Of a DNA stretch of 64,000 nt, positions 1 through 64,000 are shown piece by piece (the stretch's first letter is position 1; each line of letters starts with the position of its first letter). The stretch spans positions 4,631 through 68,630 of the forward strand of contig JAIETP010000002.1 in NCBI GenBank assembly GCA_019744975.1, in the 5' to 3' direction. Position numbers and translations under genes: made by a program. The notes below the pieces were generated by a model. That model did not search any database. It was not told the DNA's origin and saw only the letters and a program-made list of their open reading frames with translations. The DNA is from Burkholderiales bacterium. Lineage in GTDB: Bacteria > Pseudomonadota > Gammaproteobacteria > Burkholderiales > SG8-41.

Positions 1-585
1 GGCAAACCAGCGGCGCCAGAATTCGCAGGCGCAGCGCTCGGCGAGGTGGTCACCACGGGGCAGGTCGAAATCAACGACACCGAGCAGTCCGCCGGGCTTG
101 AGCATGTCCAGCGCGTTGTCCAGTGCCTGCCGCCACTGCGGCATCATGGTCAGCGCGTAGGAGAAATAAACGCGGTCGGCGGGTTTTGCCGGGCGGTAAT
201 GCGTGGCATCGGCTTCGATGATGCGCACCCGCGGTTCATCGGCCCAGCGCAGCCGCGCCTGCTCGAGCAGCGCCGGACACAGGTCGACCAGTTCGATGGT
301 TTCAAAATGCGCCAGCCGTTCGCCGAAATAACCGGCGTTGCGGCCGGTGCCGGCGCCGAGTTCGACGACCACCGCGCCGTCCGGCGGCGCGAGCAGTCCG
401 ATCATTTCACCGCGGCCGTGGAGCAGGCGTTCACGGAAGCGGTCGTAGTGTCCGGCCTGCGGGCGGTAAAAACGCTCCAGGCGTTCGGCATGGCTTGCAC
501 CGTCCGCCGCGCCGCGCGCCATCTGCCACAGGGTCTTGAGCTCCGCGGAGAGCGGGGGAGCGCTTTTCAAGGGGGCGCTTTTCAT
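1..585 (-). CDS. class I SAM-dependent methyltransferase (BtaB-like); 3' end runs off the window
   Basis: Absent from the ORF track because it has no stop codon in the window. The reverse frame from ATG (complement of 583-585) reads MKSAPLKS...VVELGAGTGRNAGYFG...LKPGGLLGVVDFD, which contains SAM-binding motif I (GxGxG). It starts 11 nt after the stop of the upstream DUF3419 gene. Confidence 0.7.
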   Translation of the reverse strand, partial: MKSAPLKSAPPLSAELKTLWQMARGAADGASHAERLERFYRPQAGHYDRFRERLLHGRGEMIGLLAPPDGAVVVELGAGTGRNAGYFGERLAHFETIELVDLCPALLEQARLRWADEPRVRIIEADATHYRPAKPADRVYFSYALTMMPQWRQALDNALDMLKPGGLLGVVDFDLPRGDHLAERCACEFWRRWFA

Positions 586-596
586 GCCGGCATCAT

Positions 597-1799
597 TTAT
601 GGACGCACGTCAGCGATGTGGAAGCCGGCGTAGGTATGCACCCGATCCTCGCGTGTCAGTCGTGCGGCAAGTTGCGGGTGGAACGTCAGCAGTTCCCGCA
701 GGCTGCGATCACCGCCGGCGCCGGGAACCGTCAGCGTATCCAGGTACGCCGGTTGCGCATGGGCACTGCGGAAAATGGCGCGTGCGCCGGGTGTCGCGCA
801 TTCGAGCAGCGCGGCCCATTCTTCGCGCAGCGCTTCCGGTTTGAACGAACCCAGCCAGTCCATGTGGTCGAGCAGCACGAATTTCGACACCCGTGGCTGC
901 ACGCTGCGCAGCAGGTCGGTCACGGTGCAGGTATGGTGGGTGATGCGGTCGGCCAGACCGTTTTTCAGCGCCATGAAATTGTCGCGTTTGAGATATTCCG
1001 GACAGCAGTCGCGGGTGTAGGCGCCGCGCACATAGACCCGCCAGAAATAATTGCTCCACAGCGGCAGGCAGCGGAACACATATTCGATGGCATCACGGAC
1101 GAATCCGGGCACGCCGCCCGCGTGTTGCCGGCGCACTTCGTCGTGCTGGGGCGAGGGCACGCCGAGCATACTCATGGTGATCTGGCGCGACAGCGCCCAG
1201 TTCATGCCGCGCCCCCACATGCGTGGCGCTATCCGCGAGTCATAGATGGCGCACTGTTCTTCGAGCGACTGCGCATCGACGAGTTCATCGACAGCCGCGC
1301 GCAGCCCCGGCCGCAGATCGACGTACTGGCGAAACAGCATTGCAACACGTCCCGACAGGCTGTGGAAATAAAAGGTGTTGCGCGGATTGCGACGGTTGAA
1401 CCACTGCCCGGCGTCGTCCCAGAACTGCTGCGCGAACGGTGACAGGTCACGCCGCAGCGTGTCGCGGTAGAGTGCGTTGAACTGCGGATGCCGGCCTTCG
1501 CCGAAGAGCATGAAAAAGTCGGTATAGGAGAGGCGCCGGATGGCGGCCAGCTTGAGTTCGAGCAGTGCGGTCTGCCGGGGATTGGCATCAACGGCATGGA
1601 TGCGCCGCGGCGCGGCGAGCGCGTAATCCAGGGCATTGCAGCCGGCGCTGGTGATCACCAGAATGGTGTCGTCGCCGGTGATGTTGAGTGCCTGGCGGTC
1701 GACCGCGGGGTCTTCCCAGCAGGTGTTGTAGATCAGCGAGGAGGCATAAAGCGCATTGAACACACGCTCATTAACGCGATTTGTGAGTGAATTGCTCAA
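597..1799 (-). CDS. btaA: DUF3419/BtaA-family protein (S-adenosylmethionine:diacylglycerol 3-amino-3-carboxypropyl transferase-like)
   Basis: 400-aa ORF. The blocks YNTCWEDPAVD and ITSAGCNALDY...AVDANPRQTALLELKLAAI are typical of COG5379/DUF3419. A methyltransferase follows immediately, as in btaA-btaB operons. Confidence 0.65.
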   Translation of the reverse strand: MSNSLTNRVNERVFNALYASSLIYNTCWEDPAVDRQALNITGDDTILVITSAGCNALDYALAAPRRIHAVDANPRQTALLELKLAAIRRLSYTDFFMLFGEGRHPQFNALYRDTLRRDLSPFAQQFWDDAGQWFNRRNPRNTFYFHSLSGRVAMLFRQYVDLRPGLRAAVDELVDAQSLEEQCAIYDSRIAPRMWGRGMNWALSRQITMSMLGVPSPQHDEVRRQHAGGVPGFVRDAIEYVFRCLPLWSNYFWRVYVRGAYTRDCCPEYLKRDNFMALKNGLADRITHHTCTVTDLLRSVQPRVSKFVLLDHMDWLGSFKPEALREEWAALLECATPGARAIFRSAHAQPAYLDTLTVPGAGGDRSLRELLTFHPQLAARLTREDRVHTYAGFHIADVRP

Positions 1800-1922
1800 A
1801 GTATATGATTGGTTTGCATTTTTCTTCCGGCAAGATTAGCCGGGATTTATTTCCGCAGTGTGACTCCGGGATTGCGAATCGACGTCATGGCGCAGCCCGC
1901 CGGTACTGCGTCCGGCACGGTT

Positions 1923-2086
1923 GACTTGAAATGCCCGCATGACCATTCCGCTGCTGACCGAACTGCCGTACCACGCCGACAGCACGGCGCTCTTCCGGGC
2001 GGGGCGGCATCGTCGCCGATTCAGAGCGCGACGCCGGGTATCAGGAAACCTTCGACAAGGCAGCAGCCTTGTTGAGCCTGCAGCAG
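1923..2086 (+). pseudogene. internally deleted remnant of an aminodeoxychorismate synthase (pabB) gene
   Basis: 1923-1995 is about 90% identical to 4416-4488 (upstream bases plus codons MxIPLLTELPYHADS). 1999-2086 matches 5703-5793 (C-terminal GGIVADSERDAxYQETFDKAAALL). The roughly 1.2 kb in between is missing and the junction is out of frame. Confidence 0.8.
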
Positions 2087-2151
2087 CAGCGTGCCGAAAG
2101 CGTCAGCGGCAACGCCTGATCCGTCATCTTTCTTTAACTATCGGCTTTTTA

Positions 2152-2736
2152 TTATTGCTGTGCGAGGTAGTGCGCCAGATCGCGGATGTCGCTGTCGGTG
2201 GCCCTGTACATGGCGGCGTTCATGCTGGTGTCGGCGCCGGTGCGCTTGTCATCGCGGTACGCCCGCAGTGTCAGGGCGAGATAGTCTTCGCGTTGACCGG
2301 TGATGCGCGGGATATGCCGCTGGCCGCGGTAGTCCGCGAGATGACAACTGCCGCAGCCCATGCCTCGCGAAAGTGCGGCGCCACGCGCGTAGATCTGTTG
2401 ATCCCGCTTGCTGCTTTCCGGCGACGGTTTCTGCGCGGAAAAATACGCGGCGACGTCCTCGAGATCGCGATCGGTGAAATCCTTGAGCAGTCCCGCCATG
2501 GGCGGCACCACCCGCAAGCCTTCGCGCATGAAAAACATTTGTAATACCAGGAACTCTGGCTGTTGGCCGGCGAGGGTGGGCATTCCGGGCAGCGGTGGTC
2601 GTTCGGGCGCGCCGTGGCAGACCGCACAGGCGGCGACTTTTTGCGCGCCGCGCACGGCGTCTCCATTGGCGTTTCCCGGCACGGGACCTGCGGAGAGCAG
2701 GAAGGCGACAGAAAAAATTACGGCACGGCGGATCAT
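2152..2736 (-). CDS. dihaem cytochrome c (c4-like), secreted
   Basis: Two CxxCH motifs (CAVCH, CGSCH) and a signal-like N-terminus MIRRAVIFSVAFLLSAG. An alternative ATG at 2766 overlaps the upstream stop (TAATG). Confidence 0.8.
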   Translation of the reverse strand: MIRRAVIFSVAFLLSAGPVPGNANGDAVRGAQKVAACAVCHGAPERPPLPGMPTLAGQQPEFLVLQMFFMREGLRVVPPMAGLLKDFTDRDLEDVAAYFSAQKPSPESSKRDQQIYARGAALSRGMGCGSCHLADYRGQRHIPRITGQREDYLALTLRAYRDDKRTGADTSMNAAMYRATDSDIRDLAHYLAQQ

Positions 2737-2752
2737 AAATCCGCCGTGCCGT
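2720..2752 (-). promoter_or_regulatory. 13-bp perfect stem / 7-nt loop hairpin with the cytochrome c ATG (2734-2736) in the loop
   Basis: acggcacggcgga tcataaa tccgccgtgccgt, read directly from the sequence. Confidence 0.6.
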
Positions 2753-2765
2753 GCCGTGAAATGCA

Positions 2766-4034
2766 TTATTTCCTGTAACTCACCCGGTAAATCGCGCCGT
2801 TCTGTTCATCGGCGATCAGCATTGAACCGTCGGGCATTTGCATGACATCGACCGGGCGGCCCCAGAACGCGTTCGTGGCTTTGTCGAGGAAACCGGTGAC
2901 AAACGGCGTGATCTGCGGGTTCTTGCCGTCGGCGGTGGCGGTGACGCGAAGTACGTCGTAGCCGTTCTTCTCGGTCTTGTTCCAGGAGCCGCGACGGGCC
3001 ACGATGACCGCGCCCTGATAATCTGCCGGGAACGTTTTGCCGGTATAGAAGCGCATGCCCAGTGCCGCGGCATGCGCGCCGAGCGTGACCACCGGCAATT
3101 CGACGTTGGCGCAGGCGTTCGGTACTTTGATGTCCGGATCGGGCTGACCACTGCCGTGGCAGTACGGGAAGCCGAAGTGCGCACCGATTTTATTGGCGGG
3201 CAGGCGATTGAGTTCCTCCTCAAACCCTTCTTCGCCGCCCCAGTCGCGGCCGTTGTCGGTGAACCATAACTCGCCGGTTTTGGGATGGAAATCAAAGCCG
3301 ACGGTGTTGCGCACACCGCGCGCCACGATTTCCATGCCCGTGCCGTCGAAGTTGTAGCGGCGGATCTGGCCGTGTATGCCAGGGTTGATTTCGCATATAT
3401 TGCACGGCGCGCCGACCTGCATGTAAATCTTGTGGTCAGACCCCACGGCAATGAATTTCCAATTGTGATGCACCTCGGGCGGCAGCTTGAAGGCGTCGGT
3501 CATATCGACCGGCGTGGGGATGTTCTCCAGATTGGCTTCAATATTGTCGTAGCGCAGCACCTTGTTGATGGCAACCACGTAGAGCGAGCCCTTGTGAAAC
3601 AGCACGCCGTTGGGCTGCACCAATTTATCGGCGATCACTTTGGAGACGCGCTTGCCGTCCTTTTCATAAATGGCATAAACGCGGCCGATGGCGCGCGTGC
3701 CCTGGAATACCGTGCCCTTGTCGCCGCGAGTCATCATGCGCGCGCCGGGAGAGCCGTGCGCCCACAGTTCAATCTGGAAGCCGGGCGGAACCTGCAGCTT
3801 GTTCAGGGGAATGTTCTCCGGCGGCGTTACGGTTACCGGAGTGACGTGGGGCGCCAGTCCGGTGGAACTCATGCGCTCGGGGTGGAAGCCGCCCATCAGC
3901 ACGCGGGGGTCAGGTTTGGCGGCGGGCGCAGACGCTGTTTGTGCGATGGCGGACGGGCTTGCCACGGCAAGCATGCCGAGCGCCAATCCACCAGTGGCCA
4001 AAATACGAAGTAAACGAGGCTTGGAGCGATTCAT
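2766..4034 (-). CDS. PQQ-dependent sugar (glucose/sorbosone) dehydrogenase family, periplasmic
   Basis: Signal peptide MNRSKPRLLRILATGGLALGMLAVASPSAIAQ. The blocks WFTDNGRD, GFPYCHG and GSMLIADEQNGAIYRV resemble soluble beta-propeller sorbosone/glucose dehydrogenases. RBS GGGAGA precedes ATG 4034. A cytochrome c gene lies downstream. Confidence 0.7.
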   Translation of the reverse strand: MNRSKPRLLRILATGGLALGMLAVASPSAIAQTASAPAAKPDPRVLMGGFHPERMSSTGLAPHVTPVTVTPPENIPLNKLQVPPGFQIELWAHGSPGARMMTRGDKGTVFQGTRAIGRVYAIYEKDGKRVSKVIADKLVQPNGVLFHKGSLYVVAINKVLRYDNIEANLENIPTPVDMTDAFKLPPEVHHNWKFIAVGSDHKIYMQVGAPCNICEINPGIHGQIRRYNFDGTGMEIVARGVRNTVGFDFHPKTGELWFTDNGRDWGGEEGFEEELNRLPANKIGAHFGFPYCHGSGQPDPDIKVPNACANVELPVVTLGAHAAALGMRFYTGKTFPADYQGAVIVARRGSWNKTEKNGYDVLRVTATADGKNPQITPFVTGFLDKATNAFWGRPVDVMQMPDGSMLIADEQNGAIYRVSYRK

Positions 4035-4319
4035 GTTATTTCTCCCAGGGGGTTTTTTGATCGCGCGGGCATTTCTATTGATTTGCTCCTCCTCCTCACC
4101 GGCCTTGGCGCGCGGTGACATGATACACAATGATCAGCGGGCGCTGGACCCTGTGCAAAGTGCAGAGGGATGAGTGCCCAAGGGGTTTTATCCGGGCACG
4201 GAGCGGAAAACCCGCAGACCCGCAGCCCGATGCAGCGCGCCCTGAAGGAGGTCCCCTTGAGGGGGGGGCGCTTCTTTTAATCCGTATTACTACTACAGAT
4301 AGTGCCCCCAAGTATTTTA

Positions 4320-4340
4320 ATAACCTATTGTTTTTTAAAT
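4320..4340 (-). repeat. AT-box copy (ATTTAAAAAACAATAGGTTAT on the minus strand)
   Basis: Member of the CAATAAAAWCAAWWASWTAY family; see findings. Confidence 0.5.
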
Positions 4341-4431
4341 AGATTTTTATGCGCTGGGGGTGAGCGGCCGTATTGCTGCCCCGTATTGCTGCCAATACGC
4401 GCTCTGCGATCCCGCAGACTAAAATGCCCGC

Positions 4432-5820
4432 ATGAGCATTCCGCTGCTGACCGAACTGCCATACCACGCCGACAGCGCCGCGCTGTTCGAAGCCGTGGCC
4501 GACCGGCCGTGGGCGGTGTTCCTCGACAGCGGGCTGCATCATCCGGGGCAGGCGCGTTACGACATCATTGCCGCCGAACCGTACGTGCGCCTGGTCACGC
4601 GCGGCGCGCTGACCGAGGTCCATGCCGAACACACCGAGCTGTCGCGCGCGGATCCTTTTGAACTGCTGCGGCAGTACGTCGCAGTGGACGCGGAATGTGC
4701 CGGCGAACTGCCGTTCAGCGGCGGCGCCATCGGTTATTTCGGTTATGACCTGACGCGGCGCATCGAACGCCTGCCGGCGCGGGCGCGGGATGCCGAACGC
4801 ATTCCGGACATGGCCATCGGCATTTATGACTGGGCGGTGGTGGTTGATCACTCCGAGCGCCGCGCCTGGCTGGCCGGGCAGGGGCGTGATCCTGATACCG
4901 ACCTCAAATGGAATGCACTGGTGCGCTTGTTCACCGACACCCCCCCCGAACGCCGCCGCGCGCCGTTCCGTGTGACGTCTCCGGTGACCTCGAACCTGAC
5001 GCCGCAGCATTACGGCCGAGTGTTTGATCGTGTGCTCGATTACATCAGCGCCGGTGATTGTTACCAGGTCAATCTGGCGCAGCGTTTTTCAGCCGAGGCC
5101 ACGGGCGACCCCTGGCTGGCCTATCAGCGGCTGCGCCTGATCAATCCGGCGCCGTACTCTGCATTTTTGTCGACCCCGTACGCGCAGATACTGTCCGCAT
5201 CGCCGGAACGTTTCCTGCGCGTCGAAAACCGTCAGGTTGAAACCAGGCCGATCAAGGGCACACGACCGCGCGCGGGGCATCCACGGCTCGACGCCGAGTT
5301 GATCGCGGAGCTGGTGGCCAGTGAAAAGGACCGCGCCGAGAATCTGATGATCGTCGATCTGCTGCGCAACGACTTGTCGAAAAACTGCGAACTGGGTTCG
5401 GTCAAGGTGCCGAAACTGTTTGAGGTCGAGAGTTTTGCCACGGTGCACCACCTGGTGAGCACGGTGACCGGCCGTCTCGCGCCGGGGCGCGATGCGATTG
5501 ATCTGCTGCGCGGCGCCTTTCCCGGCGGCTCGATCACCGGCGCGCCGAAAATGCGCGCGATGCAGATCATCGAGGAAATCGAACCGCACCGCCGCGGCGT
5601 GTATTGCGGCGCGATCGGTTACGTTGGTTATGACGGCAACATGGACACCAACATCGCGATCCGCACGCTGGTGCATTCGCACGGCACGGTGCGTTTCTGG
5701 GCGGGCGGCGGCATCGTCGCCGATTCAGAGCGCGACGCCGAGTACCAGGAAACCTTCGACAAGGCGGCTGCCCTGTTGAGTCTGCTGCAGCAGAGCGCCG
5801 CGCGGGAGCGCGAGGCCTAG
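4432..5820 (+). CDS. pabB: aminodeoxychorismate synthase component I
   Basis: 462 aa with chorismate-binding blocks SPERFL, PIKGTRPR, DRAENLMIVDLLRND, GGSITGAPKMRAMQIIEEIE and RGVYCGAIGY. Confidence 0.9.
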   Translation: MSIPLLTELPYHADSAALFEAVADRPWAVFLDSGLHHPGQARYDIIAAEPYVRLVTRGALTEVHAEHTELSRADPFELLRQYVAVDAECAGELPFSGGAIGYFGYDLTRRIERLPARARDAERIPDMAIGIYDWAVVVDHSERRAWLAGQGRDPDTDLKWNALVRLFTDTPPERRRAPFRVTSPVTSNLTPQHYGRVFDRVLDYISAGDCYQVNLAQRFSAEATGDPWLAYQRLRLINPAPYSAFLSTPYAQILSASPERFLRVENRQVETRPIKGTRPRAGHPRLDAELIAELVASEKDRAENLMIVDLLRNDLSKNCELGSVKVPKLFEVESFATVHHLVSTVTGRLAPGRDAIDLLRGAFPGGSITGAPKMRAMQIIEEIEPHRRGVYCGAIGYVGYDGNMDTNIAIRTLVHSHGTVRFWAGGGIVADSERDAEYQETFDKAAALLSLLQQSAAREREA

Positions 5821-5830
5821 CCCCATTCTT

Positions 5831-8809
5831 TCAGCGCTGTTTTTGCAGCAACGCGGAAAATTCCGCCGTCGGCAGCGCCGGGCTGCAGAGATAACCCTGC
5901 ATTTCATTGCAGCCGGCGGCGGTCAGAAAGTCGCGTTGTGCCGCGGTTTCGACGCCTTCCGCGACCACCTTGAGTTTCAGGCTGTGGGCAAGGGCGATGG
6001 TGGCGCACATGATCGCCTCGCTGTTCGGGTCGTTGCCGACGTCGATGACGAACGAGCGGTCAATTTTCAGGGTGTCGAGCGGAAAACGCTTGAGGTAGGC
6101 GAGGCTCGAGTACCCGGTGCCGAAATCGTCCACCGCGAGCTTCACGCCCAGCGCATGTATTTCGCCCAGCACCTTGATCGCCTGCTCCGCGTTGGCCATT
6201 GCGGTGCCTTCCGTAATTTCCAGTTCGAGGGCACCGGGGGCGAGACCTGTGGCCTGTAATACGGATGCCACGACTTTCACGAGATTTTTCTGCCGAAACT
6301 GGCGCGGGGAAAGATTCACCGCGACCTTGATGGCGTGGCCCTGTGCGTGCCATGCCTGCATCTGCGCGCAGGCCGTGCGCAGCACCCATTCGCCGATCGG
6401 GACGATCAGGCCGCTTTCTTCGGCGACGGGAATGAAATGCGCGGGGCTGACCGCGCCGAGGTCCGGGCTGTTCCAGCGCAGCAGTGCTTCGGCGCCGGTG
6501 ATGGCCCCGTCCTGCAGCCGCAGCTTGGGCTGGTAGTACAACTGAAATTCGTTGCGTTCCAGCGCATGGCGCAGCCGGATCTCGAGGCTGAGGCGCTGGC
6601 TGCGCGGCGTGATGGATTCGTTTTCGTAAGCCCGGTAGACGCCGCCGCCTTCGTGTTTGACCTGTTCCATGGCCATCTCGGCGTGTTCCAGCAGTTTGTC
6701 CATATCGTCAGTGTCGTTCGGGTGTGTGCTGAAGCCGATGCTGGCGGCGATGACGATCTCACTCTCCGCAACGGTGAATGGTCTGGCGAATGCCTCTATC
6801 AGTTTGTCAGCGATGGCGGTGACGTCGTTTTTTCCGGGAACGCTTTCGACAAGAATCGCAAACTCGTCGCCACCCAGCCGTGCGATGGTGTCGACGTCGC
6901 GCAGGGTGTTCTTGAGCCGCTCCGCGACTTGCCGTAGCAGGTCGTCGCCAGCCTCCAGCCCCAGGCCGTCATTGACCTGCTTGAAGCGGTCGATATTGCA
7001 CACCATGATCCCGGTCATCTCGCCGCGGCGCTTGCCGCGCGCGATGGCGAGCCCGAGCCGGTCGCGGAACAGGTTGCGGTTGGGCAATCTGGTCAGCGCG
7101 TCGTATTGCGACAGGTAAGCGATTTGTTCCTGGTTTTTTTTACGTTCGGTAAAGTCGCGCGTAACCGAGAGCATCGCTGCGGCGCCGCTTTCCGGCATCA
7201 GCATGCGTGTCGCATGGGATTCCAGCCAGCGGTGGGTACCTTGCAGGCCGACCATCTCGAACTCCAAGGTCGAGGTCTCTCCAATCAATGCCTGGTTGAA
7301 GTGCTGAGAGTAGCGCGCCCGTTGTTCCGGCAACACGAAGTTGATGAGTCCATGGTCGCGTACCTGTGTTATGGACGTCGCTTCGAACATCTCGAGGCCG
7401 GCACGATTGATTTCGATGGGTGAGCCATCAGCACCGACCACTTTTACGCACTCCGATTGGTTCTCGAGAATCGCGCGCAGCCTGGCCGCTCCCGCCTGGA
7501 TTGTCTTGTTGGACCGGTCGCGTTCGATCAGGCGCGCGAGCTGTGAGCTGATGTTGCCCATGTTCTCCAGCAGCAGTGCGTCGGTCTGCCGCTGCTCGTC
7601 GGAGAAAAATTCGAGCAGCGCGAGCACCTCACCCCGAACCACCACCGGGAATCCGTAACCGGAGCAGATGCCCTGCTGTTGCAGTGACAGAAAACGGCCA
7701 CGATATGGAAAATTATGGATGTCTTCGACCCAAATTGGTTTCTGTTGCTTGAGTATTTTTCCAACTAACGCACCGGTGGTCTGGGAGTAATCGTAGGTCA
7801 GCGTCTTGCTGATGAAATCGGCGAAGAGTGCGCGGTCTGTTTCCGGGATGTTCCAGAAGTGTGCGACGACGGCCCTTGCCGGGTCGGACTGCCTGAAGGT
7901 CACGACGTGGCCTATCCGCCACCCGCCGTGCGCGCAAATGGTATCGAGGCAGGTCTGCAATGCCGCTTCGGGCGTCGGGGCTTCATTCGCCGTGCGGGCG
8001 AGGGTTTCCATCAGCAGCGCCAGCGTGGATTTTCGGATCAGTTCGTTCCGGATGCGCTTCAACTCGGTGATGTCGCGGGTGATCTGTGACGCACCGACTA
8101 TTTGGCCGTGCGCGTCGAGGATCGGAGACAGCGAGTTGGATACGTCAAGCAACCGTCCATCCTTGGTAATGCGTTGTGTCTCGAAAGGCGGAACATGGAA
8201 ATTACGCACCAGCTGTTCGTTGTTCAGCGCCGTTTTTGCCCGTACACCGGGTGGCAGTATCAACGAGACTGGCTGGCCAATCGCTTCGGCGGCGGTATAG
8301 CCGTACAGTTTTTCGGCCGCAGGGTTCCAGGAGGTGATGATGCCGTCCAGCGTGCGGCTGATGATGGCGTCATTGCTCGATTCGACGATGGCCGCGAGCC
8401 GCCCGGCCTCGGCTTGGGCGTGTTGCAGATTTTTGCGGGTCTTGACGATCTCGAGTGTGCGTTTCAGGGCGATATCGAGCCGAAACAGTTTGTCTTTGGG
8501 GACAAAATCATCCGCGCCGGCCTGCATGACCGCCACCGCCAGTTCATCCCCGATGGTTCCTGATACCAGGATGAACGGCGTATCCAGCCCCCGACCGCGC
8601 AGAATCTGCAGTGCACGCAGTCCGTTGAAGGCCGGCAGGCGGTAATCAGCAAAGATGATTTCCGGATTGTTGTCGAGTGCCGCGGAAAAATCGTGTTCGG
8701 TGCTGACGATGCGGGCGTCGAGGTCGTAGCCCTGCTCCCTCAGGTTGATGCAAAGCAGCTCCGCATCGGACGGGCTGTCCTCAACGATTAATGCACGAAG
8801 GTGTTTCAC
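5831..8809 (-). CDS. response-regulator receiver / PAS / GAF / PAS / GGDEF / EAL c-di-GMP turnover protein
   Basis: 992 aa. It has an N-terminal CheY-like receiver (LIVEDSPSD...FADYRLP), an intact GGDEF (ARLGGDEFAIL) and EAL (EALLRW ... DDFGTGYSSL). Its start overlaps the upstream gene by 4 nt. Confidence 0.9.
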   Translation of the reverse strand: MKHLRALIVEDSPSDAELLCINLREQGYDLDARIVSTEHDFSAALDNNPEIIFADYRLPAFNGLRALQILRGRGLDTPFILVSGTIGDELAVAVMQAGADDFVPKDKLFRLDIALKRTLEIVKTRKNLQHAQAEAGRLAAIVESSNDAIISRTLDGIITSWNPAAEKLYGYTAAEAIGQPVSLILPPGVRAKTALNNEQLVRNFHVPPFETQRITKDGRLLDVSNSLSPILDAHGQIVGASQITRDITELKRIRNELIRKSTLALLMETLARTANEAPTPEAALQTCLDTICAHGGWRIGHVVTFRQSDPARAVVAHFWNIPETDRALFADFISKTLTYDYSQTTGALVGKILKQQKPIWVEDIHNFPYRGRFLSLQQQGICSGYGFPVVVRGEVLALLEFFSDEQRQTDALLLENMGNISSQLARLIERDRSNKTIQAGAARLRAILENQSECVKVVGADGSPIEINRAGLEMFEATSITQVRDHGLINFVLPEQRARYSQHFNQALIGETSTLEFEMVGLQGTHRWLESHATRMLMPESGAAAMLSVTRDFTERKKNQEQIAYLSQYDALTRLPNRNLFRDRLGLAIARGKRRGEMTGIMVCNIDRFKQVNDGLGLEAGDDLLRQVAERLKNTLRDVDTIARLGGDEFAILVESVPGKNDVTAIADKLIEAFARPFTVAESEIVIAASIGFSTHPNDTDDMDKLLEHAEMAMEQVKHEGGGVYRAYENESITPRSQRLSLEIRLRHALERNEFQLYYQPKLRLQDGAITGAEALLRWNSPDLGAVSPAHFIPVAEESGLIVPIGEWVLRTACAQMQAWHAQGHAIKVAVNLSPRQFRQKNLVKVVASVLQATGLAPGALELEITEGTAMANAEQAIKVLGEIHALGVKLAVDDFGTGYSSLAYLKRFPLDTLKIDRSFVIDVGNDPNSEAIMCATIALAHSLKLKVVAEGVETAAQRDFLTAAGCNEMQGYLCSPALPTAEFSALLQKQR

Positions 8810-9297
8810 ATGGGGCCTTGAGGATGGGGCGTCGACGGATAATGTCCGTCGCCCGGCGGCGGTGTCCGGTTGAGCAGCAGCCAGTACAGGCCGATCTGCC
8901 GCACGGACTCGACAACCTGTTCAAAAGTGACCGGCTTGACGATGTAGCTGTTCACGCCGAGTTCATAACTTTCGATGATGTCCCGGTCTTCACGGGAGGA
9001 TGTCAGTACGACCACCGGTATGGTGCGCAGAGCCGGATGTTCCTTGATGAACCGGAGGATTTCCAGTCCACCCACCTTGGGCAGCTTGAGGTCGAGCAGG
9101 ATCAGTTTCGGCTTGCTGCCCGCCGGGTCGCTGGTCAGCTGTTCGCTGCAGCGAGTCAGGAATTCGAGCGCCTCGGCGCCATCGCGGAGGACGTGAACTT
9201 CGTTGACCAGGTTGTGTTTGCGCATGGCCAGCAACGCGAGTTCTTCGTCGTCGGGATTGTCCTCGATCAACAGCAGTTCGATGGTTTTTTTATTCAT
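8806..9297 (-). CDS. single-domain response regulator (CheY-like)
   Basis: LLLIEDNPDDEEL...LILLDLKLPKVGG...YIVKP receiver motifs. It overlaps both neighbouring genes by 4 nt. Confidence 0.85.
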   Translation of the reverse strand: MNKKTIELLLIEDNPDDEELALLAMRKHNLVNEVHVLRDGAEALEFLTRCSEQLTSDPAGSKPKLILLDLKLPKVGGLEILRFIKEHPALRTIPVVVLTSSREDRDIIESYELGVNSYIVKPVTFEQVVESVRQIGLYWLLLNRTPPPGDGHYPSTPHPQGPM

Positions 9298-10769
9298 GTT
9301 TGCATGCCGCCAAGGGTGAAGTGGAAAGTGGCGCCCTGGCCCGGTGCCGCTTCCGCCCAGATCCTGCCGCCATGCTGCTTGATGATGCGCTGGACGATGG
9401 CGAGCCCGACGCCGGTGCCCGGAAACTCAGCGATGCCGTGCAGGCGCTGGAATACGCCGAACAGCTTGTCGGCGTAGCGCATGTCGAATCCGGCGCCGTT
9501 GTCGCGAACGGAGTAGACGGTTTCGCCATTCTGTTCAAGGCTGCCGATTTCAATCCGGGCGCCGATGGTTTTGCCGCTGAACTTGAGGGCATTGGACAGC
9601 AGGTTGATCCACACCTGTTTCAGCAAGTGGGGATCACCCCTACACCGCGCGAGTTGACTGATTTTGATCTGGGTTTTGTGCGGATCGTATTCATTGCGCA
9701 GCGTTTCCAGGCATTCCTGTACCAGGGTTTCGCTGGCGATTTCCTGGACATTCATGGCGCGGCGACCCAGGCGCGAAAAGGCCAGCAGGTCGTCGATCAG
9801 GTTGCCCATGCGCTGCACGCCCTCGCGCACGCGCGCCAGATAGTGTTTTGTTTCCGCTTTGGTGTCCGGGCCCAGATCCTTCACTGCAAGCTGCGCGAAA
9901 CCGTCAACCGCCCGCAACGGTGTGCGCAGGTCGTGCGAAACCGAGTAGCAGAAAGCCTCCAATTCCCGGATCGCGGCGTCACGTTCCTGCAGGCGTTTCT
10001 CGATCAGCCCAAGGGTTTCCTGCAGATGCGCGGCCATGTCATCGAAATCCGCGGCCAATGCGCCGATCTCGTCGGTTTTGGCGAGGCCGATACGGTGTCC
10101 GAGGTCGCCGCCCCCGATCTGACGGGCACCGGTGGTGAGCGTTTTCAGGCGGCTCAGCACGTTGTGGCGCACATAGGCGAAGGCCGCGGCCACGACCAGA
10201 ATCGCGAACAGGATTGCGTAGAAGGCGATCTGCTTCATCCAGTGCTGGGCCTGTGCGGCGTCCTGCAGGGTATTTTCCGCTTGGATGGTGCCAAGCGCGC
10301 GCAGATCGCGCAGATTGGCATCGACCCTTTCGCGCTGGATCGCCCATTTGCCGGTGAGCATTCGCACACGCTGCGTGTCACCCAGTGCGTTGCTGCGGAT
10401 CAGTTCGCGCCGGGTGGCGACAATCGCATGGTGACTTTCCAGGAAAATCTGCAATTGCGGCGCGACTTCGTCATTGCCGGCCTGCAGCGGATGGTCATCA
10501 ACGGCCCTGGCGATATCGCGGTCGGCTTCGGCGATGGCATCGAGGTCGCTCTGTTTGCCGGTTTGCAGGTACAGCAGCAAGTGGGTCTCGATGGCGGCGC
10601 GCTGCTGGCGCAGTTCACCGACCAGATGGTCCATCACCAGCAGCTGACGGCCGGTGTCGCGCAGCGACTGCTGTTGCAGATGCAGGGAATAGACGATGAA
10701 GCCGCTCATTCCGGCGAGCAGCAGCAGGCTCAGCAGGGCGGGCAGCAGTATTTTCAGGCTGAGTCGCAT
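9294..10769 (-). CDS. sensor histidine kinase (periplasmic helical sensor, HAMP, HisKA, HATPase_c)
   Basis: 491 aa with two TM segments flanking a helical domain of about 150 aa. H-box SHDLRTPL; G-boxes DNGAGF and GTGVGLAIV. Confidence 0.9.
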   Translation of the reverse strand: MRLSLKILLPALLSLLLLAGMSGFIVYSLHLQQQSLRDTGRQLLVMDHLVGELRQQRAAIETHLLLYLQTGKQSDLDAIAEADRDIARAVDDHPLQAGNDEVAPQLQIFLESHHAIVATRRELIRSNALGDTQRVRMLTGKWAIQRERVDANLRDLRALGTIQAENTLQDAAQAQHWMKQIAFYAILFAILVVAAAFAYVRHNVLSRLKTLTTGARQIGGGDLGHRIGLAKTDEIGALAADFDDMAAHLQETLGLIEKRLQERDAAIRELEAFCYSVSHDLRTPLRAVDGFAQLAVKDLGPDTKAETKHYLARVREGVQRMGNLIDDLLAFSRLGRRAMNVQEIASETLVQECLETLRNEYDPHKTQIKISQLARCRGDPHLLKQVWINLLSNALKFSGKTIGARIEIGSLEQNGETVYSVRDNGAGFDMRYADKLFGVFQRLHGIAEFPGTGVGLAIVQRIIKQHGGRIWAEAAPGQGATFHFTLGGMQT

Positions 10770-10785
10770 GGCATTCCGTTCCGGT

Positions 10786-11838
10786 TCAGTCAGTACGGAT
10801 ATGCAGCGTGGTGGCGTCGGGTTTCACCGCATGCAGGAATTCCGTCATCACGAAATCCCTGAAATCCGGAACGGGGGTCTTGAATGCGCCCGCGTCTCTC
10901 ATCCATCGCGCTTCCTGCGTCAACAGCGACAGCAGCAGATTGTCGAGTTCGATGTCAAAGCGGAGTGCGGGCCAACTCAGGCGAATGGCTGTTTCGGGGT
11001 ATTGCTTCGCGAGCTCGCGGATGACGATTTCCAGGCTTTCTTCGGGGTTGGTTTGGATGTAGGCATGTGCGCGCAGGACGGCTTTGAGCAGTCGCTGCAT
11101 GGCCACCGGATTTGCCAGCAGTTTTTCGCGCATACCAACCAGCATCGAGGTTTCTATGTAGAGGTCGGAGTAAAAAACGGCCAGGCGTTCCTTGCCCAAT
11201 TTATCCTGCAATGATTGCAGATGGGCACCGAAAACCACCAGGGCATCGATTTCACCGCCGGTGATGGCGGCTTCGAAATTTTCCGGTTCGACGCTGATTT
11301 TTCTGACACTGAAGGCCGGAATGCTTTCCGCGGCCAGCAACAGATGCAACAGGTATTCCATCGAGGCCCCGAGCGTCACGCCGATGCGTTTGCCTTCGAG
11401 GTCAGTTGCAGTGGAAATGCCGCGGTCGCGGCGTGCGACTATCGCCTGGTTGCGCGTCGAGGTGTGCAGGCTTGCGATGATGCCCAGAGGTACCCACTCG
11501 TATATGCGCCGCACCACCGGCGTTCCGAATGCCGTGGCGATGTCCGCCTTGCCCTCGATCACGCTGTTGAGCGCGTTCCGTCCCAGCGTGTGTGGTTGCA
11601 ATTCAACGTTCAGTCCTTCTTCCTCGAAATAACCACGGGCGGCGGCGATGTAGATCAGCGCGAACGATGGCTGCGAGGCGTGGGCGATCACCAGTTTTTC
11701 CGGTTGCCGTGCGGGTTGGGTGGCGAAACGCACCCAGACGGCGATCAGCAATGCCGCGATCAATGCCGCCGCAATGACGGGCAGCTTGCGTGTCAGCAGG
11801 CGCCGGTACCAGGGCGCGGGGGTGTTCAGGTCATTCAT
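10786..11838 (-). CDS. membrane-anchored NMT1/THI5-like (nitrate/sulfonate/bicarbonate-type) substrate-binding protein
   Basis: 350 aa with an N-terminal TM anchor (LPVIAAALIAALLIAVWV) followed by a periplasmic-binding-protein fold. No permease or ATPase genes are adjacent. Confidence 0.6.
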   Translation of the reverse strand: MNDLNTPAPWYRRLLTRKLPVIAAALIAALLIAVWVRFATQPARQPEKLVIAHASQPSFALIYIAAARGYFEEEGLNVELQPHTLGRNALNSVIEGKADIATAFGTPVVRRIYEWVPLGIIASLHTSTRNQAIVARRDRGISTATDLEGKRIGVTLGASMEYLLHLLLAAESIPAFSVRKISVEPENFEAAITGGEIDALVVFGAHLQSLQDKLGKERLAVFYSDLYIETSMLVGMREKLLANPVAMQRLLKAVLRAHAYIQTNPEESLEIVIRELAKQYPETAIRLSWPALRFDIELDNLLLSLLTQEARWMRDAGAFKTPVPDFRDFVMTEFLHAVKPDATTLHIRTD

Positions 11839-12241
11839 TGAAGGGGCTGCTGTCGGTAGCAGAAGTGCCGATGCAGCGGGCGATCAGCGGCTCCAGGTCG
11901 CGGAACAGGTGATTCTTGTCGACAAAGGCCGCGGCGCCCGCGGATTGCGCTTTTTCGGCGATATGCGTGTCCGCCATCATCGACATCGCGATGACCACGG
12001 TTTCGGGCGTCCGTGCCTTGATGCGGCGGGTGATTTCCACACCGTTCATGTCCGGCAGTTGGATGTCCATCAGTACCAGCCGCGGCTGCAGTCGCGTAAA
12101 TTTTTCCAGCGCCCCGCCGCCGGTTCGCGCTTCATGCACCTCGAACTGCGGGAAGCGCAGCGCAAGGAATTCGCGCAGCGCTTTGCTGAACGCCTTGTTG
12201 TCCTCGACGATCAGCACAATGGTGGGTATCGGCGCGCTCAT
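11831..12241 (-). CDS. single-domain response regulator
   Basis: VLIVEDNKAF...LVLMDIQLPDMNG...FVDK receiver motifs. It overlaps the downstream gene by 8 nt. Confidence 0.85.
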   Translation of the reverse strand: MSAPIPTIVLIVEDNKAFSKALREFLALRFPQFEVHEARTGGGALEKFTRLQPRLVLMDIQLPDMNGVEITRRIKARTPETVVIAMSMMADTHIAEKAQSAGAAAFVDKNHLFRDLEPLIARCIGTSATDSSPFNE

Positions 12242-12338
12242 GGGGCAGGCCGCTGCGTGATGGAGTGGGGATTTGTTTTCATGCCGCCATTTAACGGCAT
12301 GGCCCCGGATGGGGTCTGTAGGGAGACTTTGAGTGCAA

Positions 12339-12371
12339 CAAAAAAAATAACCAATTAAATCAATTGGTTAT
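12339..12371 (-). terminator. rho-independent terminator downstream of the LuxR-type regulator
   Basis: Perfect 10-bp inverted repeat ataaccaatt/aattggttat (12347-12356 and 12362-12371) with a 5-nt loop, followed on the minus strand by a run of 8 T. Confidence 0.7.
12351..12371 (+). repeat. AT-box copy (CCAATTAAATCAATTGGTTAT), also part of a terminator
   Basis: Motif family; exact match to WATCAANNNNTTR. Confidence 0.45.
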
Positions 12372-12389
12372 AAATTCAGATGCGAAATG

Positions 12390-13021
12390 CTAGTCGAGGC
12401 TGGTGATGCCGTGCTGGATGGCGAACTTGACCAGCGCGGGCATGTCGGCGACGCCGAGCTTTTTCATCAAGCGGCTGCGATACGTCTCTACGGTTTTGGG
12501 CGAAAGATCTACGACAACGGCGATCTCGGCGCTGGATTTGCCTTCGACCACGAGTTGCAGCACCTGGCGTTCGCGTGAGGACAGGCTGGCGAGCGGGCCG
12601 GCCGTTGCCGCGGTGTTGCCGGGATTGTTTTTGTCGATGGCGCTGCTGACATAGCGGCGACCGCCGGCGGCGGCGCGTACTGCGGCCAGTACTTCAGTGC
12701 CGGCTGCCTCTTTCAACACATAAGCGGTGGCGCCGGCGGCGAAGGCCTGATGTATCCGTTCCGGGCTGGTATGCATCGACAGGATCACGACCTGTGTCGC
12801 CGGGCAGCGTTGGCGGATGAGCCGGGTGGCCTCGATGCCGTTCATGTCCGGCATCGAGATATCCATGACCACGACATCAGGGTGATGCAGAACAGCGGCC
12901 TCGATTGCCTCACGGCCGTTGACGACGGCGGCGACCACGGTGGCGGCGGCGCCGTTTTCGATCAGCGTGCGCAGGCCTTCGCGCATCACGGCGTGGTCGT
13001 CGGCAATCAGCACCCGGATGT

Positions 13022-13025
<4 letters not shown>
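12390..13025 (-). CDS. NarL/FixJ (LuxR-type HTH) response regulator
   Basis: Receiver (VLIADDHAVMREGL...VVMDISMPDMNG) plus a C-terminal LuxR HTH (LSSRERQVLQLVVEGKSSAEIA). Confidence 0.9.
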
Positions 13026-15679
<2,654 letters not shown>

Positions 15680-15837
15680 AACGGCTCACGGCATTGATTC
15701 ATGACGTCCCTTGGTGCTTTTATTGTTACAACTACTTTACCCCGAACGCTGATATTCAGCATCCAGTGCGCTGTGGATGTCACCGGCCTGTAATCATCTG
15801 GCTTTAAGGTGCTTGGCTTTCACAATCGGGAGCGCAT

Positions 15838-17760
15838 ATGAGCCACAGTTACAGCGACGGGCGGACCCTCAACGATTCGCCGAATGCCACGTTTGACCAA
15901 ATCCTCGAAACCCGGTTGTCACGCCGTGGCCTGTTGAAAGGCGCTGCGGCGCTGGCCGTTGCCGGCAGCCTGCCGTTGGCGGGTTGCGCAACTGCCGGCC
16001 TGCGCCGGGAGGGCAACCTCGGTTTCAAAGGCATTTCAGTTTCAACGGCTGATGCGGTTCGTGTCCCCGAGGGGTATTCAGCGAACGTGCTGTATGCCTG
16101 GGGCGATCCCGTCGGCCACCCTTCCGCTTCGCCGGCATTCAAACAGGACGCCGGCAACAGCGCCGATGAGCAGGCACTGCAGGCGGGCATGCACCATGAC
16201 GGCATTCATTATTTCGCGCTGCCCTACGGCTCGGAGAATTCCGCCAACGGCCTGCTGGTGATGAACCACGAATACAGCGATGACGGCCTGTTGCATGCCG
16301 ATGGTTTTGCCAACTGGAATGCCGACAAGGTGCGCAAGGCGCAGAACGCGCATGGTTGTTCGGTGGTCGAGGTTCGGGAAAAGGGCGGCAAATGGGAAGT
16401 AGTGCGGCCTTCGCCGTTTGCGCGGCGGGTGACCGCGCGCACACCGATGCGTATCGCCGGGCCGGCCGCAGGAAGCGCGGACATGAAAACCGCCGCCGAT
16501 CCCGCGGGTATGACGGTGCTCGGCACCTTCAATAACTGCGCACACGGCTATACGCCCTGGGGTACCTACCTGACCTGTGAAGAAAACTGGAACAGCTATT
16601 TCACCAACAGCGGCACATTGACGGCGGATCACCGGCGCAATGGCGTGAGCCCTAAAGGCCGCGGTTACCGCTGGGAAGAGTTTGACGAACGGTTTGATGC
16701 CGGCAAACATCCCAACGAATCCAACCGCCACGGCTGGGTCGTCGAATTCGATCCTTATGATCCGCAGTCGCAACCGGTAAAACGCACGGCCCTCGGGCGT
16801 TTCAGCCACGAGGGCGCATGGACCGCCGCTGCAAACGACGGGCGGCTGGTGGTTTACATGGGGGACGACCGCGCGTTCGAATACATCTACAAATTCGTCT
16901 CGCGTGATGCCTGGAACCGGACCGACCGCAACGCCAATCGCAATATCCTCGACCACGGTACGTTGTATGTCGCGAAGTTCAGCGATGACGCTTCGGGCGA
17001 ATGGATTCCGCTGATTCACGGTCGCGGTGCATTGACAAAGGAGGCGGGTTTTGCCGACCAGGCCGATGTGCTGATCCGCACCCGCGCGGCAGGTGATGCC
17101 GTCGGTGCGACAAAAATGGACCGGCCGGAATGGATTGCCGTGCATCCGGCGACCAATGAGGTCTATTGCACCTTGACCAACAACAGCGGTCGCGGCGGCA
17201 AGGACCGGCCGGGTACCGACCGCGCCAATCCGCGGGTGAACAACGTGTTCGGCCAGATCATCCGCTGGCGCGAAAGTGGCAATGACCCGGCGGCACTGAA
17301 TTTCCAATGGGATTTGTTTGCGATTGCCGGCGATCCGCAGCATCCCGACGCCGGCCGGCGCGGCAATATCAAGGGTGATGCCTACGGCAGCCCTGACGGT
17401 TTGTGGTTTGATGATGGCGGCCTGTTGTGGATCCAGACCGATGTCTCGGCGAGCACCATCAGCAAAAACCACTATGAACGCCTCGGCAACAACCAGATGC
17501 TTGCCGCCGACATTCGCAGCGGCGAGACGCGCCGTTTCCTGACCGGACCCAATGGTTGCGAAGTCACCGGCGTGGTGATGACGCCGGACGCGCGCACCAT
17601 GTTCATCAATATTCAGCACCCGGGCGAGGCGCCGAAGGGCCGCAACGATCCGCAGAATCCGAAGGCGCACAGCAGCTGGCCCGATGGCGCAGCCGGCGGC
17701 CGGCCGCGTTCGGCGACCGTGGTGATTCGCAAGAACGACGGCGGTGTGATCGGTACCTGA
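15838..17760 (+). CDS. phoX: PhoX-family (DUF839) secreted alkaline phosphatase
   Basis: 640 aa with a Tat-type signal SRRGLLKGAAALAVAG. Blocks typical of PhoX beta-propeller phosphatases: NNCAHGYTPWGTYLTCEEN, FSHEGA, PDGLWFD. Confidence 0.8.
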   Translation: MSHSYSDGRTLNDSPNATFDQILETRLSRRGLLKGAAALAVAGSLPLAGCATAGLRREGNLGFKGISVSTADAVRVPEGYSANVLYAWGDPVGHPSASPAFKQDAGNSADEQALQAGMHHDGIHYFALPYGSENSANGLLVMNHEYSDDGLLHADGFANWNADKVRKAQNAHGCSVVEVREKGGKWEVVRPSPFARRVTARTPMRIAGPAAGSADMKTAADPAGMTVLGTFNNCAHGYTPWGTYLTCEENWNSYFTNSGTLTADHRRNGVSPKGRGYRWEEFDERFDAGKHPNESNRHGWVVEFDPYDPQSQPVKRTALGRFSHEGAWTAAANDGRLVVYMGDDRAFEYIYKFVSRDAWNRTDRNANRNILDHGTLYVAKFSDDASGEWIPLIHGRGALTKEAGFADQADVLIRTRAAGDAVGATKMDRPEWIAVHPATNEVYCTLTNNSGRGGKDRPGTDRANPRVNNVFGQIIRWRESGNDPAALNFQWDLFAIAGDPQHPDAGRRGNIKGDAYGSPDGLWFDDGGLLWIQTDVSASTISKNHYERLGNNQMLAADIRSGETRRFLTGPNGCEVTGVVMTPDARTMFINIQHPGEAPKGRNDPQNPKAHSSWPDGAAGGRPRSATVVIRKNDGGVIGT

Positions 17761-17818
17761 GTCGTCTCAACCGGATTTTGTGCGATCATCGCACTTCATT
17801 CACAGCGAATGGAGTGCG

Positions 17819-18193
17819 ATGATGGCTGTCCAGGAATTAACCGAAGCGAATTTCGAAAGCACGGTCACCGGCAACAAAATGGTGATCATCGATTTTTGGG
17901 CGCCGTGGTGCGGCCCCTGTAAAAGTTTCGCACCGGTATTCGAGGCCGCCGCGGAAAAACATCCCGATGTGGTGTTCGCCAAGGTCAATTCCGACGACGA
18001 GCAGGGATTGTCCGCGCATTTCGGCATTCGCTCGATTCCGACCCTCATGCTGTTCCGCGAGGAAGTGATCGTGTTCATGCAGTCGGGGGCGTTGCCGGCG
18101 TCAGGGCTGGACAGCGTACTGACCCAGGCGAAGGCGCTGGACATGGACAAGGTGCGGCGCGACATCGCTGCCCAGCAGGCGCAACAACAATAA
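17819..18193 (+). CDS. thioredoxin
   Basis: WAPWCGPCK active site in a thioredoxin fold, with a Q-rich C-terminal tail of about 15 aa. Start chosen at ATG 17819. Confidence 0.85.
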   Translation: MMAVQELTEANFESTVTGNKMVIIDFWAPWCGPCKSFAPVFEAAAEKHPDVVFAKVNSDDEQGLSAHFGIRSIPTLMLFREEVIVFMQSGALPASGLDSVLTQAKALDMDKVRRDIAAQQAQQQ

Positions 18194-18197
18194 AAAT

Positions 18198-18217
18198 CAA
18201 TAAAATCAAATACTTAT
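18198..18217 (+). repeat. AT-box copy (CAATAAAATCAAATACTTAT)
   Basis: Motif family; exact match to WATCAANNNNTTR. It begins 5 nt after the thioredoxin stop. Confidence 0.65.
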
Positions 18218-18273
18218 AGTATTTCGCCCGGTGCGGTCCGTGCAGCCGGTGCCTGTATCAACCGAGAGGAGCG

Positions 18274-19455
18274 GTGATGACCACGCGTGGTTTCTGGATT
18301 GATCATTTTCCCGGCAATTTCCTGTGGTCCAACGCCGCACTGGCGTGCAAGGGCATGGCGCCGTATGGTGTGGTGGCGATGGACGAGATCGATCGCATCG
18401 CCGAAAAACTGAAAACGCGGCAGGGTGAGCCGCAGGCCTGGCAGGAGGAATGGTGCGCGATGGCGGCGCAGCTTGAAAAAACCGCCGATGCCGCGGCGGC
18501 TAAAGGCAATGACCGCACGGCAGGCAATTACTATATGCGTGCCGGCAACTATTACTATACCGGTGAGCGTTTTATTCCGCCGGGCGAGGCCAAGGTCGCG
18601 GTCGGGCGCAAGGCCTACCGCTGTTTCCAGGCGGGGTTGAGTCGCGGTTATCCCAATCTCGAATTCGTCGAAGTGCCTTATGAGAATGAGATGCGGAAAG
18701 GCACCACGCTGCCCGCATTGTTCATGAAGGCGCCGGGCGTGTCGGTGCGCGCGCCGACCGTGGTGATTTTCAACGGAATGGACAATTGCAAGGAAATGAG
18801 TGTGATCTTCGCCGGGCTGGAATTCGCCAGGCGCGGCATGCACACGCTGGCGATCGACGGGCCGGGGCAGGGCGAGACGCTGCGTTTTCGCGGCATTCCC
18901 AGCCGTTATGACTACGAAGTGCCGGGAAGCGCGGCCTACGAATATGTCGCGCAACGCGCCGATGTTGATCCGGCGCGGGTGGTGATCATGGGCTACAGCT
19001 TTGGCGGTTATTACTCGGCGCGCATCGCGGCCTTCGAGAAACGTTATGCCGCGGGTGTGGCGATGACCGCGCTGCACTGGGATCTCGCCGGCTGGCAGCA
19101 GAAGATCAAGGAAAAGGCGCAGGCCGAGGGCAACAAGGTCGCGCAGTCGAATTTCCAGTTCCAGTGGGTGGTTGGCGCGGCGGATGCCGAGGCCGGCATC
19201 GAAGTCGCGAAACGCTTCACGCTGAAGGATGTGGCGCACCAGATCACCATGCCATTCCTGGTCACTCATGGCGCCAACGACCGCGTGGTGCCGGCGGAAA
19301 ACGCGCAGAAGCTTTATGACGCCATCGGCTCGAAGCGCAAAACCCTGCGCGTGTTTACCGCAGAGGACGGTGGCGCCGAACACGCCCATGTCGATAACCG
19401 GCAGGTCGGCGTTGATTTTGTCGCGGACTGGATCGCTGCGAATCTGCCGGGCTGA
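18274..19455 (+). CDS. alpha/beta hydrolase family protein
   Basis: 393 aa with nucleophile elbow GYSFGG and an N-terminal helical lid, similar to dihydroxypseudooxynicotine-hydrolase-type enzymes. Confidence 0.65.
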   Translation: MMTTRGFWIDHFPGNFLWSNAALACKGMAPYGVVAMDEIDRIAEKLKTRQGEPQAWQEEWCAMAAQLEKTADAAAAKGNDRTAGNYYMRAGNYYYTGERFIPPGEAKVAVGRKAYRCFQAGLSRGYPNLEFVEVPYENEMRKGTTLPALFMKAPGVSVRAPTVVIFNGMDNCKEMSVIFAGLEFARRGMHTLAIDGPGQGETLRFRGIPSRYDYEVPGSAAYEYVAQRADVDPARVVIMGYSFGGYYSARIAAFEKRYAAGVAMTALHWDLAGWQQKIKEKAQAEGNKVAQSNFQFQWVVGAADAEAGIEVAKRFTLKDVAHQITMPFLVTHGANDRVVPAENAQKLYDAIGSKRKTLRVFTAEDGGAEHAHVDNRQVGVDFVADWIAANLPG

Positions 19456-19628
19456 TCTGGGATACGCGGATTGCGTGATCCCGGCTGGTGCATCGGCACT
19501 GCGCTGGTGCGACCCGGCTCCGGCTTCTTCCGGATATCCGTTCTGACAGTGCGTGTGCAGTCGCGGTAAACTTCCTGCTCCTTCTGCTGTCTGAATTCCG
19601 GGTTTCCCGAAATCACTCCTTTTCCCTC

Positions 19629-20711
19629 ATGAAACGCATTGTTTATCTTGCGCTTGCGGTCGCATTGCTGGTTGCTGCCGGCCTGGCCTGGCGGCATTTT
19701 TCCAAACCCCAGCTTCCTGCGGCCAAACCCGCGGTCGCCGGTCCGGCGCGCGCCTTGCCGGTCAAGGCGGCACAGGTGCGCAAGGACACGGTGACCGATA
19801 CCGTCAGTGCGGTGGGCACGCTGCTGGCCAATGAGGCGGTGATGATCCGGCCGGAAATCGACGGACGCATCGAGGCCATTCATTTCCAGGAAGGACAAGT
19901 GGTGCGCAGGGGCGACAAGCTGGTGTCGCTGGATTCATCCGAGGTGGATGCGCAACTTGCCTCCGCGGTGGCCGCCGCCAACCTGAATCGCAGCCGGCTG
20001 AAGCGCTCCCAGGAGTTGCACGAGAAAAAATTCATCAGCGCCCAGGCACTGGACGAGGCGCGCGAAAATCTGAACCAGACCGATGCGCGTGAATCCGAAA
20101 TCAGGGCCAGGCTGGCGAAAACCGTGGTTCGCGCACCGTTTGAAGGTGTGACCGGTCTGCGCCAGATCAGCCCCGGCGCCTATGCCAAGGCGGGACAGGA
20201 CGTGGCGCGGCTCGAAGGCATCGGCATCCTGAAAATCGATTTTCGCGTGCCGGAACTGTACTTGAGCAAGGTCCGCGTTGGCCAGGCGCTGGCGGTGACA
20301 GTCGATGCCTATCCCGCTGAAACCTTCAACGGCGCAATTTATGCCATCGAACCCTCGGTTGATGAAGCGACGCGCACGGTGCTGATCCGCGCGCGCCTGC
20401 CCAATCCGGGCGTACGCCTGAAGCCCGGCATGTTCGCGCGGGTGAGTCTCGTGCTGGAGCAACGCAACAACGCGCTGCTGGTGCCGGAGCAGGCGCTGGT
20501 GCCGCGCGGCGCCGAGCGTTTTGTGTACCGCATCATCGACGGCAAAGCCGTGCTGACCAGGGTGCAGATGGGCATGCGCCGTCCCGGTGAAGTTGAAATT
20601 TTGTCCGGGCTGGAGGAGGGCCAGAGCATCGTTGCCGACGGCCAGCTGAAACTGCAGGACGGCGCGGCGGTCACCGTGATGGCGGAAAAACCGCCCGCGG
20701 CAAAGCCTTAG
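19629..20711 (+). CDS. RND efflux periplasmic adaptor (membrane fusion protein)
   Basis: Signal/anchor MKRIVYLALAVALLVAAGLA, with HlyD-like lipoyl/beta-barrel blocks. It lies directly upstream of an RND pump. Confidence 0.85.
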   Translation: MKRIVYLALAVALLVAAGLAWRHFSKPQLPAAKPAVAGPARALPVKAAQVRKDTVTDTVSAVGTLLANEAVMIRPEIDGRIEAIHFQEGQVVRRGDKLVSLDSSEVDAQLASAVAAANLNRSRLKRSQELHEKKFISAQALDEARENLNQTDARESEIRARLAKTVVRAPFEGVTGLRQISPGAYAKAGQDVARLEGIGILKIDFRVPELYLSKVRVGQALAVTVDAYPAETFNGAIYAIEPSVDEATRTVLIRARLPNPGVRLKPGMFARVSLVLEQRNNALLVPEQALVPRGAERFVYRIIDGKAVLTRVQMGMRRPGEVEILSGLEEGQSIVADGQLKLQDGAAVTVMAEKPPAAKP

Positions 20712-20722
20712 ACACCTTAACC

Positions 20723-23700
20723 ATGTTCCTGCCCGAAATTTCCGTCAAACGTCCCGTGCTGGCCACGGTGATGAGCCTGCTGATCGTGCTGATCGGCATC
20801 ATTTCCTTCGACCGGCTGACGGTGCGCGAGTATCCGAAAATTGATTCGCCGGTGGTGTCGGTGCGGACTGTGTACACGGGCGCCAGCCCGCAGGTGATCG
20901 AGTCGCAGGTGACGCAGCCGCTGGAAGACAGCATTTCCGGCATCGAGGGCGTCAAGACGCTGAAGTCGATCAGCCGCGAGGAAGTCAGCCAGATTACCGT
21001 TGAATTCACCAACGACCGCGATCCGGATCTGGCGGCCAACGACGTGCGTGACCGGGTGTCGCGCGCGCGCGAACGCCTGCCCGATGAAGTCAACGAACCG
21101 ATCATCGCCAAGGTCGAGGCCGACGCACAGGCGATCATGTGGCTGCGCCTGTTCTCAGACCGCCATGGTGCGCTGGAAATTTCCGATTATGCCGACCGGT
21201 ATGTCGCCGACCGGCTGAAAACGTTGTCCGGCGTGGCCTCGGTGATCATCGGCGGCGAACGCCGTTACGCAATGCGCATCTGGCTCGATCGCGAACGGCT
21301 GGCGGCTTACGCGCTGACGCCGCAGGATGTCGAAGACGCATTGCGCCGGCAGAACATCGAAGTGCCTTCGGGACGCATCGAAAGCAGCCAGCGCGAGTTC
21401 ACCGTGCTGTCCGAAACCGATTTGCGCACGCCGGAACAGTTCAACCAGCTGATCGTTCGTGAGGTGAAGGGTTATCCGGTGCGGCTGAGCGATCTTGGCC
21501 GCGCCGAGCTGGGTGCCGCGGATGAACGCAATATCCTGCGCGTCAACGGCAATGCCGCCGTGGGCCTGGGCATCGTCAAGCAGTCCACCGCCAATACGCT
21601 GGCCGTGGCGCAGGCGGTGAAGGCCGAGGTGCCGAAACTCGCCGCTGCATTGCCCGCCGGCATGCAGATCGCGGTGGCTTTCGACACATCCGTGTTCATC
21701 GAAAAATCGATCACTTCGGTCTATACGGTGATGGCCGAGGCGCTGGTGCTGGTGGTGCTGGTGATTTTCCTGTTCCTGCGCTCGGTGCGCGCCACGCTGA
21801 TTCCCTTCGTGACCATCCCGGTGTCTCTGGTCGGCGCCTGTTTCCTGATCTGGATCATGGGGTTTTCGATCAACGTGCTGACGCTGCTCGGCATCGTGCT
21901 CGCGGTGGGGCTGGTGGTCGATGATGCGATCGTGGTGCTGGAAAACATCCACCGCCACATCGAGGACGGCATGAAGCCTGTCGATGCGGCTTTGAAGGGC
22001 GGGCGCGAGATCGCCTTTGCCGTGGTGGCGATGACAGTGACGCTGGCTGCGGTGTTCGCACCCCTGGCATTTGCCACCGGCAATACCGGGCGGCTGTTTC
22101 TCGAGTTTGCACTGACGGTGGCCTCGGCCGTCGTGGTGTCGGGGTTTGTCGCGCTGACGCTGACACCCATGATGTGTTCGAAGCTGCTGCGCCGCGAGCC
22201 CGCCCACGGCCGTCTCTACAACGCACTGGAGCGGTTTTTCACGGCGATGTCCTCCAGCTACGAGCGGGGGCTGCGCTGGAGCCTCGCGCACCGCCTGCGG
22301 GTGGTGGCCGCGTTCGCGGTGGTTGCGGTCGCCGGCGGAACGTTGTTCATGACCATCAAGTCCGAACTGTCGCCGCTGGAAGACCGCGGTTTTTTTCTCG
22401 GTGTGATGTCGGGGCCGGAAGGTGCGACCAAGGAATACATGGATGATTACGCACGGGTGTGGGAGCGCATCTACAAGGATGTGCCGGAGATCAGTTCCTA
22501 TTTCGTTGTCGTCGCCCCCGGCCTTGATCGTCCCAACCCGGTGAATTTTGCGCTGTCATTCGTGCGGCTGACGGACTGGAGCGAGCGCAGCCGCAAGACG
22601 CAGGAGATCACCGCGTCGATTGCGCCGAAAATGTTCGCGACCATGCCCGGCGTACTGGCGTTCCCGATCAATCCGCCGTCACTGGGCCAGAGCTTCCGCA
22701 ATCCAGCCCTGCAATTCGTGGTGCAGGGCAATTCGTATGAAGACCTCGACCGCAAGGTCAATGCATTGATGGCGAAGGCGCGCACTTCACCGGCGCTGAC
22801 CAACATCGACAGCGACCTGAAACTCAACAAACCCCAGTTGTCGGTGGACATCGACCGTGAGAAGGCGGCGGTGCTGGGCATCCAGATCGAAACCATAGGC
22901 CGTACGCTGGAAACGCTGCTCGGCGGGCGCCAGGTCACGCGCTTCAAGCGCGAAGGCAAGCAGTACGATGTCATTGTCAAGCTCGAAGACAAGGACCGGC
23001 GCAAACCCACCGATCTGACCTCGATTTATGTGCGCGGTGCGACTGGAAGCGTCACCCAGCTTTCGAACCTGGTCACGGTGCGCGAAACGGTCGCGCCCAA
23101 GGAACTCAACCATTTCAACCGGCTGCGCGCCGCGATCATCTCCGCCAACGTCGCGCCCGGGTATACGCTGAACGAGGCACTGACGGTCATGGAGCAGGCG
23201 GCCGGCGAAGTGCTGACGCCGGAGTACCAGACGGCGCTCGACGGCCAGTCGCGTGAATTCCGCGAGTCCGGTCAGCAGCTCTACCTGATATTCGTGCTGG
23301 CTCTGGCTTTCATCTATCTGGTGCTGGCCGCGCAATTCGAGAGTTTCCGCGGCCCGCTGGTGATCATGCTGACCGTGCCGCTGGCGGTGACCGGTGCGCT
23401 GCTGATCATGAAGCTCACGGGCGGTACTCTCAACGTCTACAGCCAGATCGGGCTGGTGATGCTGATCGGACTGATCACCAAAAACGGCATCCTGATCGTC
23501 GAGTTCGCCAACCAGTTGCGCGACCAGGGCCGCGAAAAAATAGAGGCACTGGCCGAGGCCTGTGCGCTGCGGCTGCGGCCGATCCTGATGACCACGCTGG
23601 CCACCGTGCTCGGTGCGGTGCCGCTGGCTGTTGCGACAGGGGCCGGGGCTGAGTCGCGTTCTGCGATCGGCTGGGTGATTGTCGGCGGCATGAGTTTCGG

Positions 23701-23806
23701 TACGCTGTTCACGCTGTTCGTGATTCCCGTGGCTTATACCTATATTGTTGGTGATCGCGCGCTGCCGGAGGCAGAGGGCGTTCCGGCCCCGGCGTCAGGA
23801 CACTGA
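20723..23806 (+). CDS. RND (HAE1-type) efflux permease
   Basis: 1027 aa with a 12-TM AcrB-like architecture (FSINVLTLLGIVLAVGLVVDDAIVVLENI). Confidence 0.9.
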   Translation: MFLPEISVKRPVLATVMSLLIVLIGIISFDRLTVREYPKIDSPVVSVRTVYTGASPQVIESQVTQPLEDSISGIEGVKTLKSISREEVSQITVEFTNDRDPDLAANDVRDRVSRARERLPDEVNEPIIAKVEADAQAIMWLRLFSDRHGALEISDYADRYVADRLKTLSGVASVIIGGERRYAMRIWLDRERLAAYALTPQDVEDALRRQNIEVPSGRIESSQREFTVLSETDLRTPEQFNQLIVREVKGYPVRLSDLGRAELGAADERNILRVNGNAAVGLGIVKQSTANTLAVAQAVKAEVPKLAAALPAGMQIAVAFDTSVFIEKSITSVYTVMAEALVLVVLVIFLFLRSVRATLIPFVTIPVSLVGACFLIWIMGFSINVLTLLGIVLAVGLVVDDAIVVLENIHRHIEDGMKPVDAALKGGREIAFAVVAMTVTLAAVFAPLAFATGNTGRLFLEFALTVASAVVVSGFVALTLTPMMCSKLLRREPAHGRLYNALERFFTAMSSSYERGLRWSLAHRLRVVAAFAVVAVAGGTLFMTIKSELSPLEDRGFFLGVMSGPEGATKEYMDDYARVWERIYKDVPEISSYFVVVAPGLDRPNPVNFALSFVRLTDWSERSRKTQEITASIAPKMFATMPGVLAFPINPPSLGQSFRNPALQFVVQGNSYEDLDRKVNALMAKARTSPALTNIDSDLKLNKPQLSVDIDREKAAVLGIQIETIGRTLETLLGGRQVTRFKREGKQYDVIVKLEDKDRRKPTDLTSIYVRGATGSVTQLSNLVTVRETVAPKELNHFNRLRAAIISANVAPGYTLNEALTVMEQAAGEVLTPEYQTALDGQSREFRESGQQLYLIFVLALAFIYLVLAAQFESFRGPLVIMLTVPLAVTGALLIMKLTGGTLNVYSQIGLVMLIGLITKNGILIVEFANQLRDQGREKIEALAEACALRLRPILMTTLATVLGAVPLAVATGAGAESRSAIGWVIVGGMSFGTLFTLFVIPVAYTYIVGDRALPEAEGVPAPASGH

Positions 23807-24730
23807 GCGTGACGATTCTGCGACGCAAGTCTGCAGGGCGCGGTCCAGCCAGCCCTTGGCGCTGACCTGCTCGACAAACCACTTCAATGCCTTGCCGCGG
23901 TGCGTCGTGCGCCAGGCGACGTACAGCATCTGGCTGACCTTGGGTTCTTCGGTGCGGCGAATCACCAATTCACCTTTGGCGGCGACTGTGGCGGCCAGGC
24001 ACTGCGGCAGGTAACCCACGCCCAGGCCCATGACCTGTGCCTGCAGCTTGGATGCCGTGTCGAATACGGTCAGCGTTTCCTGTCCCGATATCAATCCGGT
24101 GGTGCGCGGCGGCAGGTTGCGTGAGCTGTCGGCGACGGTGATTGCACGATGTTTCAGGATGTCGTCGCGGGTCAGTGGTTCGGCTGCCGCCGCCAGAGGA
24201 TGTGTCGGCGCGATCGCAAACACCCAGTCGATTTCCCCCAGCGTACGCGTCTGGTAACCACCACCTGCGGGGCCGTCGCCCGATGCGCCGATGGCGAGAT
24301 CGGCGCGGCCCGAAGCCAGGGCATCCCAGCAGCCGCCCAGTACTTCGGTCGAAAATCGCAGGCGGGTGCTGGTGGTCTCGGCATGGAAATCACGCGCGAG
24401 TTCGAGCATCACGGTGGGCGGGATCAGGCCATCGAAGGCGATGCGCAGTTCGGCTTCCCAGCCGGTGGCGACGCGTTTGACGCGGGATTCCAGATCGACG
24501 GCGGCATGCAGCAGGTGGCGGCCTTCGTTCAGCAGCTCATGGCCGGCGGGTGTGAGTTTGGCGCGATGACCGCGGCGGTCGAACAACAGTACGTCGAGGT
24601 CTTCTTCGAGTTTTTGCACGGTGTAGGTGATCGCCGAGGGCACGCGATGCAGTTCGTGCGCGGCGGCGGCGAAGCTGCCTTTGCGGTCGATGGCGTCGAT
24701 CACCAGTAATGCGTCGAGGGAGAGTCTCAT
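23795..24730 (-). CDS. LysR-family transcriptional regulator
   Basis: N-terminal HTH (FAAAAHELHRVPSAITYTVQKLEEDL) and a size of 311 aa. It is divergent from the pirin gene. Confidence 0.9.
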   Translation of the reverse strand: MRLSLDALLVIDAIDRKGSFAAAAHELHRVPSAITYTVQKLEEDLDVLLFDRRGHRAKLTPAGHELLNEGRHLLHAAVDLESRVKRVATGWEAELRIAFDGLIPPTVMLELARDFHAETTSTRLRFSTEVLGGCWDALASGRADLAIGASGDGPAGGGYQTRTLGEIDWVFAIAPTHPLAAAAEPLTRDDILKHRAITVADSSRNLPPRTTGLISGQETLTVFDTASKLQAQVMGLGVGYLPQCLAATVAAKGELVIRRTEEPKVSQMLYVAWRTTHRGKALKWFVEQVSAKGWLDRALQTCVAESSRSVS

Positions 24731-24780
24731 GTTCGATCAAGCCTTGATGCAGTTAAACAATAAATTCTTAGTTATTAATA

Positions 24781-24800
24781 TAACATATTGTTTTTAAATA
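24781..24800 (-). repeat. AT-box copy (ATATTTAAAAACAATATGTT on the minus strand)
   Basis: Motif family, in the LysR/pirin divergent region. Confidence 0.5.
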
Positions 24801-24938
24801 TAAATATAGTTCATAAATTTTGACTGATTTGATCAAATAGTTTCGCTATCAAGTGCCGGCCGGCGCTCCCAGAATGCGTTTCATGCAATACCCGATCAAC
24901 GCAACCGGTAATCAACGCAAATGCAAAAAGGAGAAAAC

Positions 24939-25634
24939 ATGCTGACCCTGCGCAAAAGTGAAGACCGCGGCCATGCCAACCACGGCTGGCTGGATTCGTA
25001 CCACAGCTTCTCCTTTGCCGGTTACCACGACCCCGAACACATGGGTTATGGCCCGCTGCGCGTTATCAACGAAGACCGCGTGCAGGCCGGCTCCGGCTTC
25101 GGCACCCACGGCCATCGCGACATGGAAATCATCAGCTATGTGCTCGAAGGTGGACTGGGCCATGAGGATTCGATGGGCAACGGTTCAACGATCGTGCCCG
25201 GTGATGTGCAGCGCATGAGCGCCGGCACGGGTGTGCGCCATTCCGAATTCAATCACAACAAATCCGGGACGACGCATTTCCTGCAGATCTGGATCGAGCC
25301 GAGGTTCACCGGCATCAAGCCGTCTTATGAGCAGAAGCATTTTTCTGCTGAAGAAAAACGCGGACGCCTGCGTCTGATCGTCTCGCCCGATGGACGCGAC
25401 GGTTCGGTGGCGATGAACCAAGACGCGCTGCTGTATGCCGGCCTGTTTAATGGCGCGGAGCGCGGCGAACTGCGGCTGGACGAAGGACGCCGGGCTTATG
25501 TGCATGTCGCGCGCGGGCAGATCACCGTCAACGGCCAGGTGCTGGGTGCCGGTGATGCGCTGAAAACCGGTGCCGGCACGCTGACACTGGAAAACGGACA
25601 GGCAGCCGAAGTGCTGGTATTCGATCTGCCCTGA
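24939..25634 (+). CDS. pirin-family (cupin) protein
   Basis: RGHANHGWLDSYHSFSF...HGHRDMEIISYVLEG pirin signature. RBS AAAGGAG precedes ATG 24939. Confidence 0.85.
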   Translation: MLTLRKSEDRGHANHGWLDSYHSFSFAGYHDPEHMGYGPLRVINEDRVQAGSGFGTHGHRDMEIISYVLEGGLGHEDSMGNGSTIVPGDVQRMSAGTGVRHSEFNHNKSGTTHFLQIWIEPRFTGIKPSYEQKHFSAEEKRGRLRLIVSPDGRDGSVAMNQDALLYAGLFNGAERGELRLDEGRRAYVHVARGQITVNGQVLGAGDALKTGAGTLTLENGQAAEVLVFDLP

Positions 25635-25646
25635 TTTCTCATAAGT

Positions 25647-25670
25647 GCGGCGTTTCGCCGCTTTTGTTTT
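25647..25670 (+). terminator. rho-independent terminator after pirin
   Basis: gcggcg ttt cgccgc stem-loop followed by ttttgtttt. Confidence 0.7.
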
Positions 25671-25681
25671 AATTGATTTTT
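25661..25681 (-). repeat. AT-box-like copy (AAAAAATCAATTAAAACAAAA on the minus strand)
   Basis: Weaker family member that overlaps a terminator T-run. Confidence 0.35.
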
Positions 25682-25698
25682 TCGGAAAAGGAGATGTC

Positions 25699-26250
25699 AT
25701 GAGTCAGTATCCCATTGCCGTGATTGTCGGCAGCCTGCGCAAGGATTCCTTCAATGCAAAACTTGCTGCCGCGCTGGCGAAACTTGCGCCGGCCGGTTTT
25801 TCATTCAAGCCGGTGCGCATTGATGATTTGCCGCTCTATAACCAGGACGACGACGGCAAACCCGCCGCATCGGTGTTGCGCCTGAAAAAGGAAATCGCGG
25901 AAGCCCATGGCCTGCTGTTCCTGACTCCGGAGTACAACCGCTCGATTCCGGGCGTGCTGAAGAATGCGATTGATCATGCTTCGCGGCCTTATGGGCAGAG
26001 CGTCTGGGGCGGCAAGCCCGCGGGTTTGCTCGGCGTGTCGGTCGGGGCAATAGGCACGGCGCTGGCGCAACAACATCTGCGCAACATTCTTGCCTATCTC
26101 GATGTGCCGACGCTGGGCCAGCCCGAGGTGTTCCTGCAGGCCAAGGAAGGGCTGTTTGATGCGGATGGCGGCATCGGAACCGACAGCCGGAAATTCCTGC
26201 AGGACTGGATGGACCGTTACGCAGCCTGGGTGAAGCAGCACAGCGCCTGA
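25699..26250 (+). CDS. NADPH-dependent FMN reductase family protein
   Basis: IAVIVGSLRKDSFN...LFLTPEYNRSIPGVLKNAID signature. RBS GGAG is upstream. Confidence 0.85.
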   Translation: MSQYPIAVIVGSLRKDSFNAKLAAALAKLAPAGFSFKPVRIDDLPLYNQDDDGKPAASVLRLKKEIAEAHGLLFLTPEYNRSIPGVLKNAIDHASRPYGQSVWGGKPAGLLGVSVGAIGTALAQQHLRNILAYLDVPTLGQPEVFLQAKEGLFDADGGIGTDSRKFLQDWMDRYAAWVKQHSA

Positions 26251-26271
26251 ACGGCAGACCGGAGTGCAACC

Positions 26272-27057
26272 ATGACGACACGTATGCCCGCGCTGTTTGT
26301 TTCACACGGTGCGCCGACACTGGCACTGGAACCGGGGCCGACGCGCGGTTTTCTCGCGCAACTCGGCACCGGGCTCGGGCGGCCCAAAGCCATATTCGTG
26401 GTGTCGGCGCACTGGGAAACGGCGGCGCCTGCGGTCAGCACCGCGCTGCAGCCGGAGACCATCCATGATTTTTACGGTTTCCCGGAAGCGCTGTACCAGA
26501 TGCGTTATCCGGCGCCGGGGGCACCGTTACTCGCCCAGCAGGCGCTGTGGTTATTGACCGAGGCGGGCCTGGCTGCCGCTGCAGTGCCGGATCGCGGCCT
26601 TGATCACGGCGCCTGGGTGCCCTTGCGGCTGATGTATCCGAAGGCGGATATTCCCGTGGCGCAGATTGCAGTGCAGACCCGGCTGGGTCCGGCGCATCAC
26701 TTCAAGCTGGGCGAGGTCTTGCGGCCATTGCGCGAAGAGGGCGTATTGATCATCGGTTCCGGCAGCGCGACTCATAATCTCAGCGAATTCCGCAACCATG
26801 GTTATGATTCGCCGCCGCCGGACTGGGTCAGCACATTCGATGACTGGCTGGCAGAAACGCTTGCCGCGGGACGCACTGCGGATCTGCTGGATTATCGCCG
26901 GTTGGCACCGCAGGCGGCGCGTAATCATCCGACCGAAGAGCATCTGCTGCCCTTGTTTGCCGCTCATGGTGCAGGGACACCCGGAGTGCCGCCGCAACAC
27001 ATCCACAGCGGTTACACCTACGGCGTGATCGGCATGGATGCCTGGCGTTTCGACTGA
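26272..27057 (+). CDS. ygiD: class III extradiol dioxygenase (4,5-DOPA dioxygenase, YgiD-like)
   Basis: MPALFVSHGAPT...SAHW...IIGSGSATHNL...EHLLPLF blocks. Confidence 0.8.
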   Translation: MTTRMPALFVSHGAPTLALEPGPTRGFLAQLGTGLGRPKAIFVVSAHWETAAPAVSTALQPETIHDFYGFPEALYQMRYPAPGAPLLAQQALWLLTEAGLAAAAVPDRGLDHGAWVPLRLMYPKADIPVAQIAVQTRLGPAHHFKLGEVLRPLREEGVLIIGSGSATHNLSEFRNHGYDSPPPDWVSTFDDWLAETLAAGRTADLLDYRRLAPQAARNHPTEEHLLPLFAAHGAGTPGVPPQHIHSGYTYGVIGMDAWRFD

Positions 27058-27133
27058 AACGGACACATTCCGGCTACACTTCAGGTTATCGCCGGTTCGG
27101 CGGAATGCTTTGGCGTAAATCAATCGGATAATC

Positions 27134-28084
27134 ATGGAACAGATGACCAGTCTGCTGGCGCAGCACGGCCTTCTTCTCGTATTCGTCAACGTGCTGCTGA
27201 CGCAGGCAGGTATTCCGGTGCCGGCAGTGCCGATGCTGGTGGTCGCGGGCGCGCTGGCGGCGCAGGGCGAATTTGGCTATATCGCGTTGCTGCTGACTGC
27301 GCTGGCGGCAACGCTGGCCGGTGATGTTCCCTGGTATTTTGCCGGCCAGCGCTACGGTCATCGCGTGCTGCGCACCCTGTGCCGGATTTCGATCGAGCCG
27401 GATTCCTGTGTAAAGCAGACCGAATCCATTTTCGAGCGCTGGGGCGCGCCGTCGCTGATCGTGGCCAAATACATTCCCGGATTTTCAACGGTTGCACCGC
27501 CGCTCGCCGGTGCGATGCGGCTGGGTTTGCCGTCCTTCCTGCTGTTCAGCACGCTCGGCGCCCTGTTGTGGATCGCAGTGCCGGTGGCGCTGGGCGCGGT
27601 GTTCCATGCCGAAGTCGAGTGGGCGCTCGAAAGGTTGACCGAGCTCGGTTCCGGCGCACTGCTGACGCTGGCCGTGGTGGCGCTGCTGTATGCGGGTGTC
27701 AAGGCGATGCAGCGTTACCTGTTCCTGCGCATGCTGCGCGCGGCGAGGATGACCGTGCAGGAACTGCGCGAATTGCTGCAGGGTGAAATTCCGCCGGTGG
27801 TGGTCGATGTGCGCTCGGATGTCGTGCGCAGGCTCGATCCGCGGCGCATACCCGGCGCCATTGCCGTGAACATGGAGAATGCCGCCGCCGCGCTGGAGGA
27901 AATTCCGCCGGACCGCGACGTGGTGGTGTATTGCAGTTGACCCAACGAAGCCAGCGCGGCGCGTGTCGCCCGCATGTTGATGGACCGGGGTTATCAAAGA
28001 GTGCGTCCGCTGGAAGGCGGGCTGGATGCATGGATCGCCGATGGCGGCGAAGTGACTTTTTTTGAGGTTGATATTCGAGGTTAA
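27134..28084 (+). CDS. DedA-family membrane domain fused to a C-terminal rhodanese domain; interrupted by an in-frame TGA at 27938-27940
   Basis: The 268-aa ORF ends ...DRDVVVYCS-TGA. The same frame continues with no further stop as PNEASAARVARMLMDRGYQRVRPLEGGLDAWIADGG to TAA at 28082-28084, which completes the rhodanese fold. Confidence 0.65.
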
Positions 28085-28099
28085 CCAGTGGAGACCGCT

Positions 28100-28705
28100 A
28101 TGCAGGAACGCAAGGCAATGACCAGTGTGCCCATCAACGATCTCGCGGCGCGGCGCTGGAGTCCGCGCGCCTTCGACGCGACGCGGGGTGTCAGCGCTGC
28201 GCAGCAGATGGCCTTGATCGAAGCGGCGCGCTGGTCGCCCTCGTGTTTCGGTGCCGAGCCCTGGCGTTTCCTGGTGTGGAACCGGACGACTGATCCCGCG
28301 GGCTGGCAGCAGGCTTTCGACTGCCTGTCGGAAAACAACCGCAAATGGTGCAAAAAAGTGCCGTTGCTGTTCATGTCCTGCGCCGGCGCTACATTCGAAC
28401 ACAATGGTCAAGCCAATCGCTGGGCACAGTACGACACCGGCATGGCGGCCTTGTCATTGTCGCTGGAGGCGGTGGCTCAGGGGCTGGTTGCGCACCAGAT
28501 GGGTGGTTTTGATATTGCCAAGGCGCGTGCTGCGTTTGCAATCCCCGACGATTTCATGCCGATGGCGATGATTGCAGTCGGCCATCAGGCCGCTGCGGAC
28601 ACCATCGAAGACGAAGAAACGCGGCAGAAGGAACTTAAAGCCCGCGGGCGTAAAGCTGTGGCCGCGCGTTTTTACGCCGGCCGCTGGGGCCATCCCGCCG
28701 GTTGA
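28100..28705 (+). CDS. nitroreductase-family protein
   Basis: RRWSPRAF...EAARWSPSCFGAEPWRF motifs. A GTG at 28088 is an alternative start. Confidence 0.8.
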   Translation: MQERKAMTSVPINDLAARRWSPRAFDATRGVSAAQQMALIEAARWSPSCFGAEPWRFLVWNRTTDPAGWQQAFDCLSENNRKWCKKVPLLFMSCAGATFEHNGQANRWAQYDTGMAALSLSLEAVAQGLVAHQMGGFDIAKARAAFAIPDDFMPMAMIAVGHQAAADTIEDEETRQKELKARGRKAVAARFYAGRWGHPAG

Positions 28706-28726
28706 GGCGGCGGGCCACAGCAGCTT

Positions 28727-29167
28727 TCATGCGGCGGTGGCGGTCTGGCGCGGGGCGATTGTGCCTGAAGCCACTGCGTCCGGCGCTTCGTTGTTGGGGA
28801 AATTGAATTCCAGCATGGTACCCACCGGATCCCGCATGAAGATCTGGTAGCCGGCATCAGCGACGTTCTGCTGTTCGTAGGCCATGCCCATGCGATCCAG
28901 CCTGGTGCGGAATTCCGCCGCGCCGTGTGTCTGGAACGCGATATGGTCGACGCTGCCATGGTGTTTGTCCTGCAGGAAACCTTCCACACAGCGTGCGCTG
29001 ACATGCACCAGCGGATGGTCATCCAGGTAGAGCCAGATGCCGGGGTTCGGAAAATTCGGCCGCGGCCCTTTTTTCAGACCCAGGACTTCGCCGTAAAATT
29101 TTTCGATGGCGGGCAGATCACCCGGTGCACAGCGGATGTTGAGGTGGTGTATGCGATCGATTTTCAT
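28727..29167 (-). CDS. VOC/glyoxalase-family protein
   Basis: IHHLNIRC...VDHIAFQ...DPVGTMLEFNF paired beta-alpha-beta-beta-beta motifs. Confidence 0.8.
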   Translation of the reverse strand: MKIDRIHHLNIRCAPGDLPAIEKFYGEVLGLKKGPRPNFPNPGIWLYLDDHPLVHVSARCVEGFLQDKHHGSVDHIAFQTHGAAEFRTRLDRMGMAYEQQNVADAGYQIFMRDPVGTMLEFNFPNNEAPDAVASGTIAPRQTATAA

Positions 29168-29213
29168 GGTGATTTCAGGGTGGGTTGCCGGTGGGGTTAA
29201 TTTATGGACGCCT

Positions 29214-29233
29214 GTAAGTTATTGTTTTTATTG
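29214..29233 (-). repeat. AT-box copy (CAATAAAAACAATAACTTAC on the minus strand)
   Basis: Identical 13-mer core CAATAAAAACAAT. Confidence 0.7.
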
Positions 29234-29423
29234 AAAAAATAAATTCCGCCATGCCTGTGATGATTACACTCTAATCGGACGCGGATACACACGCAACGCC
29301 GGCGTGCCCGCATTGTGCGAAATCCGACCGCCCCTTAACATGAGGCTGCGCAACACATCGCGAATTTCTACCTGCACAACAATATCAAGGGCGCATGCCC
29401 AATAAGCAAGGGAGGGGATAGTC

Positions 29424-30392
29424 ATGAACCAGGTGTCGAGGTTGGCCGCAATGCTGGTGTTGATGTTCGTCGCCGGCGCAGCTGCCGCGCAGAAGTTTCC
29501 CGAGCGCCCGATCCGCGTGATCGTGCCTTTGCCGCCGGGATCGGCCAGCGATTTTCTCTCCCGTACGCTGAGCGGGCCGCTGACCGAACTATATGGCCAG
29601 CAGGTCGTGGTCGACAACCGGCCCGGTGCCGGTGGACTGATCGGCAGCGGCATACTGGCCAAGGCGACGGGTGATGGTTACACCTACGCGATGGTCGCGC
29701 CGCCGCATACTGTCGCCGCGTTACTGCAGAAAAATCCGCCCTATCATCCGCTGCGCGATTTCACGATGGTCATGGAAGTGGCGTCGATCCCGAACATCAT
29801 CGCCGTCACCCCCGGCCTGCCGGCGCGTAACCTCAAAGAGCTGGTGGCCTTGCTGAAAGCCGATCCGTCGAAGTACAACTACGCCTCGCTGGGCGTGGGT
29901 ACGCTCGCGCATATCGGCGCCGAAATTTTCAATCAGGCGGCCGGTGTCAGAACGGTGCATGTACCGTTCAAGGTGGTTCCCGATGTGTTGAGTGAGACGG
30001 TTTCAGGCCGCGTACATTACCTGGTGTTCACGGTGCCGACGATTTCACCGGTGGTACGTGACGGGCGCCTGCGTGCGCTCGCAGTGACGTCGGCAAAACG
30101 CAATCCGGCGTTCCCGAATATTCCGTCCGTCGTCGAGGAAGGTTTGCCGGCGGCACGCTCCGACGGCTGGTTCGGTCTGCTCGGGCCGGCTGGTGTGCCC
30201 AAAAAGATTGTGGCGCAGCTGGCGGCAGACGTGAAAAAAATCATCACCGAGCCGCGAATCAGGGAGACTTTCGCGAAGCAGGGGGCGGAGGCGGCGGTGG
30301 ATTCAGGGCCGGAAGCTTACGACAAGCTGATGAAGTCCGAGTACGAGCGCTACGTCAAGCTGGTGAAGGACGTGGGGATGCAAGTGCAATGA
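29424..30392 (+). CDS. Bug/TctC-family tripartite tricarboxylate transporter substrate-binding protein
   Basis: Signal peptide followed by the family motif RPIRVIVPLPPGSASD. About 320 aa. Confidence 0.9.
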   Translation: MNQVSRLAAMLVLMFVAGAAAAQKFPERPIRVIVPLPPGSASDFLSRTLSGPLTELYGQQVVVDNRPGAGGLIGSGILAKATGDGYTYAMVAPPHTVAALLQKNPPYHPLRDFTMVMEVASIPNIIAVTPGLPARNLKELVALLKADPSKYNYASLGVGTLAHIGAEIFNQAAGVRTVHVPFKVVPDVLSETVSGRVHYLVFTVPTISPVVRDGRLRALAVTSAKRNPAFPNIPSVVEEGLPAARSDGWFGLLGPAGVPKKIVAQLAADVKKIITEPRIRETFAKQGAEAAVDSGPEAYDKLMKSEYERYVKLVKDVGMQVQ

Positions 30393-30493
30393 GGATTGGG
30401 GATTGAGGAGTGCGGAGCGAACACCTGCCTTGGTTTTGATGTTCCGCTCAATCCTCAATCCTCAATCCTCAATCCTCAATCCGCATCCCTCAT
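30392..30493. repeat. inverted array of heptamer repeats (GGATTGR left arm; five perfect CTCAATC units at 30447-30481 plus degenerate units)
   Basis: Read directly from the sequence. It fills the whole gap between two convergent genes. Confidence 0.85.
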
Positions 30494-31906
30494 TCATAAC
30501 TGCAGTCCTTCCCATCCGCCGCCCAGCGCCCTGACCACATCGGCCACGGCGGCGCGTTGCGCGCGCAGCGCATCAGCGCGGTTGAGTTCGGCGTTGAGCA
30601 GGTTGCGCTCCGCGTCGAGGACCTCCAGCTGGCTGGTCAGGCCGTTGTCGTAACGGACGCGGGCCAGTCGCAGGGATTCGTTCAGCGCCACGGCGCGCGC
30701 GGTTCCGGCATCAAACACTTCGCGGGCCTTGGTCTGCGCCACCAGCGCATCATGGGTTTCGCGGAACGCCGTCTGCAGGGTTTTCTGGTACTGCGCCAGC
30801 GCCTGTCGCTCACGCGCTTCGACAGCCTCGATTTCGCCGAACAGCCGGCCGCCCTGGAAAATCGGTTGCGCCAGTGCAAATCCGAGACTCCAGATCCCCG
30901 CCGGTCCCGTGAACAGATCGGTCAGCGCGGCGCTTTCGCTGCCGAGGTAACCGCTGAGTCCGATGCGCGGGAAAAGTGCCGCGCGGGCGGCGCCGATGCG
31001 GGCGTTGGCGGCGATCAATTGTTGTTCGGCGGCAACCACATCGGGCCGGCGCAGCAGCAGTGACGAGGGCAGATCGGCCGGGATCACCGGTGTCGCCGGC
31101 TGACCGGCTTCGGCGGTGCGGGCGACGCTGTCGTTGATCAATGCACGCGGGCTGCGGCCGAGCAGCACCCCCAATGCGAGTTCTTCGCCGGTGCGACGGC
31201 GTTCGAGCGCCGGCAACTGTGCCTGTGCCGCGAGCACTTCGGCTTCGATCTGGCGCAGCGTGAATTCATTGATCAACCCGGCGTTGGCGCGGGTGCGCTG
31301 CAGCCGGAAGTCCTGCTGGCGCAGTTCCAGCGATCTGCGTGTCGCAGCGATCTGCGCGTCAAAGGACACCAGCGCGTAGTACGAGCGGACAACCTCGGCG
31401 GTCAGCGCGATGCGCACGGTTTCCCGTGCGGCGGTTGTCGCCAGCAACCCGGCGCGTGCGGCCTTGCTGCTGTTGCTCAGGCGGCCCCACAGGTCGATTT
31501 CATAAGCGACATTGAGTTGAGCGCGGTAGTTGTTGTTTTCCAGTGCGCCCGGAATCCGTGTCGCGGTGCTGTTCGAGCGCCGGCTGCGGTCACGCTGGAA
31601 CGTGGCGTCTACCGATGGCGCTTGTTCTGCGTCGGCAATCCGCGCCAGCGCGCGCGCTTCATCGAGCCGGGCGGTGGCCAGCGCCAGATCCTGGTTGCCG
31701 GCCAGCGCTTCGCTCACCAGGCGGTCCAGCGTGGCATCGCCATAGATCGCCCACCAGCGTTCGGCGGGCATGGTTTTTCCCTGCGCCGGCACAGCGAGCC
31801 AGGCTTCCGGCAGTTCGGCGGCGGGCCGTTCGTACGCCGGACCGATGCTGCAGCCGGCGAGCAGGGTTGATGCAAGCGCAATGTAAATCAGTGATCGCTT
31901 ATTCAT
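30494..31906 (-). CDS. RND efflux outer-membrane factor lipoprotein (NodT/OprM family)
   Basis: Lipobox LLAGCS. The start ATG overlaps the pump stop (ATGAATAA). Confidence 0.9.
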   Translation of the reverse strand: MNKRSLIYIALASTLLAGCSIGPAYERPAAELPEAWLAVPAQGKTMPAERWWAIYGDATLDRLVSEALAGNQDLALATARLDEARALARIADAEQAPSVDATFQRDRSRRSNSTATRIPGALENNNYRAQLNVAYEIDLWGRLSNSSKAARAGLLATTAARETVRIALTAEVVRSYYALVSFDAQIAATRRSLELRQQDFRLQRTRANAGLINEFTLRQIEAEVLAAQAQLPALERRRTGEELALGVLLGRSPRALINDSVARTAEAGQPATPVIPADLPSSLLLRRPDVVAAEQQLIAANARIGAARAALFPRIGLSGYLGSESAALTDLFTGPAGIWSLGFALAQPIFQGGRLFGEIEAVEARERQALAQYQKTLQTAFRETHDALVAQTKAREVFDAGTARAVALNESLRLARVRYDNGLTSQLEVLDAERNLLNAELNRADALRAQRAAVADVVRALGGGWEGLQL

Positions 31907-34900
31907 TGCCGGTTTCCTTGCTGGGCGGGGCATGACGCGGGGTATGGGTCGAGCGCAATGCCAGCTCGCGATGATGCGCGACTTCACTTTCAATCTCGGC
32001 AGTGGAGCGGCTGTCGGATAATTTTCGATCAACGATCAGTTTGTAGAACCACGGGATGAAGAAAATCGCGAGGAAGGTCGCCGCCAGCATGCCGCCCATC
32101 ACCCCCGTGCCGGCGGAGTGGCGCGCGCCGGCGCCGGCGCCGCTGGAAATGACCAGCGGCACCACGCCGAGAATGAAGGCGAGCGAGGTCATCAGGATCG
32201 GGCGGAAACGCAGGCGGGCCGCTTCGATGGCTGCCGCCGAGGTCGACATGCCTTCGTTCTTTTTCATCACTGCGAACTCGACGATCAGGATCGCGTTTTT
32301 CGCGGCCAGGCCGAGCAGCGTGACCAGGCCGATCTGGAAATAAACGTCATTGCTGAGCCGCGCGATGCCGGCCAGCGGCGACAGCAGTCCCTGCAGCCAG
32401 GGTATGCCCTGCGCCAGGTAATAGGGCATCGGCAGCAGGTTGTTGATGAAAATGGCCGCCAGCGCACCGAAGGTGCCGAAGGGCAGTGCCAGCATCACCG
32501 CCAGCGGCAGTGACCAGCGGTCGTATTGCGCGGCAAGAATCAGGAACACCATCAGTGCGGCGAGTCCCAGCGCCAGCACCGAGGTGCCGCCCGAGCGTTT
32601 TTCCTGGAACGAGGAGCCGCCCCAGTCAAAGGTGAAATCGGCCGGCAGCGTCGCCTTCGCGATGCGTTCCATGCCGGCGATGGCTTCACCGGAGCTGAAC
32701 CCGGGTTGAGCTGAACCGAAGATCTTGACCGCAGGCAGGTTGTTGAAACGGTCCAGCGAATCCGGGCCCGATGAGTAATTCACCTTGGCCAGCGCCGACA
32801 GCGGCACCATCGCGCCGTGTTCCGAGCGCACGTACACCGCGCCAACGTCGTCCGGGCGTTTGCGGTAGCCGGGTTCCGCCGACATCAGCACCTGCCAGGT
32901 GCGGCCGAATTTGTTGAAGTCATTGACGTAGGCGGTGCCCAGCGTCGCGGCGAGCGTGTTGTAGAGTTCGTCGATCGGCACGCCCAGTGTTTTGGCTTTT
33001 TCGCGGTCGGTTTCGACGTAGAGCTGCGGCACGTTGGCGCGCCACAAGGTGTTGACCTGGCCGAACATCGGATCCTTCTGCACCGCGGCGAGCAGCTGCT
33101 GTGTCGCTTCGGACAGTTTCTGTGCGCCGCCTTCGCCGCGGTTCTGGATATAGAACTCGAAGCCGCCGGCGTTGCCCAGGCCGAAAATCGGCGGCGGGCC
33201 GAAGGCCAGCGCCAGGCCTTCCTTGATGTGCGCGGTTTTCATGAAAAACTCGCCGACCAGCTGGCCGGTGGACACCGTGCGTTCATCCCAGTGTTTCTGG
33301 GTGACGAAAATTGTCGCCGCGCTGTTGCGGAAACCGCCGCCGAGGAAGTCGAAGCCGGTGAAGGCGATCGCGGTTTCGTTGGCCGGATTCGACTTGATGA
33401 TCTCAACCACTTCGTTGACCACCTTGTCGGTGCGTTCAAGGGTCGCGCCATCCGGCAGGAACACCGCTGCGATGTAATAACCCTGGTCCTCATCGGGCAC
33501 CAGAGAACCCGGCGTGGCGCGCCACAGGCCGAAGGTCAGCGCGACCATGCCGGCAAAGAGCAGCACGGCGATCAGGCCGCGGCGCAGCATCCAGGTCACA
33601 CCGTCGACATAACGCCCGGTCATGCGGCTGAACCAGTCGTTGAACCAGGTGAAAAAGCGGCCGGGTTTCGCGTGCTGGCGTTTCAGGATCAGTACGCACA
33701 GTGAGGGCGTCAGCGTCAGAGCGACGATGCCCGAGATCACCACCGCGATCGATATGGTCACGGCAAACTGGCGGTAGAGTTCGCCAGTCAGGCCGCCGAG
33801 GAAGGCGATGGGTACAAACACCGCGCACAGCGTCAGCACGATGGCGATGATCGGGCTGGTGACCTCGCGCATCGCCTTGATCGCCGCTTCGCGCGCATCG
33901 AGACGTTCCTCGTGCATGATGCGTTCGACGTTTTCCAGCACCACGATGGCATCGTCAACGACGATGCCGATGGCCAGCACCATGCCGAACAATGTCAGCG
34001 TGTTGATCGAATAACCGAGCAGCAGCAGGCCGGCGAAGGTGCCGATCAGCGATACCGGCACAGCGGCAAACGGGATCAGCGTGGCGCGCCAGTTCTGCAG
34101 GAACAGGAACACCACCAGGAACACCAGCGCCATCGCTTCGAGCAGGGTGTAGATCACCTCGCGGATCGAGACTTCGACGAAACGCGTGGTGTCGTACACC
34201 ACGATGTGGGTCAGGCCCGGCGGATAGACCTGCGCCAGCGGCGTCAGTACCGCCTTCACGCGGTCGGCGGTGGCCAGCGCATTGGAGTTGGGTTGCAGGA
34301 AAATACCGACCAGGGTCGCTGTTTTTCCGTTGACGCGGCCGATGAACTCGTAATCCTTGGAGCCCAGTTCGACGCGCGCCACATCCTTCAGCCGGAGCAG
34401 TGTGCCGTCGGGGTTGGCGCGGACGACGATGTTCTCGAACTCCGCGGGTTCCGACAGCCGGCCCTTGGTGGTGATGGTATAGACCAGTTCCTGTGGGCCG
34501 CCGGTCGGCGATTGGCCGATCTTGCCGGCGGCGAACTGCGCGTTTTGTTCGTTCAGCGCACGCGTCAGGTCACCCGGCGTCAGCTTCAACTGCGCCAAGC
34601 GGTCGGGACGCGTCCAGATGCGCATCGCGTAATCCTTGGCGCCGAAAATCTGCACGTTGGTGGTGCCGGGTATGCGTTTCAGCGCGTCGAGCACGTTCAG
34701 CGTGACGTAGTTCGAGATGAACAGGTCGTCGCGGCTGCCGTCGGGGGAGCTGAAGGCGATCACCTGCAGGAACGCCGACGAACCTTTTTCCACAGTGACA
34801 CCCTGGCGCCGGACTTCCAGCGGCAGGCGCGGTTCGGCCTGTTTGACGCGGTTGTTGACGTTCAGCGCCGCCTTGTCGACATCGGCGCCGATTTCGAAGG

Positions 34901-35177
34901 TGACCTGGATTTCAACGACACCGCTCGAAGTCGAGGTCGAACTCATGTAGAGCATGTTCTCGACACCGGTGATCTGGTTTTCCAGCGGGGCGGCGACGGT
35001 CTGTTCCAGCACCTGGGCCGAAGCGCCGGGATAGATCGCGCGCACGGTGACCACCGGCGGGGCGATTTCCGGATATTGCGCAATCGGCAGCACGCGTATC
35101 GCGGCCATGCCGGCGAGTACGATGAAAATCGAAATCACCACCGCGAAGATCGGGCGGTCTATGAAAAAACGTGACAT
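31899..35177 (-). CDS. multidrug RND permease (AcrB/MexB-like)
   Basis: 1092 aa beginning MSRFFIDRPIFAVVISIFIVLAG, with the classic AcrB architecture. Confidence 0.9.
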   Translation of the reverse strand: MSRFFIDRPIFAVVISIFIVLAGMAAIRVLPIAQYPEIAPPVVTVRAIYPGASAQVLEQTVAAPLENQITGVENMLYMSSTSTSSGVVEIQVTFEIGADVDKAALNVNNRVKQAEPRLPLEVRRQGVTVEKGSSAFLQVIAFSSPDGSRDDLFISNYVTLNVLDALKRIPGTTNVQIFGAKDYAMRIWTRPDRLAQLKLTPGDLTRALNEQNAQFAAGKIGQSPTGGPQELVYTITTKGRLSEPAEFENIVVRANPDGTLLRLKDVARVELGSKDYEFIGRVNGKTATLVGIFLQPNSNALATADRVKAVLTPLAQVYPPGLTHIVVYDTTRFVEVSIREVIYTLLEAMALVFLVVFLFLQNWRATLIPFAAVPVSLIGTFAGLLLLGYSINTLTLFGMVLAIGIVVDDAIVVLENVERIMHEERLDAREAAIKAMREVTSPIIAIVLTLCAVFVPIAFLGGLTGELYRQFAVTISIAVVISGIVALTLTPSLCVLILKRQHAKPGRFFTWFNDWFSRMTGRYVDGVTWMLRRGLIAVLLFAGMVALTFGLWRATPGSLVPDEDQGYYIAAVFLPDGATLERTDKVVNEVVEIIKSNPANETAIAFTGFDFLGGGFRNSAATIFVTQKHWDERTVSTGQLVGEFFMKTAHIKEGLALAFGPPPIFGLGNAGGFEFYIQNRGEGGAQKLSEATQQLLAAVQKDPMFGQVNTLWRANVPQLYVETDREKAKTLGVPIDELYNTLAATLGTAYVNDFNKFGRTWQVLMSAEPGYRKRPDDVGAVYVRSEHGAMVPLSALAKVNYSSGPDSLDRFNNLPAVKIFGSAQPGFSSGEAIAGMERIAKATLPADFTFDWGGSSFQEKRSGGTSVLALGLAALMVFLILAAQYDRWSLPLAVMLALPFGTFGALAAIFINNLLPMPYYLAQGIPWLQGLLSPLAGIARLSNDVYFQIGLVTLLGLAAKNAILIVEFAVMKKNEGMSTSAAAIEAARLRFRPILMTSLAFILGVVPLVISSGAGAGARHSAGTGVMGGMLAATFLAIFFIPWFYKLIVDRKLSDSRSTAEIESEVAHHRELALRSTHTPRHAPPSKETGNE

Positions 35178-35196
35178 GGTTATCAGTCCGCCGGGT

Positions 35197-36435
35197 TCAG
35201 GATTTCACGGCCGGCTTGGCCGCGGGTTTTTCTTTTGGGGAGGCCGCTGGTTTTTCCGTCGGCTTGCCGTTCGTTGCCGGAGCTGCCGGCTCGGTGACAT
35301 TGACCGGAGCGCCGGGACCGATTTTCAGCACACCGTCGACGATCACGCGTTCGCCGGGTTTGAGGCCGGCGTTGATCACCCAGCCGTCGCTGACCCAGGC
35401 GCCGACTTCAACCGGGCGCGCTTCGGCTTTGGATTCGGCGTTGACCACGTAGACGAATTTCCCGGCCGGGCTTTCGAGCACCGCGCGCTGCGGGATGACG
35501 ATGGCCGCGGGCCGTATCGCGCCGGAGAGCGCAATGCGCACGAATTCACCGGCGCGCAACTGGTTGCCGGGATTGGGGAACTCGGCGCGCGATTCGCTGG
35601 TGCCGGTCTGGGTGTTGACCCGGACATCGCTGAAATTGACCGCGCCGCTGCGTGCATAGTCGCGGCCGTCGCCGAGTTTCAGCGTGGCTTTGAGTTTGCC
35701 GTCGGCCGGCAGCTTGATGCGGCCGGCTTCAACATCGCGTCGCAGCGCGAGGTGGTCACGGTCGGAGACGCCGAATATCACGTACATCGGATCAGTCTGG
35801 GTGACCGTGGTCAGCAATACGCCGGGACCGGAGACCAGCGTGCCCTCGGATACCGCGGCACGACCGGCAATGCCGGTGATCGGCGCTTCGACGCGGGTCC
35901 ACTCCATGTTGAGACGCGCTTCATTGACCCGGGCGCGGGCACTCTCGACCTGGGCGCGGGTGATGCGTTCACTTGACGTCGCATCATCGAGTTCTTTCTG
36001 GCTGACGGCCTTGGCTTCGTATACGGGTTTCAGGCGTGCCAGTTCACGTTGCGCCTGCTGCAGTTGTGCTTCGGCAACACCGAGGTCCGCCTGGGCGCGC
36101 GCTTGTGCAAGCTGGAAGGGGGCGGGGTCAATGGTAAACAGGGATTCACCCTGGCGTACTGTACTGCCTTCGCGGTAATTCCTTTTCAGCAGGATGCCGC
36201 TGACCCGGGCGCGCACCTCGACTTCACGGTAACCCGCGGTCTGTGCGGTGTAATCCAGCGTGATCGGAACATCGCGTGTTTCGGTGGTTACGACGGAGAC
36301 CGGGGATGGCGGAAAAGCGGGCGGGCCGCCGGCCGGGCCGCAGCCGGCGACCAGGCCGGCAATGAGCAGCGACGCCGCAGCCAGGGGGGGGTGGCGCAGT
36401 GCGGAACGCAAATAAGGAGCGTAGAGGGCGATCAT
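35197..36435 (-). CDS. RND periplasmic adaptor (AcrA/MexA-like)
   Basis: Lipobox LVAGCG and membrane-fusion-protein blocks. It is the first gene of the efflux operon. Confidence 0.9.
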   Translation of the reverse strand: MIALYAPYLRSALRHPPLAAASLLIAGLVAGCGPAGGPPAFPPSPVSVVTTETRDVPITLDYTAQTAGYREVEVRARVSGILLKRNYREGSTVRQGESLFTIDPAPFQLAQARAQADLGVAEAQLQQAQRELARLKPVYEAKAVSQKELDDATSSERITRAQVESARARVNEARLNMEWTRVEAPITGIAGRAAVSEGTLVSGPGVLLTTVTQTDPMYVIFGVSDRDHLALRRDVEAGRIKLPADGKLKATLKLGDGRDYARSGAVNFSDVRVNTQTGTSESRAEFPNPGNQLRAGEFVRIALSGAIRPAAIVIPQRAVLESPAGKFVYVVNAESKAEARPVEVGAWVSDGWVINAGLKPGERVIVDGVLKIGPGAPVNVTEPAAPATNGKPTEKPAASPKEKPAAKPAVKS

Positions 36436-36521
36436 GTTGTTATTCCCTGAGGTGGCCGGCCGGGGATCGGCGGCAGGTGTACAAAAAGTGAAATTTTGTG
36501 CAGATAGTGCTGTGCGGGCAG

Positions 36522-36549
36522 TTTACATACAACCATGAATGTATGTAAA
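36522..36549. promoter_or_regulatory. AcrR-type operator: 9-bp perfect inverted repeat TTTACATAC-N10-GTATGTAAA
   Basis: The sequence TACATACAACCATGAATGTATGTA nearly matches my recollection of the E. coli AcrR operator (TACATACATTTGTGAATGTATGTA). It lies in the divergent acrR/acrA-like intergenic region. Confidence 0.75.
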
Positions 36550-36742
36550 GTGCAGTTTTATGACAATATCCGGCACCAACCGGGAATTGCCTGGTAGGTG
36601 ATAAGGGTAAGTACTTGGTAAGTCGGCAAGAATTTGGCTAAATAGTCGGGTAAATGGCCGGGTAAGTGGTTGGGCAAGCAAGCCTGGTTTTTTATTGCTT
36701 ACTGAATTCTTACTTGCTGCTACAGGTAAATATTGGAGGATC

Positions 36743-37450
36743 GTGGCCAGACGTACAAAAGACGAGGCAGTGGAAACCCGCAACCAGATTCTTGATGCGG
36801 CAGAACGCGTATTCAACAAACGCGGCGTGTCACGCACCTCGCTCTCGGATATTGCCGAGGCGGCATCAGTGACGCGCGGTGCGATCTACTGGCATTTCAA
36901 GGACAAGGCCGATCTGTTTTGCGAAATGGTGGCGCGCGTGACCATGCCGATGGAGGACGCACCCTGCCAGATCAATCCGGCAAGGGAAGAGGATCCGCTG
37001 ACCAGTGTGCGCGCGATGCTGACCGGCATCCTGCAGCGCACCTCCGGCGACCTGCAGGCGCGGCGGGTGTTTCATATCGTGTTTCACAAGTGCGAATATG
37101 TCGATGAAATGGAGCCGGTTTGGAAGCGTTTCAGTGAAATGCAGGAGGGCTGTCTGTCGCGGCTGGAGCAGGGCCTCGCACGGGCGCTCAAGCAGGGGCA
37201 GTTGCCGGCGGGGCTGGATGTGCGGCGTACCGCAATCGGCCTGCATGCCATGGTTGACGGCCTGATCAGCAACTGGTCGATAGATCCTGAAACCATGCCG
37301 CCGGAAAGTGATGCGGGCCGGGTCATCGACGTATTTCTTGACGGCATCCTGCACGCCCCGCCGCAGACGGTGAAGCCGGCGCCACGCCGGGCAACGCACA
37401 AAACGCCGCGCAAGGCGGCGAAATCCGCGCCGCGCCGGCGCCGCGCCTGA
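36743..37450 (+). CDS. TetR-family repressor (AcrR-like)
   Basis: The HTH block TRNQILDAAERVFNKRGVSRTSLSDIAEAASVTRGAIYWHFKDK is very close to the AcrR/MexR-neighbour TetR signature. The GTG start at 36743 is preceded by GGAGGA. Confidence 0.85.
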   Translation: MARRTKDEAVETRNQILDAAERVFNKRGVSRTSLSDIAEAASVTRGAIYWHFKDKADLFCEMVARVTMPMEDAPCQINPAREEDPLTSVRAMLTGILQRTSGDLQARRVFHIVFHKCEYVDEMEPVWKRFSEMQEGCLSRLEQGLARALKQGQLPAGLDVRRTAIGLHAMVDGLISNWSIDPETMPPESDAGRVIDVFLDGILHAPPQTVKPAPRRATHKTPRKAAKSAPRRRRA

Positions 37451-37461
37451 TAATCGGCCAG

Positions 37462-37491
37462 TTGGACAGTTATACGCCTTAGGCGTATAGT
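37462..37491 (+). promoter_or_regulatory. sigma70-like promoter TTGGAC-N18-TATAGT overlapped by a 19-bp palindrome (37471-37489, TATACGCCTTAGGCGTATA)
   Basis: Read directly from the sequence. The -10 element ends 6 nt before the toxin ATG at 37498, and no Shine-Dalgarno sequence is present. Confidence 0.55.
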
Positions 37492-37497
37492 GGTTGC

Positions 37498-37809
37498 ATG
37501 TTCACTGTTGTCGAGACTCCCTTGTTCCAGAAACAATGGCCTCTTTACTGGAGTGAAGAGGATCTGGGTGAATTCGCGGCATACATCGCCGAATTCCCCG
37601 ATGCCGGAGACGTGGTGCCCAATTCCGGCGGTATTCGAAAAGTCCGCTGGCGACGGGCCGGTACCGGCAAATCCGGAGGCGTGCGCGTCATTTATTTAAC
37701 GCGCAAAGCCGAGGAAGAAGTCGTACTGCTGATCATGTATGCGAAAGCCAAAACAGACAACATTACCGGTGCCAAGCTAAAGGAGATTCGCCGTGCCCTC
37801 GAAAACTAA
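37498..37809 (+). CDS. higB: HigB-2-family (RelE/ParE superfamily) toxin
   Basis: TPLFQKQW...GDVVPNSGGIRKVRW...GKSGGVRVIY parallels Vibrio HigB-2 (TIFEKY...GDVIQGTGGLRKIRV...GKRGGSRIIY). GC content is lower than the surrounding sequence. Confidence 0.75.
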   Translation: MFTVVETPLFQKQWPLYWSEEDLGEFAAYIAEFPDAGDVVPNSGGIRKVRWRRAGTGKSGGVRVIYLTRKAEEEVVLLIMYAKAKTDNITGAKLKEIRRALEN

Positions 37810-38107
37810 ACCGCTTACCCCGGCAAAACTGCGGGCCTATGAGGCCAAGCGTGATCTTGCCGCCGAGTTGCTGGAGTCCGTGCAGCAAATGAAAGCCGGC
37901 AAGACCCAGGTGGTCCTGTCACCGGCAATTGAGGCCCGTGAACGTACGGGCCTGTCGCAATCGCAGTTTGCCCGCTTGCTGGGCGTGTCCGTGCGCACGC
38001 TTCAGGGCTGGGAGCAAGGCCGTAAACAGCCCAGCGGCGCTGCGCGAACCCTGCTGACCATTGCGCAAACCAATCCCAAGGCTTTGCTGGCGGTTGTTGA
38101 GCGGTAG
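37793..38107 (+). CDS. higA: HigA-2-family XRE-HTH antitoxin
   Basis: LSQSQFARLLGVSVRTLQGWEQGRKQPSGAARTLL HTH block. The GTG start overlaps the toxin 3' end by 17 nt. Confidence 0.75.
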   Translation: MPSKTKPLTPAKLRAYEAKRDLAAELLESVQQMKAGKTQVVLSPAIEARERTGLSQSQFARLLGVSVRTLQGWEQGRKQPSGAARTLLTIAQTNPKALLAVVER

Positions 38108-38201
38108 AGAGGAAATTCAATGTGCTGGCCGCACCTTTGTATTCTGAGTTTCGGAAAAGAAATCTACTCCGTGTCATTTTTTCTTCACGGGTTTTAAGAG
38201 T

Positions 38202-40883
38202 TCAGGATTCCCAGGGTGCTGCGTTGGTCGTGGTGATCCCGTAACGGGCCACTGCCGCAGCCACAACATCGCGGCTGATACTGTCGTCATCCGCCAGCGC
38301 CGCCAGCGCGGCGACCGCGATATGGTGGCGATCCATTTCAAAAAACCGGCGCAGATTCTCCCGCGTGTCGCTGCGCCCATAACCATCTGTCCCGAGTGCG
38401 ACATAGCGTCTAGGCACATATGCACGGATCAGGTCGGGTACGGCAGTGACATGGTCGGATGCGGCAATCACCGGGCCGGTGTGTTGTGCGAGTAATCCTT
38501 CAACATGTGATACCCGTGGTTCGGCGGCAGGATTCAGGCGGTGGTGGCGCGCACAGGCCATACCGTCGCGGCGCAGTTCGCTCCAGCTGGTGACGCTCCA
38601 CACATTGGCGGCGATGCCGAAATCGTTTTGTAGTAATTCCGCGGCGGCAATCGATTCGCGCAGGATGGTGCCGCTGCCAAGCAGTTGCACAGCGGCATCC
38701 GGTTTCCACTGCAGCAGGTACATGCCTTTCAGAATGCCCTCGCGCGCATTGGCAGGCATCGCCGGCTGCACATAGTTTTCGTTCATCACGGTGATGTAAT
38801 AAAAAACATCCTCCTGCGCGTCGAGCATGCGCCGTGTGCCGTCCTGGATAATGGTCGCCAGTTCGTAACCATAGGCGGGATCCCAGGCGCGGCAGTTCGG
38901 CACCGTGGAGGCGATCAGCTGCGAGGAGCCGTCCTGGTGCTGCAGGCCTTCGCCGGAGAGCGTGGTGCGGCCGGCGGTGGCGCCGATCAGGAAGCCGCGT
39001 GACCGGCAGTCACCCGCCTGCCAGATCAGGTCACCGACGCGCTGGAAGCCGAACATGGAGTAAAAAATATAAAAGGGCAGCATCGGCGTGCCATGCACGC
39101 TGTAGCTGGTGGCCGCTGCGATCCAGGACGACAGTGCACCGGCTTCATTGATGCCTTCCTCGAGAATCTGTCCGTCCTGCGCTTCCTTGTAATACAGCAG
39201 CTCGTCGCGGTCTTCGGGTTCGTAGAGCTGACCGAAGGGAGAGTAGATTGCCACCTGGCGGAACAGCGACTGCATGCCGAAGGTGCGCGCCTCGTCGGCG
39301 ACGATGGGCACGATGTGTTTGCCGATGGCGGGATCCTTCAGCATCTGTGCGAGCATTTTGACGAAGCTCATGGTCGTCGATTCTTCGCGCCCGCTGGAGC
39401 CTTCGGTAATCCGGGTGTAAGCCTCGGGCACCGGCACCGTGATGCGTGCTGCGGTGGTGACCCGCGCCGGCAGGTAGCCGCCGAGAGCCGTGCGGCGCGC
39501 ATGCAGGTAACGCATTTCCGGACTGTCGTCGGCGGGTTTCCAGAATTTCAGCGCCTTGACGTCAGCGTCGGGGATTGGCAAAGCAAAACGGTCACGGAAG
39601 GCGAGCAGCGCATCGTCTTCCATTTTTTTCTGCTGATGCGCACCCATCTTGCCCTGGCCCCAGTGGCCCATGCCATAACCTTTTTTGGTCTGCGCCAGGA
39701 TCACCGTCGGCCGGCCGCGGTGATTCATCGCCGACTGATAGGCGGCGTGGATTTTTACCGGGTCGTGGCCGCCGCGGCGCAGGCGGTCGATGTCCTCGTC
39801 CGACAGATGGGACACCAGCGCCTGCAGCTCCGGATCCTTGTTGAAAAAATGCTCGCGGTTGAAGCGGCCGTCGGTGGCCGCGTATTTCTGGAATTCGCCG
39901 TCCACGGTTTCATGCAGGCGTTTCAGGATCACGTGTTCCGTGTCGCGCGCGAACAGCGGATCCCATTCCGAACCCCAAAGCAGCTTGGTGACATGCCAGC
40001 CTGCCCCCGAGAACAGGCCTTCGAGTTCCTGGATCAGCGAACCGTTGCCGCGCACCGGACCGTCAAGCCGCTGCAGATTGCAGTTGACGACAAAGATCAG
40101 GTTGTCGAGACCCTCGCGTGCGGCCAGCGAAAGTCCGGCCAGGGATTCCGGTTCATCCATTTCGCCGTCGCCGACGAAGGCCCAGACCTTGCGCCCCGCG
40201 GTTTTCTGGATGCCGCGGTGTTCCAGGTAACGCATGAACCGCGCCTGGTAAATTGCATTCACAGGACCGAGGCCCATCGAGGCGTTGGGGAATTGCCAGA
40301 AATCCGGCATCAGGTAGGGATGGCAATAGGATGACAGTCCCGTTCCCGGTCCGCTGGTTTCGCGGCGGTAGTTGTTCAACTGGTCTTCGCTCAAACGGCC
40401 TTCGAGCCAGGCGCGGGCATAAATGCCGGGCGAGGCATGGGGCTGGAAAAACACTGCATCGCCATTCTGTCCGGCGCGGAAAAAATGGTTGAAACCGACT
40501 TCAAACAAATCAGCGATCGAAGCGTAAGTCGCGATATGGCCGCCGAGTTCAGCGCTGCCGCGATTGGCGCGCACCACCATTGCCAGCGCATTCCAGCGCA
40601 CCAAGGCGGAGATGCGTGTTTCCACATCAAGGTTGCCCGGGAACTGCGGCTGTTCGGCGAGATCGATGCTGTTGCAGTAAGGGGTGTTCAATACCGGTGG
40701 CATCGGTACTCGTTGCGCCCGCGCTTCATCCAGCAGTTTGCGCAGCAGATAGGTGGCGCGTTCACGGCCGCCTGATTCGATCAGCGAATTGAAGGCGTCC
40801 AGCCATTCGCGGGTTTCGACCGGATCAGGGTCGGCGGGCATCACACGCCAGAAGGCGGCGGCAAGTTCGGACAGGTCGGCCAT
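38202..40883 (-). CDS. aceE: pyruvate dehydrogenase E1 component, homodimeric type
   Basis: About 890 aa with DPDPVETREWLDAF at the N-terminus and the ThDP motif GDGEMDEPES. RBS GGAGGA precedes ATG 40883. Confidence 0.9.
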   Translation of the reverse strand: MADLSELAAAFWRVMPADPDPVETREWLDAFNSLIESGGRERATYLLRKLLDEARAQRVPMPPVLNTPYCNSIDLAEQPQFPGNLDVETRISALVRWNALAMVVRANRGSAELGGHIATYASIADLFEVGFNHFFRAGQNGDAVFFQPHASPGIYARAWLEGRLSEDQLNNYRRETSGPGTGLSSYCHPYLMPDFWQFPNASMGLGPVNAIYQARFMRYLEHRGIQKTAGRKVWAFVGDGEMDEPESLAGLSLAAREGLDNLIFVVNCNLQRLDGPVRGNGSLIQELEGLFSGAGWHVTKLLWGSEWDPLFARDTEHVILKRLHETVDGEFQKYAATDGRFNREHFFNKDPELQALVSHLSDEDIDRLRRGGHDPVKIHAAYQSAMNHRGRPTVILAQTKKGYGMGHWGQGKMGAHQQKKMEDDALLAFRDRFALPIPDADVKALKFWKPADDSPEMRYLHARRTALGGYLPARVTTAARITVPVPEAYTRITEGSSGREESTTMSFVKMLAQMLKDPAIGKHIVPIVADEARTFGMQSLFRQVAIYSPFGQLYEPEDRDELLYYKEAQDGQILEEGINEAGALSSWIAAATSYSVHGTPMLPFYIFYSMFGFQRVGDLIWQAGDCRSRGFLIGATAGRTTLSGEGLQHQDGSSQLIASTVPNCRAWDPAYGYELATIIQDGTRRMLDAQEDVFYYITVMNENYVQPAMPANAREGILKGMYLLQWKPDAAVQLLGSGTILRESIAAAELLQNDFGIAANVWSVTSWSELRRDGMACARHHRLNPAAEPRVSHVEGLLAQHTGPVIAASDHVTAVPDLIRAYVPRRYVALGTDGYGRSDTRENLRRFFEMDRHHIAVAALAALADDDSISRDVVAAAVARYGITTTNAAPWES

Positions 40884-40951
40884 GGTTTCCTCCGCGCGCG
40901 AGTTCGCGCGCATGCCCGGATGTTACGCAAAAGGCCGCAGAACAGGGTTTC

Positions 40952-40971
40952 GTATCTTATTGTTTTTATTG
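40952..40971 (-). repeat. AT-box copy (CAATAAAAACAATAAGATAC on the minus strand)
   Basis: Identical 13-mer core. Confidence 0.7.
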
Positions 40972-40983
40972 GTTATATAAGCA

Positions 40984-41015
40984 TATAATGCTGCTTATTT
41001 AACAATTAGCAGCAT
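40984..41015 (+). promoter_or_regulatory. candidate lrp-family promoter -10 (TATAAT, 40984-40989) and inverted repeat ATGCTGC-N14-GCAGCAT (40988-41015)
   Basis: Read directly from the sequence. The inverted repeat ends 3 nt before the ATG at 41019. Confidence 0.45.
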
Positions 41016-41018
41016 AAA

Positions 41019-41528
41019 ATGCCAAAAATTAATCTCGATGCAACAGATTGGAAAATCCTCGCCCGGCTGCAGCAGGACGCGCGGCTGTCCAATGTTGAAC
41101 TGGCGCGCGCGGTGAACCTGTCGCCGTCGCCCTGCCTCGCGCGGGTGCGGCGGCTGGAGGAGGCCGGGCTGATCAGCCGTTATGTGACGCTGCTCGATGC
41201 GCTGGCGCTGGGACTGACGGTGTCGGTGTTCATCCAGGTGCGGCTGGAGCGGCAGGTGGAAAAAGCGCTGGAGCTTTTTGAGCGCGCGATCGCCGAGCGG
41301 CCCGAGGTCATGGAGTGTTACCTGATGACCGGTGACTCGGACTACATGCTGCGGGTGATGGTGGCCGACGTGCAGGCGCTGGAACGCTTCATTGTCGATT
41401 TTCTGGCGAAGATTCCCGGTGTCGGCAACCTGAAATCGAGTTTTGCGCTGAAGCAGGTCAAATACAAGACGGCATTGCCGCTGCCGGGCGCCATTCCGGC
41501 AATACCGGCACGAAAAAAACGGCCCTGA
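41019..41528 (+). CDS. Lrp/AsnC-family transcriptional regulator
   Basis: [45 protein letters not shown] plus a RAM domain. Confidence 0.9.
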
Positions 41529-41536
41529 AGGGGCCG
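41512..41536 (-). terminator. rho-independent terminator for infA paralogue (overlaps lrp 3' end)
   Basis: 6-bp GC stem cggccc/gggccg, followed on the minus strand by a run of 7 T. Confidence 0.6.
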
Positions 41537-41569
41537 TGATTAACGTCGATTAACTTAACTTCGCTTAAA

Positions 41570-41842
41570 TTAGCGTCGTTTGACAAAAGCCGGGCGTGCG
41601 CCGCCGGGTGGACCGGCGCGTTCATCCTTGTGGCGAAAGCTGATGCGACCCTTGTTCAGATCGTACGGCGAAATCTCGATGGTAACCTTGTCGCCGGCGA
41701 GTATGCGAATGCGGTGTTTGCGGATCTTGCCCGATGCATAAGCGGTGACGGCGTGGCCGTTTTCCAGCTTGACGCGAAACATCGTGTTGGGCAGCACCTC
41801 GTCAATGACGCCCTCGTATTCGACCATATCTTCCTTGGACAT
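41570..41842 (-). CDS. infA: translation initiation factor IF-1 paralogue with an 18-aa basic C-terminal extension
   Basis: [54 protein letters not shown] is near-canonical IF-1. It then continues [20 protein letters not shown]. Confidence 0.85.
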
Positions 41843-41881
41843 CGGCGGATTTCCTGTGGGTATGCTGCGACCGCGCGGCGA

Positions 41882-42091
41882 TCAGATGGCGGCCAGGTTG
41901 ACTGCGGATGAACGGCCGTCCTGGCCTTTTTCGATGTCGAACGAGACCTTCTGGTTTTCAGTCAGGGTTTTCATGCCGGCGCGTTCCACCGCGGAAATGT
42001 GCACGAATACGTCTTTCGACTGATCCTGCGGCTGGATAAAACCGAAACCCTTGGTGGCGTTGAAAAATTTTACGGTGCCGATGGTGGCCAT
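41882..42091 (-). CDS. CspA-family cold-shock protein
   Basis: [17 protein letters not shown] (RNP1) and DVFVHISA (RNP2). 69 aa. Confidence 0.9.
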
Positions 42092-42327
42092 GCCTGCTTC
42101 TCCGGAAGTGGGGATCAGCGCCCGGGATTGGACGCAATATCAATGACGTATGGAGAAGACCAAACAGAGGCGCCCGCAAAGGGGCGCGAAGAATAGACTG
42201 ATATCCAACCGCCGGCGCGGAGTATGGGCGCTTGAGCACTGATTTGCAAGGAATATTCCGTGATGCAGGTCAGGTTCCTTGACCAGTTTGTCCCGGCGTA
42301 ACACTGCTGGCGTGCGCGCATGGCAAC

Positions 42328-43641
42328 TCAGCGCGGCGGAATCCTCGAGGCCAGGGGTTTGACGGCGTAGTCAGGGACAAACCGGCAGTCGGCTGGCGTT
42401 GCGGCGCGCAGCGTCCGGCAAAGCGCTGCAATGCCGTCCGGTGTGGGTTTCTCGTCCTTGTCGATCCAGTTCAGCAGTGCCTCAAACAGGGGTGGATACA
42501 TCGCATCACCCCAGTAGCTGTGCTGATTCGAATCGACGAAGGTTTGTACCAGGCGCGCGGCGCGGCCGGCCGCCGCCATGCGCTGGCGCAGTGTGTCGCT
42601 GCCTTCGACGAAGACGGTCGAGTCGTTGATGGCGTGGGCTGCCAGCACGGGCATCGCGAAACGTCCGGTGTAATCGACGTCGGCGGCAAAACGAGCCGCT
42701 GCTGCAGGATCGGCGCGGTAGCGCCTGACGCCGGCGTTCAGTGCGGCATCGTCATCCGAGCCCGTGTACCGCACGTTGTCGTTGCCGAAGGGGCTGGTGC
42801 CGGTGCGCTGGATCACGTCGCGCAGCGTGAAGGTGCCCCATCTCAAGTGGCCGATGATTGCGTTCTCGGGAATGCGTACGACATCGGTGATGGTGCGCAC
42901 GCGCCGTGCCTGTTCCGGCGTGCGCTGCGCAGCGGGTTTGTTCAAACCGAGGCAGTCATTCATGCGGGCAGTGAGATCGGCGTTGCTGAGCTTGCTGTCG
43001 GCCGGCAGGCCCATCCACAGCGGATATTGCGCTTCATCGGATCGCGGGTGGTTGTTGCACAGGTATTGATAAATGACCCGCAGGTCGAGCCGGAAATCGT
43101 AGGTTGTCGGGCCGGCGACGACGCCACTGGTCAGCAGCATCCCCTCCCACGACTGCGGAAACAGTTCGGCCGCTTTGGTGGCGACCATCGCGCCCCAGGA
43201 CTGTCCGTGCAGCAGCGTGCGCCGCGGTTTGGCGACATGGTCGACGAAGATGCGGCGTACACGGTCGGTGTCTTCCGCCGCGGTGGTAACGGCAAAACCG
43301 CCCTGGCGAAATACCGAGCCCGCCCAGGCATGGCCCTGACTTACGGTGATGGCCCAGCGCTTGATGTCTTCGTCGGCGCGCGAGGCCTTGGGCTCGCCGA
43401 GTGACGGGCCGCCATGCGCATGTACGACAAGCACGCCGCTCCATTGGGCAGGCATCACGATCAGGTAGTGGGCTTTTGCCGAATCCTGGCCGCGCAGGCA
43501 GCGGGCGCCGGCTGGTACGCCTTCCGGGCAGGCGGCGGCCTGTGGTGCGACTTCTGGTGGATGTGACGGTGCGGTTGCGCAACCGGCCAGCAGGGCGAGC
43601 GTACCACCCAGTAACAGAGTTGATCGTATGGTTGCTTTCAT
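42328..43641 (-). CDS. lipoprotein, alpha/beta-hydrolase-like, function unknown
   Basis: Lipobox LLAGCA and a possible nucleophile elbow GQSWGA. I do not recognise a characterised family. Confidence 0.5.
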   Translation of the reverse strand: MKATIRSTLLLGGTLALLAGCATAPSHPPEVAPQAAACPEGVPAGARCLRGQDSAKAHYLIVMPAQWSGVLVVHAHGGPSLGEPKASRADEDIKRWAITVSQGHAWAGSVFRQGGFAVTTAAEDTDRVRRIFVDHVAKPRRTLLHGQSWGAMVATKAAELFPQSWEGMLLTSGVVAGPTTYDFRLDLRVIYQYLCNNHPRSDEAQYPLWMGLPADSKLSNADLTARMNDCLGLNKPAAQRTPEQARRVRTITDVVRIPENAIIGHLRWGTFTLRDVIQRTGTSPFGNDNVRYTGSDDDAALNAGVRRYRADPAAAARFAADVDYTGRFAMPVLAAHAINDSTVFVEGSDTLRQRMAAAGRAARLVQTFVDSNQHSYWGDAMYPPLFEALLNWIDKDEKPTPDGIAALCRTLRAATPADCRFVPDYAVKPLASRIPPR

Positions 43642-43686
43642 GGTTACCCCGTCAGGAAATTGTCGAAGAGAAAAAAGCAGGTCTGT

Positions 43687-44673
43687 TTACCGCAGATCCA
43701 GCTTGAGTTCCTGGATCAGGTTGCCCCAGCGCGTCATCCCGTCAGCGATCAGTTTTGAAACTTCCTCGGGGGAACTGGGCTGTGCTTCGAAGCCCGCGGC
43801 CAGAAGTTTGTCGCGTGCTGCGGGATGTTTGAGGATTGCGTTGATCTCGGTGTTCAGGCGGCTGATGACCGCTTTTGGTGTCTTTGCGGGTGCGAGCATC
43901 GCCGTCCACTGATAAACATCGAATCCCTTCAATCCGGATTCATCCAGCGTCTGCACATCCTGCAGAACGGCCGAGCGTTTCTTTGAAGTGACCGCGAGTA
44001 TCCGGACCCGCCCGGCCTTGTGCTGCGGGATCACAGTGGATGAGCCGAGTACTGCAGCAGGCACCTGACCGCCGCTGAGGTCGATGATCGCCTGGCCGCC
44101 ACCCTTGTACGGGATGTGCACCATGTCGATACCGGTCATTTTCTTGATCAGTTCGCCCGACAGGTGTTGCGAGGTTCCGGTGCCCGAAGTGGCAAATGAC
44201 AGCGATCTGGTTTTGGCGAGAGCTACGAACTCCTTCACGTTCCTCGCCGGTACGGCGGAATGAACGGCAAGCACCAGGGGCTGGGTGGACATGGTGGATA
44301 CCGGGGCAAAACTGCTGCGCGGATCGAATTTCAGGTTCTTGTAGGAGAAGGGCACAACCGTCAGCGAATCCGCCGTGGTGATCAACGTGTATCCGTCGGC
44401 TTCTGCTGCGGCCACGCCGGTGAAGGCAATGGTGCCGGTGGCGCCGGGGCGGTTGTCGACCACGACCTGCTGTCCGAGGCGGGCTGTCAATTGTTCGCCG
44501 ACGATGCGCGATACGAGGTCGGTGGCGCCGCCGGGCACGTAGGGCACGACCAGGCGCATCGGGCGGCTGGGCCAGGACTGTGCGGCCGCCTGCCCGGAGA
44601 GCGGAAACAGTGCGGTTATCAGCACCGAGGTGGCCATTACGATGCGGCTTAGCAGGGGGCGTGGCAGAATCAT
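43687..44673 (-). CDS. Bug/TctC-family substrate-binding protein
   Basis: RPMRLVVPYVPGGATD motif. The start is uncertain (ATG 44673 or 44679). Confidence 0.85.
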   Translation of the reverse strand: MILPRPLLSRIVMATSVLITALFPLSGQAAAQSWPSRPMRLVVPYVPGGATDLVSRIVGEQLTARLGQQVVVDNRPGATGTIAFTGVAAAEADGYTLITTADSLTVVPFSYKNLKFDPRSSFAPVSTMSTQPLVLAVHSAVPARNVKEFVALAKTRSLSFATSGTGTSQHLSGELIKKMTGIDMVHIPYKGGGQAIIDLSGGQVPAAVLGSSTVIPQHKAGRVRILAVTSKKRSAVLQDVQTLDESGLKGFDVYQWTAMLAPAKTPKAVISRLNTEINAILKHPAARDKLLAAGFEAQPSSPEEVSKLIADGMTRWGNLIQELKLDLR

Positions 44674-44782
44674 TTGCATTCCTTTCAACAGGTTATATTC
44701 GTGACCACGGTCTGCGACCGGTGTCTGCAGGCATGATGGCTTTTGCCATTGAAGGCCTTTAGAAGTAGCATTAGCAACTACT

Positions 44783-45685
44783 ATGCCATATATTTCTGAA
44801 AAAAAGAAAAAGCCCGGCACACGTCCCGTGCGTTCCGGAACACCGCTGGCGGAGGCTTTGCGCCGGCTCGGGTTTACCGACTACGAGGCCCGTGCCTACG
44901 CGGCGCTTTCCGCGACGCATCCGGCGACGGCCTACGAGATCGCCAAGAAGGCCGTTTTGCCGCGGGCCAATGTTTACGCCACCCTGCATGCGCTGGAGGC
45001 GCGGGGCGCGATCCAGCCGGTCACTGAAAATCCCGTGCGTTATGTCCCGGTCGATCCAGAGCAGTTTTTCCGAGGCGTCCAGCGCGCCACCAGCGAGTTG
45101 TGCGAGGACGTGGTGCGGGCAATGCGCCGCAGCGCGCAGCCGCCCGCCAACGCCTATGTGTCGATTTTCCGCGGCGAGGAGGACGTCCGGCGCAAGCTCA
45201 CCGACATGATCGAACGCGCGCACGACCACATCTGGATGAAAGGCCCGGTCGGACTGATCGGACCGCATGCCGCCGCGCTGGCCGCCGCGGCCCGCCGCGG
45301 CGTGATGGTGCGTCTGATCGTGTTCGGCAAGGCGGTCGCCGGGCTGAAGCCGCACAGGCGCCTGCAGCTGATTCCACACGAAGGGGACGGCGAACCGCAT
45401 GGTCCGCCTTCGGACCGCATGCTCACCGCGACGGTCGACAGCGAGGGCATGCTGATCGCTTCATTTTCCGGCACGGCCAAGGCCTCCTTCGCCAGGGATT
45501 ACTCGATTGTTTACGTGATCGAGACCCTGTTGCTGCACGAGGTTTATCTCGCCGAAATCCACGGGGCCTTCGGCCGCCAGCTCGAATCGAGGTTCGGCCG
45601 CCAGTTGGGCAGCCTGCGCCGGAAGTACCGGCCCCGGGGACGTGAGCGGCCGGTGCTTGAGGGCGCCGAACCCGAACCTTCTTGA
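44783..45685 (+). CDS. TrmB-family transcriptional regulator
   Basis: LGFTDYEARAYAALSATHPATAYEIAKKAVLPRANVYATLHALEARG winged-helix block. Confidence 0.75.
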   Translation: MPYISEKKKKPGTRPVRSGTPLAEALRRLGFTDYEARAYAALSATHPATAYEIAKKAVLPRANVYATLHALEARGAIQPVTENPVRYVPVDPEQFFRGVQRATSELCEDVVRAMRRSAQPPANAYVSIFRGEEDVRRKLTDMIERAHDHIWMKGPVGLIGPHAAALAAAARRGVMVRLIVFGKAVAGLKPHRRLQLIPHEGDGEPHGPPSDRMLTATVDSEGMLIASFSGTAKASFARDYSIVYVIETLLLHEVYLAEIHGAFGRQLESRFGRQLGSLRRKYRPRGRERPVLEGAEPEPS

Positions 45686-45743
45686 ATCGCCACAGACCGG
45701 CAAACATCCTTGCCTTGAATACGCAATCCTGGGAGAACCTGAA

Positions 45744-47111
45744 ATGACCGCACCGAATGCGAACGCCCGTCCCAATATCGTGCTGATCCTCGCCGACAAC
45801 CTCGGCTGGGGCGAACTCGGGTGTTATGGCGGCGGGCTGCTGCGCGGCGCTCCGACTCCGCGCATCGATGCGCTGGCCGCCGAAGGCCTGCGCCTGCTCA
45901 ATTTCAACGTCGAAAGCGATTGTGTGCCGACACGTTCGGCGCTGATGACCGGGCGGCATCCGATCCGCACCGGCGCGTTGCAGTCAGTACCGGCCGGGTT
46001 GCCGCAGGGCATCATTCCCTGGGAGATGACACTGGCGCAGTTGCTGAAGCAGCGGGGGTATGCGACGGCGATCCACGGCAAATGGCATCTCGGCGACCGT
46101 AAAGGGCGCTTTCCCACCGACCGCGGATTTGACGAGTGGTACGGCATTCCGCGCACCACCAACGAAAGCATGTTCACTAGTGCCGCCGGCTACGATCCGG
46201 AAGTCACGCCGCTGCCGTATGTACTTGAGGCCAAAGCTGGCGAGGTGCCGCGTGAAGCCGGGCTGTACGACCTCGACATGCGCCGCCGCATCGACGGTGA
46301 ACTGGTCGGTCGTGCGCAGGATTTCATCCAGCGGCAACACCGGGCGGGCAAGCCGTTTTTTTCCTATGTGCCGCTGACGCAGCTGCATTATCCGACGATT
46401 CCGCACATGGATTTTGCCGGCAAAACCGGCGCCGGTGATTTTGCCGATGCGATGGCGGAAATGGATCACCGCGTCGGCCAACTGGTCGATACCGTGGATC
46501 AGCTCGGCATCGCGGACAACACGCTGTTCATTTTTGCCAGCGACAACGGCCCGGAATTCCGCCGGCCGTGGCGCGGCTCGGCTGGCATGTGGCAGGGCAC
46601 GTATCACACGGCGATGGAGGGTGGCTTGCGCGCGCCCTGCATGTTGCGCTGGCCGGGGCGCATCCCCGAAGGCGGCGTGTCGAATGAAATTGTGCAGGTG
46701 ACCGATCTTTACACCACACTGGCCGGCATTGCCGGAGCGACACTGCCCGCCGATCGCCCGATCGACGGTGTCGACCAGCTGGATTTTTTCACCGGAAAAA
46801 CCGCGAAATCGGCGCGTGAAGGTCTGGTGTTTTACATCAAGACTGAATTACGTGCCGCGAAATGGCGCGACTGGAAACTGCATCTGGTGTGGGAGGCCGA
46901 GCCCAATGCCGGTGCCAACCATCTCGAGTCGCCGCTGCTGTTCAATCTGATCCAGGACCCCAAGGAGGAAACCGACGTCAATACGACGGCCGGCTGGGTG
47001 CGTACGCCGATTCGCCACATGATGCACGACTTCCAGGAAAGCCTGAAACGCAATCCGCCGATCCCGCCGGGCGCGCCCGACGGTTACCTGCCCGCGGTCA
47101 ACAAGAGTTGA
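45744..47111 (+). CDS. Cys-type sulfatase (arylsulfatase family)
   Basis: PNIVLILADNLG...CVPTRSALMTGR (CxPxR formylglycine motif). No signal peptide. RBS GGGAGA is upstream. Confidence 0.85.
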   Translation: MTAPNANARPNIVLILADNLGWGELGCYGGGLLRGAPTPRIDALAAEGLRLLNFNVESDCVPTRSALMTGRHPIRTGALQSVPAGLPQGIIPWEMTLAQLLKQRGYATAIHGKWHLGDRKGRFPTDRGFDEWYGIPRTTNESMFTSAAGYDPEVTPLPYVLEAKAGEVPREAGLYDLDMRRRIDGELVGRAQDFIQRQHRAGKPFFSYVPLTQLHYPTIPHMDFAGKTGAGDFADAMAEMDHRVGQLVDTVDQLGIADNTLFIFASDNGPEFRRPWRGSAGMWQGTYHTAMEGGLRAPCMLRWPGRIPEGGVSNEIVQVTDLYTTLAGIAGATLPADRPIDGVDQLDFFTGKTAKSAREGLVFYIKTELRAAKWRDWKLHLVWEAEPNAGANHLESPLLFNLIQDPKEETDVNTTAGWVRTPIRHMMHDFQESLKRNPPIPPGAPDGYLPAVNKS

Positions 47112-47253
47112 CACCGGGTTCCGGCCCGCGTCTTGGACAAGCATGGTGCCGTCCGCGGGAATAGAGGTTTGCCGCCGGCTGTGCCTTGTCAAGCGCCGGG
47201 CTTTGGCCTAGTGTTTCGGCCTCGCCCGTTTGCCGAGTTTTCCATTTGAGGAG

Positions 47254-48135
47254 ATGACCATGAACGACATGCTGCGTGAAGACTTGCTGGCCCTGGTTTC
47301 CAATCGCACCACCGTGTCGCGCCGCGAATTCGTCGCCGGCTCGCTGGCCGCCGGATTCGCGCTGGCCGTGCAGCCGGTGTCCGCGCAAACCATGATTACC
47401 ACCGACACCAGCGGCCTGACCGCCGGCGAAGTCCAGATCACCACCGCCAACGGTGACATTCCCGCGTATCGCGCGATGCCTGCCGGCGGCAAGGCTTTGG
47501 CAACCATCCTGGTTGTGCAGGAAATTTTCGGTGTGCATGAACACATCAAGGACGTCTGCCGGCGTTTTGCCAAGGCCGGTTACCTGGCGATTGCGCCGGA
47601 AATGTATTACCGCCAGGGCGACGTGTCGAAGCTGAAGGACAACAAGGAAATTTTCGCGGTGGTGGTGAGCAAGGTGCCCGACGCGCAGGTGATGAGCGAC
47701 CTCGATGCGGCGGTGGCCTGGGCGGCGAAAAACGGCGGCGATGGCAAGCGCATCGGCATCACCGGTTTCTGCTGGGGCGGGCGCATCACCTGGCTCTACA
47801 CCGCGCACAACAAAAACGTCAAGGCGGGAGTGGCCTGGTACGGTCGCCTGGTCGGTGACGCCACCGAGATGACGCCGAAACACCCGCTGGATGTCGTTGA
47901 CCAGATCAACGCGCCGGTGCTCGGCCTCTACGGCGGCGCCGATGCCGGCATTCCCAACGACACCGTCGACAGGATGAATGCCGCGCTGAAGGAAAAAGGC
48001 AAACCGTCGATGATCCATCTCTATCCCGACACGCCGCATGCCTTCCATGCCGACTACCGGCCGAGTTACCGCAAGGCGCAGGCCGACGACGGCTGGAAAC
48101 GCGCCACGGAGTGGTTCAAAAAGCACGGGGTGTGA
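47254..48135 (+). CDS. dienelactone hydrolase family protein, Tat-exported
   Basis: [18 protein letters not shown] Tat signal and the [26 protein letters not shown] block. Confidence 0.8.
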
Positions 48136-48155
48136 TCTGTGCCGGCAGTCACGGT

Positions 48156-48197
48156 AAAAAAACAAAACGGGGCTCGCGGGCCCCGTTTGTTGTTTTT
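48156..48197. terminator. bidirectional rho-independent terminator
   Basis: The acggggc/gccccgt stem is flanked by an A-run on one side and a T-run on the other, between convergent genes. Confidence 0.7.
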
Positions 48198-48207
48198 GGC
48201 GACCGGA

Positions 48208-48957
48208 TCAGCCCAGTGCACGCAGGATCAGCGATATTCCGCTCAGTACCAGCAACGCGCCCATCACGCGGATCACCGTTTCCCGCGCCAGGTTCAGGTG
48301 CAGGTGGTGGCCGGCCCACACGCCCAGCGCCATCACCGGCAGCAGCGTGACCGCGGCGACCAGCGCGGCCGGCGAGTACAGTCCGGCGACAATGAACAGG
48401 GCAATCCGTGCCACGGTGGTGAACATGAATATCATCGGCATGGTGGCGCGGATCTGCGTGGGCGTAGCGTTGCGTCCGGCAAGAAAAAACACATAGATCG
48501 GACCGCCGATGCCGAATACCGCCGAAGTGGCGCCGCCAAAACAACCGATCGGCGCGCCGGACCAGTAAGGCAGCGGGAATCCCTTGCCGCTTTTGGCCAC
48601 GTAGGAGACACCGAAAATCACCACGAACACCCCGAGGCCACCGAGCAGCAGTTCCGGGCTGACGCGCACCAGCAGGTAAACCCCGCCGAGTATGCCGAGA
48701 GCCATGAAAGGCAGCAGCAGCAGGATTTCGCGGCGCATCACGTCACCACGCAGGCGGATGCCCATGCTGAAGGCGCCGGCACAATCGAGCAGCACGAAAA
48801 AAGGCACCACGAACTGCAGCGGAAACAGGTGCGCCAGCAAGGGCACCGCGATCAGCGTCGACCCGAAACCTGAAATGCCCATGACCACATAGGCCGCAAA
48901 AACAATCAGCGGCGCGAGGATCAGGATGTGGGGCTGCAGCAGGTCTGCAATCGGCAT
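48208..48957 (-). CDS. TauE/SafE (TSUP) family sulfite/anion exporter
   Basis: 249 aa with about 8 TM helices and the typical G-rich repeats (GISGFGSTL, GIGGPIYV). Confidence 0.8.
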   Translation of the reverse strand: MPIADLLQPHILILAPLIVFAAYVVMGISGFGSTLIAVPLLAHLFPLQFVVPFFVLLDCAGAFSMGIRLRGDVMRREILLLLPFMALGILGGVYLLVRVSPELLLGGLGVFVVIFGVSYVAKSGKGFPLPYWSGAPIGCFGGATSAVFGIGGPIYVFFLAGRNATPTQIRATMPMIFMFTTVARIALFIVAGLYSPAALVAAVTLLPVMALGVWAGHHLHLNLARETVIRVMGALLVLSGISLILRALG

Positions 48958-49004
48958 CGCCCGGAGTATAAACCGGTAGAATCAGATGGAGGATGGAGAG
49001 CAAA

Positions 49005-49065
49005 GGATTGAGGAGTGAGGATTGAGAAAACCTGCGAATCTCCCCCGCCACTCACTCCTCAATCC
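49005..49065. repeat. 15-bp perfect inverted repeat GGATTGAGGAGTGAG / CTCACTCCTCAATCC with a 31-nt loop; same seed as the element at 30392-30493
   Basis: Read directly from the sequence. Confidence 0.85.
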
Positions 49066-49075
49066 CGATAGATCA

Positions 49076-49717
49076 ATGACCCAATTAATTTTGATCCGCC
49101 ACGGCGAAACGCTGTGGAACACCCAACGCCGCATGCAGGGCCAGCTTGACAGTCCGTTGACCGAACGCGGCCTGTGGCAAGCCTGCCGTCTGGGGGAGCG
49201 ATTGCAGACCCAGCCGTTTGCCGCCTTGTATTCCAGCGATCTGCCGCGGGCGCGGCTGACTGCCGAGCGTATTGCCGATGCCACCGGGCACGCGATCATC
49301 GATGATGCGCGGCTGCGCGAACGCCATTTCGGGGTATTTGAAGGAATGACCCGGGCCGAGATGGAAAAACACGATGCGGAAATTTACGCGCGTTTCATGT
49401 CGCGCGATCCGCAATACGCAGTGCCCGGCGGTGAAAGCCCGGCGGGATTTTTTGCGCGCTGCCGCGCGGCACTGGAGGAACTCGCCGCGCGCCATGCCGG
49501 TCAGACCATCGCTGTTGTAACCCATGGACTGGTGCTCGACGCCGCTTACCGCGCAGCCAGTGGGCTCGCGCTTGAGGTGTTGCGCCCGGTGCCGTTGGTT
49601 AATGCCAGCCTCAACTGGTTTGCCTGTGATGGCGGTCGCTGGAGTGCGGGGCGCTGGGGTGACGCCGATCATCTGGGCGCCGACGGCGTAACCATTTTCG
49701 GAGACGGCAGCGTATAA
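49076..49717 (+). CDS. histidine phosphatase (phosphoglycerate-mutase-like) family protein
   Basis: LIRHGETLWN catalytic RHG motif. Confidence 0.85.
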   Translation: MTQLILIRHGETLWNTQRRMQGQLDSPLTERGLWQACRLGERLQTQPFAALYSSDLPRARLTAERIADATGHAIIDDARLRERHFGVFEGMTRAEMEKHDAEIYARFMSRDPQYAVPGGESPAGFFARCRAALEELAARHAGQTIAVVTHGLVLDAAYRAASGLALEVLRPVPLVNASLNWFACDGGRWSAGRWGDADHLGADGVTIFGDGSV

Positions 49718-49724
49718 AAAATAT

Positions 49725-49744
49725 CAATAAAAACAATTACTTAT
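49725..49744 (+). repeat. AT-box copy (CAATAAAAACAATTACTTAT)
   Basis: Identical 13-mer core, starting 8 nt after a stop codon. Confidence 0.7.
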
Positions 49745-49771
49745 GAATTATCTCGCCAACCATCACACGGC

Positions 49772-50410
49772 ATGTCTCCGGTAACGCCCGCCGAACCGGT
49801 GATCATCATCCACGGCTTGTGGATGCCCGGCCTGGTCATGGGCTGGCTGACGCGGCGCATTGCGCAGGACGGTTTTGCCGCGCGCAGTTATGCCTATCCC
49901 ACGATGCGGCTGACGCTCAGTGAAAACGCCGAACGTTTCGCGCGGTATTGCACCAGCCTCGCCGCACCCCGGGTGCATATCGTTGCGCACAGCATGGGCG
50001 GACTGGTGGCATTGAAAATGCTGCAGATGAATCGCCAGTTGCGCTGCGGCCGGCTGGTTCTGATCGGCACACCGTACACCGGCAGCTTTGCGGCGCAGCG
50101 CCTGGCGCGATGGCCGGGCGGTCATACCTTGCTCGGCCGCAGCATTGCCGAGTGGCTGCGTGAACCGCGGCCGGCGCCCGATGGCGTTGCCGAGATCGGC
50201 ATCATCGCCGGCACCCGCGGTTACGGCCTGGGCCGCCTGGTCGCGCCGGATTTGCCGCAGCCCAACGATGGCGTGGTGGCGCTTGCCGAAACCGCGATCC
50301 CGGGCGTGACCCGGCGTATTGAACTGAAGGTGGGGCATACCGGGATGCTGGTGTCGCGCGAAGTCGCCCGGCAATGCTGCGCTTTTCTGCACAATGGCCG
50401 GTTCATCTGA
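49772..50410 (+). CDS. alpha/beta hydrolase (lipase/esterase-like)
   Basis: IIHGLW...AHSMGG nucleophile elbow. Confidence 0.7.
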   Translation: MSPVTPAEPVIIIHGLWMPGLVMGWLTRRIAQDGFAARSYAYPTMRLTLSENAERFARYCTSLAAPRVHIVAHSMGGLVALKMLQMNRQLRCGRLVLIGTPYTGSFAAQRLARWPGGHTLLGRSIAEWLREPRPAPDGVAEIGIIAGTRGYGLGRLVAPDLPQPNDGVVALAETAIPGVTRRIELKVGHTGMLVSREVARQCCAFLHNGRFI

Positions 50411-51465
50411 TGCGTACCGCGATCCCACTGCTGCTGACGCTGTTGTTGACACAGCTGCTAACCGGGTGCGGCAATGTGTCCTACTACCTGCAGTCGGTCG
50501 GTGGCCAGCTCGAAATCTGGCAGCGCGAAGTGCCGGTGGAGCGCCTGCTCGGGGATCCCGACCTCCCGCCGACACTGAAAGCGCAACTCGAACGCGCGCT
50601 GCGCATCCGCGACTACGCCAGCCGTGAACTCGGCCTGCCCGATAATCGCAGTTATCGTTCCTATGCCGACCTTGCGCGGCCGTTTGTGGTGTGGAACGTG
50701 TTTGCCGCGGCGGAGTTTTCGACCGAACCGCGGCAATGGTGTTTTGCCGTCGCCGGCTGCGTCGGTTACCGCGGTTATTTTTCCGAAGCCGAAGCACGCC
50801 GCCATGCCGCGACACTGGCGGCGGCTGGTGACGATGTCTATGTCGGCGGTGTGCCGGCCTATTCCACCATCGGCTGGTTCGACGATCCGCTGCTCAATAC
50901 CTTCATCCATTACCCGGAACCGGAACTGGCGCGGCTGTTGTTCCACGAACTCGCGCACCAGCTGCTGTATGTGAAAGACGACACCGTGTTCAATGAATCC
51001 TTTGCCACCGTGGTCGAACAGGCCGGCGTTACCCGCTGGCTGGCCGCCCATGGTAGTGATGCCGACCGCGTGCGTTATGCGCAACTGCAAGGTTACCGCG
51101 CTGATTTCCGCGTGCTGGTGACGCAGACGCGCGCTGCACTGGCCGGTCTTTATGCCGGCAACGCCGCGCCCGAAGAGAAACGCCGGCGCAAGGCGGAATT
51201 GCTTTCGGTGCTGCAAACCCAGTACCGGCAGCGCAAGGGCGATTGGAGCGGATTTTCCGGATACGACCGCTGGTTTGCGCAACCACTGGGCAATGCCCAC
51301 CTCGCCTCGGTGGCGATTTATACCCAGCGGGTGCCGGCATTTGAGGCTTTGCTCCGGCAGCAGGGCGGCGACCTGCCGCGTTTTTACGCGGCAGTGCGTG
51401 AACTGGCTGCCTTGCCCGCGGCAGAGCGCAACAGGCGTCTGGATGCGCTGGCGCCGTTGTTATAA
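50410..51465 (+). CDS. predicted zinc aminopeptidase lipoprotein (DUF2265-like)
   Basis: Lipobox LLTGCG and an HELAHQ zinc motif. The ATG overlaps the upstream stop (ATGA). Confidence 0.65.
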   Translation: MRTAIPLLLTLLLTQLLTGCGNVSYYLQSVGGQLEIWQREVPVERLLGDPDLPPTLKAQLERALRIRDYASRELGLPDNRSYRSYADLARPFVVWNVFAAAEFSTEPRQWCFAVAGCVGYRGYFSEAEARRHAATLAAAGDDVYVGGVPAYSTIGWFDDPLLNTFIHYPEPELARLLFHELAHQLLYVKDDTVFNESFATVVEQAGVTRWLAAHGSDADRVRYAQLQGYRADFRVLVTQTRAALAGLYAGNAAPEEKRRRKAELLSVLQTQYRQRKGDWSGFSGYDRWFAQPLGNAHLASVAIYTQRVPAFEALLRQQGGDLPRFYAAVRELAALPAAERNRRLDALAPLL

Positions 51466-51496
51466 TCAAAACCTGTTTTTATGAAGGGAAATACGC

Positions 51497-52126
51497 ATGA
51501 AACTGACCAGCACCAGCTTCGGCGACGGCCAGCCGATCCCGGCCGAATTCGCCTTCTGTGCGCCCGACGCAAAAAACCATTGCACCCTGGGTGCCAACCG
51601 CAACCCGCAACTGGCCTGGAGTGATTTGCCGGTCGGCACAAAGTCCCTGGTGCTGATCTGTCACGATCCCGACGTGCCGTCGAAACCCGATGACGTCAAT
51701 CAGGAAGGCCGCGAGGTTCCGGCGTCCTTGCCGCGTATCGATTTTTTCCACTGGACACTGGTCGATCTGGACCCGAAATCGGGCGCCATCGGGGCGGGTG
51801 AGTTTTGCGCTGGTGTGACCACCCGCGGCAAGGCCGGCCCCACCGGCCCGCGCGGCACGCGCCAGGGCATCAATGATTACACGGCGTGGTTCGCCGGCGA
51901 CAATGACATGAAGGGCGATTATTTCGGCTACGACGGCCCGTGCCCGCCGTGGAACGACAGCATCAAGCACCATTACGTGTTCACGCTGTATGCGCTGGAC
52001 GTCGCGAAATGCCCGGTGCAGGGCAGGTTCGGCGGCGCCGATGTACGCAAGGCGATTACCGGGCATGTGCTGGCCGAGGCAAAACTGACGGGGCTGTATA
52101 CCTTGAACCCGAAAGTGAAACTTTGA
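51497..52126 (+). CDS. YbhB/YbcL (PEBP/Raf-kinase-inhibitor-like) family protein
   Basis: DPDVP...HWTLVDL...GYDGPCPP...HHYVFTLYALD signature. Confidence 0.85.
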   Translation: MKLTSTSFGDGQPIPAEFAFCAPDAKNHCTLGANRNPQLAWSDLPVGTKSLVLICHDPDVPSKPDDVNQEGREVPASLPRIDFFHWTLVDLDPKSGAIGAGEFCAGVTTRGKAGPTGPRGTRQGINDYTAWFAGDNDMKGDYFGYDGPCPPWNDSIKHHYVFTLYALDVAKCPVQGRFGGADVRKAITGHVLAEAKLTGLYTLNPKVKL

Positions 52127-52145
52127 TCGTGTTTCATGCGCTGCC

Positions 52146-52176
52146 GGGGCCGGTGACCGCCGGCCCTTTTTGTTTT
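52146..52176 (+). terminator. rho-independent terminator
   Basis: gggccgg/ccggccc stem followed by tttttgtttt. Confidence 0.7.
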
Positions 52177-52192
52177 AAAAGCAAAAGACTTG

Positions 52193-52333
52193 CCACAGAG
52201 TTCGCAGAGAACACAGAGAACTGCAAACCATGGTTTTCCTCTGTGAACTCTGTGACCTCTGTGGCTAAAGGTTTTTGACCTTGAACCCTCGCACTGCGAA
52301 CTCTGTGGCTAAGGTTTTTTTGTCTTGAAACCC
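52193..52333. repeat. CACAGAG/CTCTGTG short-repeat element with a duplicated 32-bp unit
   Basis: The left arm carries CACAGAG-type units. CTCTGTGNN occurs three times at 9-bp spacing (52239-52265). The direct repeats 52257-52288 and 52301-52333 are CTCTGTGGCTAA(A)GGTTTTT..CTTGAAA?CCC. Confidence 0.8.
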
Positions 52334-52348
52334 CGCACCCCCGAAGAC

Positions 52349-55300
52349 ATGGCACAACGCCTGCGCAATCTGCCGCAGCCGGCGTACCCCGACGACCTGC
52401 CGGTGGTGGCGATGCGCGCGGAGATCCGGCGCGCCATCGCTGAAAACCAGGTGGTCATCATCTGCGGTGAAACCGGTTCCGGCAAAACCACGCAGCTGCC
52501 CAAGATCTGCCTCGAGCTGCAGCGCGGTGTTGCCGGCCTGATCGGCCACACCCAGCCGCGGCGCATTGCCGCGCGTACGGTGGCGACACGCATCGCGCAG
52601 GAACTCAAGACGCCGCTGGGCCATGCCGTCGGTTACAAGGTGCGTTTTTCCGACAAGCTGTCGTCGAACAGTTACATCAAGTTGATGACGGACGGCATCC
52701 TGCTTGCCGAAACCCAGGGTGATCGCGACCTCCGGGCCTATGACACGCTGATCATTGACGAGGCGCATGAACGCAGCCTGAACATCGATTTCCTGCTCGG
52801 TTACCTGAAGCGACTGATGCCGCGGCGGCCGGACCTCAAAATCATCGTCACCTCGGCAACCATTGATGCCACCCGTTTTGCCGAACATTTTTCAACGAAG
52901 GGCAAACCGGCGCCGGTGATCGAAGTCTCCGGTCGCACTTATCCGGTGGAAGTGCGTTATCGCCCGCTGATCTCCCCTCTCCCATCGGGAGAGGGGGCGG
53001 GGGTGAGGGCCAGTGGCGAGGATATCGAAATGGAGGAGGCCATCGTAGATGCCGTTGCCGAACTGTGGCGTGAACGCGCGGGCGGCGATGTGCTGGTGTT
53101 CCTGCCCGGCGAGCGCGAAATCCGCGAAGCCGCCGAAGCGTTGCGCAAAAATCATCCCAGGGGTGCGGAAATCCTGCCGCTGTACGCGCGACTGTCGTTT
53201 GAAGAGCAGGATCGGGTGTTCAAATCCGGCGGTGCACGGCGCATCGTGCTCGCCACCAACGTTGCCGAGACTTCACTGACCGTTCCCGGCATCCATTACG
53301 TGGTCGACACCGGGCTCGCGCGCATCAACCGTTACAGCTACCGCAACAAGGTCGAGCAGCTGCAGATCGAAAAAATTGCCCGCGCCTCCGCCGATCAACG
53401 TGCCGGGCGCTGTGGCCGTGTCGCCGCCGGCGTCGCGATCCGGCTCTACGCAGAGGATGATTACGCAGCGCGTCCACAATACACCGATCCGGAAATCCTG
53501 CGCTCCTCACTGGCGCATGTGATCCTGCGCATGAAGGCGCTCAGGATCGGTGACGTCGAAGATTTCCCTTTCCTCGAAGCGCCAACTCCGCGGATGATTG
53601 CCGACGGCTACCAATTGCTGGCCGAACTCGGCGCTGTTGATGCGGACAAGGCGCTGACCCCGGTCGGCTGGCAGCTCGCCAAATTCCCGATCGACCCGCG
53701 CATCGCACGCATGATCATTGCCGCGAAGCAGGAGAATTGTCTCAACGAAGTGCTGATCATTGCCTCCGCCTTGTCGGTGCAGGATCCGCGTGAACGTCCC
53801 TTCGACAAGGCCGAGGCCGCCGACCGCGCGCATGCGCAGTTTGTCGACGACAAGTCGGATTTCATGGCTTTTCTCAAGCTGTGGCAGTTTTTCGGCGACG
53901 CCATCCAGCACAAAAAATCCAACAGCAAGCTGGCGCAGGAACTGGCCGCACAGTTTTTGTCGCAGCGCCGGCTGCGCGAATGGCGCGACATCCACAGCCA
54001 GCTCGCTTCGCTGGTCGCCGAGATCGGCATGCAGGTCAATGAAACAGCGGCCACGCCGGAGCAGATCCATCGTGCCTTGCTCGCCGGCCTGCTTGGCAAT
54101 ATCGGTTTCAAGAACGAAGAGGGGGAGTACCTCGGTGCGCGTGGCATCAAGTTCACCATTTTCCCTGGTTCGGGCCTGCGCAAAGCCCAGCCAAAATGGG
54201 TGATGGCCGGTGAACTGGTGGATACGGCACGACTCTATGCACGCAGCGTTGCTCGTATAGAACCGGAATGGATAGAACCGCTGGCGCGCGATCTGGTCGA
54301 CCGCCATTACTTTGATCCGCACTGGGAGCGTGAACGCGCGATGGTCACTGCCTACGAGCGTGTCACGCTGTACGGCATCACCATCGTGCCCAAACGCCGT
54401 GTGCATTACGGCGCGATCAATCCGCAGGAGTCGCGCGAGATCTTTATCCGTCAGGCCTTGGTCGCCGGGGACTACGCCACGCAGTCAAAATTTATTCAAC
54501 AAAATCAATTACTTATAAAAGAAGTGCAGGAGCTGGAGCACAAGGCGCGCAAACGCGACGTGCTGGTCAGTGATGAAGCGATATTCGCGTTTTATGACGC
54601 GCTGATTCCGCAGGACATCGTCAACGGCGCCGGTTTCGAAAAATGGCGCAAGGAAGCCGAGCAGAAAAACGCCGCGCACTTGCTTCTTACCCGCGACTAT
54701 CTGATGCGCCATGCCGCTGAGGACATCACTGAGGCGCAGTTTCCCGACAGCCTGCATGCGGGTGAGTTTGATGTGCCGCTGAAGTACCGCTTCGATCCCG
54801 GTCACGCGCTGGACGGCATCACCGCCACCGTGCCGCTGGCCTTGCTGAACAAACTGGATGCGGCTGCTTTTGACTGGCTGGTGCCGGGCATGATCCGCGA
54901 CAAGGTGGCGTTTGCGTTCAAGGCTTTGCCGAAAAACTGGCGACGCAACCTGACACCGCCTTCAGAGCATGTGACACGTTTCCTGCAGACTGAAGGAGCG
55001 ACCCAGGGTCTGCTCGGTGATGCGGTGGTGCGTTACGCCTCGCGAGCGGCAGGTGTGCCGCTTTCGCGCGAAGAGGCCGCCGGCATCGACTACCCGCCGC
55101 ACCTGCGCTGCAACTATCGCGTCATCGACGAATCGGGACGCGAACTGGCGCAGGGCCGGGACCTGGCCGCATTAAAAGCCCAGCTCGGCGAGGCGGCGCA
55201 ACTGACTTTCAGCACCACCACCACCGGCATCGAACGCAAGGACATCCGCAGCTGGGATTTTGGCGATCTGCCGCAGACCCTGACCTTCACCCGCGCCGGA

Positions 55301-56092
55301 CGCAAGGTCACCGGTTATCCCGCGCTGGCCGACGAGGGCGACAGCGTGGCGATCCAGCTGTTTGACGTGGAGCAGGCGGCGCAGGCTGCCATGCGCGCCG
55401 GCGTGGTGCGGCTGATGCGTTTTACGCTGAAAGAGCAGATGCGCCAGCTGGAAAAAAACCTGCGCGGTTTTGAACAGGCGGCGCTGCAGCTGCGCAGCGT
55501 TGCCAATGTCGATGAATTGCGCGCCGATCTGGTCTCGGCGATCTGTGACCGCGCCTTCATCAGTGATGACGAATTGCCACGCGGATTAAAAGCGTTTGAG
55601 GAGCAGGTGAAGCGTGCGCGCACGCGGCTGCCTGCGGTGAATGAAGCGGCCTGCCGCATGTTCACCACCATCGCCATGGAGCATCACCAGCTGTCGCTGG
55701 CGCTGGGTGCAGCCAAGGGCACGGTGCTGCGTGCGGCCAACGATGTTCGCGCCCAGTTGCAGCGCCTGGTCTACAAGGGGTTTTTTAATGCCACGCCGTG
55801 GCCGCAGCTGACCCATCTGCCGCGTTATCTGCAGGCGATGCGCATGCGCCTGGCCAAATTCCCGGCGAACGCCGAACGCGACGCCAAACATGCGGCGAGC
55901 ATTGCTCAGTTGTGGGGCCGTTACGAAATGCGCCTCGACCAGCAGCAGAAGGCGGGCATGGTCGATCCGCGCCTGCTTGAATTCCGCTGGCACATCGAGG
56001 AACTGCGTGTGTCGCTGTATGCGCAGGAACTGAAGACGCCGTATCCGGTGTCGTACAAACGGCTGGACAAGCTGTGGAGCCTGATGGGCTAA
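52349..56092 (+). CDS. hrpA: ATP-dependent RNA helicase HrpA (DEAH box)
   Basis: GETGSGKTTQLPK, DEAHERS, SATID and QRAGRCGR motifs. The ORF-track TTG at 52325 lies inside a repeat unit, so ATG 52349 is preferred. Confidence 0.9.
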   Translation: MAQRLRNLPQPAYPDDLPVVAMRAEIRRAIAENQVVIICGETGSGKTTQLPKICLELQRGVAGLIGHTQPRRIAARTVATRIAQELKTPLGHAVGYKVRFSDKLSSNSYIKLMTDGILLAETQGDRDLRAYDTLIIDEAHERSLNIDFLLGYLKRLMPRRPDLKIIVTSATIDATRFAEHFSTKGKPAPVIEVSGRTYPVEVRYRPLISPLPSGEGAGVRASGEDIEMEEAIVDAVAELWRERAGGDVLVFLPGEREIREAAEALRKNHPRGAEILPLYARLSFEEQDRVFKSGGARRIVLATNVAETSLTVPGIHYVVDTGLARINRYSYRNKVEQLQIEKIARASADQRAGRCGRVAAGVAIRLYAEDDYAARPQYTDPEILRSSLAHVILRMKALRIGDVEDFPFLEAPTPRMIADGYQLLAELGAVDADKALTPVGWQLAKFPIDPRIARMIIAAKQENCLNEVLIIASALSVQDPRERPFDKAEAADRAHAQFVDDKSDFMAFLKLWQFFGDAIQHKKSNSKLAQELAAQFLSQRRLREWRDIHSQLASLVAEIGMQVNETAATPEQIHRALLAGLLGNIGFKNEEGEYLGARGIKFTIFPGSGLRKAQPKWVMAGELVDTARLYARSVARIEPEWIEPLARDLVDRHYFDPHWERERAMVTAYERVTLYGITIVPKRRVHYGAINPQESREIFIRQALVAGDYATQSKFIQQNQLLIKEVQELEHKARKRDVLVSDEAIFAFYDALIPQDIVNGAGFEKWRKEAEQKNAAHLLLTRDYLMRHAAEDITEAQFPDSLHAGEFDVPLKYRFDPGHALDGITATVPLALLNKLDAAAFDWLVPGMIRDKVAFAFKALPKNWRRNLTPPSEHVTRFLQTEGATQGLLGDAVVRYASRAAGVPLSREEAAGIDYPPHLRCNYRVIDESGRELAQGRDLAALKAQLGEAAQLTFSTTTTGIERKDIRSWDFGDLPQTLTFTRAGRKVTGYPALADEGDSVAIQLFDVEQAAQAAMRAGVVRLMRFTLKEQMRQLEKNLRGFEQAALQLRSVANVDELRADLVSAICDRAFISDDELPRGLKAFEEQVKRARTRLPAVNEAACRMFTTIAMEHHQLSLALGAAKGTVLRAANDVRAQLQRLVYKGFFNATPWPQLTHLPRYLQAMRMRLAKFPANAERDAKHAASIAQLWGRYEMRLDQQQKAGMVDPRLLEFRWHIEELRVSLYAQELKTPYPVSYKRLDKLWSLMG
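52968..53012. repeat. palindromic REP-like unit inserted in frame in hrpA (CCCCTCTCCC-ATC-GGGAGAGGGG followed by GCGGGGGTGAGGGCC)
   Basis: Perfect 10-bp stem at 52974-52983 and 52987-52996. It encodes SPLPSGEGAGVRAS in a loop that is short in my recollection of E. coli HrpA. Confidence 0.7.
54497..54516 (+). repeat. AT-box copy inside the hrpA coding sequence (CAACAAAATCAATTACTTAT)
   Basis: Exact match to WATCAANNNNTTR, embedded in 13 consecutive A/T-ending codons. Confidence 0.6.
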
Positions 56093-56190
56093 CGAATTTT
56101 TTATTCGTCACCCCGGCGCAAGCCGGGGTCCAGAGCGGGTTCTGCAATGGCAACAGTGGTTGCCTGGATTCCGGCTTGCGCCGGAATGAC
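56091..56190. repeat. pair of inverted 27-bp REP-like units GTCAYYCCGGCGCAAGCCGGRRTCCAG plus small hairpins
   Basis: 8-bp hairpins at 56110-56129 and 56168-56187, with additional hairpins at 56091-56107 and 56148-56163. Confidence 0.8.
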
Positions 56191-56301
56191 GGTATGAATG
56201 GGATTTAGGATTCCATGCTGAGGACTCCGGTCATGCTGTTGGTAATCATTCGATTAAACTTCTGCATTCCGCATTAAGTCCGCACTGAAAGATTCCATAA
56301 G

Positions 56302-57531
56302 ATGAACGACGTTTCACCTGACATGCCGCTGCTGTTCACGCCCATCAAGCTGCGCTCGATTGTCGCCCGCAACCGCATCGTCAGTTCGCCGATGTGCCAG
56401 TACCTGTCGGACGACGGCGGTCCTGAAGATTGGCAGCTGGTCAATTTCGGCCGCTTCGCGATGGGCGGCTGCGGCATCGTGTTCGGCGAAGAAACCGCCG
56501 TCGAGGCGCGTGGCCGCAAGACCCATCATTGCGCTGGCATTTACAAGGACAGCCATGTCCCCGCCTACCGGCGCATCAACGATTTCATCCGTGCGCAGGG
56601 CGCCGTGCCGGCGGTGCAGCTCGGTCATTGCGGCCGGCGCGCGTCCCAGCATGGTCCGTTGAAGGATCGCGCGGCGCTCACCGACGCCGAACGCCCCTGG
56701 CAGGGCATATCCCCAAGCGCCTTGCCGCCAACGCCGGATGGCGCGATTCCGCGCGAGATGGACGTCAGCGACATCCGCACAACCATCATCGCCTGGCGCG
56801 AGGCCGCGCAACGGTCAATCGATGCCGGGTACGACATCTGTGAAATCCACGGCGCCCATGGTTACCTGATCCACCAGTTTTTATCGCCGCTGTCCAACCT
56901 GCGTACCGATGCCTATGGCGGAAGTCTCAAGAACCGCATGCGTTATGCGCTCGAAGTGGTCGAGGCGGTGCGCGCGGTGTGGCCGCAGGACAAGCCGCTG
57001 TGGTTCCGCACTTCGGCGGTCGAAGGTCCCGGCGGTGCCTGGGGCATCGAGGAAACGCTGGCACTGGTGCGCGAGCTGAAACAGCGCGGCGTCGACATGG
57101 TCGATTGTTCGTCCGGCGGCATCGCCCTCGGCGGCGAGGGTGGTTTGTCTGCGGTTCCCCGCGTACCGGGTTTCCAGGCGGGATACGCGCGTGAAATCCG
57201 CCGCGAGACCGGCATGCCGACGGTTGCTGTCGGCATGATCAGCGATGCGCGACACGCGGAAACAATCCTGCGTGAGGGTCATGCCGATCTGGTGGCACTG
57301 GCGCGCGGTTTGATGGACGACCCGAACTGGCCGCTGCATGCGGCGCGCGAGCTTGGATGTGCCGATCCGCTGGCGCTGGTGCATGCGCGCGAAGCACAAC
57401 GTTTGCGCCAGCTCGAGCAGCACAGCAAGTCTTACCCGCCCGGCAGCGCAGTCGAGATTCCCTTCGGCACTGAAGAACAAATTGCCTATTCCTGGTCTGC
57501 GGGTATCGCTGATCGCAGGGGCCATCGCTGA
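56302..57531 (+). CDS. Old Yellow Enzyme family NADH:flavin oxidoreductase
   Basis: RNRIVSSPMCQY...EIHGAHGYLIHQFLSPLSN signature. Confidence 0.85.
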   Translation: MNDVSPDMPLLFTPIKLRSIVARNRIVSSPMCQYLSDDGGPEDWQLVNFGRFAMGGCGIVFGEETAVEARGRKTHHCAGIYKDSHVPAYRRINDFIRAQGAVPAVQLGHCGRRASQHGPLKDRAALTDAERPWQGISPSALPPTPDGAIPREMDVSDIRTTIIAWREAAQRSIDAGYDICEIHGAHGYLIHQFLSPLSNLRTDAYGGSLKNRMRYALEVVEAVRAVWPQDKPLWFRTSAVEGPGGAWGIEETLALVRELKQRGVDMVDCSSGGIALGGEGGLSAVPRVPGFQAGYAREIRRETGMPTVAVGMISDARHAETILREGHADLVALARGLMDDPNWPLHAARELGCADPLALVHAREAQRLRQLEQHSKSYPPGSAVEIPFGTEEQIAYSWSAGIADRRGHR

Positions 57532-57574
57532 CACGGCTTGCATTTATGGCGTCAACGGTGCTTGTTTAAATAAT

Positions 57575-57594
57575 TAATAAAATCAAATATTTAC
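57575..57594 (+). repeat. AT-box copy (TAATAAAATCAAATATTTAC)
   Basis: Motif family; exact match to WATCAANNNNTTR. Confidence 0.6.
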
Positions 57595-57750
57595 ATTCAT
57601 TTCCAGCGAGGGCATGCACGACAGTGTCCGCAGTGCGGGAACTGCATGGCGCAAAGCAGGCGAATTGCCTACCATTGCCTGCCATTAAGCAGAAAAAATC
57701 AAGCAGCAAAAATCAAACAGCAAAAAGCATTTCCATAGAGGAGTATCACC

Positions 57751-58743
57751 ATGTCAGTCATGACCAAACGCGCCACCGGCATGCTCGCCGCTGCTTTGAT
57801 CGCTGCGGTTTCAGGCACCGTCTGGGCGCAGGCCGATGCCGCCAGGGATTATCCGAACAAACCGGTGCGTTTCATTTCACCGTTTACCCCCGGCGCCGGC
57901 ACCGACACCACGGCACGCGCACTGGCCTCGCATCTCAGCACCCTGTACAACCAGCAGTTCGTGGTCGACAACCGCACCGGCGCGGCAGGATCCATTGGTG
58001 TTGAACTGACCGCGGGTGCGCCGCCCGACGGCTACACCATCTGCCTGATCTCCGCTTCGCACAGCGTCAACTCCGGCACCAGTTCCAAGATGCCCTATGA
58101 CCTGGGCCGCGATCTGCAGGGCATTTCGCAGGCGACTTCGCTGTTTTATGCGGTGTACATCAACCCGAAAGTGCCGGCGAAAACCATCCAGGAACTGATC
58201 AGTTACGCCAAGGCCAATCCCGGCAAGCTGAACTTCAGTTCCTCCGGCACCGGTGGCCTGCAGCACTTCGCCGGCGAAATGTTCAACCACCTGGCCAAGG
58301 TGCAGATGACCCACGTCGCCTACAAGGGCACGGCAGCGGGTGTCATTGCCAATCTTTCCGGTGACGTCCAGGTCGGCTTCGGCACCTTGTTCGGTGTGCG
58401 TTCGCACTGGCAGGCCGGCCGCCTGCGCGTACTGGCGATCACTGCCAGCAAACGTTCCCCGGCCGTGCCCGATGTGCCGACGGTCGCCGAGTCCGGTGTC
58501 CCCGGTTATGAAGTGGATCAGTGGTATGGCGTGATCACCGGTGCCAAGGTGCCGAAGCCCATCGTCACCAAGCTCCGCAACGGCATCGTCGATGCGCTGA
58601 AGCAGCCGGACACCGCAAAACGCCTGGCGGCGGAAGGTTCGACCGCCGTCGGTTCGACACCGGAGCAGTTCACCGCGCACATCCGCGCTGAAATGGCGAA
58701 GTGGAACAAACTCGCGAAAGCGGCGAAGCTCGACCTGCAGTAA
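57751..58743 (+). CDS. Bug/TctC-family substrate-binding protein
   Basis: KPVRFISPFTPGAGTD motif and a signal peptide. Confidence 0.9.
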   Translation: MSVMTKRATGMLAAALIAAVSGTVWAQADAARDYPNKPVRFISPFTPGAGTDTTARALASHLSTLYNQQFVVDNRTGAAGSIGVELTAGAPPDGYTICLISASHSVNSGTSSKMPYDLGRDLQGISQATSLFYAVYINPKVPAKTIQELISYAKANPGKLNFSSSGTGGLQHFAGEMFNHLAKVQMTHVAYKGTAAGVIANLSGDVQVGFGTLFGVRSHWQAGRLRVLAITASKRSPAVPDVPTVAESGVPGYEVDQWYGVITGAKVPKPIVTKLRNGIVDALKQPDTAKRLAAEGSTAVGSTPEQFTAHIRAEMAKWNKLAKAAKLDLQ

Positions 58744-58771
58744 GCTGAAATCCACATCACCGGCTCCCAAG

Positions 58772-59752
58772 ATGAATAAAACATTCACATTGGCTGCCGG
58801 TACTGTGGCCACCGCCATGTTCTTGATCTGCGCCGCGCCGTTGACCGTCGCGGCGCAGTCTTATCCTTCACGGCCGGTGCGTCTGGTCGTGCCGTTCCCG
58901 CCCGGCGGCAGCAACGACATCGTCGGCCGGCTGGTGGGGGCCGGTCTTGGGGAACGTCTTGGCAGGCAGGTGGTCATCGACAACCGTGCCGGCGGCAATT
59001 CCATCATCGGCACTGAAATCGCCGCGACATCGCAGCCCGACGGCTACACGCTGCTGGTGATTTCCACCTCGTTCACCACCAATCCGATCATTCACAAGCT
59101 GCCCTACGATCCGAAAAAAGCATTTGCCTGGGTGGCGATGCTGGGCGTCGGACCGAATGTGCTGGCCGTAAACCCGGGTTTCCCCGCCAAGTCCGTGGCG
59201 GAACTGATCGCACTGGCCAAGGCCAAGCCCGACTACGTGATTTATGCTTCGACCGGCGTCGGCAGCAATGCGCATTTCGGCACCGAACTGTTCAAACACC
59301 TGACCGGCACGAAAATGCTGCATGTGCCGTACAAGGGCGGCGGCCCGGCGCTGATTGCCACGGTGGCCGGGCAGGCGCACATCTGCCTGTCCTCGCTGAT
59401 CCAGGCCATCGGCCACATTCGCTCCGGCAAACTGCGCGGCCTTGCCACCAGTGGTGCGAAACGCAGCATCACGCTGCCCGACATGCCGACCATCGCCGAA
59501 TCCGGCGTGCCCGGTTACGACACGGCCAACTGGTGGGGGGTTGCCGCGCCGCGCGGCACAGCACCGGCGATCATCAAGCGCCTCAATGCCGAATTGAAGG
59601 TCGTGCTGGAAAATCCGGAGACGACAAAACGCATGATCAACGAAGGTGCGGAGCCGATGACCAAGTCGCCGGAAGAACTCGGCAAACACGTGATCGATGA
59701 AATGGACAAGTGGGCCAGGGTCGCAAAAATCGCCGGCATCAAGGGCGAATAA
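58772..59752 (+). CDS. Bug/TctC-family substrate-binding protein
   Basis: RPVRLVVPFPPGGSND motif and a signal peptide. Confidence 0.9.
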   Translation: MNKTFTLAAGTVATAMFLICAAPLTVAAQSYPSRPVRLVVPFPPGGSNDIVGRLVGAGLGERLGRQVVIDNRAGGNSIIGTEIAATSQPDGYTLLVISTSFTTNPIIHKLPYDPKKAFAWVAMLGVGPNVLAVNPGFPAKSVAELIALAKAKPDYVIYASTGVGSNAHFGTELFKHLTGTKMLHVPYKGGGPALIATVAGQAHICLSSLIQAIGHIRSGKLRGLATSGAKRSITLPDMPTIAESGVPGYDTANWWGVAAPRGTAPAIIKRLNAELKVVLENPETTKRMINEGAEPMTKSPEELGKHVIDEMDKWARVAKIAGIKGE

Positions 59753-59945
59753 GACGTGTCCGCGTGCTAACGCCAGACTCTTGTGATGCGTTTCGCGGGC
59801 TAACGCTGTTCTATCACAAGCATTCCAGGATATTGGCTGCAATCCGCCATTACTGGTGAGGCATTTCTTTCCCAAGTCCGTTCTCCCGTGTTGACAGTTC
59901 TGGGTGCCCTACACACAATGCCGGCACCCTCAGGAGGAGAACAAA

Positions 59946-60911
59946 ATGAATGTCAAAAATATCGTTGTCGGGGCGGCACTTGCCGTATTTGCCATCAGTG
60001 CATCCGCCCAATCATTCCCGTCCAAACCGGTGCGCATCCTCGTCGGCTTTGGCGCGGGCGGCAGCACTGACATTGTCGCGCGCGTGCTGGCGCAGAGCAT
60101 GACCGCGGACTGGAAGCAGAACGTGCTGGTCGAAAACCGCCCCGGCGCCAGCGGCATGATCGCCGCCGAACTGGTGGCCAAGTCGCCCGCCGACGGCCAC
60201 ACACTGATGCTCACGCCTCAGACCAGCCTTGCGGTCGCGCCCGCGCTCTACGGCAAGGCGCCGTACGACACCATGCGCGATTTCACGCCGATTACACTGA
60301 CGGGCTACACGCCGCTGCTGATGGTGATCCATCCGTCGTTTCCGCCGAAAACCTTCAAGGATTTCATCGCGCTTGCCAAAAAGAGCAGGGAGCCGATCAC
60401 CTTCGGCTCCGGCGGCGTGGGTTCCTCGCCGCACATGGCCGGTGAACTGATGGCCGCGCAGCTCGGCATCAAGATCACGCATGTGCCGTACAAGGGCGAA
60501 AACCCGGCGCTGGCCGACACCATCGGCGGCCAGATTCCCATCATGTTCGGCAACCTGCCGGTCGCCGTGCCGCATGTGAACAGCGGCAAGCTGCGCGGTC
60601 TGGCCAACACCTGGAGCACGCGCTCACCGCTGGCCAGGGACATCCCGACCGTTGCCGAATCAGGCTTCAAGGATTATGCGATCGCGACCTGGTTCGGCCT
60701 GCTCGGCCCCGCCAACATGCCGCCGGAACTTGTTGCGCGCATCCAGCGTGATACCGCGCGGCTGTTCAATGTGCCTGCGACCAAGGAAAAGCTCACCGGC
60801 ATGGGCGTCGATCTGGTGCTCAATTCACCTGAACAGTTTCGTGATTATCTGAAAAGCGAAGTGGCGCGCTACAGCAAGGTGATCAAGGACGCCGGCATCA
60901 AGGCGCAATAA
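59946..60911 (+). CDS. Bug/TctC-family substrate-binding protein
   Basis: KPVRILVGFGAGGSTD motif. RBS AGGAGGA precedes ATG 59946. Confidence 0.9.
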   Translation: MNVKNIVVGAALAVFAISASAQSFPSKPVRILVGFGAGGSTDIVARVLAQSMTADWKQNVLVENRPGASGMIAAELVAKSPADGHTLMLTPQTSLAVAPALYGKAPYDTMRDFTPITLTGYTPLLMVIHPSFPPKTFKDFIALAKKSREPITFGSGGVGSSPHMAGELMAAQLGIKITHVPYKGENPALADTIGGQIPIMFGNLPVAVPHVNSGKLRGLANTWSTRSPLARDIPTVAESGFKDYAIATWFGLLGPANMPPELVARIQRDTARLFNVPATKEKLTGMGVDLVLNSPEQFRDYLKSEVARYSKVIKDAGIKAQ

Positions 60912-60913
60912 AA

Positions 60914-61786
60914 ATGTCTGACATGCGGCCACCGGAAATGCGCGTCGGCGTCATCGGCCTCGGCGCGCTGGGGCGGCCGATCAGCGAACTCCTGCTGAAA
61001 GCCCGCTACCGCACGGCGGTCTACGACGTACGTCGCGAACCGGTGCAGGAACTCGCGGCTTTGGGCGCGATTGCCTGCAAGTCACCCGCGGCCCTTGCGG
61101 AGCAGAGCGACCTGATCATCAGTCTGGTGTCCGATGCCGCGCAGACCGACGCCATTGTCTCCGGCGACAAGGGCATCCTCGACACCTTTCAGCGCGGCGC
61201 GATTTTCGCCACCGGCAGCACGCTGGGACCGGAGCCGGTGCTGCGCGTCGCGATGAAAATCGCGGCGAAAGGCGGCGACACGCTGGACATGCCGATCTCC
61301 GGCGGCATCCTCGCTGCGAAGGAGGGCACGCTGAGCCTGATGGTCGGCGGCAGCCAGGCCACGCTGGAGCGTGTAATGCCGGTGTTTCGCACTTTCGCGC
61401 GTGATATTACCCACACAGGTGCCGTCGGCAGCGGTCAGGCCGCGAAACTCGCGCACCAGCTGGTGTTCAGCGTCAACGTGATGGCGCTGCTGGAGGGTTT
61501 GTCGCTGGGTGTCGCCGGCGGTGTCGCGCCGGAGATCATGAAAAATGTACTCAAACAGGGCCTCGCCAACAGCACCGTGCTGCAGGTCTGGCAGGACTTG
61601 GGGCCGCGCTGGAAAGGCATGCTCGAAGCCCTGCCGCCGGATGCGCCGCTGCCCAATCTGCGCAAGGATTTGCATCTGGTACTGGAGCTCGCCGAGTCGC
61701 TGGGCATACCGCTGCAGATCGCTGAACATGCATCGCAGGTGGCGGATTCCGGCACAGCGACCGGGCACGACGACCCGTTGATTTGA
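60914..61786 (+). CDS. NAD(P)-dependent oxidoreductase, 3-hydroxyisobutyrate/6-phosphogluconate dehydrogenase-like
   Basis: VGVIGLGALG Rossmann motif and a GSGQAAKLAHQL block. Confidence 0.8.
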   Translation: MSDMRPPEMRVGVIGLGALGRPISELLLKARYRTAVYDVRREPVQELAALGAIACKSPAALAEQSDLIISLVSDAAQTDAIVSGDKGILDTFQRGAIFATGSTLGPEPVLRVAMKIAAKGGDTLDMPISGGILAAKEGTLSLMVGGSQATLERVMPVFRTFARDITHTGAVGSGQAAKLAHQLVFSVNVMALLEGLSLGVAGGVAPEIMKNVLKQGLANSTVLQVWQDLGPRWKGMLEALPPDAPLPNLRKDLHLVLELAESLGIPLQIAEHASQVADSGTATGHDDPLI

Positions 61787-61815
61787 TCCGCGCGTCTGGC
61801 TGGAATATCCCGCCT

Positions 61816-61890
61816 TAATCACCTAATCACCTAATCACCTAATCACCAGTTACCAATTACCAGTCACCCATAACTCATTACCCATTGCCG
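61816..61890. repeat. tandem octamer TAATCACC x4 (61816-61847) decaying into degenerate 7-8-bp units
   Basis: Read directly from the sequence. It ends 5 nt before the next start codon. Confidence 0.85.
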
Positions 61891-61895
61891 ATCAA

Positions 61896-62735
61896 ATGCC
61901 CGACACCAAACCCAAACAACCATCCCCCGTCGGCACCTGCGACACGCACATGCATATTTTCGAACCGGGTTACACGGTATTGCCCGGCACCAACCTGCCG
62001 GCGATTCCCGGCAACACCGCCGAATACCGCAAGCTGCGTGCGCGCCTCGGCATTACCCGCACCGTCATCGTCCAGCCTGCGGCCTACGGCAACGACAACC
62101 GCTGCACGCTGGAAGCGATGAAAGCCCTCGCAGATGACATGCATCAGACCCGCGGCGTGGCCGTGGTGTTTCCCGGTGACAGCGATGCTGAAATCGCCCG
62201 CCTCACCGCCGCCGGCATCCGCGGCATCCGTTATCACCTGCTGCCTTATGGCGGCGTGAGTTGGGACACGCTGAATGAAATGGCGGCACGCGTCGCGCCG
62301 CACGGCTGGCATGTGCAGTTGCAAATGAACGGGGAGGAACTGGCGGGGCGCGAAGCGATGCTCAAATCATTACCCTGCGACATCGTCATCGATCACATTG
62401 GCCGCTTCACACAGCCGATTGCGGCGGACGACCCGGCGTGGAGGGTGATGCGCAGGCTGGTCGACACCGGACGCTGCTGGGTCAAACTCTCCGCGCCCTA
62501 TCACGGCTCAAAAACCGGCGCGCCGCGTTACGAAGATGCCGGCAACACCGCAAAGGAGTTGATCCGCGCCGCGCCCGAACGCATGCTGTATGCGACCAAC
62601 TGGCCGCATCCCTCACTGAAGAGCAATCATCCCGACGATGCGGGGCTGCTGGATCTGCTCAATGATTGGGCGGGGAGCGAGGCGGTGCGCCAGAAAATCC
62701 TCGTCAGCAATCCTGCTAAACTCTACGGATTCTAA
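61896..62735 (+). CDS. amidohydrolase-2 family protein (LigI/2-pyrone-4,6-dicarboxylate-lactonase-like)
   Basis: CDTHMHIF metal-binding start and DHIGR...NWPHP motifs. Confidence 0.75.
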   Translation: MPDTKPKQPSPVGTCDTHMHIFEPGYTVLPGTNLPAIPGNTAEYRKLRARLGITRTVIVQPAAYGNDNRCTLEAMKALADDMHQTRGVAVVFPGDSDAEIARLTAAGIRGIRYHLLPYGGVSWDTLNEMAARVAPHGWHVQLQMNGEELAGREAMLKSLPCDIVIDHIGRFTQPIAADDPAWRVMRRLVDTGRCWVKLSAPYHGSKTGAPRYEDAGNTAKELIRAAPERMLYATNWPHPSLKSNHPDDAGLLDLLNDWAGSEAVRQKILVSNPAKLYGF

Positions 62736-62741
62736 AAATAT

Positions 62742-62761
62742 CAATAAAAACAAATAGATAA
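62742..62761 (+). repeat. AT-box copy (CAATAAAAACAAATAGATAA)
   Basis: The 18-nt run AAATATCAATAAAAACAA is identical to 49719-49736. Confidence 0.7.
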
Positions 62762-62809
62762 ATCAATGCCCAGTGGATGGCAAGTTCGGCCTGCTCCAAT
62801 AGTCTAAAA

Positions 62810-62842
62810 TGGCTATTTTAGCTATAATGGGCCAAATAGCCA
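62810..62842 (+). promoter_or_regulatory. candidate TA promoter: TATAAT (62823-62828) bracketed by inverted repeat TGGCTATTT / AAATAGCCA
   Basis: Read directly from the sequence, 13 nt upstream of the Phd-like gene. Confidence 0.5.
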
Positions 62843-62854
62843 CTGGGGTAATCC

Positions 62855-63205
62855 ATGTCGACACTGACCTATCGCAACAGCCACGGCGAACTAGTCGATG
62901 TACCAGCCGTTGCCGCGACCCAGCTCAAGAACGGGCTGGCCACCGTGCTGGAGCAGGTGATGCGTGGCGGTGCCGTCGCCATCACCCGGCACGAAACACC
63001 CAAGGCTGTGCTGATCGCCTATGACGAATTCGTGGCACTGACCAAAGATCGCGCGCCGGTGCTGAATGATCTGGCTGCTGAATATGATGTGTTGCTGGCG
63101 CGCATGCAGACGCCGGCGGCGCGCAAAGCCGTGGTCGATGCATTTAATGCGACCCCCGAGGAAATGGGGCGGGCAGCGGTGAAAGCCGCAGGCAAGCAGC
63201 GCTGA
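62855..63205 (+). CDS. Phd/YefM-family antitoxin
   Basis: ATQLKNGLATVLEQVMRGGAVAITRHETPKAVLIAYDEF is the typical Phd/YefM N-terminal fold. Confidence 0.75.
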   Translation: MSTLTYRNSHGELVDVPAVAATQLKNGLATVLEQVMRGGAVAITRHETPKAVLIAYDEFVALTKDRAPVLNDLAAEYDVLLARMQTPAARKAVVDAFNATPEEMGRAAVKAAGKQR

Positions 63206-63222
63206 ATCGGCAGCCCTGACCG

Positions 63223-63855
63223 ATGGCGCCGCGCATCAATGTGCTGGCTGGTGTCAATGGTGCGGGCAAGAGCAGCGTGGCTGGTGCGACACTCCGTAGC
63301 GGTGGCGGTTTCTATTACAACCCGGATGAAGCAGCGCGCGGTCTGAAGCTCGCAAACCCGAATCTGACCCAGATCCAGGCCAATAGCGCAGCCTGGCATC
63401 GGGGCCGTGAAATGCTGGAGCGGGCTATCGCTCAGCGACTCGACTTCACTTTTGAAACCACGCTTGGCGCATCAACTATTCCGAAGCTGTTGATTGATGC
63501 GGCAAGGCAGGGCATCGAAGTGCATGTCTGGTATACAGGACTCACGACTCCGGAGCTTCATATTGCGCGGGTACGTGCGCGCGTAGCGCGTGGCGGTCAT
63601 GCCATTCCTGAGGATGACATCCGCCGGCGTTTCGAACACAGCCGTTTAAACCTGATCCAGATGCTGCCGGTCCTGGCTGTGTTGCGCGTCTATGACAACA
63701 GCTTTGAGGCCGATCCTGCTGCAGGCAAAACACCGGCGCCGGCGCTGGTGTTGCACATGGAACGCGGCCGGATACTTAACCCACAGGATTTGCCGCATGT
63801 GCCCGGCTGGGCAAAACCCATCGCTGCTGCTGCCATGAAAATCGGTTTGGACTGA
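63223..63855 (+). CDS. zeta-toxin-like P-loop kinase (COG4185-type)
   Basis: Walker A motif GVNGAGKS in a fold of about 200 aa. It lies directly downstream of the Phd-type antitoxin. Confidence 0.7.
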   Translation: MAPRINVLAGVNGAGKSSVAGATLRSGGGFYYNPDEAARGLKLANPNLTQIQANSAAWHRGREMLERAIAQRLDFTFETTLGASTIPKLLIDAARQGIEVHVWYTGLTTPELHIARVRARVARGGHAIPEDDIRRRFEHSRLNLIQMLPVLAVLRVYDNSFEADPAAGKTPAPALVLHMERGRILNPQDLPHVPGWAKPIAAAAMKIGLD

Positions 63856-64000
63856 AGAGGCCGTCACCCCGGCGCAATTCCTGCCGGTATGGCAGCTGTT
63901 CGTAATGTGGAGCCGCATGCGCAGCATCGGCGGGCTTGTTATACGATGATCATCAGAACAAGCGGATCCCGCCGCATTATCCAGAACATTAACTAGAACC

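Follow-up and report, generated by a model that had tools for sequence, protein, structure and literature searches.

A conserved 31-bp intergenic box with the architecture of an IHF site in a clade of uncultured Burkholderiales

Introduction

IHF is near-universal, and expected, in Proteobacteria. Repeated intergenic elements that bear IHF sites include the RIP/RIB-type BIMEs of E. coli and the Correia elements of Neisseria, which are often located where operons meet or genes end and for which a role in nucleoid structure has been proposed. Both are composite elements, mobile or REP-derived, in which palindromic units or inverted ends flank the IHF site.

The canonical IHF site covers 34 bp and combines a WATCAA motif near its centre, a TTR after a gap of 4 bp, a couple of base-pair steps (usually AA) that are separated by 9 bp and mark where proline intercalates, and a 5′ half with 4-6 As (PMC1874591; PMC10380432). 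Sites on the E. coli chromosome (consensus WATCAANNNNTTR, about 34 bp; PMC1874591, PMC10380432) are mainly intergenic. They are degenerate in published descriptions, with 15-17 conserved positions, and rarely combine all four elements. The sites of phage lambda (cosB I1, the site upstream of pL, and attP H′, H1 and H2) are single, and each serves one recombination, packaging or promoter complex of an enterobacterial phage. Sigma-70 UP elements are likewise AT-rich A-tract DNA upstream of genes, placed at a fixed distance from the -35 hexamer and bound to its orientation.

Here we describe a box that recurs along a 64-kb stretch of Burkholderiales DNA (the window). Its length and four-element architecture equal those of the lambda sites, all five of which are recovered by a matrix built on the box. 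Unlike those sites, it is predicted to have hundreds of chromosomal copies, and its hosts form a GC-rich, uncultured clade of Betaproteobacteria. The recognition elements are those of the E. coli chromosomal sites, and the copies are mainly intergenic too. In contrast to BIMEs and Correia elements, the box stands alone and has no conserved flanks. In contrast to UP elements, it occurs in both orientations and has no fixed core promoter. We regard it as a known kind of element, the IHF site, in a new lineage and with unusual density and conservation.

Results and discussion

Anatomy of the box and its copies in the window

An initial annotation of the window listed at least 11 copies of an AT-rich box of about 20 bp. 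Ten of the 11 share an asymmetric, sharply bounded block that is longer, about 31 bp, and reads TAAAAWAATCAATAAAAWCAAWTASTTAYRW (Table 1). Eight copies are strong (20-32 bits) and two are weak (4320 at 6 bits and 24781 at 12 bits). The eleventh, at 25661, was rejected as a member: it has no TTA, and its U-rich sequence is simply the tail of the GC hairpin terminator that follows the pirin gene. The annotation had tied a second copy, 12351, to a terminator as well. On the minus strand, box 12343..12374 does form an 11-bp AT hairpin followed by U8 (z = -3.3), an incidental resemblance. Typical boxes lack a hairpin, and we rejected the intrinsic terminator as the identity of the box.

Table 1. 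Copies of the box in the window, with matrix scores, sequence features, gene context and counterparts in other loci
Position	Strand	Class	Score (bits)	Sequence features	Gene context	Counterparts
4317..4348	-	weak	6.0	A5 tract, AAACAA, N4, TTA; TT in place of the upstream AA step	neighbours: glucose/sorbosone-dehydrogenase-like gene (2766-4034/4130, -) and trpE (4432, +)	
12343..12374	+	strong	23.5	exact WATCAA-N4-TTA core	flanked by two minus-strand response-regulator genes	
18189..18220	+	strong	27.7		begins at the thioredoxin (17819-18193) stop codon; alpha/beta-hydrolase gene 56 nt downstream	same position in locus L202
24777..24808	-	weaker	12.2	core and TTA; lacks A-tract and upstream AA step	within the 93-bp AT-rich divergent region between LysR gene (23795-24730, -) and pirin gene	orthologous copy in locus L202
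29211..29242	-	strong	24.8		43 nt upstream of glyoxalase/VOC gene (28727-29167, -); divergent from TctC gene	
40949..40980	-	strong	24.5	ATA replaces TTA	65 nt upstream of aceE (38202-40883, -); divergent from Lrp/AsnC gene	locus L001 and two more loci
49716..49747	+	best in window	31.9	all four IHF elements	begins at the gpmA stop codon (49717); hydrolase start 24 nt further	phylogenetic footprint; same junction in 12 other species
54488..54519	+	inside CDS	20.2	encodes KFIQQNQLLIKE with AT-rich codons	within hrpA (52325-56092)	
57566..57597	+	strong	23.8		34 nt past old-yellow-enzyme gene (56302-57531), 153 nt ahead of TctC gene	locus L004
62733..62764	+	strong	26.5	ATA replaces TTA	begins at the amidohydrolase stop codon (62735); phd/zeta promoter-operator about 60-90 bp downstream	loci L004 and L021

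The window measures 61.5% GC (64% had been given), and boxes occur in it at about one per 6.5 kb. Chance recurrence is indeed negligible. The 20-mer first described, with up to 3 mismatches, has 8 matches in the window against 0 expected from 100 dinucleotide shuffles, and the core AAAAWCAANNNSTTA, with up to 1 mismatch, has 10 against 0.27. Half of the window's 20 AT-rich islands hold the core, including every island of at least 38 bp. When bases were shuffled within the islands, the core appeared in a mean of 0.16 islands and at most in 2; thus AT-richness alone does not explain the motif.

Identity between copies is as annotated. The 13-mer CAATAAAAACAAT is present three times, at 29221(-), 40959(-) and 49725(+), and the segments 49719-49736 and 62736-62753 match over all 18 bases, each beginning at a TAA stop codon. 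Across 45 non-orthologous intergenic copies, which form the basis of all column counts given here, conservation extends from column -5 to +25, and A10, A11, C13, A14, T21 and A22 are invariant. Boxes are nearly always intergenic, often flush with a stop codon or 5-60 bp from a start codon; the one copy described within a coding sequence, 54497, does lie inside hrpA. We note that the 5-60 bp separation seen for many boxes is closer than the classical geometry of IHF-activated promoters.

[quoted passage not shown]

Columns 10-15 correspond to WATCAA and read A-A-W-C-A-A, with C13 and A14 in 45 of 45 copies and A15 in 39. The T position is relaxed to W: four window cores are AATCAA and six AAACAA, and AAACAA occurs in 31 of the 45 copies, so that A usually stands where E. 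coli IHF sites prefer T. The TTR element lies 4 bp 3′ of the core (T20 in 37/45, T21 and A22 in 45/45), as TTA in eight window copies and ATA in two. Both AA steps are present, A5 in 40/45 (88%) and A6 in 39/45 (85%), then A14 and A15, at an offset of exactly 9 bp; the upstream pair is found in 8 of the 10 window copies and is absent from the two weak ones. The A-tract reported to precede the core is also there. Columns -3 to +2 are A-rich, with A at -3, -2 and -1 in 77%, 92% and 70% of copies, in columns that lay outside the matrix used for site finding, and five of the 10 window copies contain five or six consecutive As. The initial annotation matched the IHF core exactly at 12351, 18198, 54497 and 57575, and with one mismatch in four more. 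We obtained the same result, with the single mismatches at 4320, 24781, 29214 and 49725, and find two mismatches at 40952 and 62742.

These four elements, at the right spacing, support the suggestion that the box is an IHF or nucleoid-protein site. We infer that the binder is IHF: judged from sequence, the boxes are probably high-affinity sites for IHF or for the lineage's own IHF-type heterodimer. A tblastn search with E. coli IhfA and IhfB gave no match in the window or across 160 further loci, which cover small parts of each genome.

With an A-tract at columns -3 to +2, AA at 5-6, WAWCAA at 10-15 and TTA 4 bp further on, the box would be a near-optimal asymmetric site of 31 bp, in which the AA of WAWCAA and the first AA step are exactly 9 bp apart. 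If binding resembles that in the lambda H′ complex, the protein would insert its two beta-ribbon arms to kink both AA steps, while its body gripped the A-tract and the CAA...TTA flank, so that the DNA would turn back on itself by about 160-180 degrees, a U-turn.

The box matrix recognizes IHF sites of phage lambda

Applied to phage lambda, the box matrix gives two outstanding matches, at 28.8 and 26.2 bits; the third best scores 8.6. The top match (35746-35777) reads TTCAATAAATACAATTGGTTATG and the second (70-101, adjoining R3 in cosB) reads AAATAAAAACATTAAGTTATGA, both almost identical to the box consensus TCAATAAAAACAATTASTTATGA. The former lies upstream of pL and is probably the IHF site reported there by Giladi et al. 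The latter coincides in position with the I1 IHF site of cosB (PMC4669245). Among 96,942 positions, the attP sites come in at ranks 7 (H2), 98 (H1) and 151 (H′), in the correct register. Differences in spacer and flanks leave H′ with a poor score (-9.6 bits).

The best lambda match of 500 column-shuffled matrices averaged 11.7 +/- 3.9 bits; one of the 500 attained the real top score and none the real second. In 7% of the column-shuffled AT-rich matrices both top matches fell in known IHF regions. Since shuffled matrices tend toward the same AT-rich regions of lambda, the test rests on score and register and not on location alone. In phage Mu, the known IHF site of the operator region (TTATCAACGCGTTAA) was not among the top matches of the box matrix. 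A broader scan of viral sequences returned 120 matches, mostly chance matches in AT-rich phages. A few GC-rich viral contigs carry box-like sites, one of them directly past a tRNA 3′ end, an att-like position.

Clade restriction and orthologous conservation of the boxes

A single clade of uncultured, GC-rich Burkholderiales (Betaproteobacteria) carries the box. Searches of about 1.6 Mb from other Proteobacteria found no box-grade site, and a 100-kb sample of E. coli K-12 held none, against 10 in the 64-kb window. Intergenic DNA of the clade contains 68 occurrences of the core WAWCAANNNNTTR, where 5.9 are expected; other GC-rich relatives show 8, where 3.9 are expected. Individual copies are kept at orthologous positions in species whose proteins are only 70-94% identical, and the box at the gpmA|hydrolase junction stands out as a footprint amid an otherwise divergent spacer.

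Because box-grade sites are found in a single clade despite the near-universality of IHF, a clade-specific factor remains a rival as binder, for example a further paralogue of the HU/IHF family, or a nucleoid protein of other descent with an IHF-like preference. The hrpA and intergenic copies co-vary in presence across genomes, as the gain or alteration of a trans-acting factor would produce, and the preference of the core for AAACAA over the AATCAA of E. coli points the same way. However, all four IHF elements are there with exact spacing, the matrix picks out authentic sites of E. coli IHF on the lambda genome, and no candidate protein is known. We consider such a factor unlikely.

Spacers with a box exceed their counterparts in box-free relatives by about 30 bp. 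This difference, together with the many copies, their restriction to one clade and their strongly intergenic location, would suit a miniature mobile or REP-like repeat that had spread between genes and left the box as its footprint; a miniature element had also been proposed in the initial annotation. Yet the box is not palindromic, has neither terminal inverted repeats nor target duplications, and lacks conserved flanks, conservation ending at 31 bp. Its copy in hrpA formed in place with no indel, and orthologous positions are held over the range of divergence given above. A mobile origin is highly improbable on these grounds.

Orientation and position relative to genes

Eight of the nine intergenic copies in the window point to a gene start 24-283 nt away. 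The initial annotation had drawn attention to this bias, which holds for the window and does not extend across the clade. Among independent sites, with orthologous copies clustered, 24 copies in tandem intergenic regions are co-oriented with the flanking genes and 17 are anti-oriented. Another 13 occupy divergent regions, where the nearest start can be several hundred nt away, and only 4 of the 58 copies fall in convergent regions. In the syntenic gpmA-hrpA operon the box is found, depending on the subclade, at gpmA|hydrolase (+) or at hydrolase|aminopeptidase (-). In several species the start codon falls within the box itself, and several copies span the entire stop-to-start spacer, with no Shine-Dalgarno sequence.

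The bias in the window, the scarcity of copies in convergent regions and A-tracts that look like UP elements would fit a promoter class, or a UP-element-type activator, that serves one sigma factor and drives the gene to which the box points. Against this, the -10 hexamer that had been suggested, TAnnnT, occurs in no fixed register, because T21 and A22 are invariant, as part of the TTA at columns 20-22. No column outside the box is conserved between -45 and +70, no -35 or -10 element recurs at a set distance within 45 bp on either side, and a sigma-70 consensus scan detects no promoter at the boxes. The mixed orientation across the clade, its reversal within one operon, the start codons inside boxes and the copy conserved within a coding sequence likewise speak against a promoter, which we regard as very unlikely.

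Two related candidates were rejected. The sigma-54 motif of a sigma-54/IHF enhancer, TGGCAC-N5-TTGC, has 34 matches against 43 expected, and none adjoins a box. The genes next to boxes (aceE, LysR, hydrolases, TctC, phd, glyoxalase) are functionally unrelated and do not suggest a shared regulon.

Alternatively, the box could act in mRNA, as an AU-rich landing pad between cistrons for ribosomal protein S1, Hfq or RNase E. The copies that fill a spacer devoid of a Shine-Dalgarno sequence are compatible with such a role, as are the lack of structure in the boxes as RNA (folding of 49700-49775 is no better than that of shuffles, z = +0.43) and the sense orientation of the hrpA copy in every species. 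An Rfam search of the window returned no match. However, 17 of the 41 independent copies in tandem regions have the antisense orientation relative to their neighbouring genes, subclades differ in the strand of the box within the same operon, and the 13 divergent copies lie at the distances noted above. Moreover, the invariant positions reproduce a pattern of double-stranded-DNA recognition. A function in RNA is thus extremely unlikely. The variation in orientation and exact position between subclades favours an architectural site at the DNA level over either a promoter or an RNA element.

Recoding of hrpA around a box

The hrpA box is conserved in 39 of 80 HrpA loci, representing 39 species, and has the sense orientation in all of them. 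In the window, third codon positions of the box have a GC content (GC3) of 0.13, against 0.74 for the whole gene. GC3 of the block is 0.10 in the 39 box-bearing loci and 0.75 in the other 41. The only box positions that vary freely among the orthologues are the N4 of the IHF consensus. Compared with box-free orthologues, the box arose in place, with no indel, by synonymous and conservative codon changes. The recoding of this conserved helicase gene covers 12 codons, changes about six residues and is a state held across the 39 species; on the scaffold reading considered below, it would reflect strong selection for the array of sites. The gene, in which the box is imposed against codon bias and protein conservation, provides a clean example of a protein-binding DNA motif that overrides both synonymous and non-synonymous constraint.

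Spacing of the boxes and possible chromosome folding

If the boxes are bound by IHF, they may serve as fixed architectural bends. We infer that such bends would organise the DNA of promoters and operon junctions, and possibly contribute to higher-order folding of the chromosome. Extrapolated from one box per ~6.5 kb in the window, each genome would hold several hundred sites, a density similar to that of bound IHF sites in E. coli (roughly one per several kb). Boxes in the window are spaced more evenly than random placement in intergenic gaps would give (coefficient of variation 0.41, P about 0.002). In the other loci short spacings are weakly under-represented, with 8 observed against 14.9 expected (P = 0.017, from non-independent data). 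It is conceivable, though doubtful, that a dense and roughly even genome-wide array of near-optimal IHF sites acts as a scaffold for chromosome folding or topological-domain boundaries and that its members are not gene-by-gene regulators.

Implications for IHF sites and for the clade

IHF sites are usually too degenerate for easy prediction, and whether the genome-wide role of IHF lies in local regulation or in chromosome architecture is debated. The sites of this clade are essentially perfect, are easily found by sequence and are kept at orthologous positions. They would thus offer a natural data set on selection for a fixed IHF bend, including its placement in operons, the evenness of its spacing and its substitutes in box-free sister clades. 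For the annotation of metagenome-assembled genomes (MAGs) from the clade, they suggest a simple rule: large AT islands are to be read as IHF-type boxes, not as promoters.

Recurrence of the AT-rich box

The initial annotation described an AT-rich 20-mer recurring in DNA of 64% GC. The window measured 61.5% GC, and the recurrence held, with 8 matches at ≤3 mismatches where 0 were expected; the identical 13-mer and 18-mer reported among the copies were both correct. The core (AAAAWCAANNNSTTA) matches 10 times in the window at ≤1 mismatch, compared with 0.27 expected, and it is present in all ten of the 20 AT-rich islands that are at least 38 bp long. Because shuffling bases within islands almost never recreated the core (mean 0.16 islands with the core, maximum 2), the motif is not a mere consequence of AT-rich spacers. 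Scored against a matrix built from the boxes, which keep the core positions first listed as names, two copies are weak (4320, 6 bits; 24781, 12 bits) and the remaining eight reach 20–32 bits. The proposed copy at 25661 lacks the TTA; the pirin gene is followed there by a terminator with a GC hairpin, and this copy is its U-rich tail.

Anatomy of the box and its match to IHF sites

We pooled sites from the window and related loci and merged orthologous copies into clusters, which gave 45 independent intergenic sites. Their alignment defines a conserved block of ~31 bp, TAAAAWAATCAATAAAAWCAAWTASTTAYRW, with invariant columns A10, A11, C13, A14, T21 and A22, and no conserved column was detected in the 45 bp on either side. 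The box is asymmetric, without inverted ends or a stable RNA fold, and Rfam gave zero matches across the window.

The canonical IHF site spans 34 bp and has four elements (PMC1874591; see also PMC10380432). The resemblance to IHF sites noted initially extends to all four, at the right spacing. WATCAA near the centre corresponds to columns 10–15 and TTR, four bp further 3′, to columns 20–22. The two AA pairs at a nine-bp distance, the proline intercalation points of the canonical site (PMC1874591), correspond to A5-A6 and A14-A15, exactly nine apart, and the run of 4–6 A in the 5′ half to columns -3 to +2. The A-tract at columns -3 to -1 is independent confirmation, since the search matrix did not include those columns. 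The four-element match also accounts for the second conserved CAAT, which lies beyond the 13-bp consensus. The core prefers AAACAA over AATCAA. In the version of Table 2 of PMC6907758 consulted, WATCAANNNNTTR is listed under H-NS and TCGATAAATT under IHF, the two motifs being swapped.

As an independent test, phage lambda was scanned with the box matrix. The top two matches scored 28.8 and 26.2 bits and the third 8.6. One of the two, at 35746–35777, lies upstream of pL, where Giladi and colleagues reportedly placed IHF sites. The other, at 70–101, falls immediately after R3 of cosB, which is the location of the I1 IHF site (PMC4669245). Of 96,942 lambda positions, those of the attP sites H2, H1 and H′ came 7th, 98th and 151st, in the correct register. 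When the matrix columns were shuffled, which preserves the AT preference, the top match reached only 11.7 ± 3.9; one of 500 shuffled matrices equalled the real top score and none the real second score. Location in lambda alone is a weaker test, since shuffled matrices often fall in the same AT-rich regions. No ihfA or ihfB was found in the window or fetched loci, which are small parts of each genome.

Position and orientation

As first described, most intergenic copies in the window (8 of 9) are oriented towards a gene start close by, but this bias does not hold across the clade. Among 70 independent sites there, 65 are intergenic, with 24 co-oriented and 17 anti-oriented with the genes of tandem regions, 13 in divergent and 4 in convergent regions. 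In the gpmA-hrpA operon the box lies at the gpmA/hydrolase junction (+) in one subclade and at the hydrolase/aminopeptidase junction (-) in another, and it is missing from the operon of box-free relatives. The genes adjoining boxes have unrelated functions. Conservation of box presence in a neighbourhood, without a fixed relation to the transcript, points to a protein–DNA architectural site rather than an RNA or promoter element. The earlier suggestion of a -10 hexamer was not supported, as no register of the box yields TAnnnT and the promoter scan was empty at boxes. A link to sigma-54 promoters was also rejected, these not being associated with boxes.

In five related loci (L014, L020, L021, L022 and L045) the box 3′ end (TTATGA) includes the hydrolase ATG, which follows the gpmA stop codon by ~35 nt (e.g., L021 7409–7440) and lacks a Shine-Dalgarno sequence. 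Translation of this gene may involve coupling or an AU-rich leader.

Conservation of individual copies

The TauE/gpmA-hydrolase-aminopeptidase-PEBP-hrpA-OYE operon is syntenic across the clade. The 49725 box occupies the same gpmA/hydrolase junction in 12 further species and stands out as a clear footprint: alignment extends over the gpmA 3′ end and the box but not over the remaining spacer. Orthologous copies were also found for 40952, 57575, 62742, 18198 and 24781.

The most telling copy is 54497, correctly placed within a CDS at the outset, which falls inside hrpA and comprises twelve codons (AAA TTT ATT CAA CAA AAT CAA TTA CTT ATA AAA GAA). GC3 of this block is 0.13, compared with 0.74 for the gene. 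The AT-rich block is kept in 39 of 80 HrpA loci (mean GC3 0.10); in the remaining 41, ordinary codons (GC3 0.75) specify the homologous peptide. The peptide shifts from PFFEHNRRLV in box-free genes to KFIQQNQLLI, towards residues with AT-rich codons, with no indel between the two forms. Among the 39 hrpA boxes, free variation is seen at precisely those four positions that are N in the IHF consensus. Where the hrpA copy is missing, the genome has no intergenic boxes either, except for a single weak match in one locus (L071). Judged by comparative criteria, the boxes are real, non-random and functional.

Distribution across lineages

About 2.6 Mb of DNA was compared, taken from the loci of HrpA relatives in 80 species genomes and of PhoX relatives on 80 metagenome contigs. 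Boxes occur at 1–5 per ~20-kb locus in one clade of uncultured Burkholderiales/Betaproteobacteria MAGs, within which HrpA identity to the window falls to about 70%. They are absent from sister clades and Nitrosomonadaceae, even in genomes of only 43–50% GC, and from the PhoX-linked contigs of other bacteria (~1 Mb); nor did 100 kb sampled from E. coli K-12 contain a box-grade match. The bare core WAWCAANNNNTTR occurs 68 times in intergenic DNA of the clade (5.9 expected, 11.5-fold over), compared with 8 times in other GC-rich relatives (3.9 expected, only 2-fold over). Restriction to one clade leaves room for binding by a lineage-specific factor with IHF-like preferences, to which we assign little probability.

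Features near boxes and elsewhere

The window also encodes two RND efflux operons. Other features are listed by location.

Features noted near boxes and elsewhere in the window and related loci
Location	Strand	Feature	Context
Window 5831-15679		Cluster of two-component and GGDEF-EAL signalling genes	
Window 12345-12372	-	12351 box forming an 11-bp AT-only hairpin, then U8; -14 kcal/mol, z = -3.3	Right after stop codon of LuxR-type response-regulator gene (12390); IHF-type box may double as terminator-like hairpin
Window 25640-25690	+	GC hairpin (GCGGCG...CGCCGC), then U-run	Directly after pirin; looks like an ordinary intrinsic terminator
Window 29424, 43687, 57751, 58772, 59904		TctC/Bug-family periplasmic receptor genes (at least 5)	
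Window 40975-41010		Perfect palindrome AAGCAT-ATA-ATGCTT	Between aceE box and divergent Lrp/AsnC-family gene (41019-41528); likely operator of that regulator
Window 44773-44788	-	TGGCATAGTAGTTGCT, one-mismatch sigma-54 -24/-12 element	Upstream of TctC gene (43687-44673/44820); adjoins divergent TrmB-family regulator; no box nearby
Window 62805-62828		Palindrome TAAAATGGCTATTTTA, overlapping perfect TATAAT	Ahead of phd/zeta pair
Window 62855-63855		phd-type antitoxin and zeta-toxin-like kinase pair	IHF-type box ~60-90 bp upstream of promoter; box-phd-zeta order found again in L021
L035 2861-2892 and 3292-3323	- and +	Two strong boxes 430 bp apart, divergent	Within one long intergenic region; only close pair seen
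L133 (viral contig IMGVR_UViG_3300037470_000711) 1397-1441		Box-like IHF core CAATAAAAACAAGGGGTTAT	Directly after tRNA 3′ end (…GGTTCGATTCCGTCCCTGGGCACCA); resembles a prophage attachment site and its accompanying IHF site

Proposed role

We propose that IHF or an IHF-type heterodimer would bind each box, bending the DNA into a U-turn. IHF sites with all four elements show a ~2,500-fold preference over random DNA (PMC1874591), and the predicted sites would be near-optimal for IHF. Boxes lie between genes at a density of about one per 6.5 kb, often abutting a stop codon or 5–60 bp from a start codon; as read from sequence, they would act as fixed architectural bends in the DNA of promoters or operon junctions. 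Within the window they are spaced more regularly than sites placed at random in the gaps between genes would be (P about 0.002; coefficient of variation 0.41), and this regularity motivates the idea of a chromosome-folding scaffold, a role we consider unlikely. The trend in other loci is weak (P = 0.017, from data that are not independent).

As predicted IHF sites, the boxes belong to a known kind of element in a new lineage. They are unusual in being near-perfect, in their roughly tenfold excess over relatives and in the recoding of one site into a conserved gene.

Follow-up and report, generated by a model that had tools for sequence, protein, structure and literature searches.

In the current analysis of a 64,000-nucleotide stretch of Burkholderiales DNA, referred to here as the window, we have identified a gene of DedA-rhodanese fusion type in which an in-frame TGA (27938-27940) very probably serves as a selenocysteine codon and places Sec269 (U269) in the active site of the rhodanese domain. 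The predicted product of 27134-28084 is one inner-membrane protein of 316 residues, in which an N-terminal DedA/VTT domain is followed by the last transmembrane helix, a basic linker and then the rhodanese domain. Taken as a whole, a Sec-containing DedA-rhodanese protein is the best explanation of the observations and is considered highly likely. The gene and its surroundings are organised as follows.

26272-27057, + strand: gene of a LigB/YgiD-like extradiol dioxygenase, directly upstream (Pfam LigB)
27134-28084, + strand: putative full-length DedA(VTT)-rhodanese fusion gene, 316 codons (268, the UGA/Sec269 codon and 47) plus TAA
27218-27598, + strand: DedA/VTT membrane domain, residues 29-155 (PF09335)
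27380-27409, + strand: Cys83...Cys92 (LCRISIEPDSC), a pair situated on a basic loop within the DedA part (alignments)
27650-27742, + strand: residues 173-203, with the last transmembrane helix and a basic linker next to the membrane (model helix 173-203)
27752-28039, + strand: rhodanese domain, residues 207-302, broken by the UGA (PF00581, NF041203 and Foldseek)
27932-27934, + strand: TGC codon of Cys267, the C of the C-x-U dyad, invariant across all relatives
27938-27940, + strand: UGA, very probably Sec (U269), in the rhodanese active-site loop, where it probably takes the place of the catalytic Cys (comparison)
27953-27973, + strand: putative bacterial SECIS element, invariant block AGCGCGGCGCGUGUCGCCCGC (frozen synonymous codons, pairing and motif specificity)
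28088-28705, + strand: nitroreductase-family gene, directly downstream (Pfam Nitroreductase)

The original prediction, made from the letters of the sequence, had described a frame that stops at the TGA and then stays open for 47 more codons, and translation bears this out. The frame 27134-27940 (+) specifies 268 residues ending in ...DRDVVVYCS, and the 47 codons that follow in the same frame (PNEASAARVARMLMDRGYQRVRPLEGGLDAWIADGGEVTFFEVDIRG) are closed by a TAA at 28082-28084. Gene callers divide this region into a protein of 268 residues and a separate fragment of 36 residues, and the truncated gene, where named, is annotated as a 268-aa 'VTT domain-containing protein'. The tblastn alignments with relatives cross the TGA and reach residues 301-316.

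Domain profiles of Pfam were searched with the translation in which Cys was substituted for the TGA. The fusion of a DedA and a rhodanese domain proposed earlier is recovered, with both domains scoring over their cutoffs: the VTT/DedA profile PF09335 matches at 52.3 bits (cutoff 33.9) over profile positions 1-122 of 123, and the Rhodanese profile PF00581 at 48.9 bits (cutoff 22.2). Scores of the fusion protein against the DedA and UptA equivalog models of NCBIfam are far below their cutoffs. In the AlphaFold model of a homologue (P0025) the DedA part is all-helical, and a Foldseek search with this model finds no solved structure resembling that part. The same search matches the rhodanese structures 3ilm, 6mxv and others, with target-normalised TM-scores of 0.7-0.87 to 3ilm and 3hix. 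In the DedA part C83 and C92 are unchanged throughout alignments A1 and A2, and the residues K190, R194, R199, R202 and R205 of the linker region are invariant or almost so.

The active-site loop reads C267-S-U269-P-N-E-A-S-A. Counted from the TGA, G286-Y287 fall at +17/+18 and G295-W300, the GGxxAW motif, at +26 to +31, just as had been predicted; these distances we take to be those of GlpE. In the alignment with 6mxv, U269 lies opposite the catalytic Cys, and the spacing from U269 to the GY/GF motif is gapless and equal to that of CoADR-RHD; the alignment with 6pfz places C267, not U269, at the catalytic Cys and has a 2-residue gap. Confidence of the AlphaFold model of P0025 is <50 at residues 269-271. 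Relatives had been expected to read CxCPNEASA in this loop, and full-length homologues with Cys opposite the UGA indeed have VVYCSCPNEASAARVA or YCSCPNEASAARVA; they include P0025, P0034, P0050 and P0060 as well as ten loci with TGC or TGT. The suggested C-x-U pair is likewise seen, Cys267 being located two residues before the UGA and invariant across relatives.

Of 80 GTDB species-representative genomes, 70 have TGA at the codon of U269 and the other 10 have TGC or TGT, and the TGA is retained by orthologues down to about 42% pairwise identity. Nearly all of the best 120 protein matches end at exactly 268 residues, and 25 of the best 150 cluster representatives at 50% identity terminate in ...C-[S/T/A]. 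All carriers of the TGA are uncultured MAGs. The fusion with TGA is widespread among uncultured Burkholderiales, and an Acidobacteriota MAG is also found among the 80 loci. One Cys form (L010) is nested among Sec forms and probably represents a reversal from Sec to Cys, and there is also a separate Cys clade; the two constitute a natural experiment in Sec/Cys exchange.

As the alternative to selenocysteine, a pseudogene of very recent origin or a sequencing error had been put forward, to which an assembly error at position 27940 may be added, one base being enough to convert TGC or TGT into TGA, and a single window cannot exclude such a change. This alternative is excluded because the TGA is conserved across genomes, and we find it scarcely credible. 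Seventy independent species-level genomes share the TGA, as do 114 metagenome contigs from many samples; the identical protein occurs on two independent assemblies (JGI 3300039028 and GCA_020051055.1), and purifying selection acts on both halves of the gene. A systematic artefact shared by different projects and assemblers is implausible. Reassignment of UGA throughout the genome is dismissed on the ground that no other codon serves as an ordinary stop more often in the window, where TGA ends 22 of 34 long frames.

Were the TGA a true stop, the functional product would be a DedA protein of 268 residues whose tail is a vestigial half of a rhodanese domain, the 47 codons forming a separate small peptide or a conserved untranslated element. 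The division made by gene callers, in which the 36-aa frame starts from an ATG at 27974, is in line with such an arrangement, and failed Sec insertion inevitably yields the truncated product. We nevertheless regard a true stop as very unlikely, for the split would cut the active-site loop of the rhodanese domain, the Cys homologues are contiguous, no Met occurs within the first 33 downstream codons in 9 of 70 carriers, and the variation at downstream codon positions fits translation in the upstream frame. The entropy at codon positions 1, 2 and 3 is 0.52, 0.37 and 1.23 bit downstream (+36 to +104) and 0.75, 0.56 and 1.41 bit upstream. By sequence comparison the region after the TGA is under purifying selection and evolves as translated protein. 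Also against a true stop, synonymous freezing of codons begins just 15 nt past the TGA, as predicted for a SECIS element.

The GC hairpin with a CGUGU loop that had been noticed about 21 nt after the UGA is present. Its 5' arm occupies 27954/27956-27961, the loop 27962-27966 and the 3' arm 27967-27973, and the apical loop is located 21 nt past the UGA. The upper stem has 4 bp, with 2-3 more bp below a bulged C, and the pairing can be drawn in either of two registers, each with one bulged C and equally good. The criteria described for bacterial SECIS elements comprise a loop of 3-9 nt, a stem of at least 4 bp, a G in loop positions 1-2, a spacing of 16-37 nt and an energy of -7.5 kcal/mol or lower (PMC13188914). 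The hairpin at 27953-27973, with a folding energy of -10.7 kcal/mol, agrees with all of them. It had rightly been cautioned that such a hairpin is not diagnostic by itself: no stability above that of shuffled sequence is observed, with z close to 0 for Sec and Cys forms alike. Stability is no evidence in GC-rich coding sequence, and conservation at synonymous sites has therefore been used instead.

Seven codons at +15 to +35 from the TGA (27953-27973) are synonymously frozen, and only in TGA carriers. Codons 274-280 read AGC GCG GCG CGT GTC GCC CGC in 63-65 of 65 genes, whose proteins share pairwise identities of 42 to 96%. The synonymous-codon entropy in this block is 0-0.23 bit, the lowest window of the gene; at the 97 other conserved degenerate codons it is above 0.25 bit without exception, with a mean of 1.25 bit. 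The Cys forms have the same amino acids with varying codons (TCG for Ser; +26, +32 and +35 variable), and L010 is already altered at two hairpin positions. The hairpin positions are paired in 98.8-99.3% of counts. One locus (L073) shows a compensatory, doubly synonymous change from G-C to C-G, and covariation is limited to this single event because the element hardly varies. The 21-nt motif occurs once in the window, and in 114 of 120 metagenome contigs a TGA lies exactly 15 nt 5' of it. Chance appears to be excluded by these comparative data, not by one genome alone. Rfam gives no match for the whole window at gathering thresholds, nor for 27850-28150 at E<=10. A longer hairpin of minimum free energy with a UGU loop (14 to 41 nt past the UGA) was also considered, in which 91.7% of cells are paired; its lower stem is often unpaired, the hairpin is broken in L073, and it has been rejected. 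The 21 nucleotides of the putative element at 27953-27973 stay invariant even between proteins of no more than 42% identity; it is an unusually clean natural SECIS, and its family could help to define SelB recognition in Burkholderiales and to improve SECIS predictors.

Other genes with TGA at selenocysteine positions accompany the fusion gene. A gene of the UGSC family is situated on the same contig, its first base 19 nt beyond the end of the window. This gene (contig Ga0438479_0122; Pfam, 73 bits) has a TGA at the U of VIVGNAA-U-GSC, 479 more in-frame codons after the TGA and a hairpin with the loop CGUGCU. A second TGA-containing gene of known selenoprotein type has been found on 8 further contigs, seven of which carry the Sec form of the DedA-rhodanese gene, the remaining one being a duplicate of the UGSC region of the window. 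In relatives, AhpD-like CxxU genes or UGSC genes adjoin the DedA-rhodanese gene, and a scan for TGA-bridged frames across loci recovered the AhpD-like gene. A GC3 scan of the window for other TGA-bridged frames gave six weak candidates, none of them convincing.

Searches by tblastn with E. coli SelA, SelB and SelD and by ARAGORN, covering a small part of each genome (about 85 kb here), detected no selA, selB, selD or tRNA-Sec in the 64-kb window, in 13 kb of the contig outside it or in 206 related loci. This result would suit a Sec-independent read-through of the UGA, in which the hairpin would stimulate decoding by a near-cognate tRNA of Trp, Cys or Arg, or by an unknown recoding route, and a full-length protein free of selenium would result. 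Termination at UGA is generally taken to be leaky when the next base is C, and C follows the UGA in all 71 carriers. Read-through of this kind is improbable, however, as the recoded site is probably that of the catalytic Cys and alternates with Cys only, the hallmark of Sec/Cys pairs. The hairpin matches the SelB-type SECIS model, the UGSC and AhpD-like genes on the same or related contigs have their TGA exactly at known Sec positions, and the top family match of the protein, NF041203, is itself a (seleno)protein model. The selenocysteine reading of the original prediction is supported by the TGA in 70 of 80 genomes, by the purifying selection on the downstream frame, by the SECIS-type hairpin tied to the TGA and by the UGSC gene on the same contig.

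NF041203 (rhodanese_LYCAU, form 3) is the top NCBIfam match, with 74.5 bits over profile positions 19-118 of 126. This score is below the cutoff of 115, which places the DedA-rhodanese protein outside the NF041203 equivalog. The NF041203 type of rhodanese is catalogued as a known, computationally predicted selenoprotein. The rhodanese fold, the C-x-U arrangement and the Sec/Cys alternation are common to both, with LYCAU in that family and VYCSU here, whereas the loop U-PNEAS-A differs from that of NF041203. With its 126 positions, the NF041203 model points to a small protein that stands alone, in contrast to the C-terminal part of a polytopic fusion of 316 residues. In a homology search restricted to the rhodanese domain most matches were fragments of the same fusion family, and they did not clarify how it relates to stand-alone NF041203 proteins.

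TsoB (NF045694, form 5) is a partial precedent in that a Sec rhodanese is fused to an integral membrane redox/transport module. Its membrane partner is DsbD-like with UxxxxU and two Sec, whereas the protein described here has VTT and one Sec, and the NCBIfam search of the fusion protein gave no match to NF045694 at E<=0.01. The novelty claimed in the original prediction holds within the literature searched and NCBIfam: no DedA domain is found among the five rhodanese selenoprotein forms, no DedA selenoprotein was found in that literature, and the Sec form of DedA-rhodanese is absent from the 2026 review of the five forms and from NCBIfam release 20. The protein is almost certainly a real selenoprotein, judged from sequence, and a variant of the CxU rhodanese kind that is missing from current catalogues; its biochemical role is only what we infer. 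Recognition of the Sec codon would mend truncated annotations in at least 70 species-level genomes and add a membrane-protein family to the bacterial selenoproteome.

The Cys-type DedA-rhodanese fusions (CxCP[ND][ED]; P0025, L069-L080) share the architecture and the loop and are 52-66% identical, but have TGC or TGT in place of the UGA and lack the frozen hairpin sequence. They form a large family (453 cluster representatives at E<=1e-30) that is annotated only as 'DedA / rhodanese-related sulfurtransferase', and none of its members has been characterised. The VTT domain PF09335 is shared with the DedA proteins (E. coli DedA/YqjA/YghB and UptA, and DedA of Cupriavidus metallidurans). Matches to the PRK10847 and UptA models are weak; the profile models of E. 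coli DedA and UptA have about 200-220 positions and are without a rhodanese part. The single-domain rhodaneses GlpE and PspE score only 22.9 and 16.2 bits. The active-site loop of GlpE is YHGNS, as against PNEAS without basic residues here. The SECIS of E. coli fdhF type is similar in being a hairpin within the coding region, in having GU in the apical loop and in its spacing of about 20 nt, but its sequence is unrelated.

By the established bacterial Sec pathway, the hairpin 27954-27973 within the coding sequence would drive the recoding by recruiting SelB bearing Sec-tRNA(Sec). Where selenium or SelB is limiting, translation would stop at the UGA, and the product would be a DedA protein of 268 residues carrying only half of the rhodanese domain. 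We infer a cytoplasmic location for the rhodanese domain and for the Cys83/Cys92 loop, the positive-inside rule being the basis of this placement. The C-x-U loop has no basic residue and one Glu, which argues against a classical thiosulfate-binding sulfurtransferase and for a selenol/thiol redox centre, in which the dyad would cycle via a selenylsulfide. Redox equivalents may possibly be relayed from C267/U269 to the DedA part, where the loop with the invariant Cys83 and Cys92 is a candidate redox partner of the CxU site; the model lends no structural support to this relay, because its confidence is low at both loops (EPDSC, residues 87-91, in the DedA part). By this means the transport activity of DedA could be linked to the cytoplasmic redox or chalcogen state, a function that is suggested tentatively.

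It is doubtful that the protein represents a sixth, uncatalogued class of rhodanese-type selenoproteins, with a cytoplasmic Cys-x-Sec rhodanese mechanistically coupled to a DedA transporter. In one option a chalcogen (Se derived from selenide or selenite, persulfide sulfur or tellurium) could be caught as a selenylsulfide or Se-X adduct and then passed to or from the membrane domain; in the other, DedA transport could be gated by the redox state. A DedA protein is linked to selenite uptake and resistance by Ledgham 2005, as that work is cited in PMC10470534. Such a coupled class, if true, would provide the first biochemical handle on DedA and selenium, and an example of selenoproteins used by largely aerobic, uncultured Burkholderiales. 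According to the review, selenoproteins are rarely retained by aerobic bacteria, and the fusion joins three poorly understood topics, namely DedA transporters, the non-canonical CxC rhodanese loop and selenium in mostly aerobic lineages.

The neighbours of the fusion gene are conserved and include a LysR regulator, pirin, FMN reductase, the YgiD-like dioxygenase and the nitroreductase. Because of them, the data suggest a role in the response to quinones, electrophiles or oxidative stress. A LigB/YgiD-like gene is located within 4 kb in 30 of 80 loci, the Acidobacteriota MAG included, and is on the same strand in 29; 38 of 80 loci have a nitroreductase gene downstream at a distance of up to 4 kb. 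The neighbours at other loci include GST, KefB, DoxX and CDGSH.

The DNA at 27134-28084 (+) encodes a DedA (VTT)-rhodanese fusion that is interrupted by an in-frame TGA. The first ORF, 27134-27940 (+), comprises 268 residues with the C-terminal end ...DRDVVVYCS, followed by the stop TGA 27938-27940. Beyond it the reading frame is open through another 47 sense codons, PNEASAARVARMLMDRGYQRVRPLEGGLDAWIADGGEVTFFEVDIRG, up to TAA 28082-28084, as translation has confirmed for the frame described in the original prediction. The fusion proposed there has also been recovered: when Cys is put in place of the stop, Pfam assigns a VTT/DedA domain to residues 29-155 and a whole rhodanese domain to residues 207-302, both above cutoff. 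Where such proteins are named in the sources they are referred to as 268-aa 'VTT domain-containing protein' or 'DedA'.

In a search of 5.8 billion proteins, nearly all of the best 120 matches (63-100% identity) have a length of exactly 268 aa and are thus cut at the same codon; four full-length ones (316-323 aa) have Cys at the TGA position, in the context VVYC[SN]CPNE[AV]SAARVA. The original prediction had proposed reading this codon in orthologues. With one genome scanned for each GTDB species, 416 relatives were obtained, and the best 80 carry TGA (70), TGC (7) or TGT (3) at the position of U269, the residue at the TGA, with tblastn matches passing straight across the stop to residues 301-316. 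The TGA carriers are nearly all uncultured Burkholderiales or Betaproteobacteria MAGs, with one Acidobacteriota MAG (L073). Two assemblies made independently, JGI 3300039028 contig Ga0438479_0122 and NCBI MAG GCA_020051055.1, encode the window's protein in identical form. A very recent pseudogene, considered in the original prediction, and a sequencing or assembly error are therefore excluded, since the TGA is kept across the relatives and the same protein occurs on both assemblies. The fusion family comprises 453 cluster representatives (50% identity) at an E-value of 1e-30 or better. Among the best 150 of these, 25 end in ...C-[S/T/A], a mark of further Sec-type lineages, and many full-length ones contain CxCP[ND][ED].

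A few individual loci deserve mention. At locus L010 the codon is TGT (10805). This Cys form groups within the Sec clade, shares 90% identity with the Sec form L015 and gives the impression that Cys has recently replaced Sec. In L049 an in-frame TAG lies within the rhodanese domain (...MNKGYR*IRPLEGG...), some 60 nt beyond the TGA at 10805; either the copy is decaying or that MAG contains an assembly error. In L105 and L168 the motif is present and the upstream sequence is disrupted. Several MAG records with this betaproteobacterial locus (L001, L019, L025, L030, L035, L043, L049, L061 and L065) bear the title 'Bordetella parapertussis' or 'uncultured Streptomycetaceae', which look like automated taxonomic mislabels.

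Judged from codon comparison, the sequence after the TGA is translated. Among the 70 TGA carriers the mean entropy of codon positions 1/2/3 is 0.52/0.37/1.23 bit downstream (+36 to +104) and 0.75/0.56/1.41 bit upstream, with the same periodicity. Independent initiation downstream of the TGA is rejected as a general explanation, because in nine of the 70 carriers Met is absent from the 33 codons that follow the TGA. Reassignment of UGA in the genetic code is also rejected: among ordinary stops in the window TGA is the most frequent, ending 22 of 34 long high-GC3 frames, one of them the upstream LigB-like gene (27055-27057).

The hairpin noted in the original prediction is present downstream of the TGA.

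27954/27956-27973, + strand: hairpin with loop CGUGU at 27962-27966

Its stability is no better than that of shuffled sequence (z about 0), in keeping with the earlier caution that the hairpin alone is not diagnostic; the single window is therefore undecided and comparative evidence decides. The analysis of synonymous sites covered 65 TGA-type genes without gaps, with protein identities of 42-96% (median 59%). Codons S274-R280 (+15 to +35, 27953-27973) read AGC GCG GCG CGT GTC GCC CGC in 63-65 of the 65, and with a synonymous-codon entropy of 0-0.23 bit they form the lowest window of the gene; all 97 other conserved degenerate codons exceed 0.25 bit (mean 1.25). In the ten Cys forms, residues that are identical or similar are specified by varied codons, Ser being TCG in 9 of 10 and positions +26, +32 and +35 each showing three different bases. 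In L010 two hairpin positions are already altered (CGT to CGC in the loop and GTC to GTT at the closing pair), with the hairpin otherwise mostly intact. The block folds into a 4-bp upper stem and a 2-3-bp lower stem with one bulged C, and pairing in either register is kept in 98.8-99.3% of cells in 71 sequences; a longer MFE hairpin with a UGU loop fits more poorly (91.7% of cells paired). L073, the sole divergent carrier, shows a compensatory and doubly synonymous G-C to C-G exchange. As the element barely varies, covariation is thin, with one event only, and the case for an RNA element is made by the synonymous-site freezing specific to TGA carriers. All values of the hairpin lie within the limits of the published bacterial SECIS model (PMC13188914).

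Hairpin compared with the bacterial SECIS model (required; here)
Apical loop: 3-9 nt; 5 nt (CGUGU)
Upper stem: 4-16 bp; 4 bp
G within first two loop positions: yes; yes (G, then U)
UGA-to-loop spacing: 16-37 nt; 21 nt
Minimum free energy: -7.5 kcal/mol or lower; -10.7 kcal/mol

The 21-nt motif occurs once in the window. In public metagenomes a TGA lies exactly 15 nt upstream of it in 114 of 120 motif-bearing contigs, in the context YC[STNA]-U-PNEASAARVAR. The block is, to all appearance, an RNA element tied to the TGA. The Ser codon before the UGA (27935-27937) is AGT in all 54 carriers with Ser there, the Cys267 codon is TGC in 60 of 65 carriers and C always follows the UGA, which may point to a constraint of recoding context outside the hairpin.

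The conserved TGA, the downstream translation and the TGA-specific freezing of the hairpin support the selenocysteine reading of the original prediction, and the UGA very probably encodes Sec. No selA, selB, selD or tRNA-Sec has been found in the 64-kb window, 13 kb of extra contig or 206 related loci, which represent a sliver of each genome. Sec decoding is supported by two independent proxies, a UGSC-family gene on the same contig (L087 is the locus there) and selenoprotein-type TGA genes on other contigs with Sec forms.

L087:12124-13857, + strand: UGSC-family gene on the window's contig (Ga0438479_0122); its start, at 64019 in window coordinates, is 19 nt outside the window
L031:15308-15697: more distant UGSC gene with TGA, on a contig also with a Sec-form gene
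L050:12918-13256: more distant UGSC gene with TGA, on a contig also with a Sec-form gene
L003:11051-11620: AhpD-like gene, TGA 11303
L004:5236-5790: AhpD-like gene, TGA 5488
L014:11844-12398: AhpD-like gene, TGA 12093
L067:2772-3326: AhpD-like gene, TGA 3024
L196:10776-11327: AhpD-like gene

UGSC is a recognised selenoprotein family. The L087 gene has its TGA at L087:12415-12417 within VIVGNAA-U-GSC, followed by 479 in-frame codons, and scores 73 bits with Pfam UGSC (cutoff 25) and 47.6 bits with NF041046 'UGSC family (seleno)protein'. In the hairpin after its TGA, GCGGC-CGUGCU-GCCGC, the loop starts with CGUG as in the DedA-rhodanese hairpin. Gene callers split the gene into 97-aa and 446-aa ORFs, and the C-terminal part (about 430 aa) fused to the N-terminal UGSC domain has no family match. 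The AhpD/CMD/YciW-like CxxU gene, with TGA in ECGY-U-SNQG, is found on five Sec-form contigs and is absent from the window; in 4 of 5 loci it follows the end of the Sec-form DedA-rhodanese gene at a distance of about 0.1-1 kb. Its best NCBIfam match, NF053654 'YciW-related (seleno)protein', is far below cutoff, and its hairpin, of 7 bp with a GUC loop, contains one pair that has changed from A-U to C-G in a compensatory manner.

In a 2026 review, which lists over 100 families of prokaryotic selenoproteins, rhodaneses account for five forms: UxxS, UxxG (twice), CxU (NF041203) and the rhodanese/DsbD fusion TsoB. The best NCBIfam model for the present protein is NF041203 'rhodanese-related (seleno)protein', with which it shares the CxU-type motif (LYCAU there); at 74.5 bits, below the cutoff of 115, it is related to this family and not a member. 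DedA, VTT, TVP38 and PF09335 are absent from the text of the review, full-text literature searches combining DedA, VTT or TVP38 with selenoprotein or selenocysteine gave nothing relevant, and NCBIfam release 20 has no model covering the fusion. As far as these sources reach, the novelty claimed in the original prediction is therefore upheld for the membrane-integral DedA architecture, which we rate as new, the rhodanese CxU kind being known.

One alignment places U269 at the catalytic Cys of the solved rhodanese 6mxv and a further one places C267 there instead; the spacing from U269 to the GY/GF motif is gapless, as in CoADR-RHD. The AlphaFold model of the full-length Cys homologue P0025 (pLDDT 78.7) has an all-helical membrane part (residues 1-203) and an alpha/beta domain whose Foldseek matches are rhodaneses only; Foldseek gave no PDB match for the DedA part. 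A basic stretch follows the last helix (K190, R194, R199, R202, R205) and residues 72-103 form a basic loop, so that by the positive-inside rule the cytoplasmic side would contain both the invariant Cys83/Cys92 pair and the rhodanese domain.

Sec insertion at UGA 27938, steered by the hairpin at 27954-27973, would on the basis of comparison yield a single 316-aa protein. Classical thiosulfate sulfurtransferases have basic residues in the active-site loop. The loop U-P-N-E-A-S-A has none and a Cys stands two residues upstream of U, which favours a putative selenol/thiol redox centre at C267/U269, working via a selenylsulfide cycle, over a classical sulfurtransferase. An exchange between this centre and Cys83/Cys92 may link it to DedA transport. 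Among the 80 loci a LigB/YgiD-like gene lies upstream in 30 and a nitroreductase gene downstream in 38, with pirin (25) and FMN reductase (14) nearby; a LysR regulator is among the neighbours, and GST, KefB, DoxX and CDGSH occur in other loci. These neighbours point to a possible role in quinone, electrophile or oxidative stress. An alternative predicted function is chalcogen (Se/S) trafficking; a DedA protein of Cupriavidus has a reported connection with the uptake of selenite (Ledgham 2005, as cited in PMC10470534).

The gene is flanked by two RND efflux systems (MFP, ACR_tran, OEP) at about 17100-26300 and 30500-36450. The upstream block in the window encodes thioredoxin, alpha/beta-hydrolase, LysR regulator, pirin and FMN reductase, and many TctC/Bug-family receptor genes occur along the contig. 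A RelE/HTH_3 pair is found at about 37486-37950. At 62855-63855 (+) a PhdYeFM-antitoxin gene (about 62855-63205) adjoins a Zeta-toxin/AAA_33 gene (63223-63855), and the pair looks like a toxin-antitoxin module.
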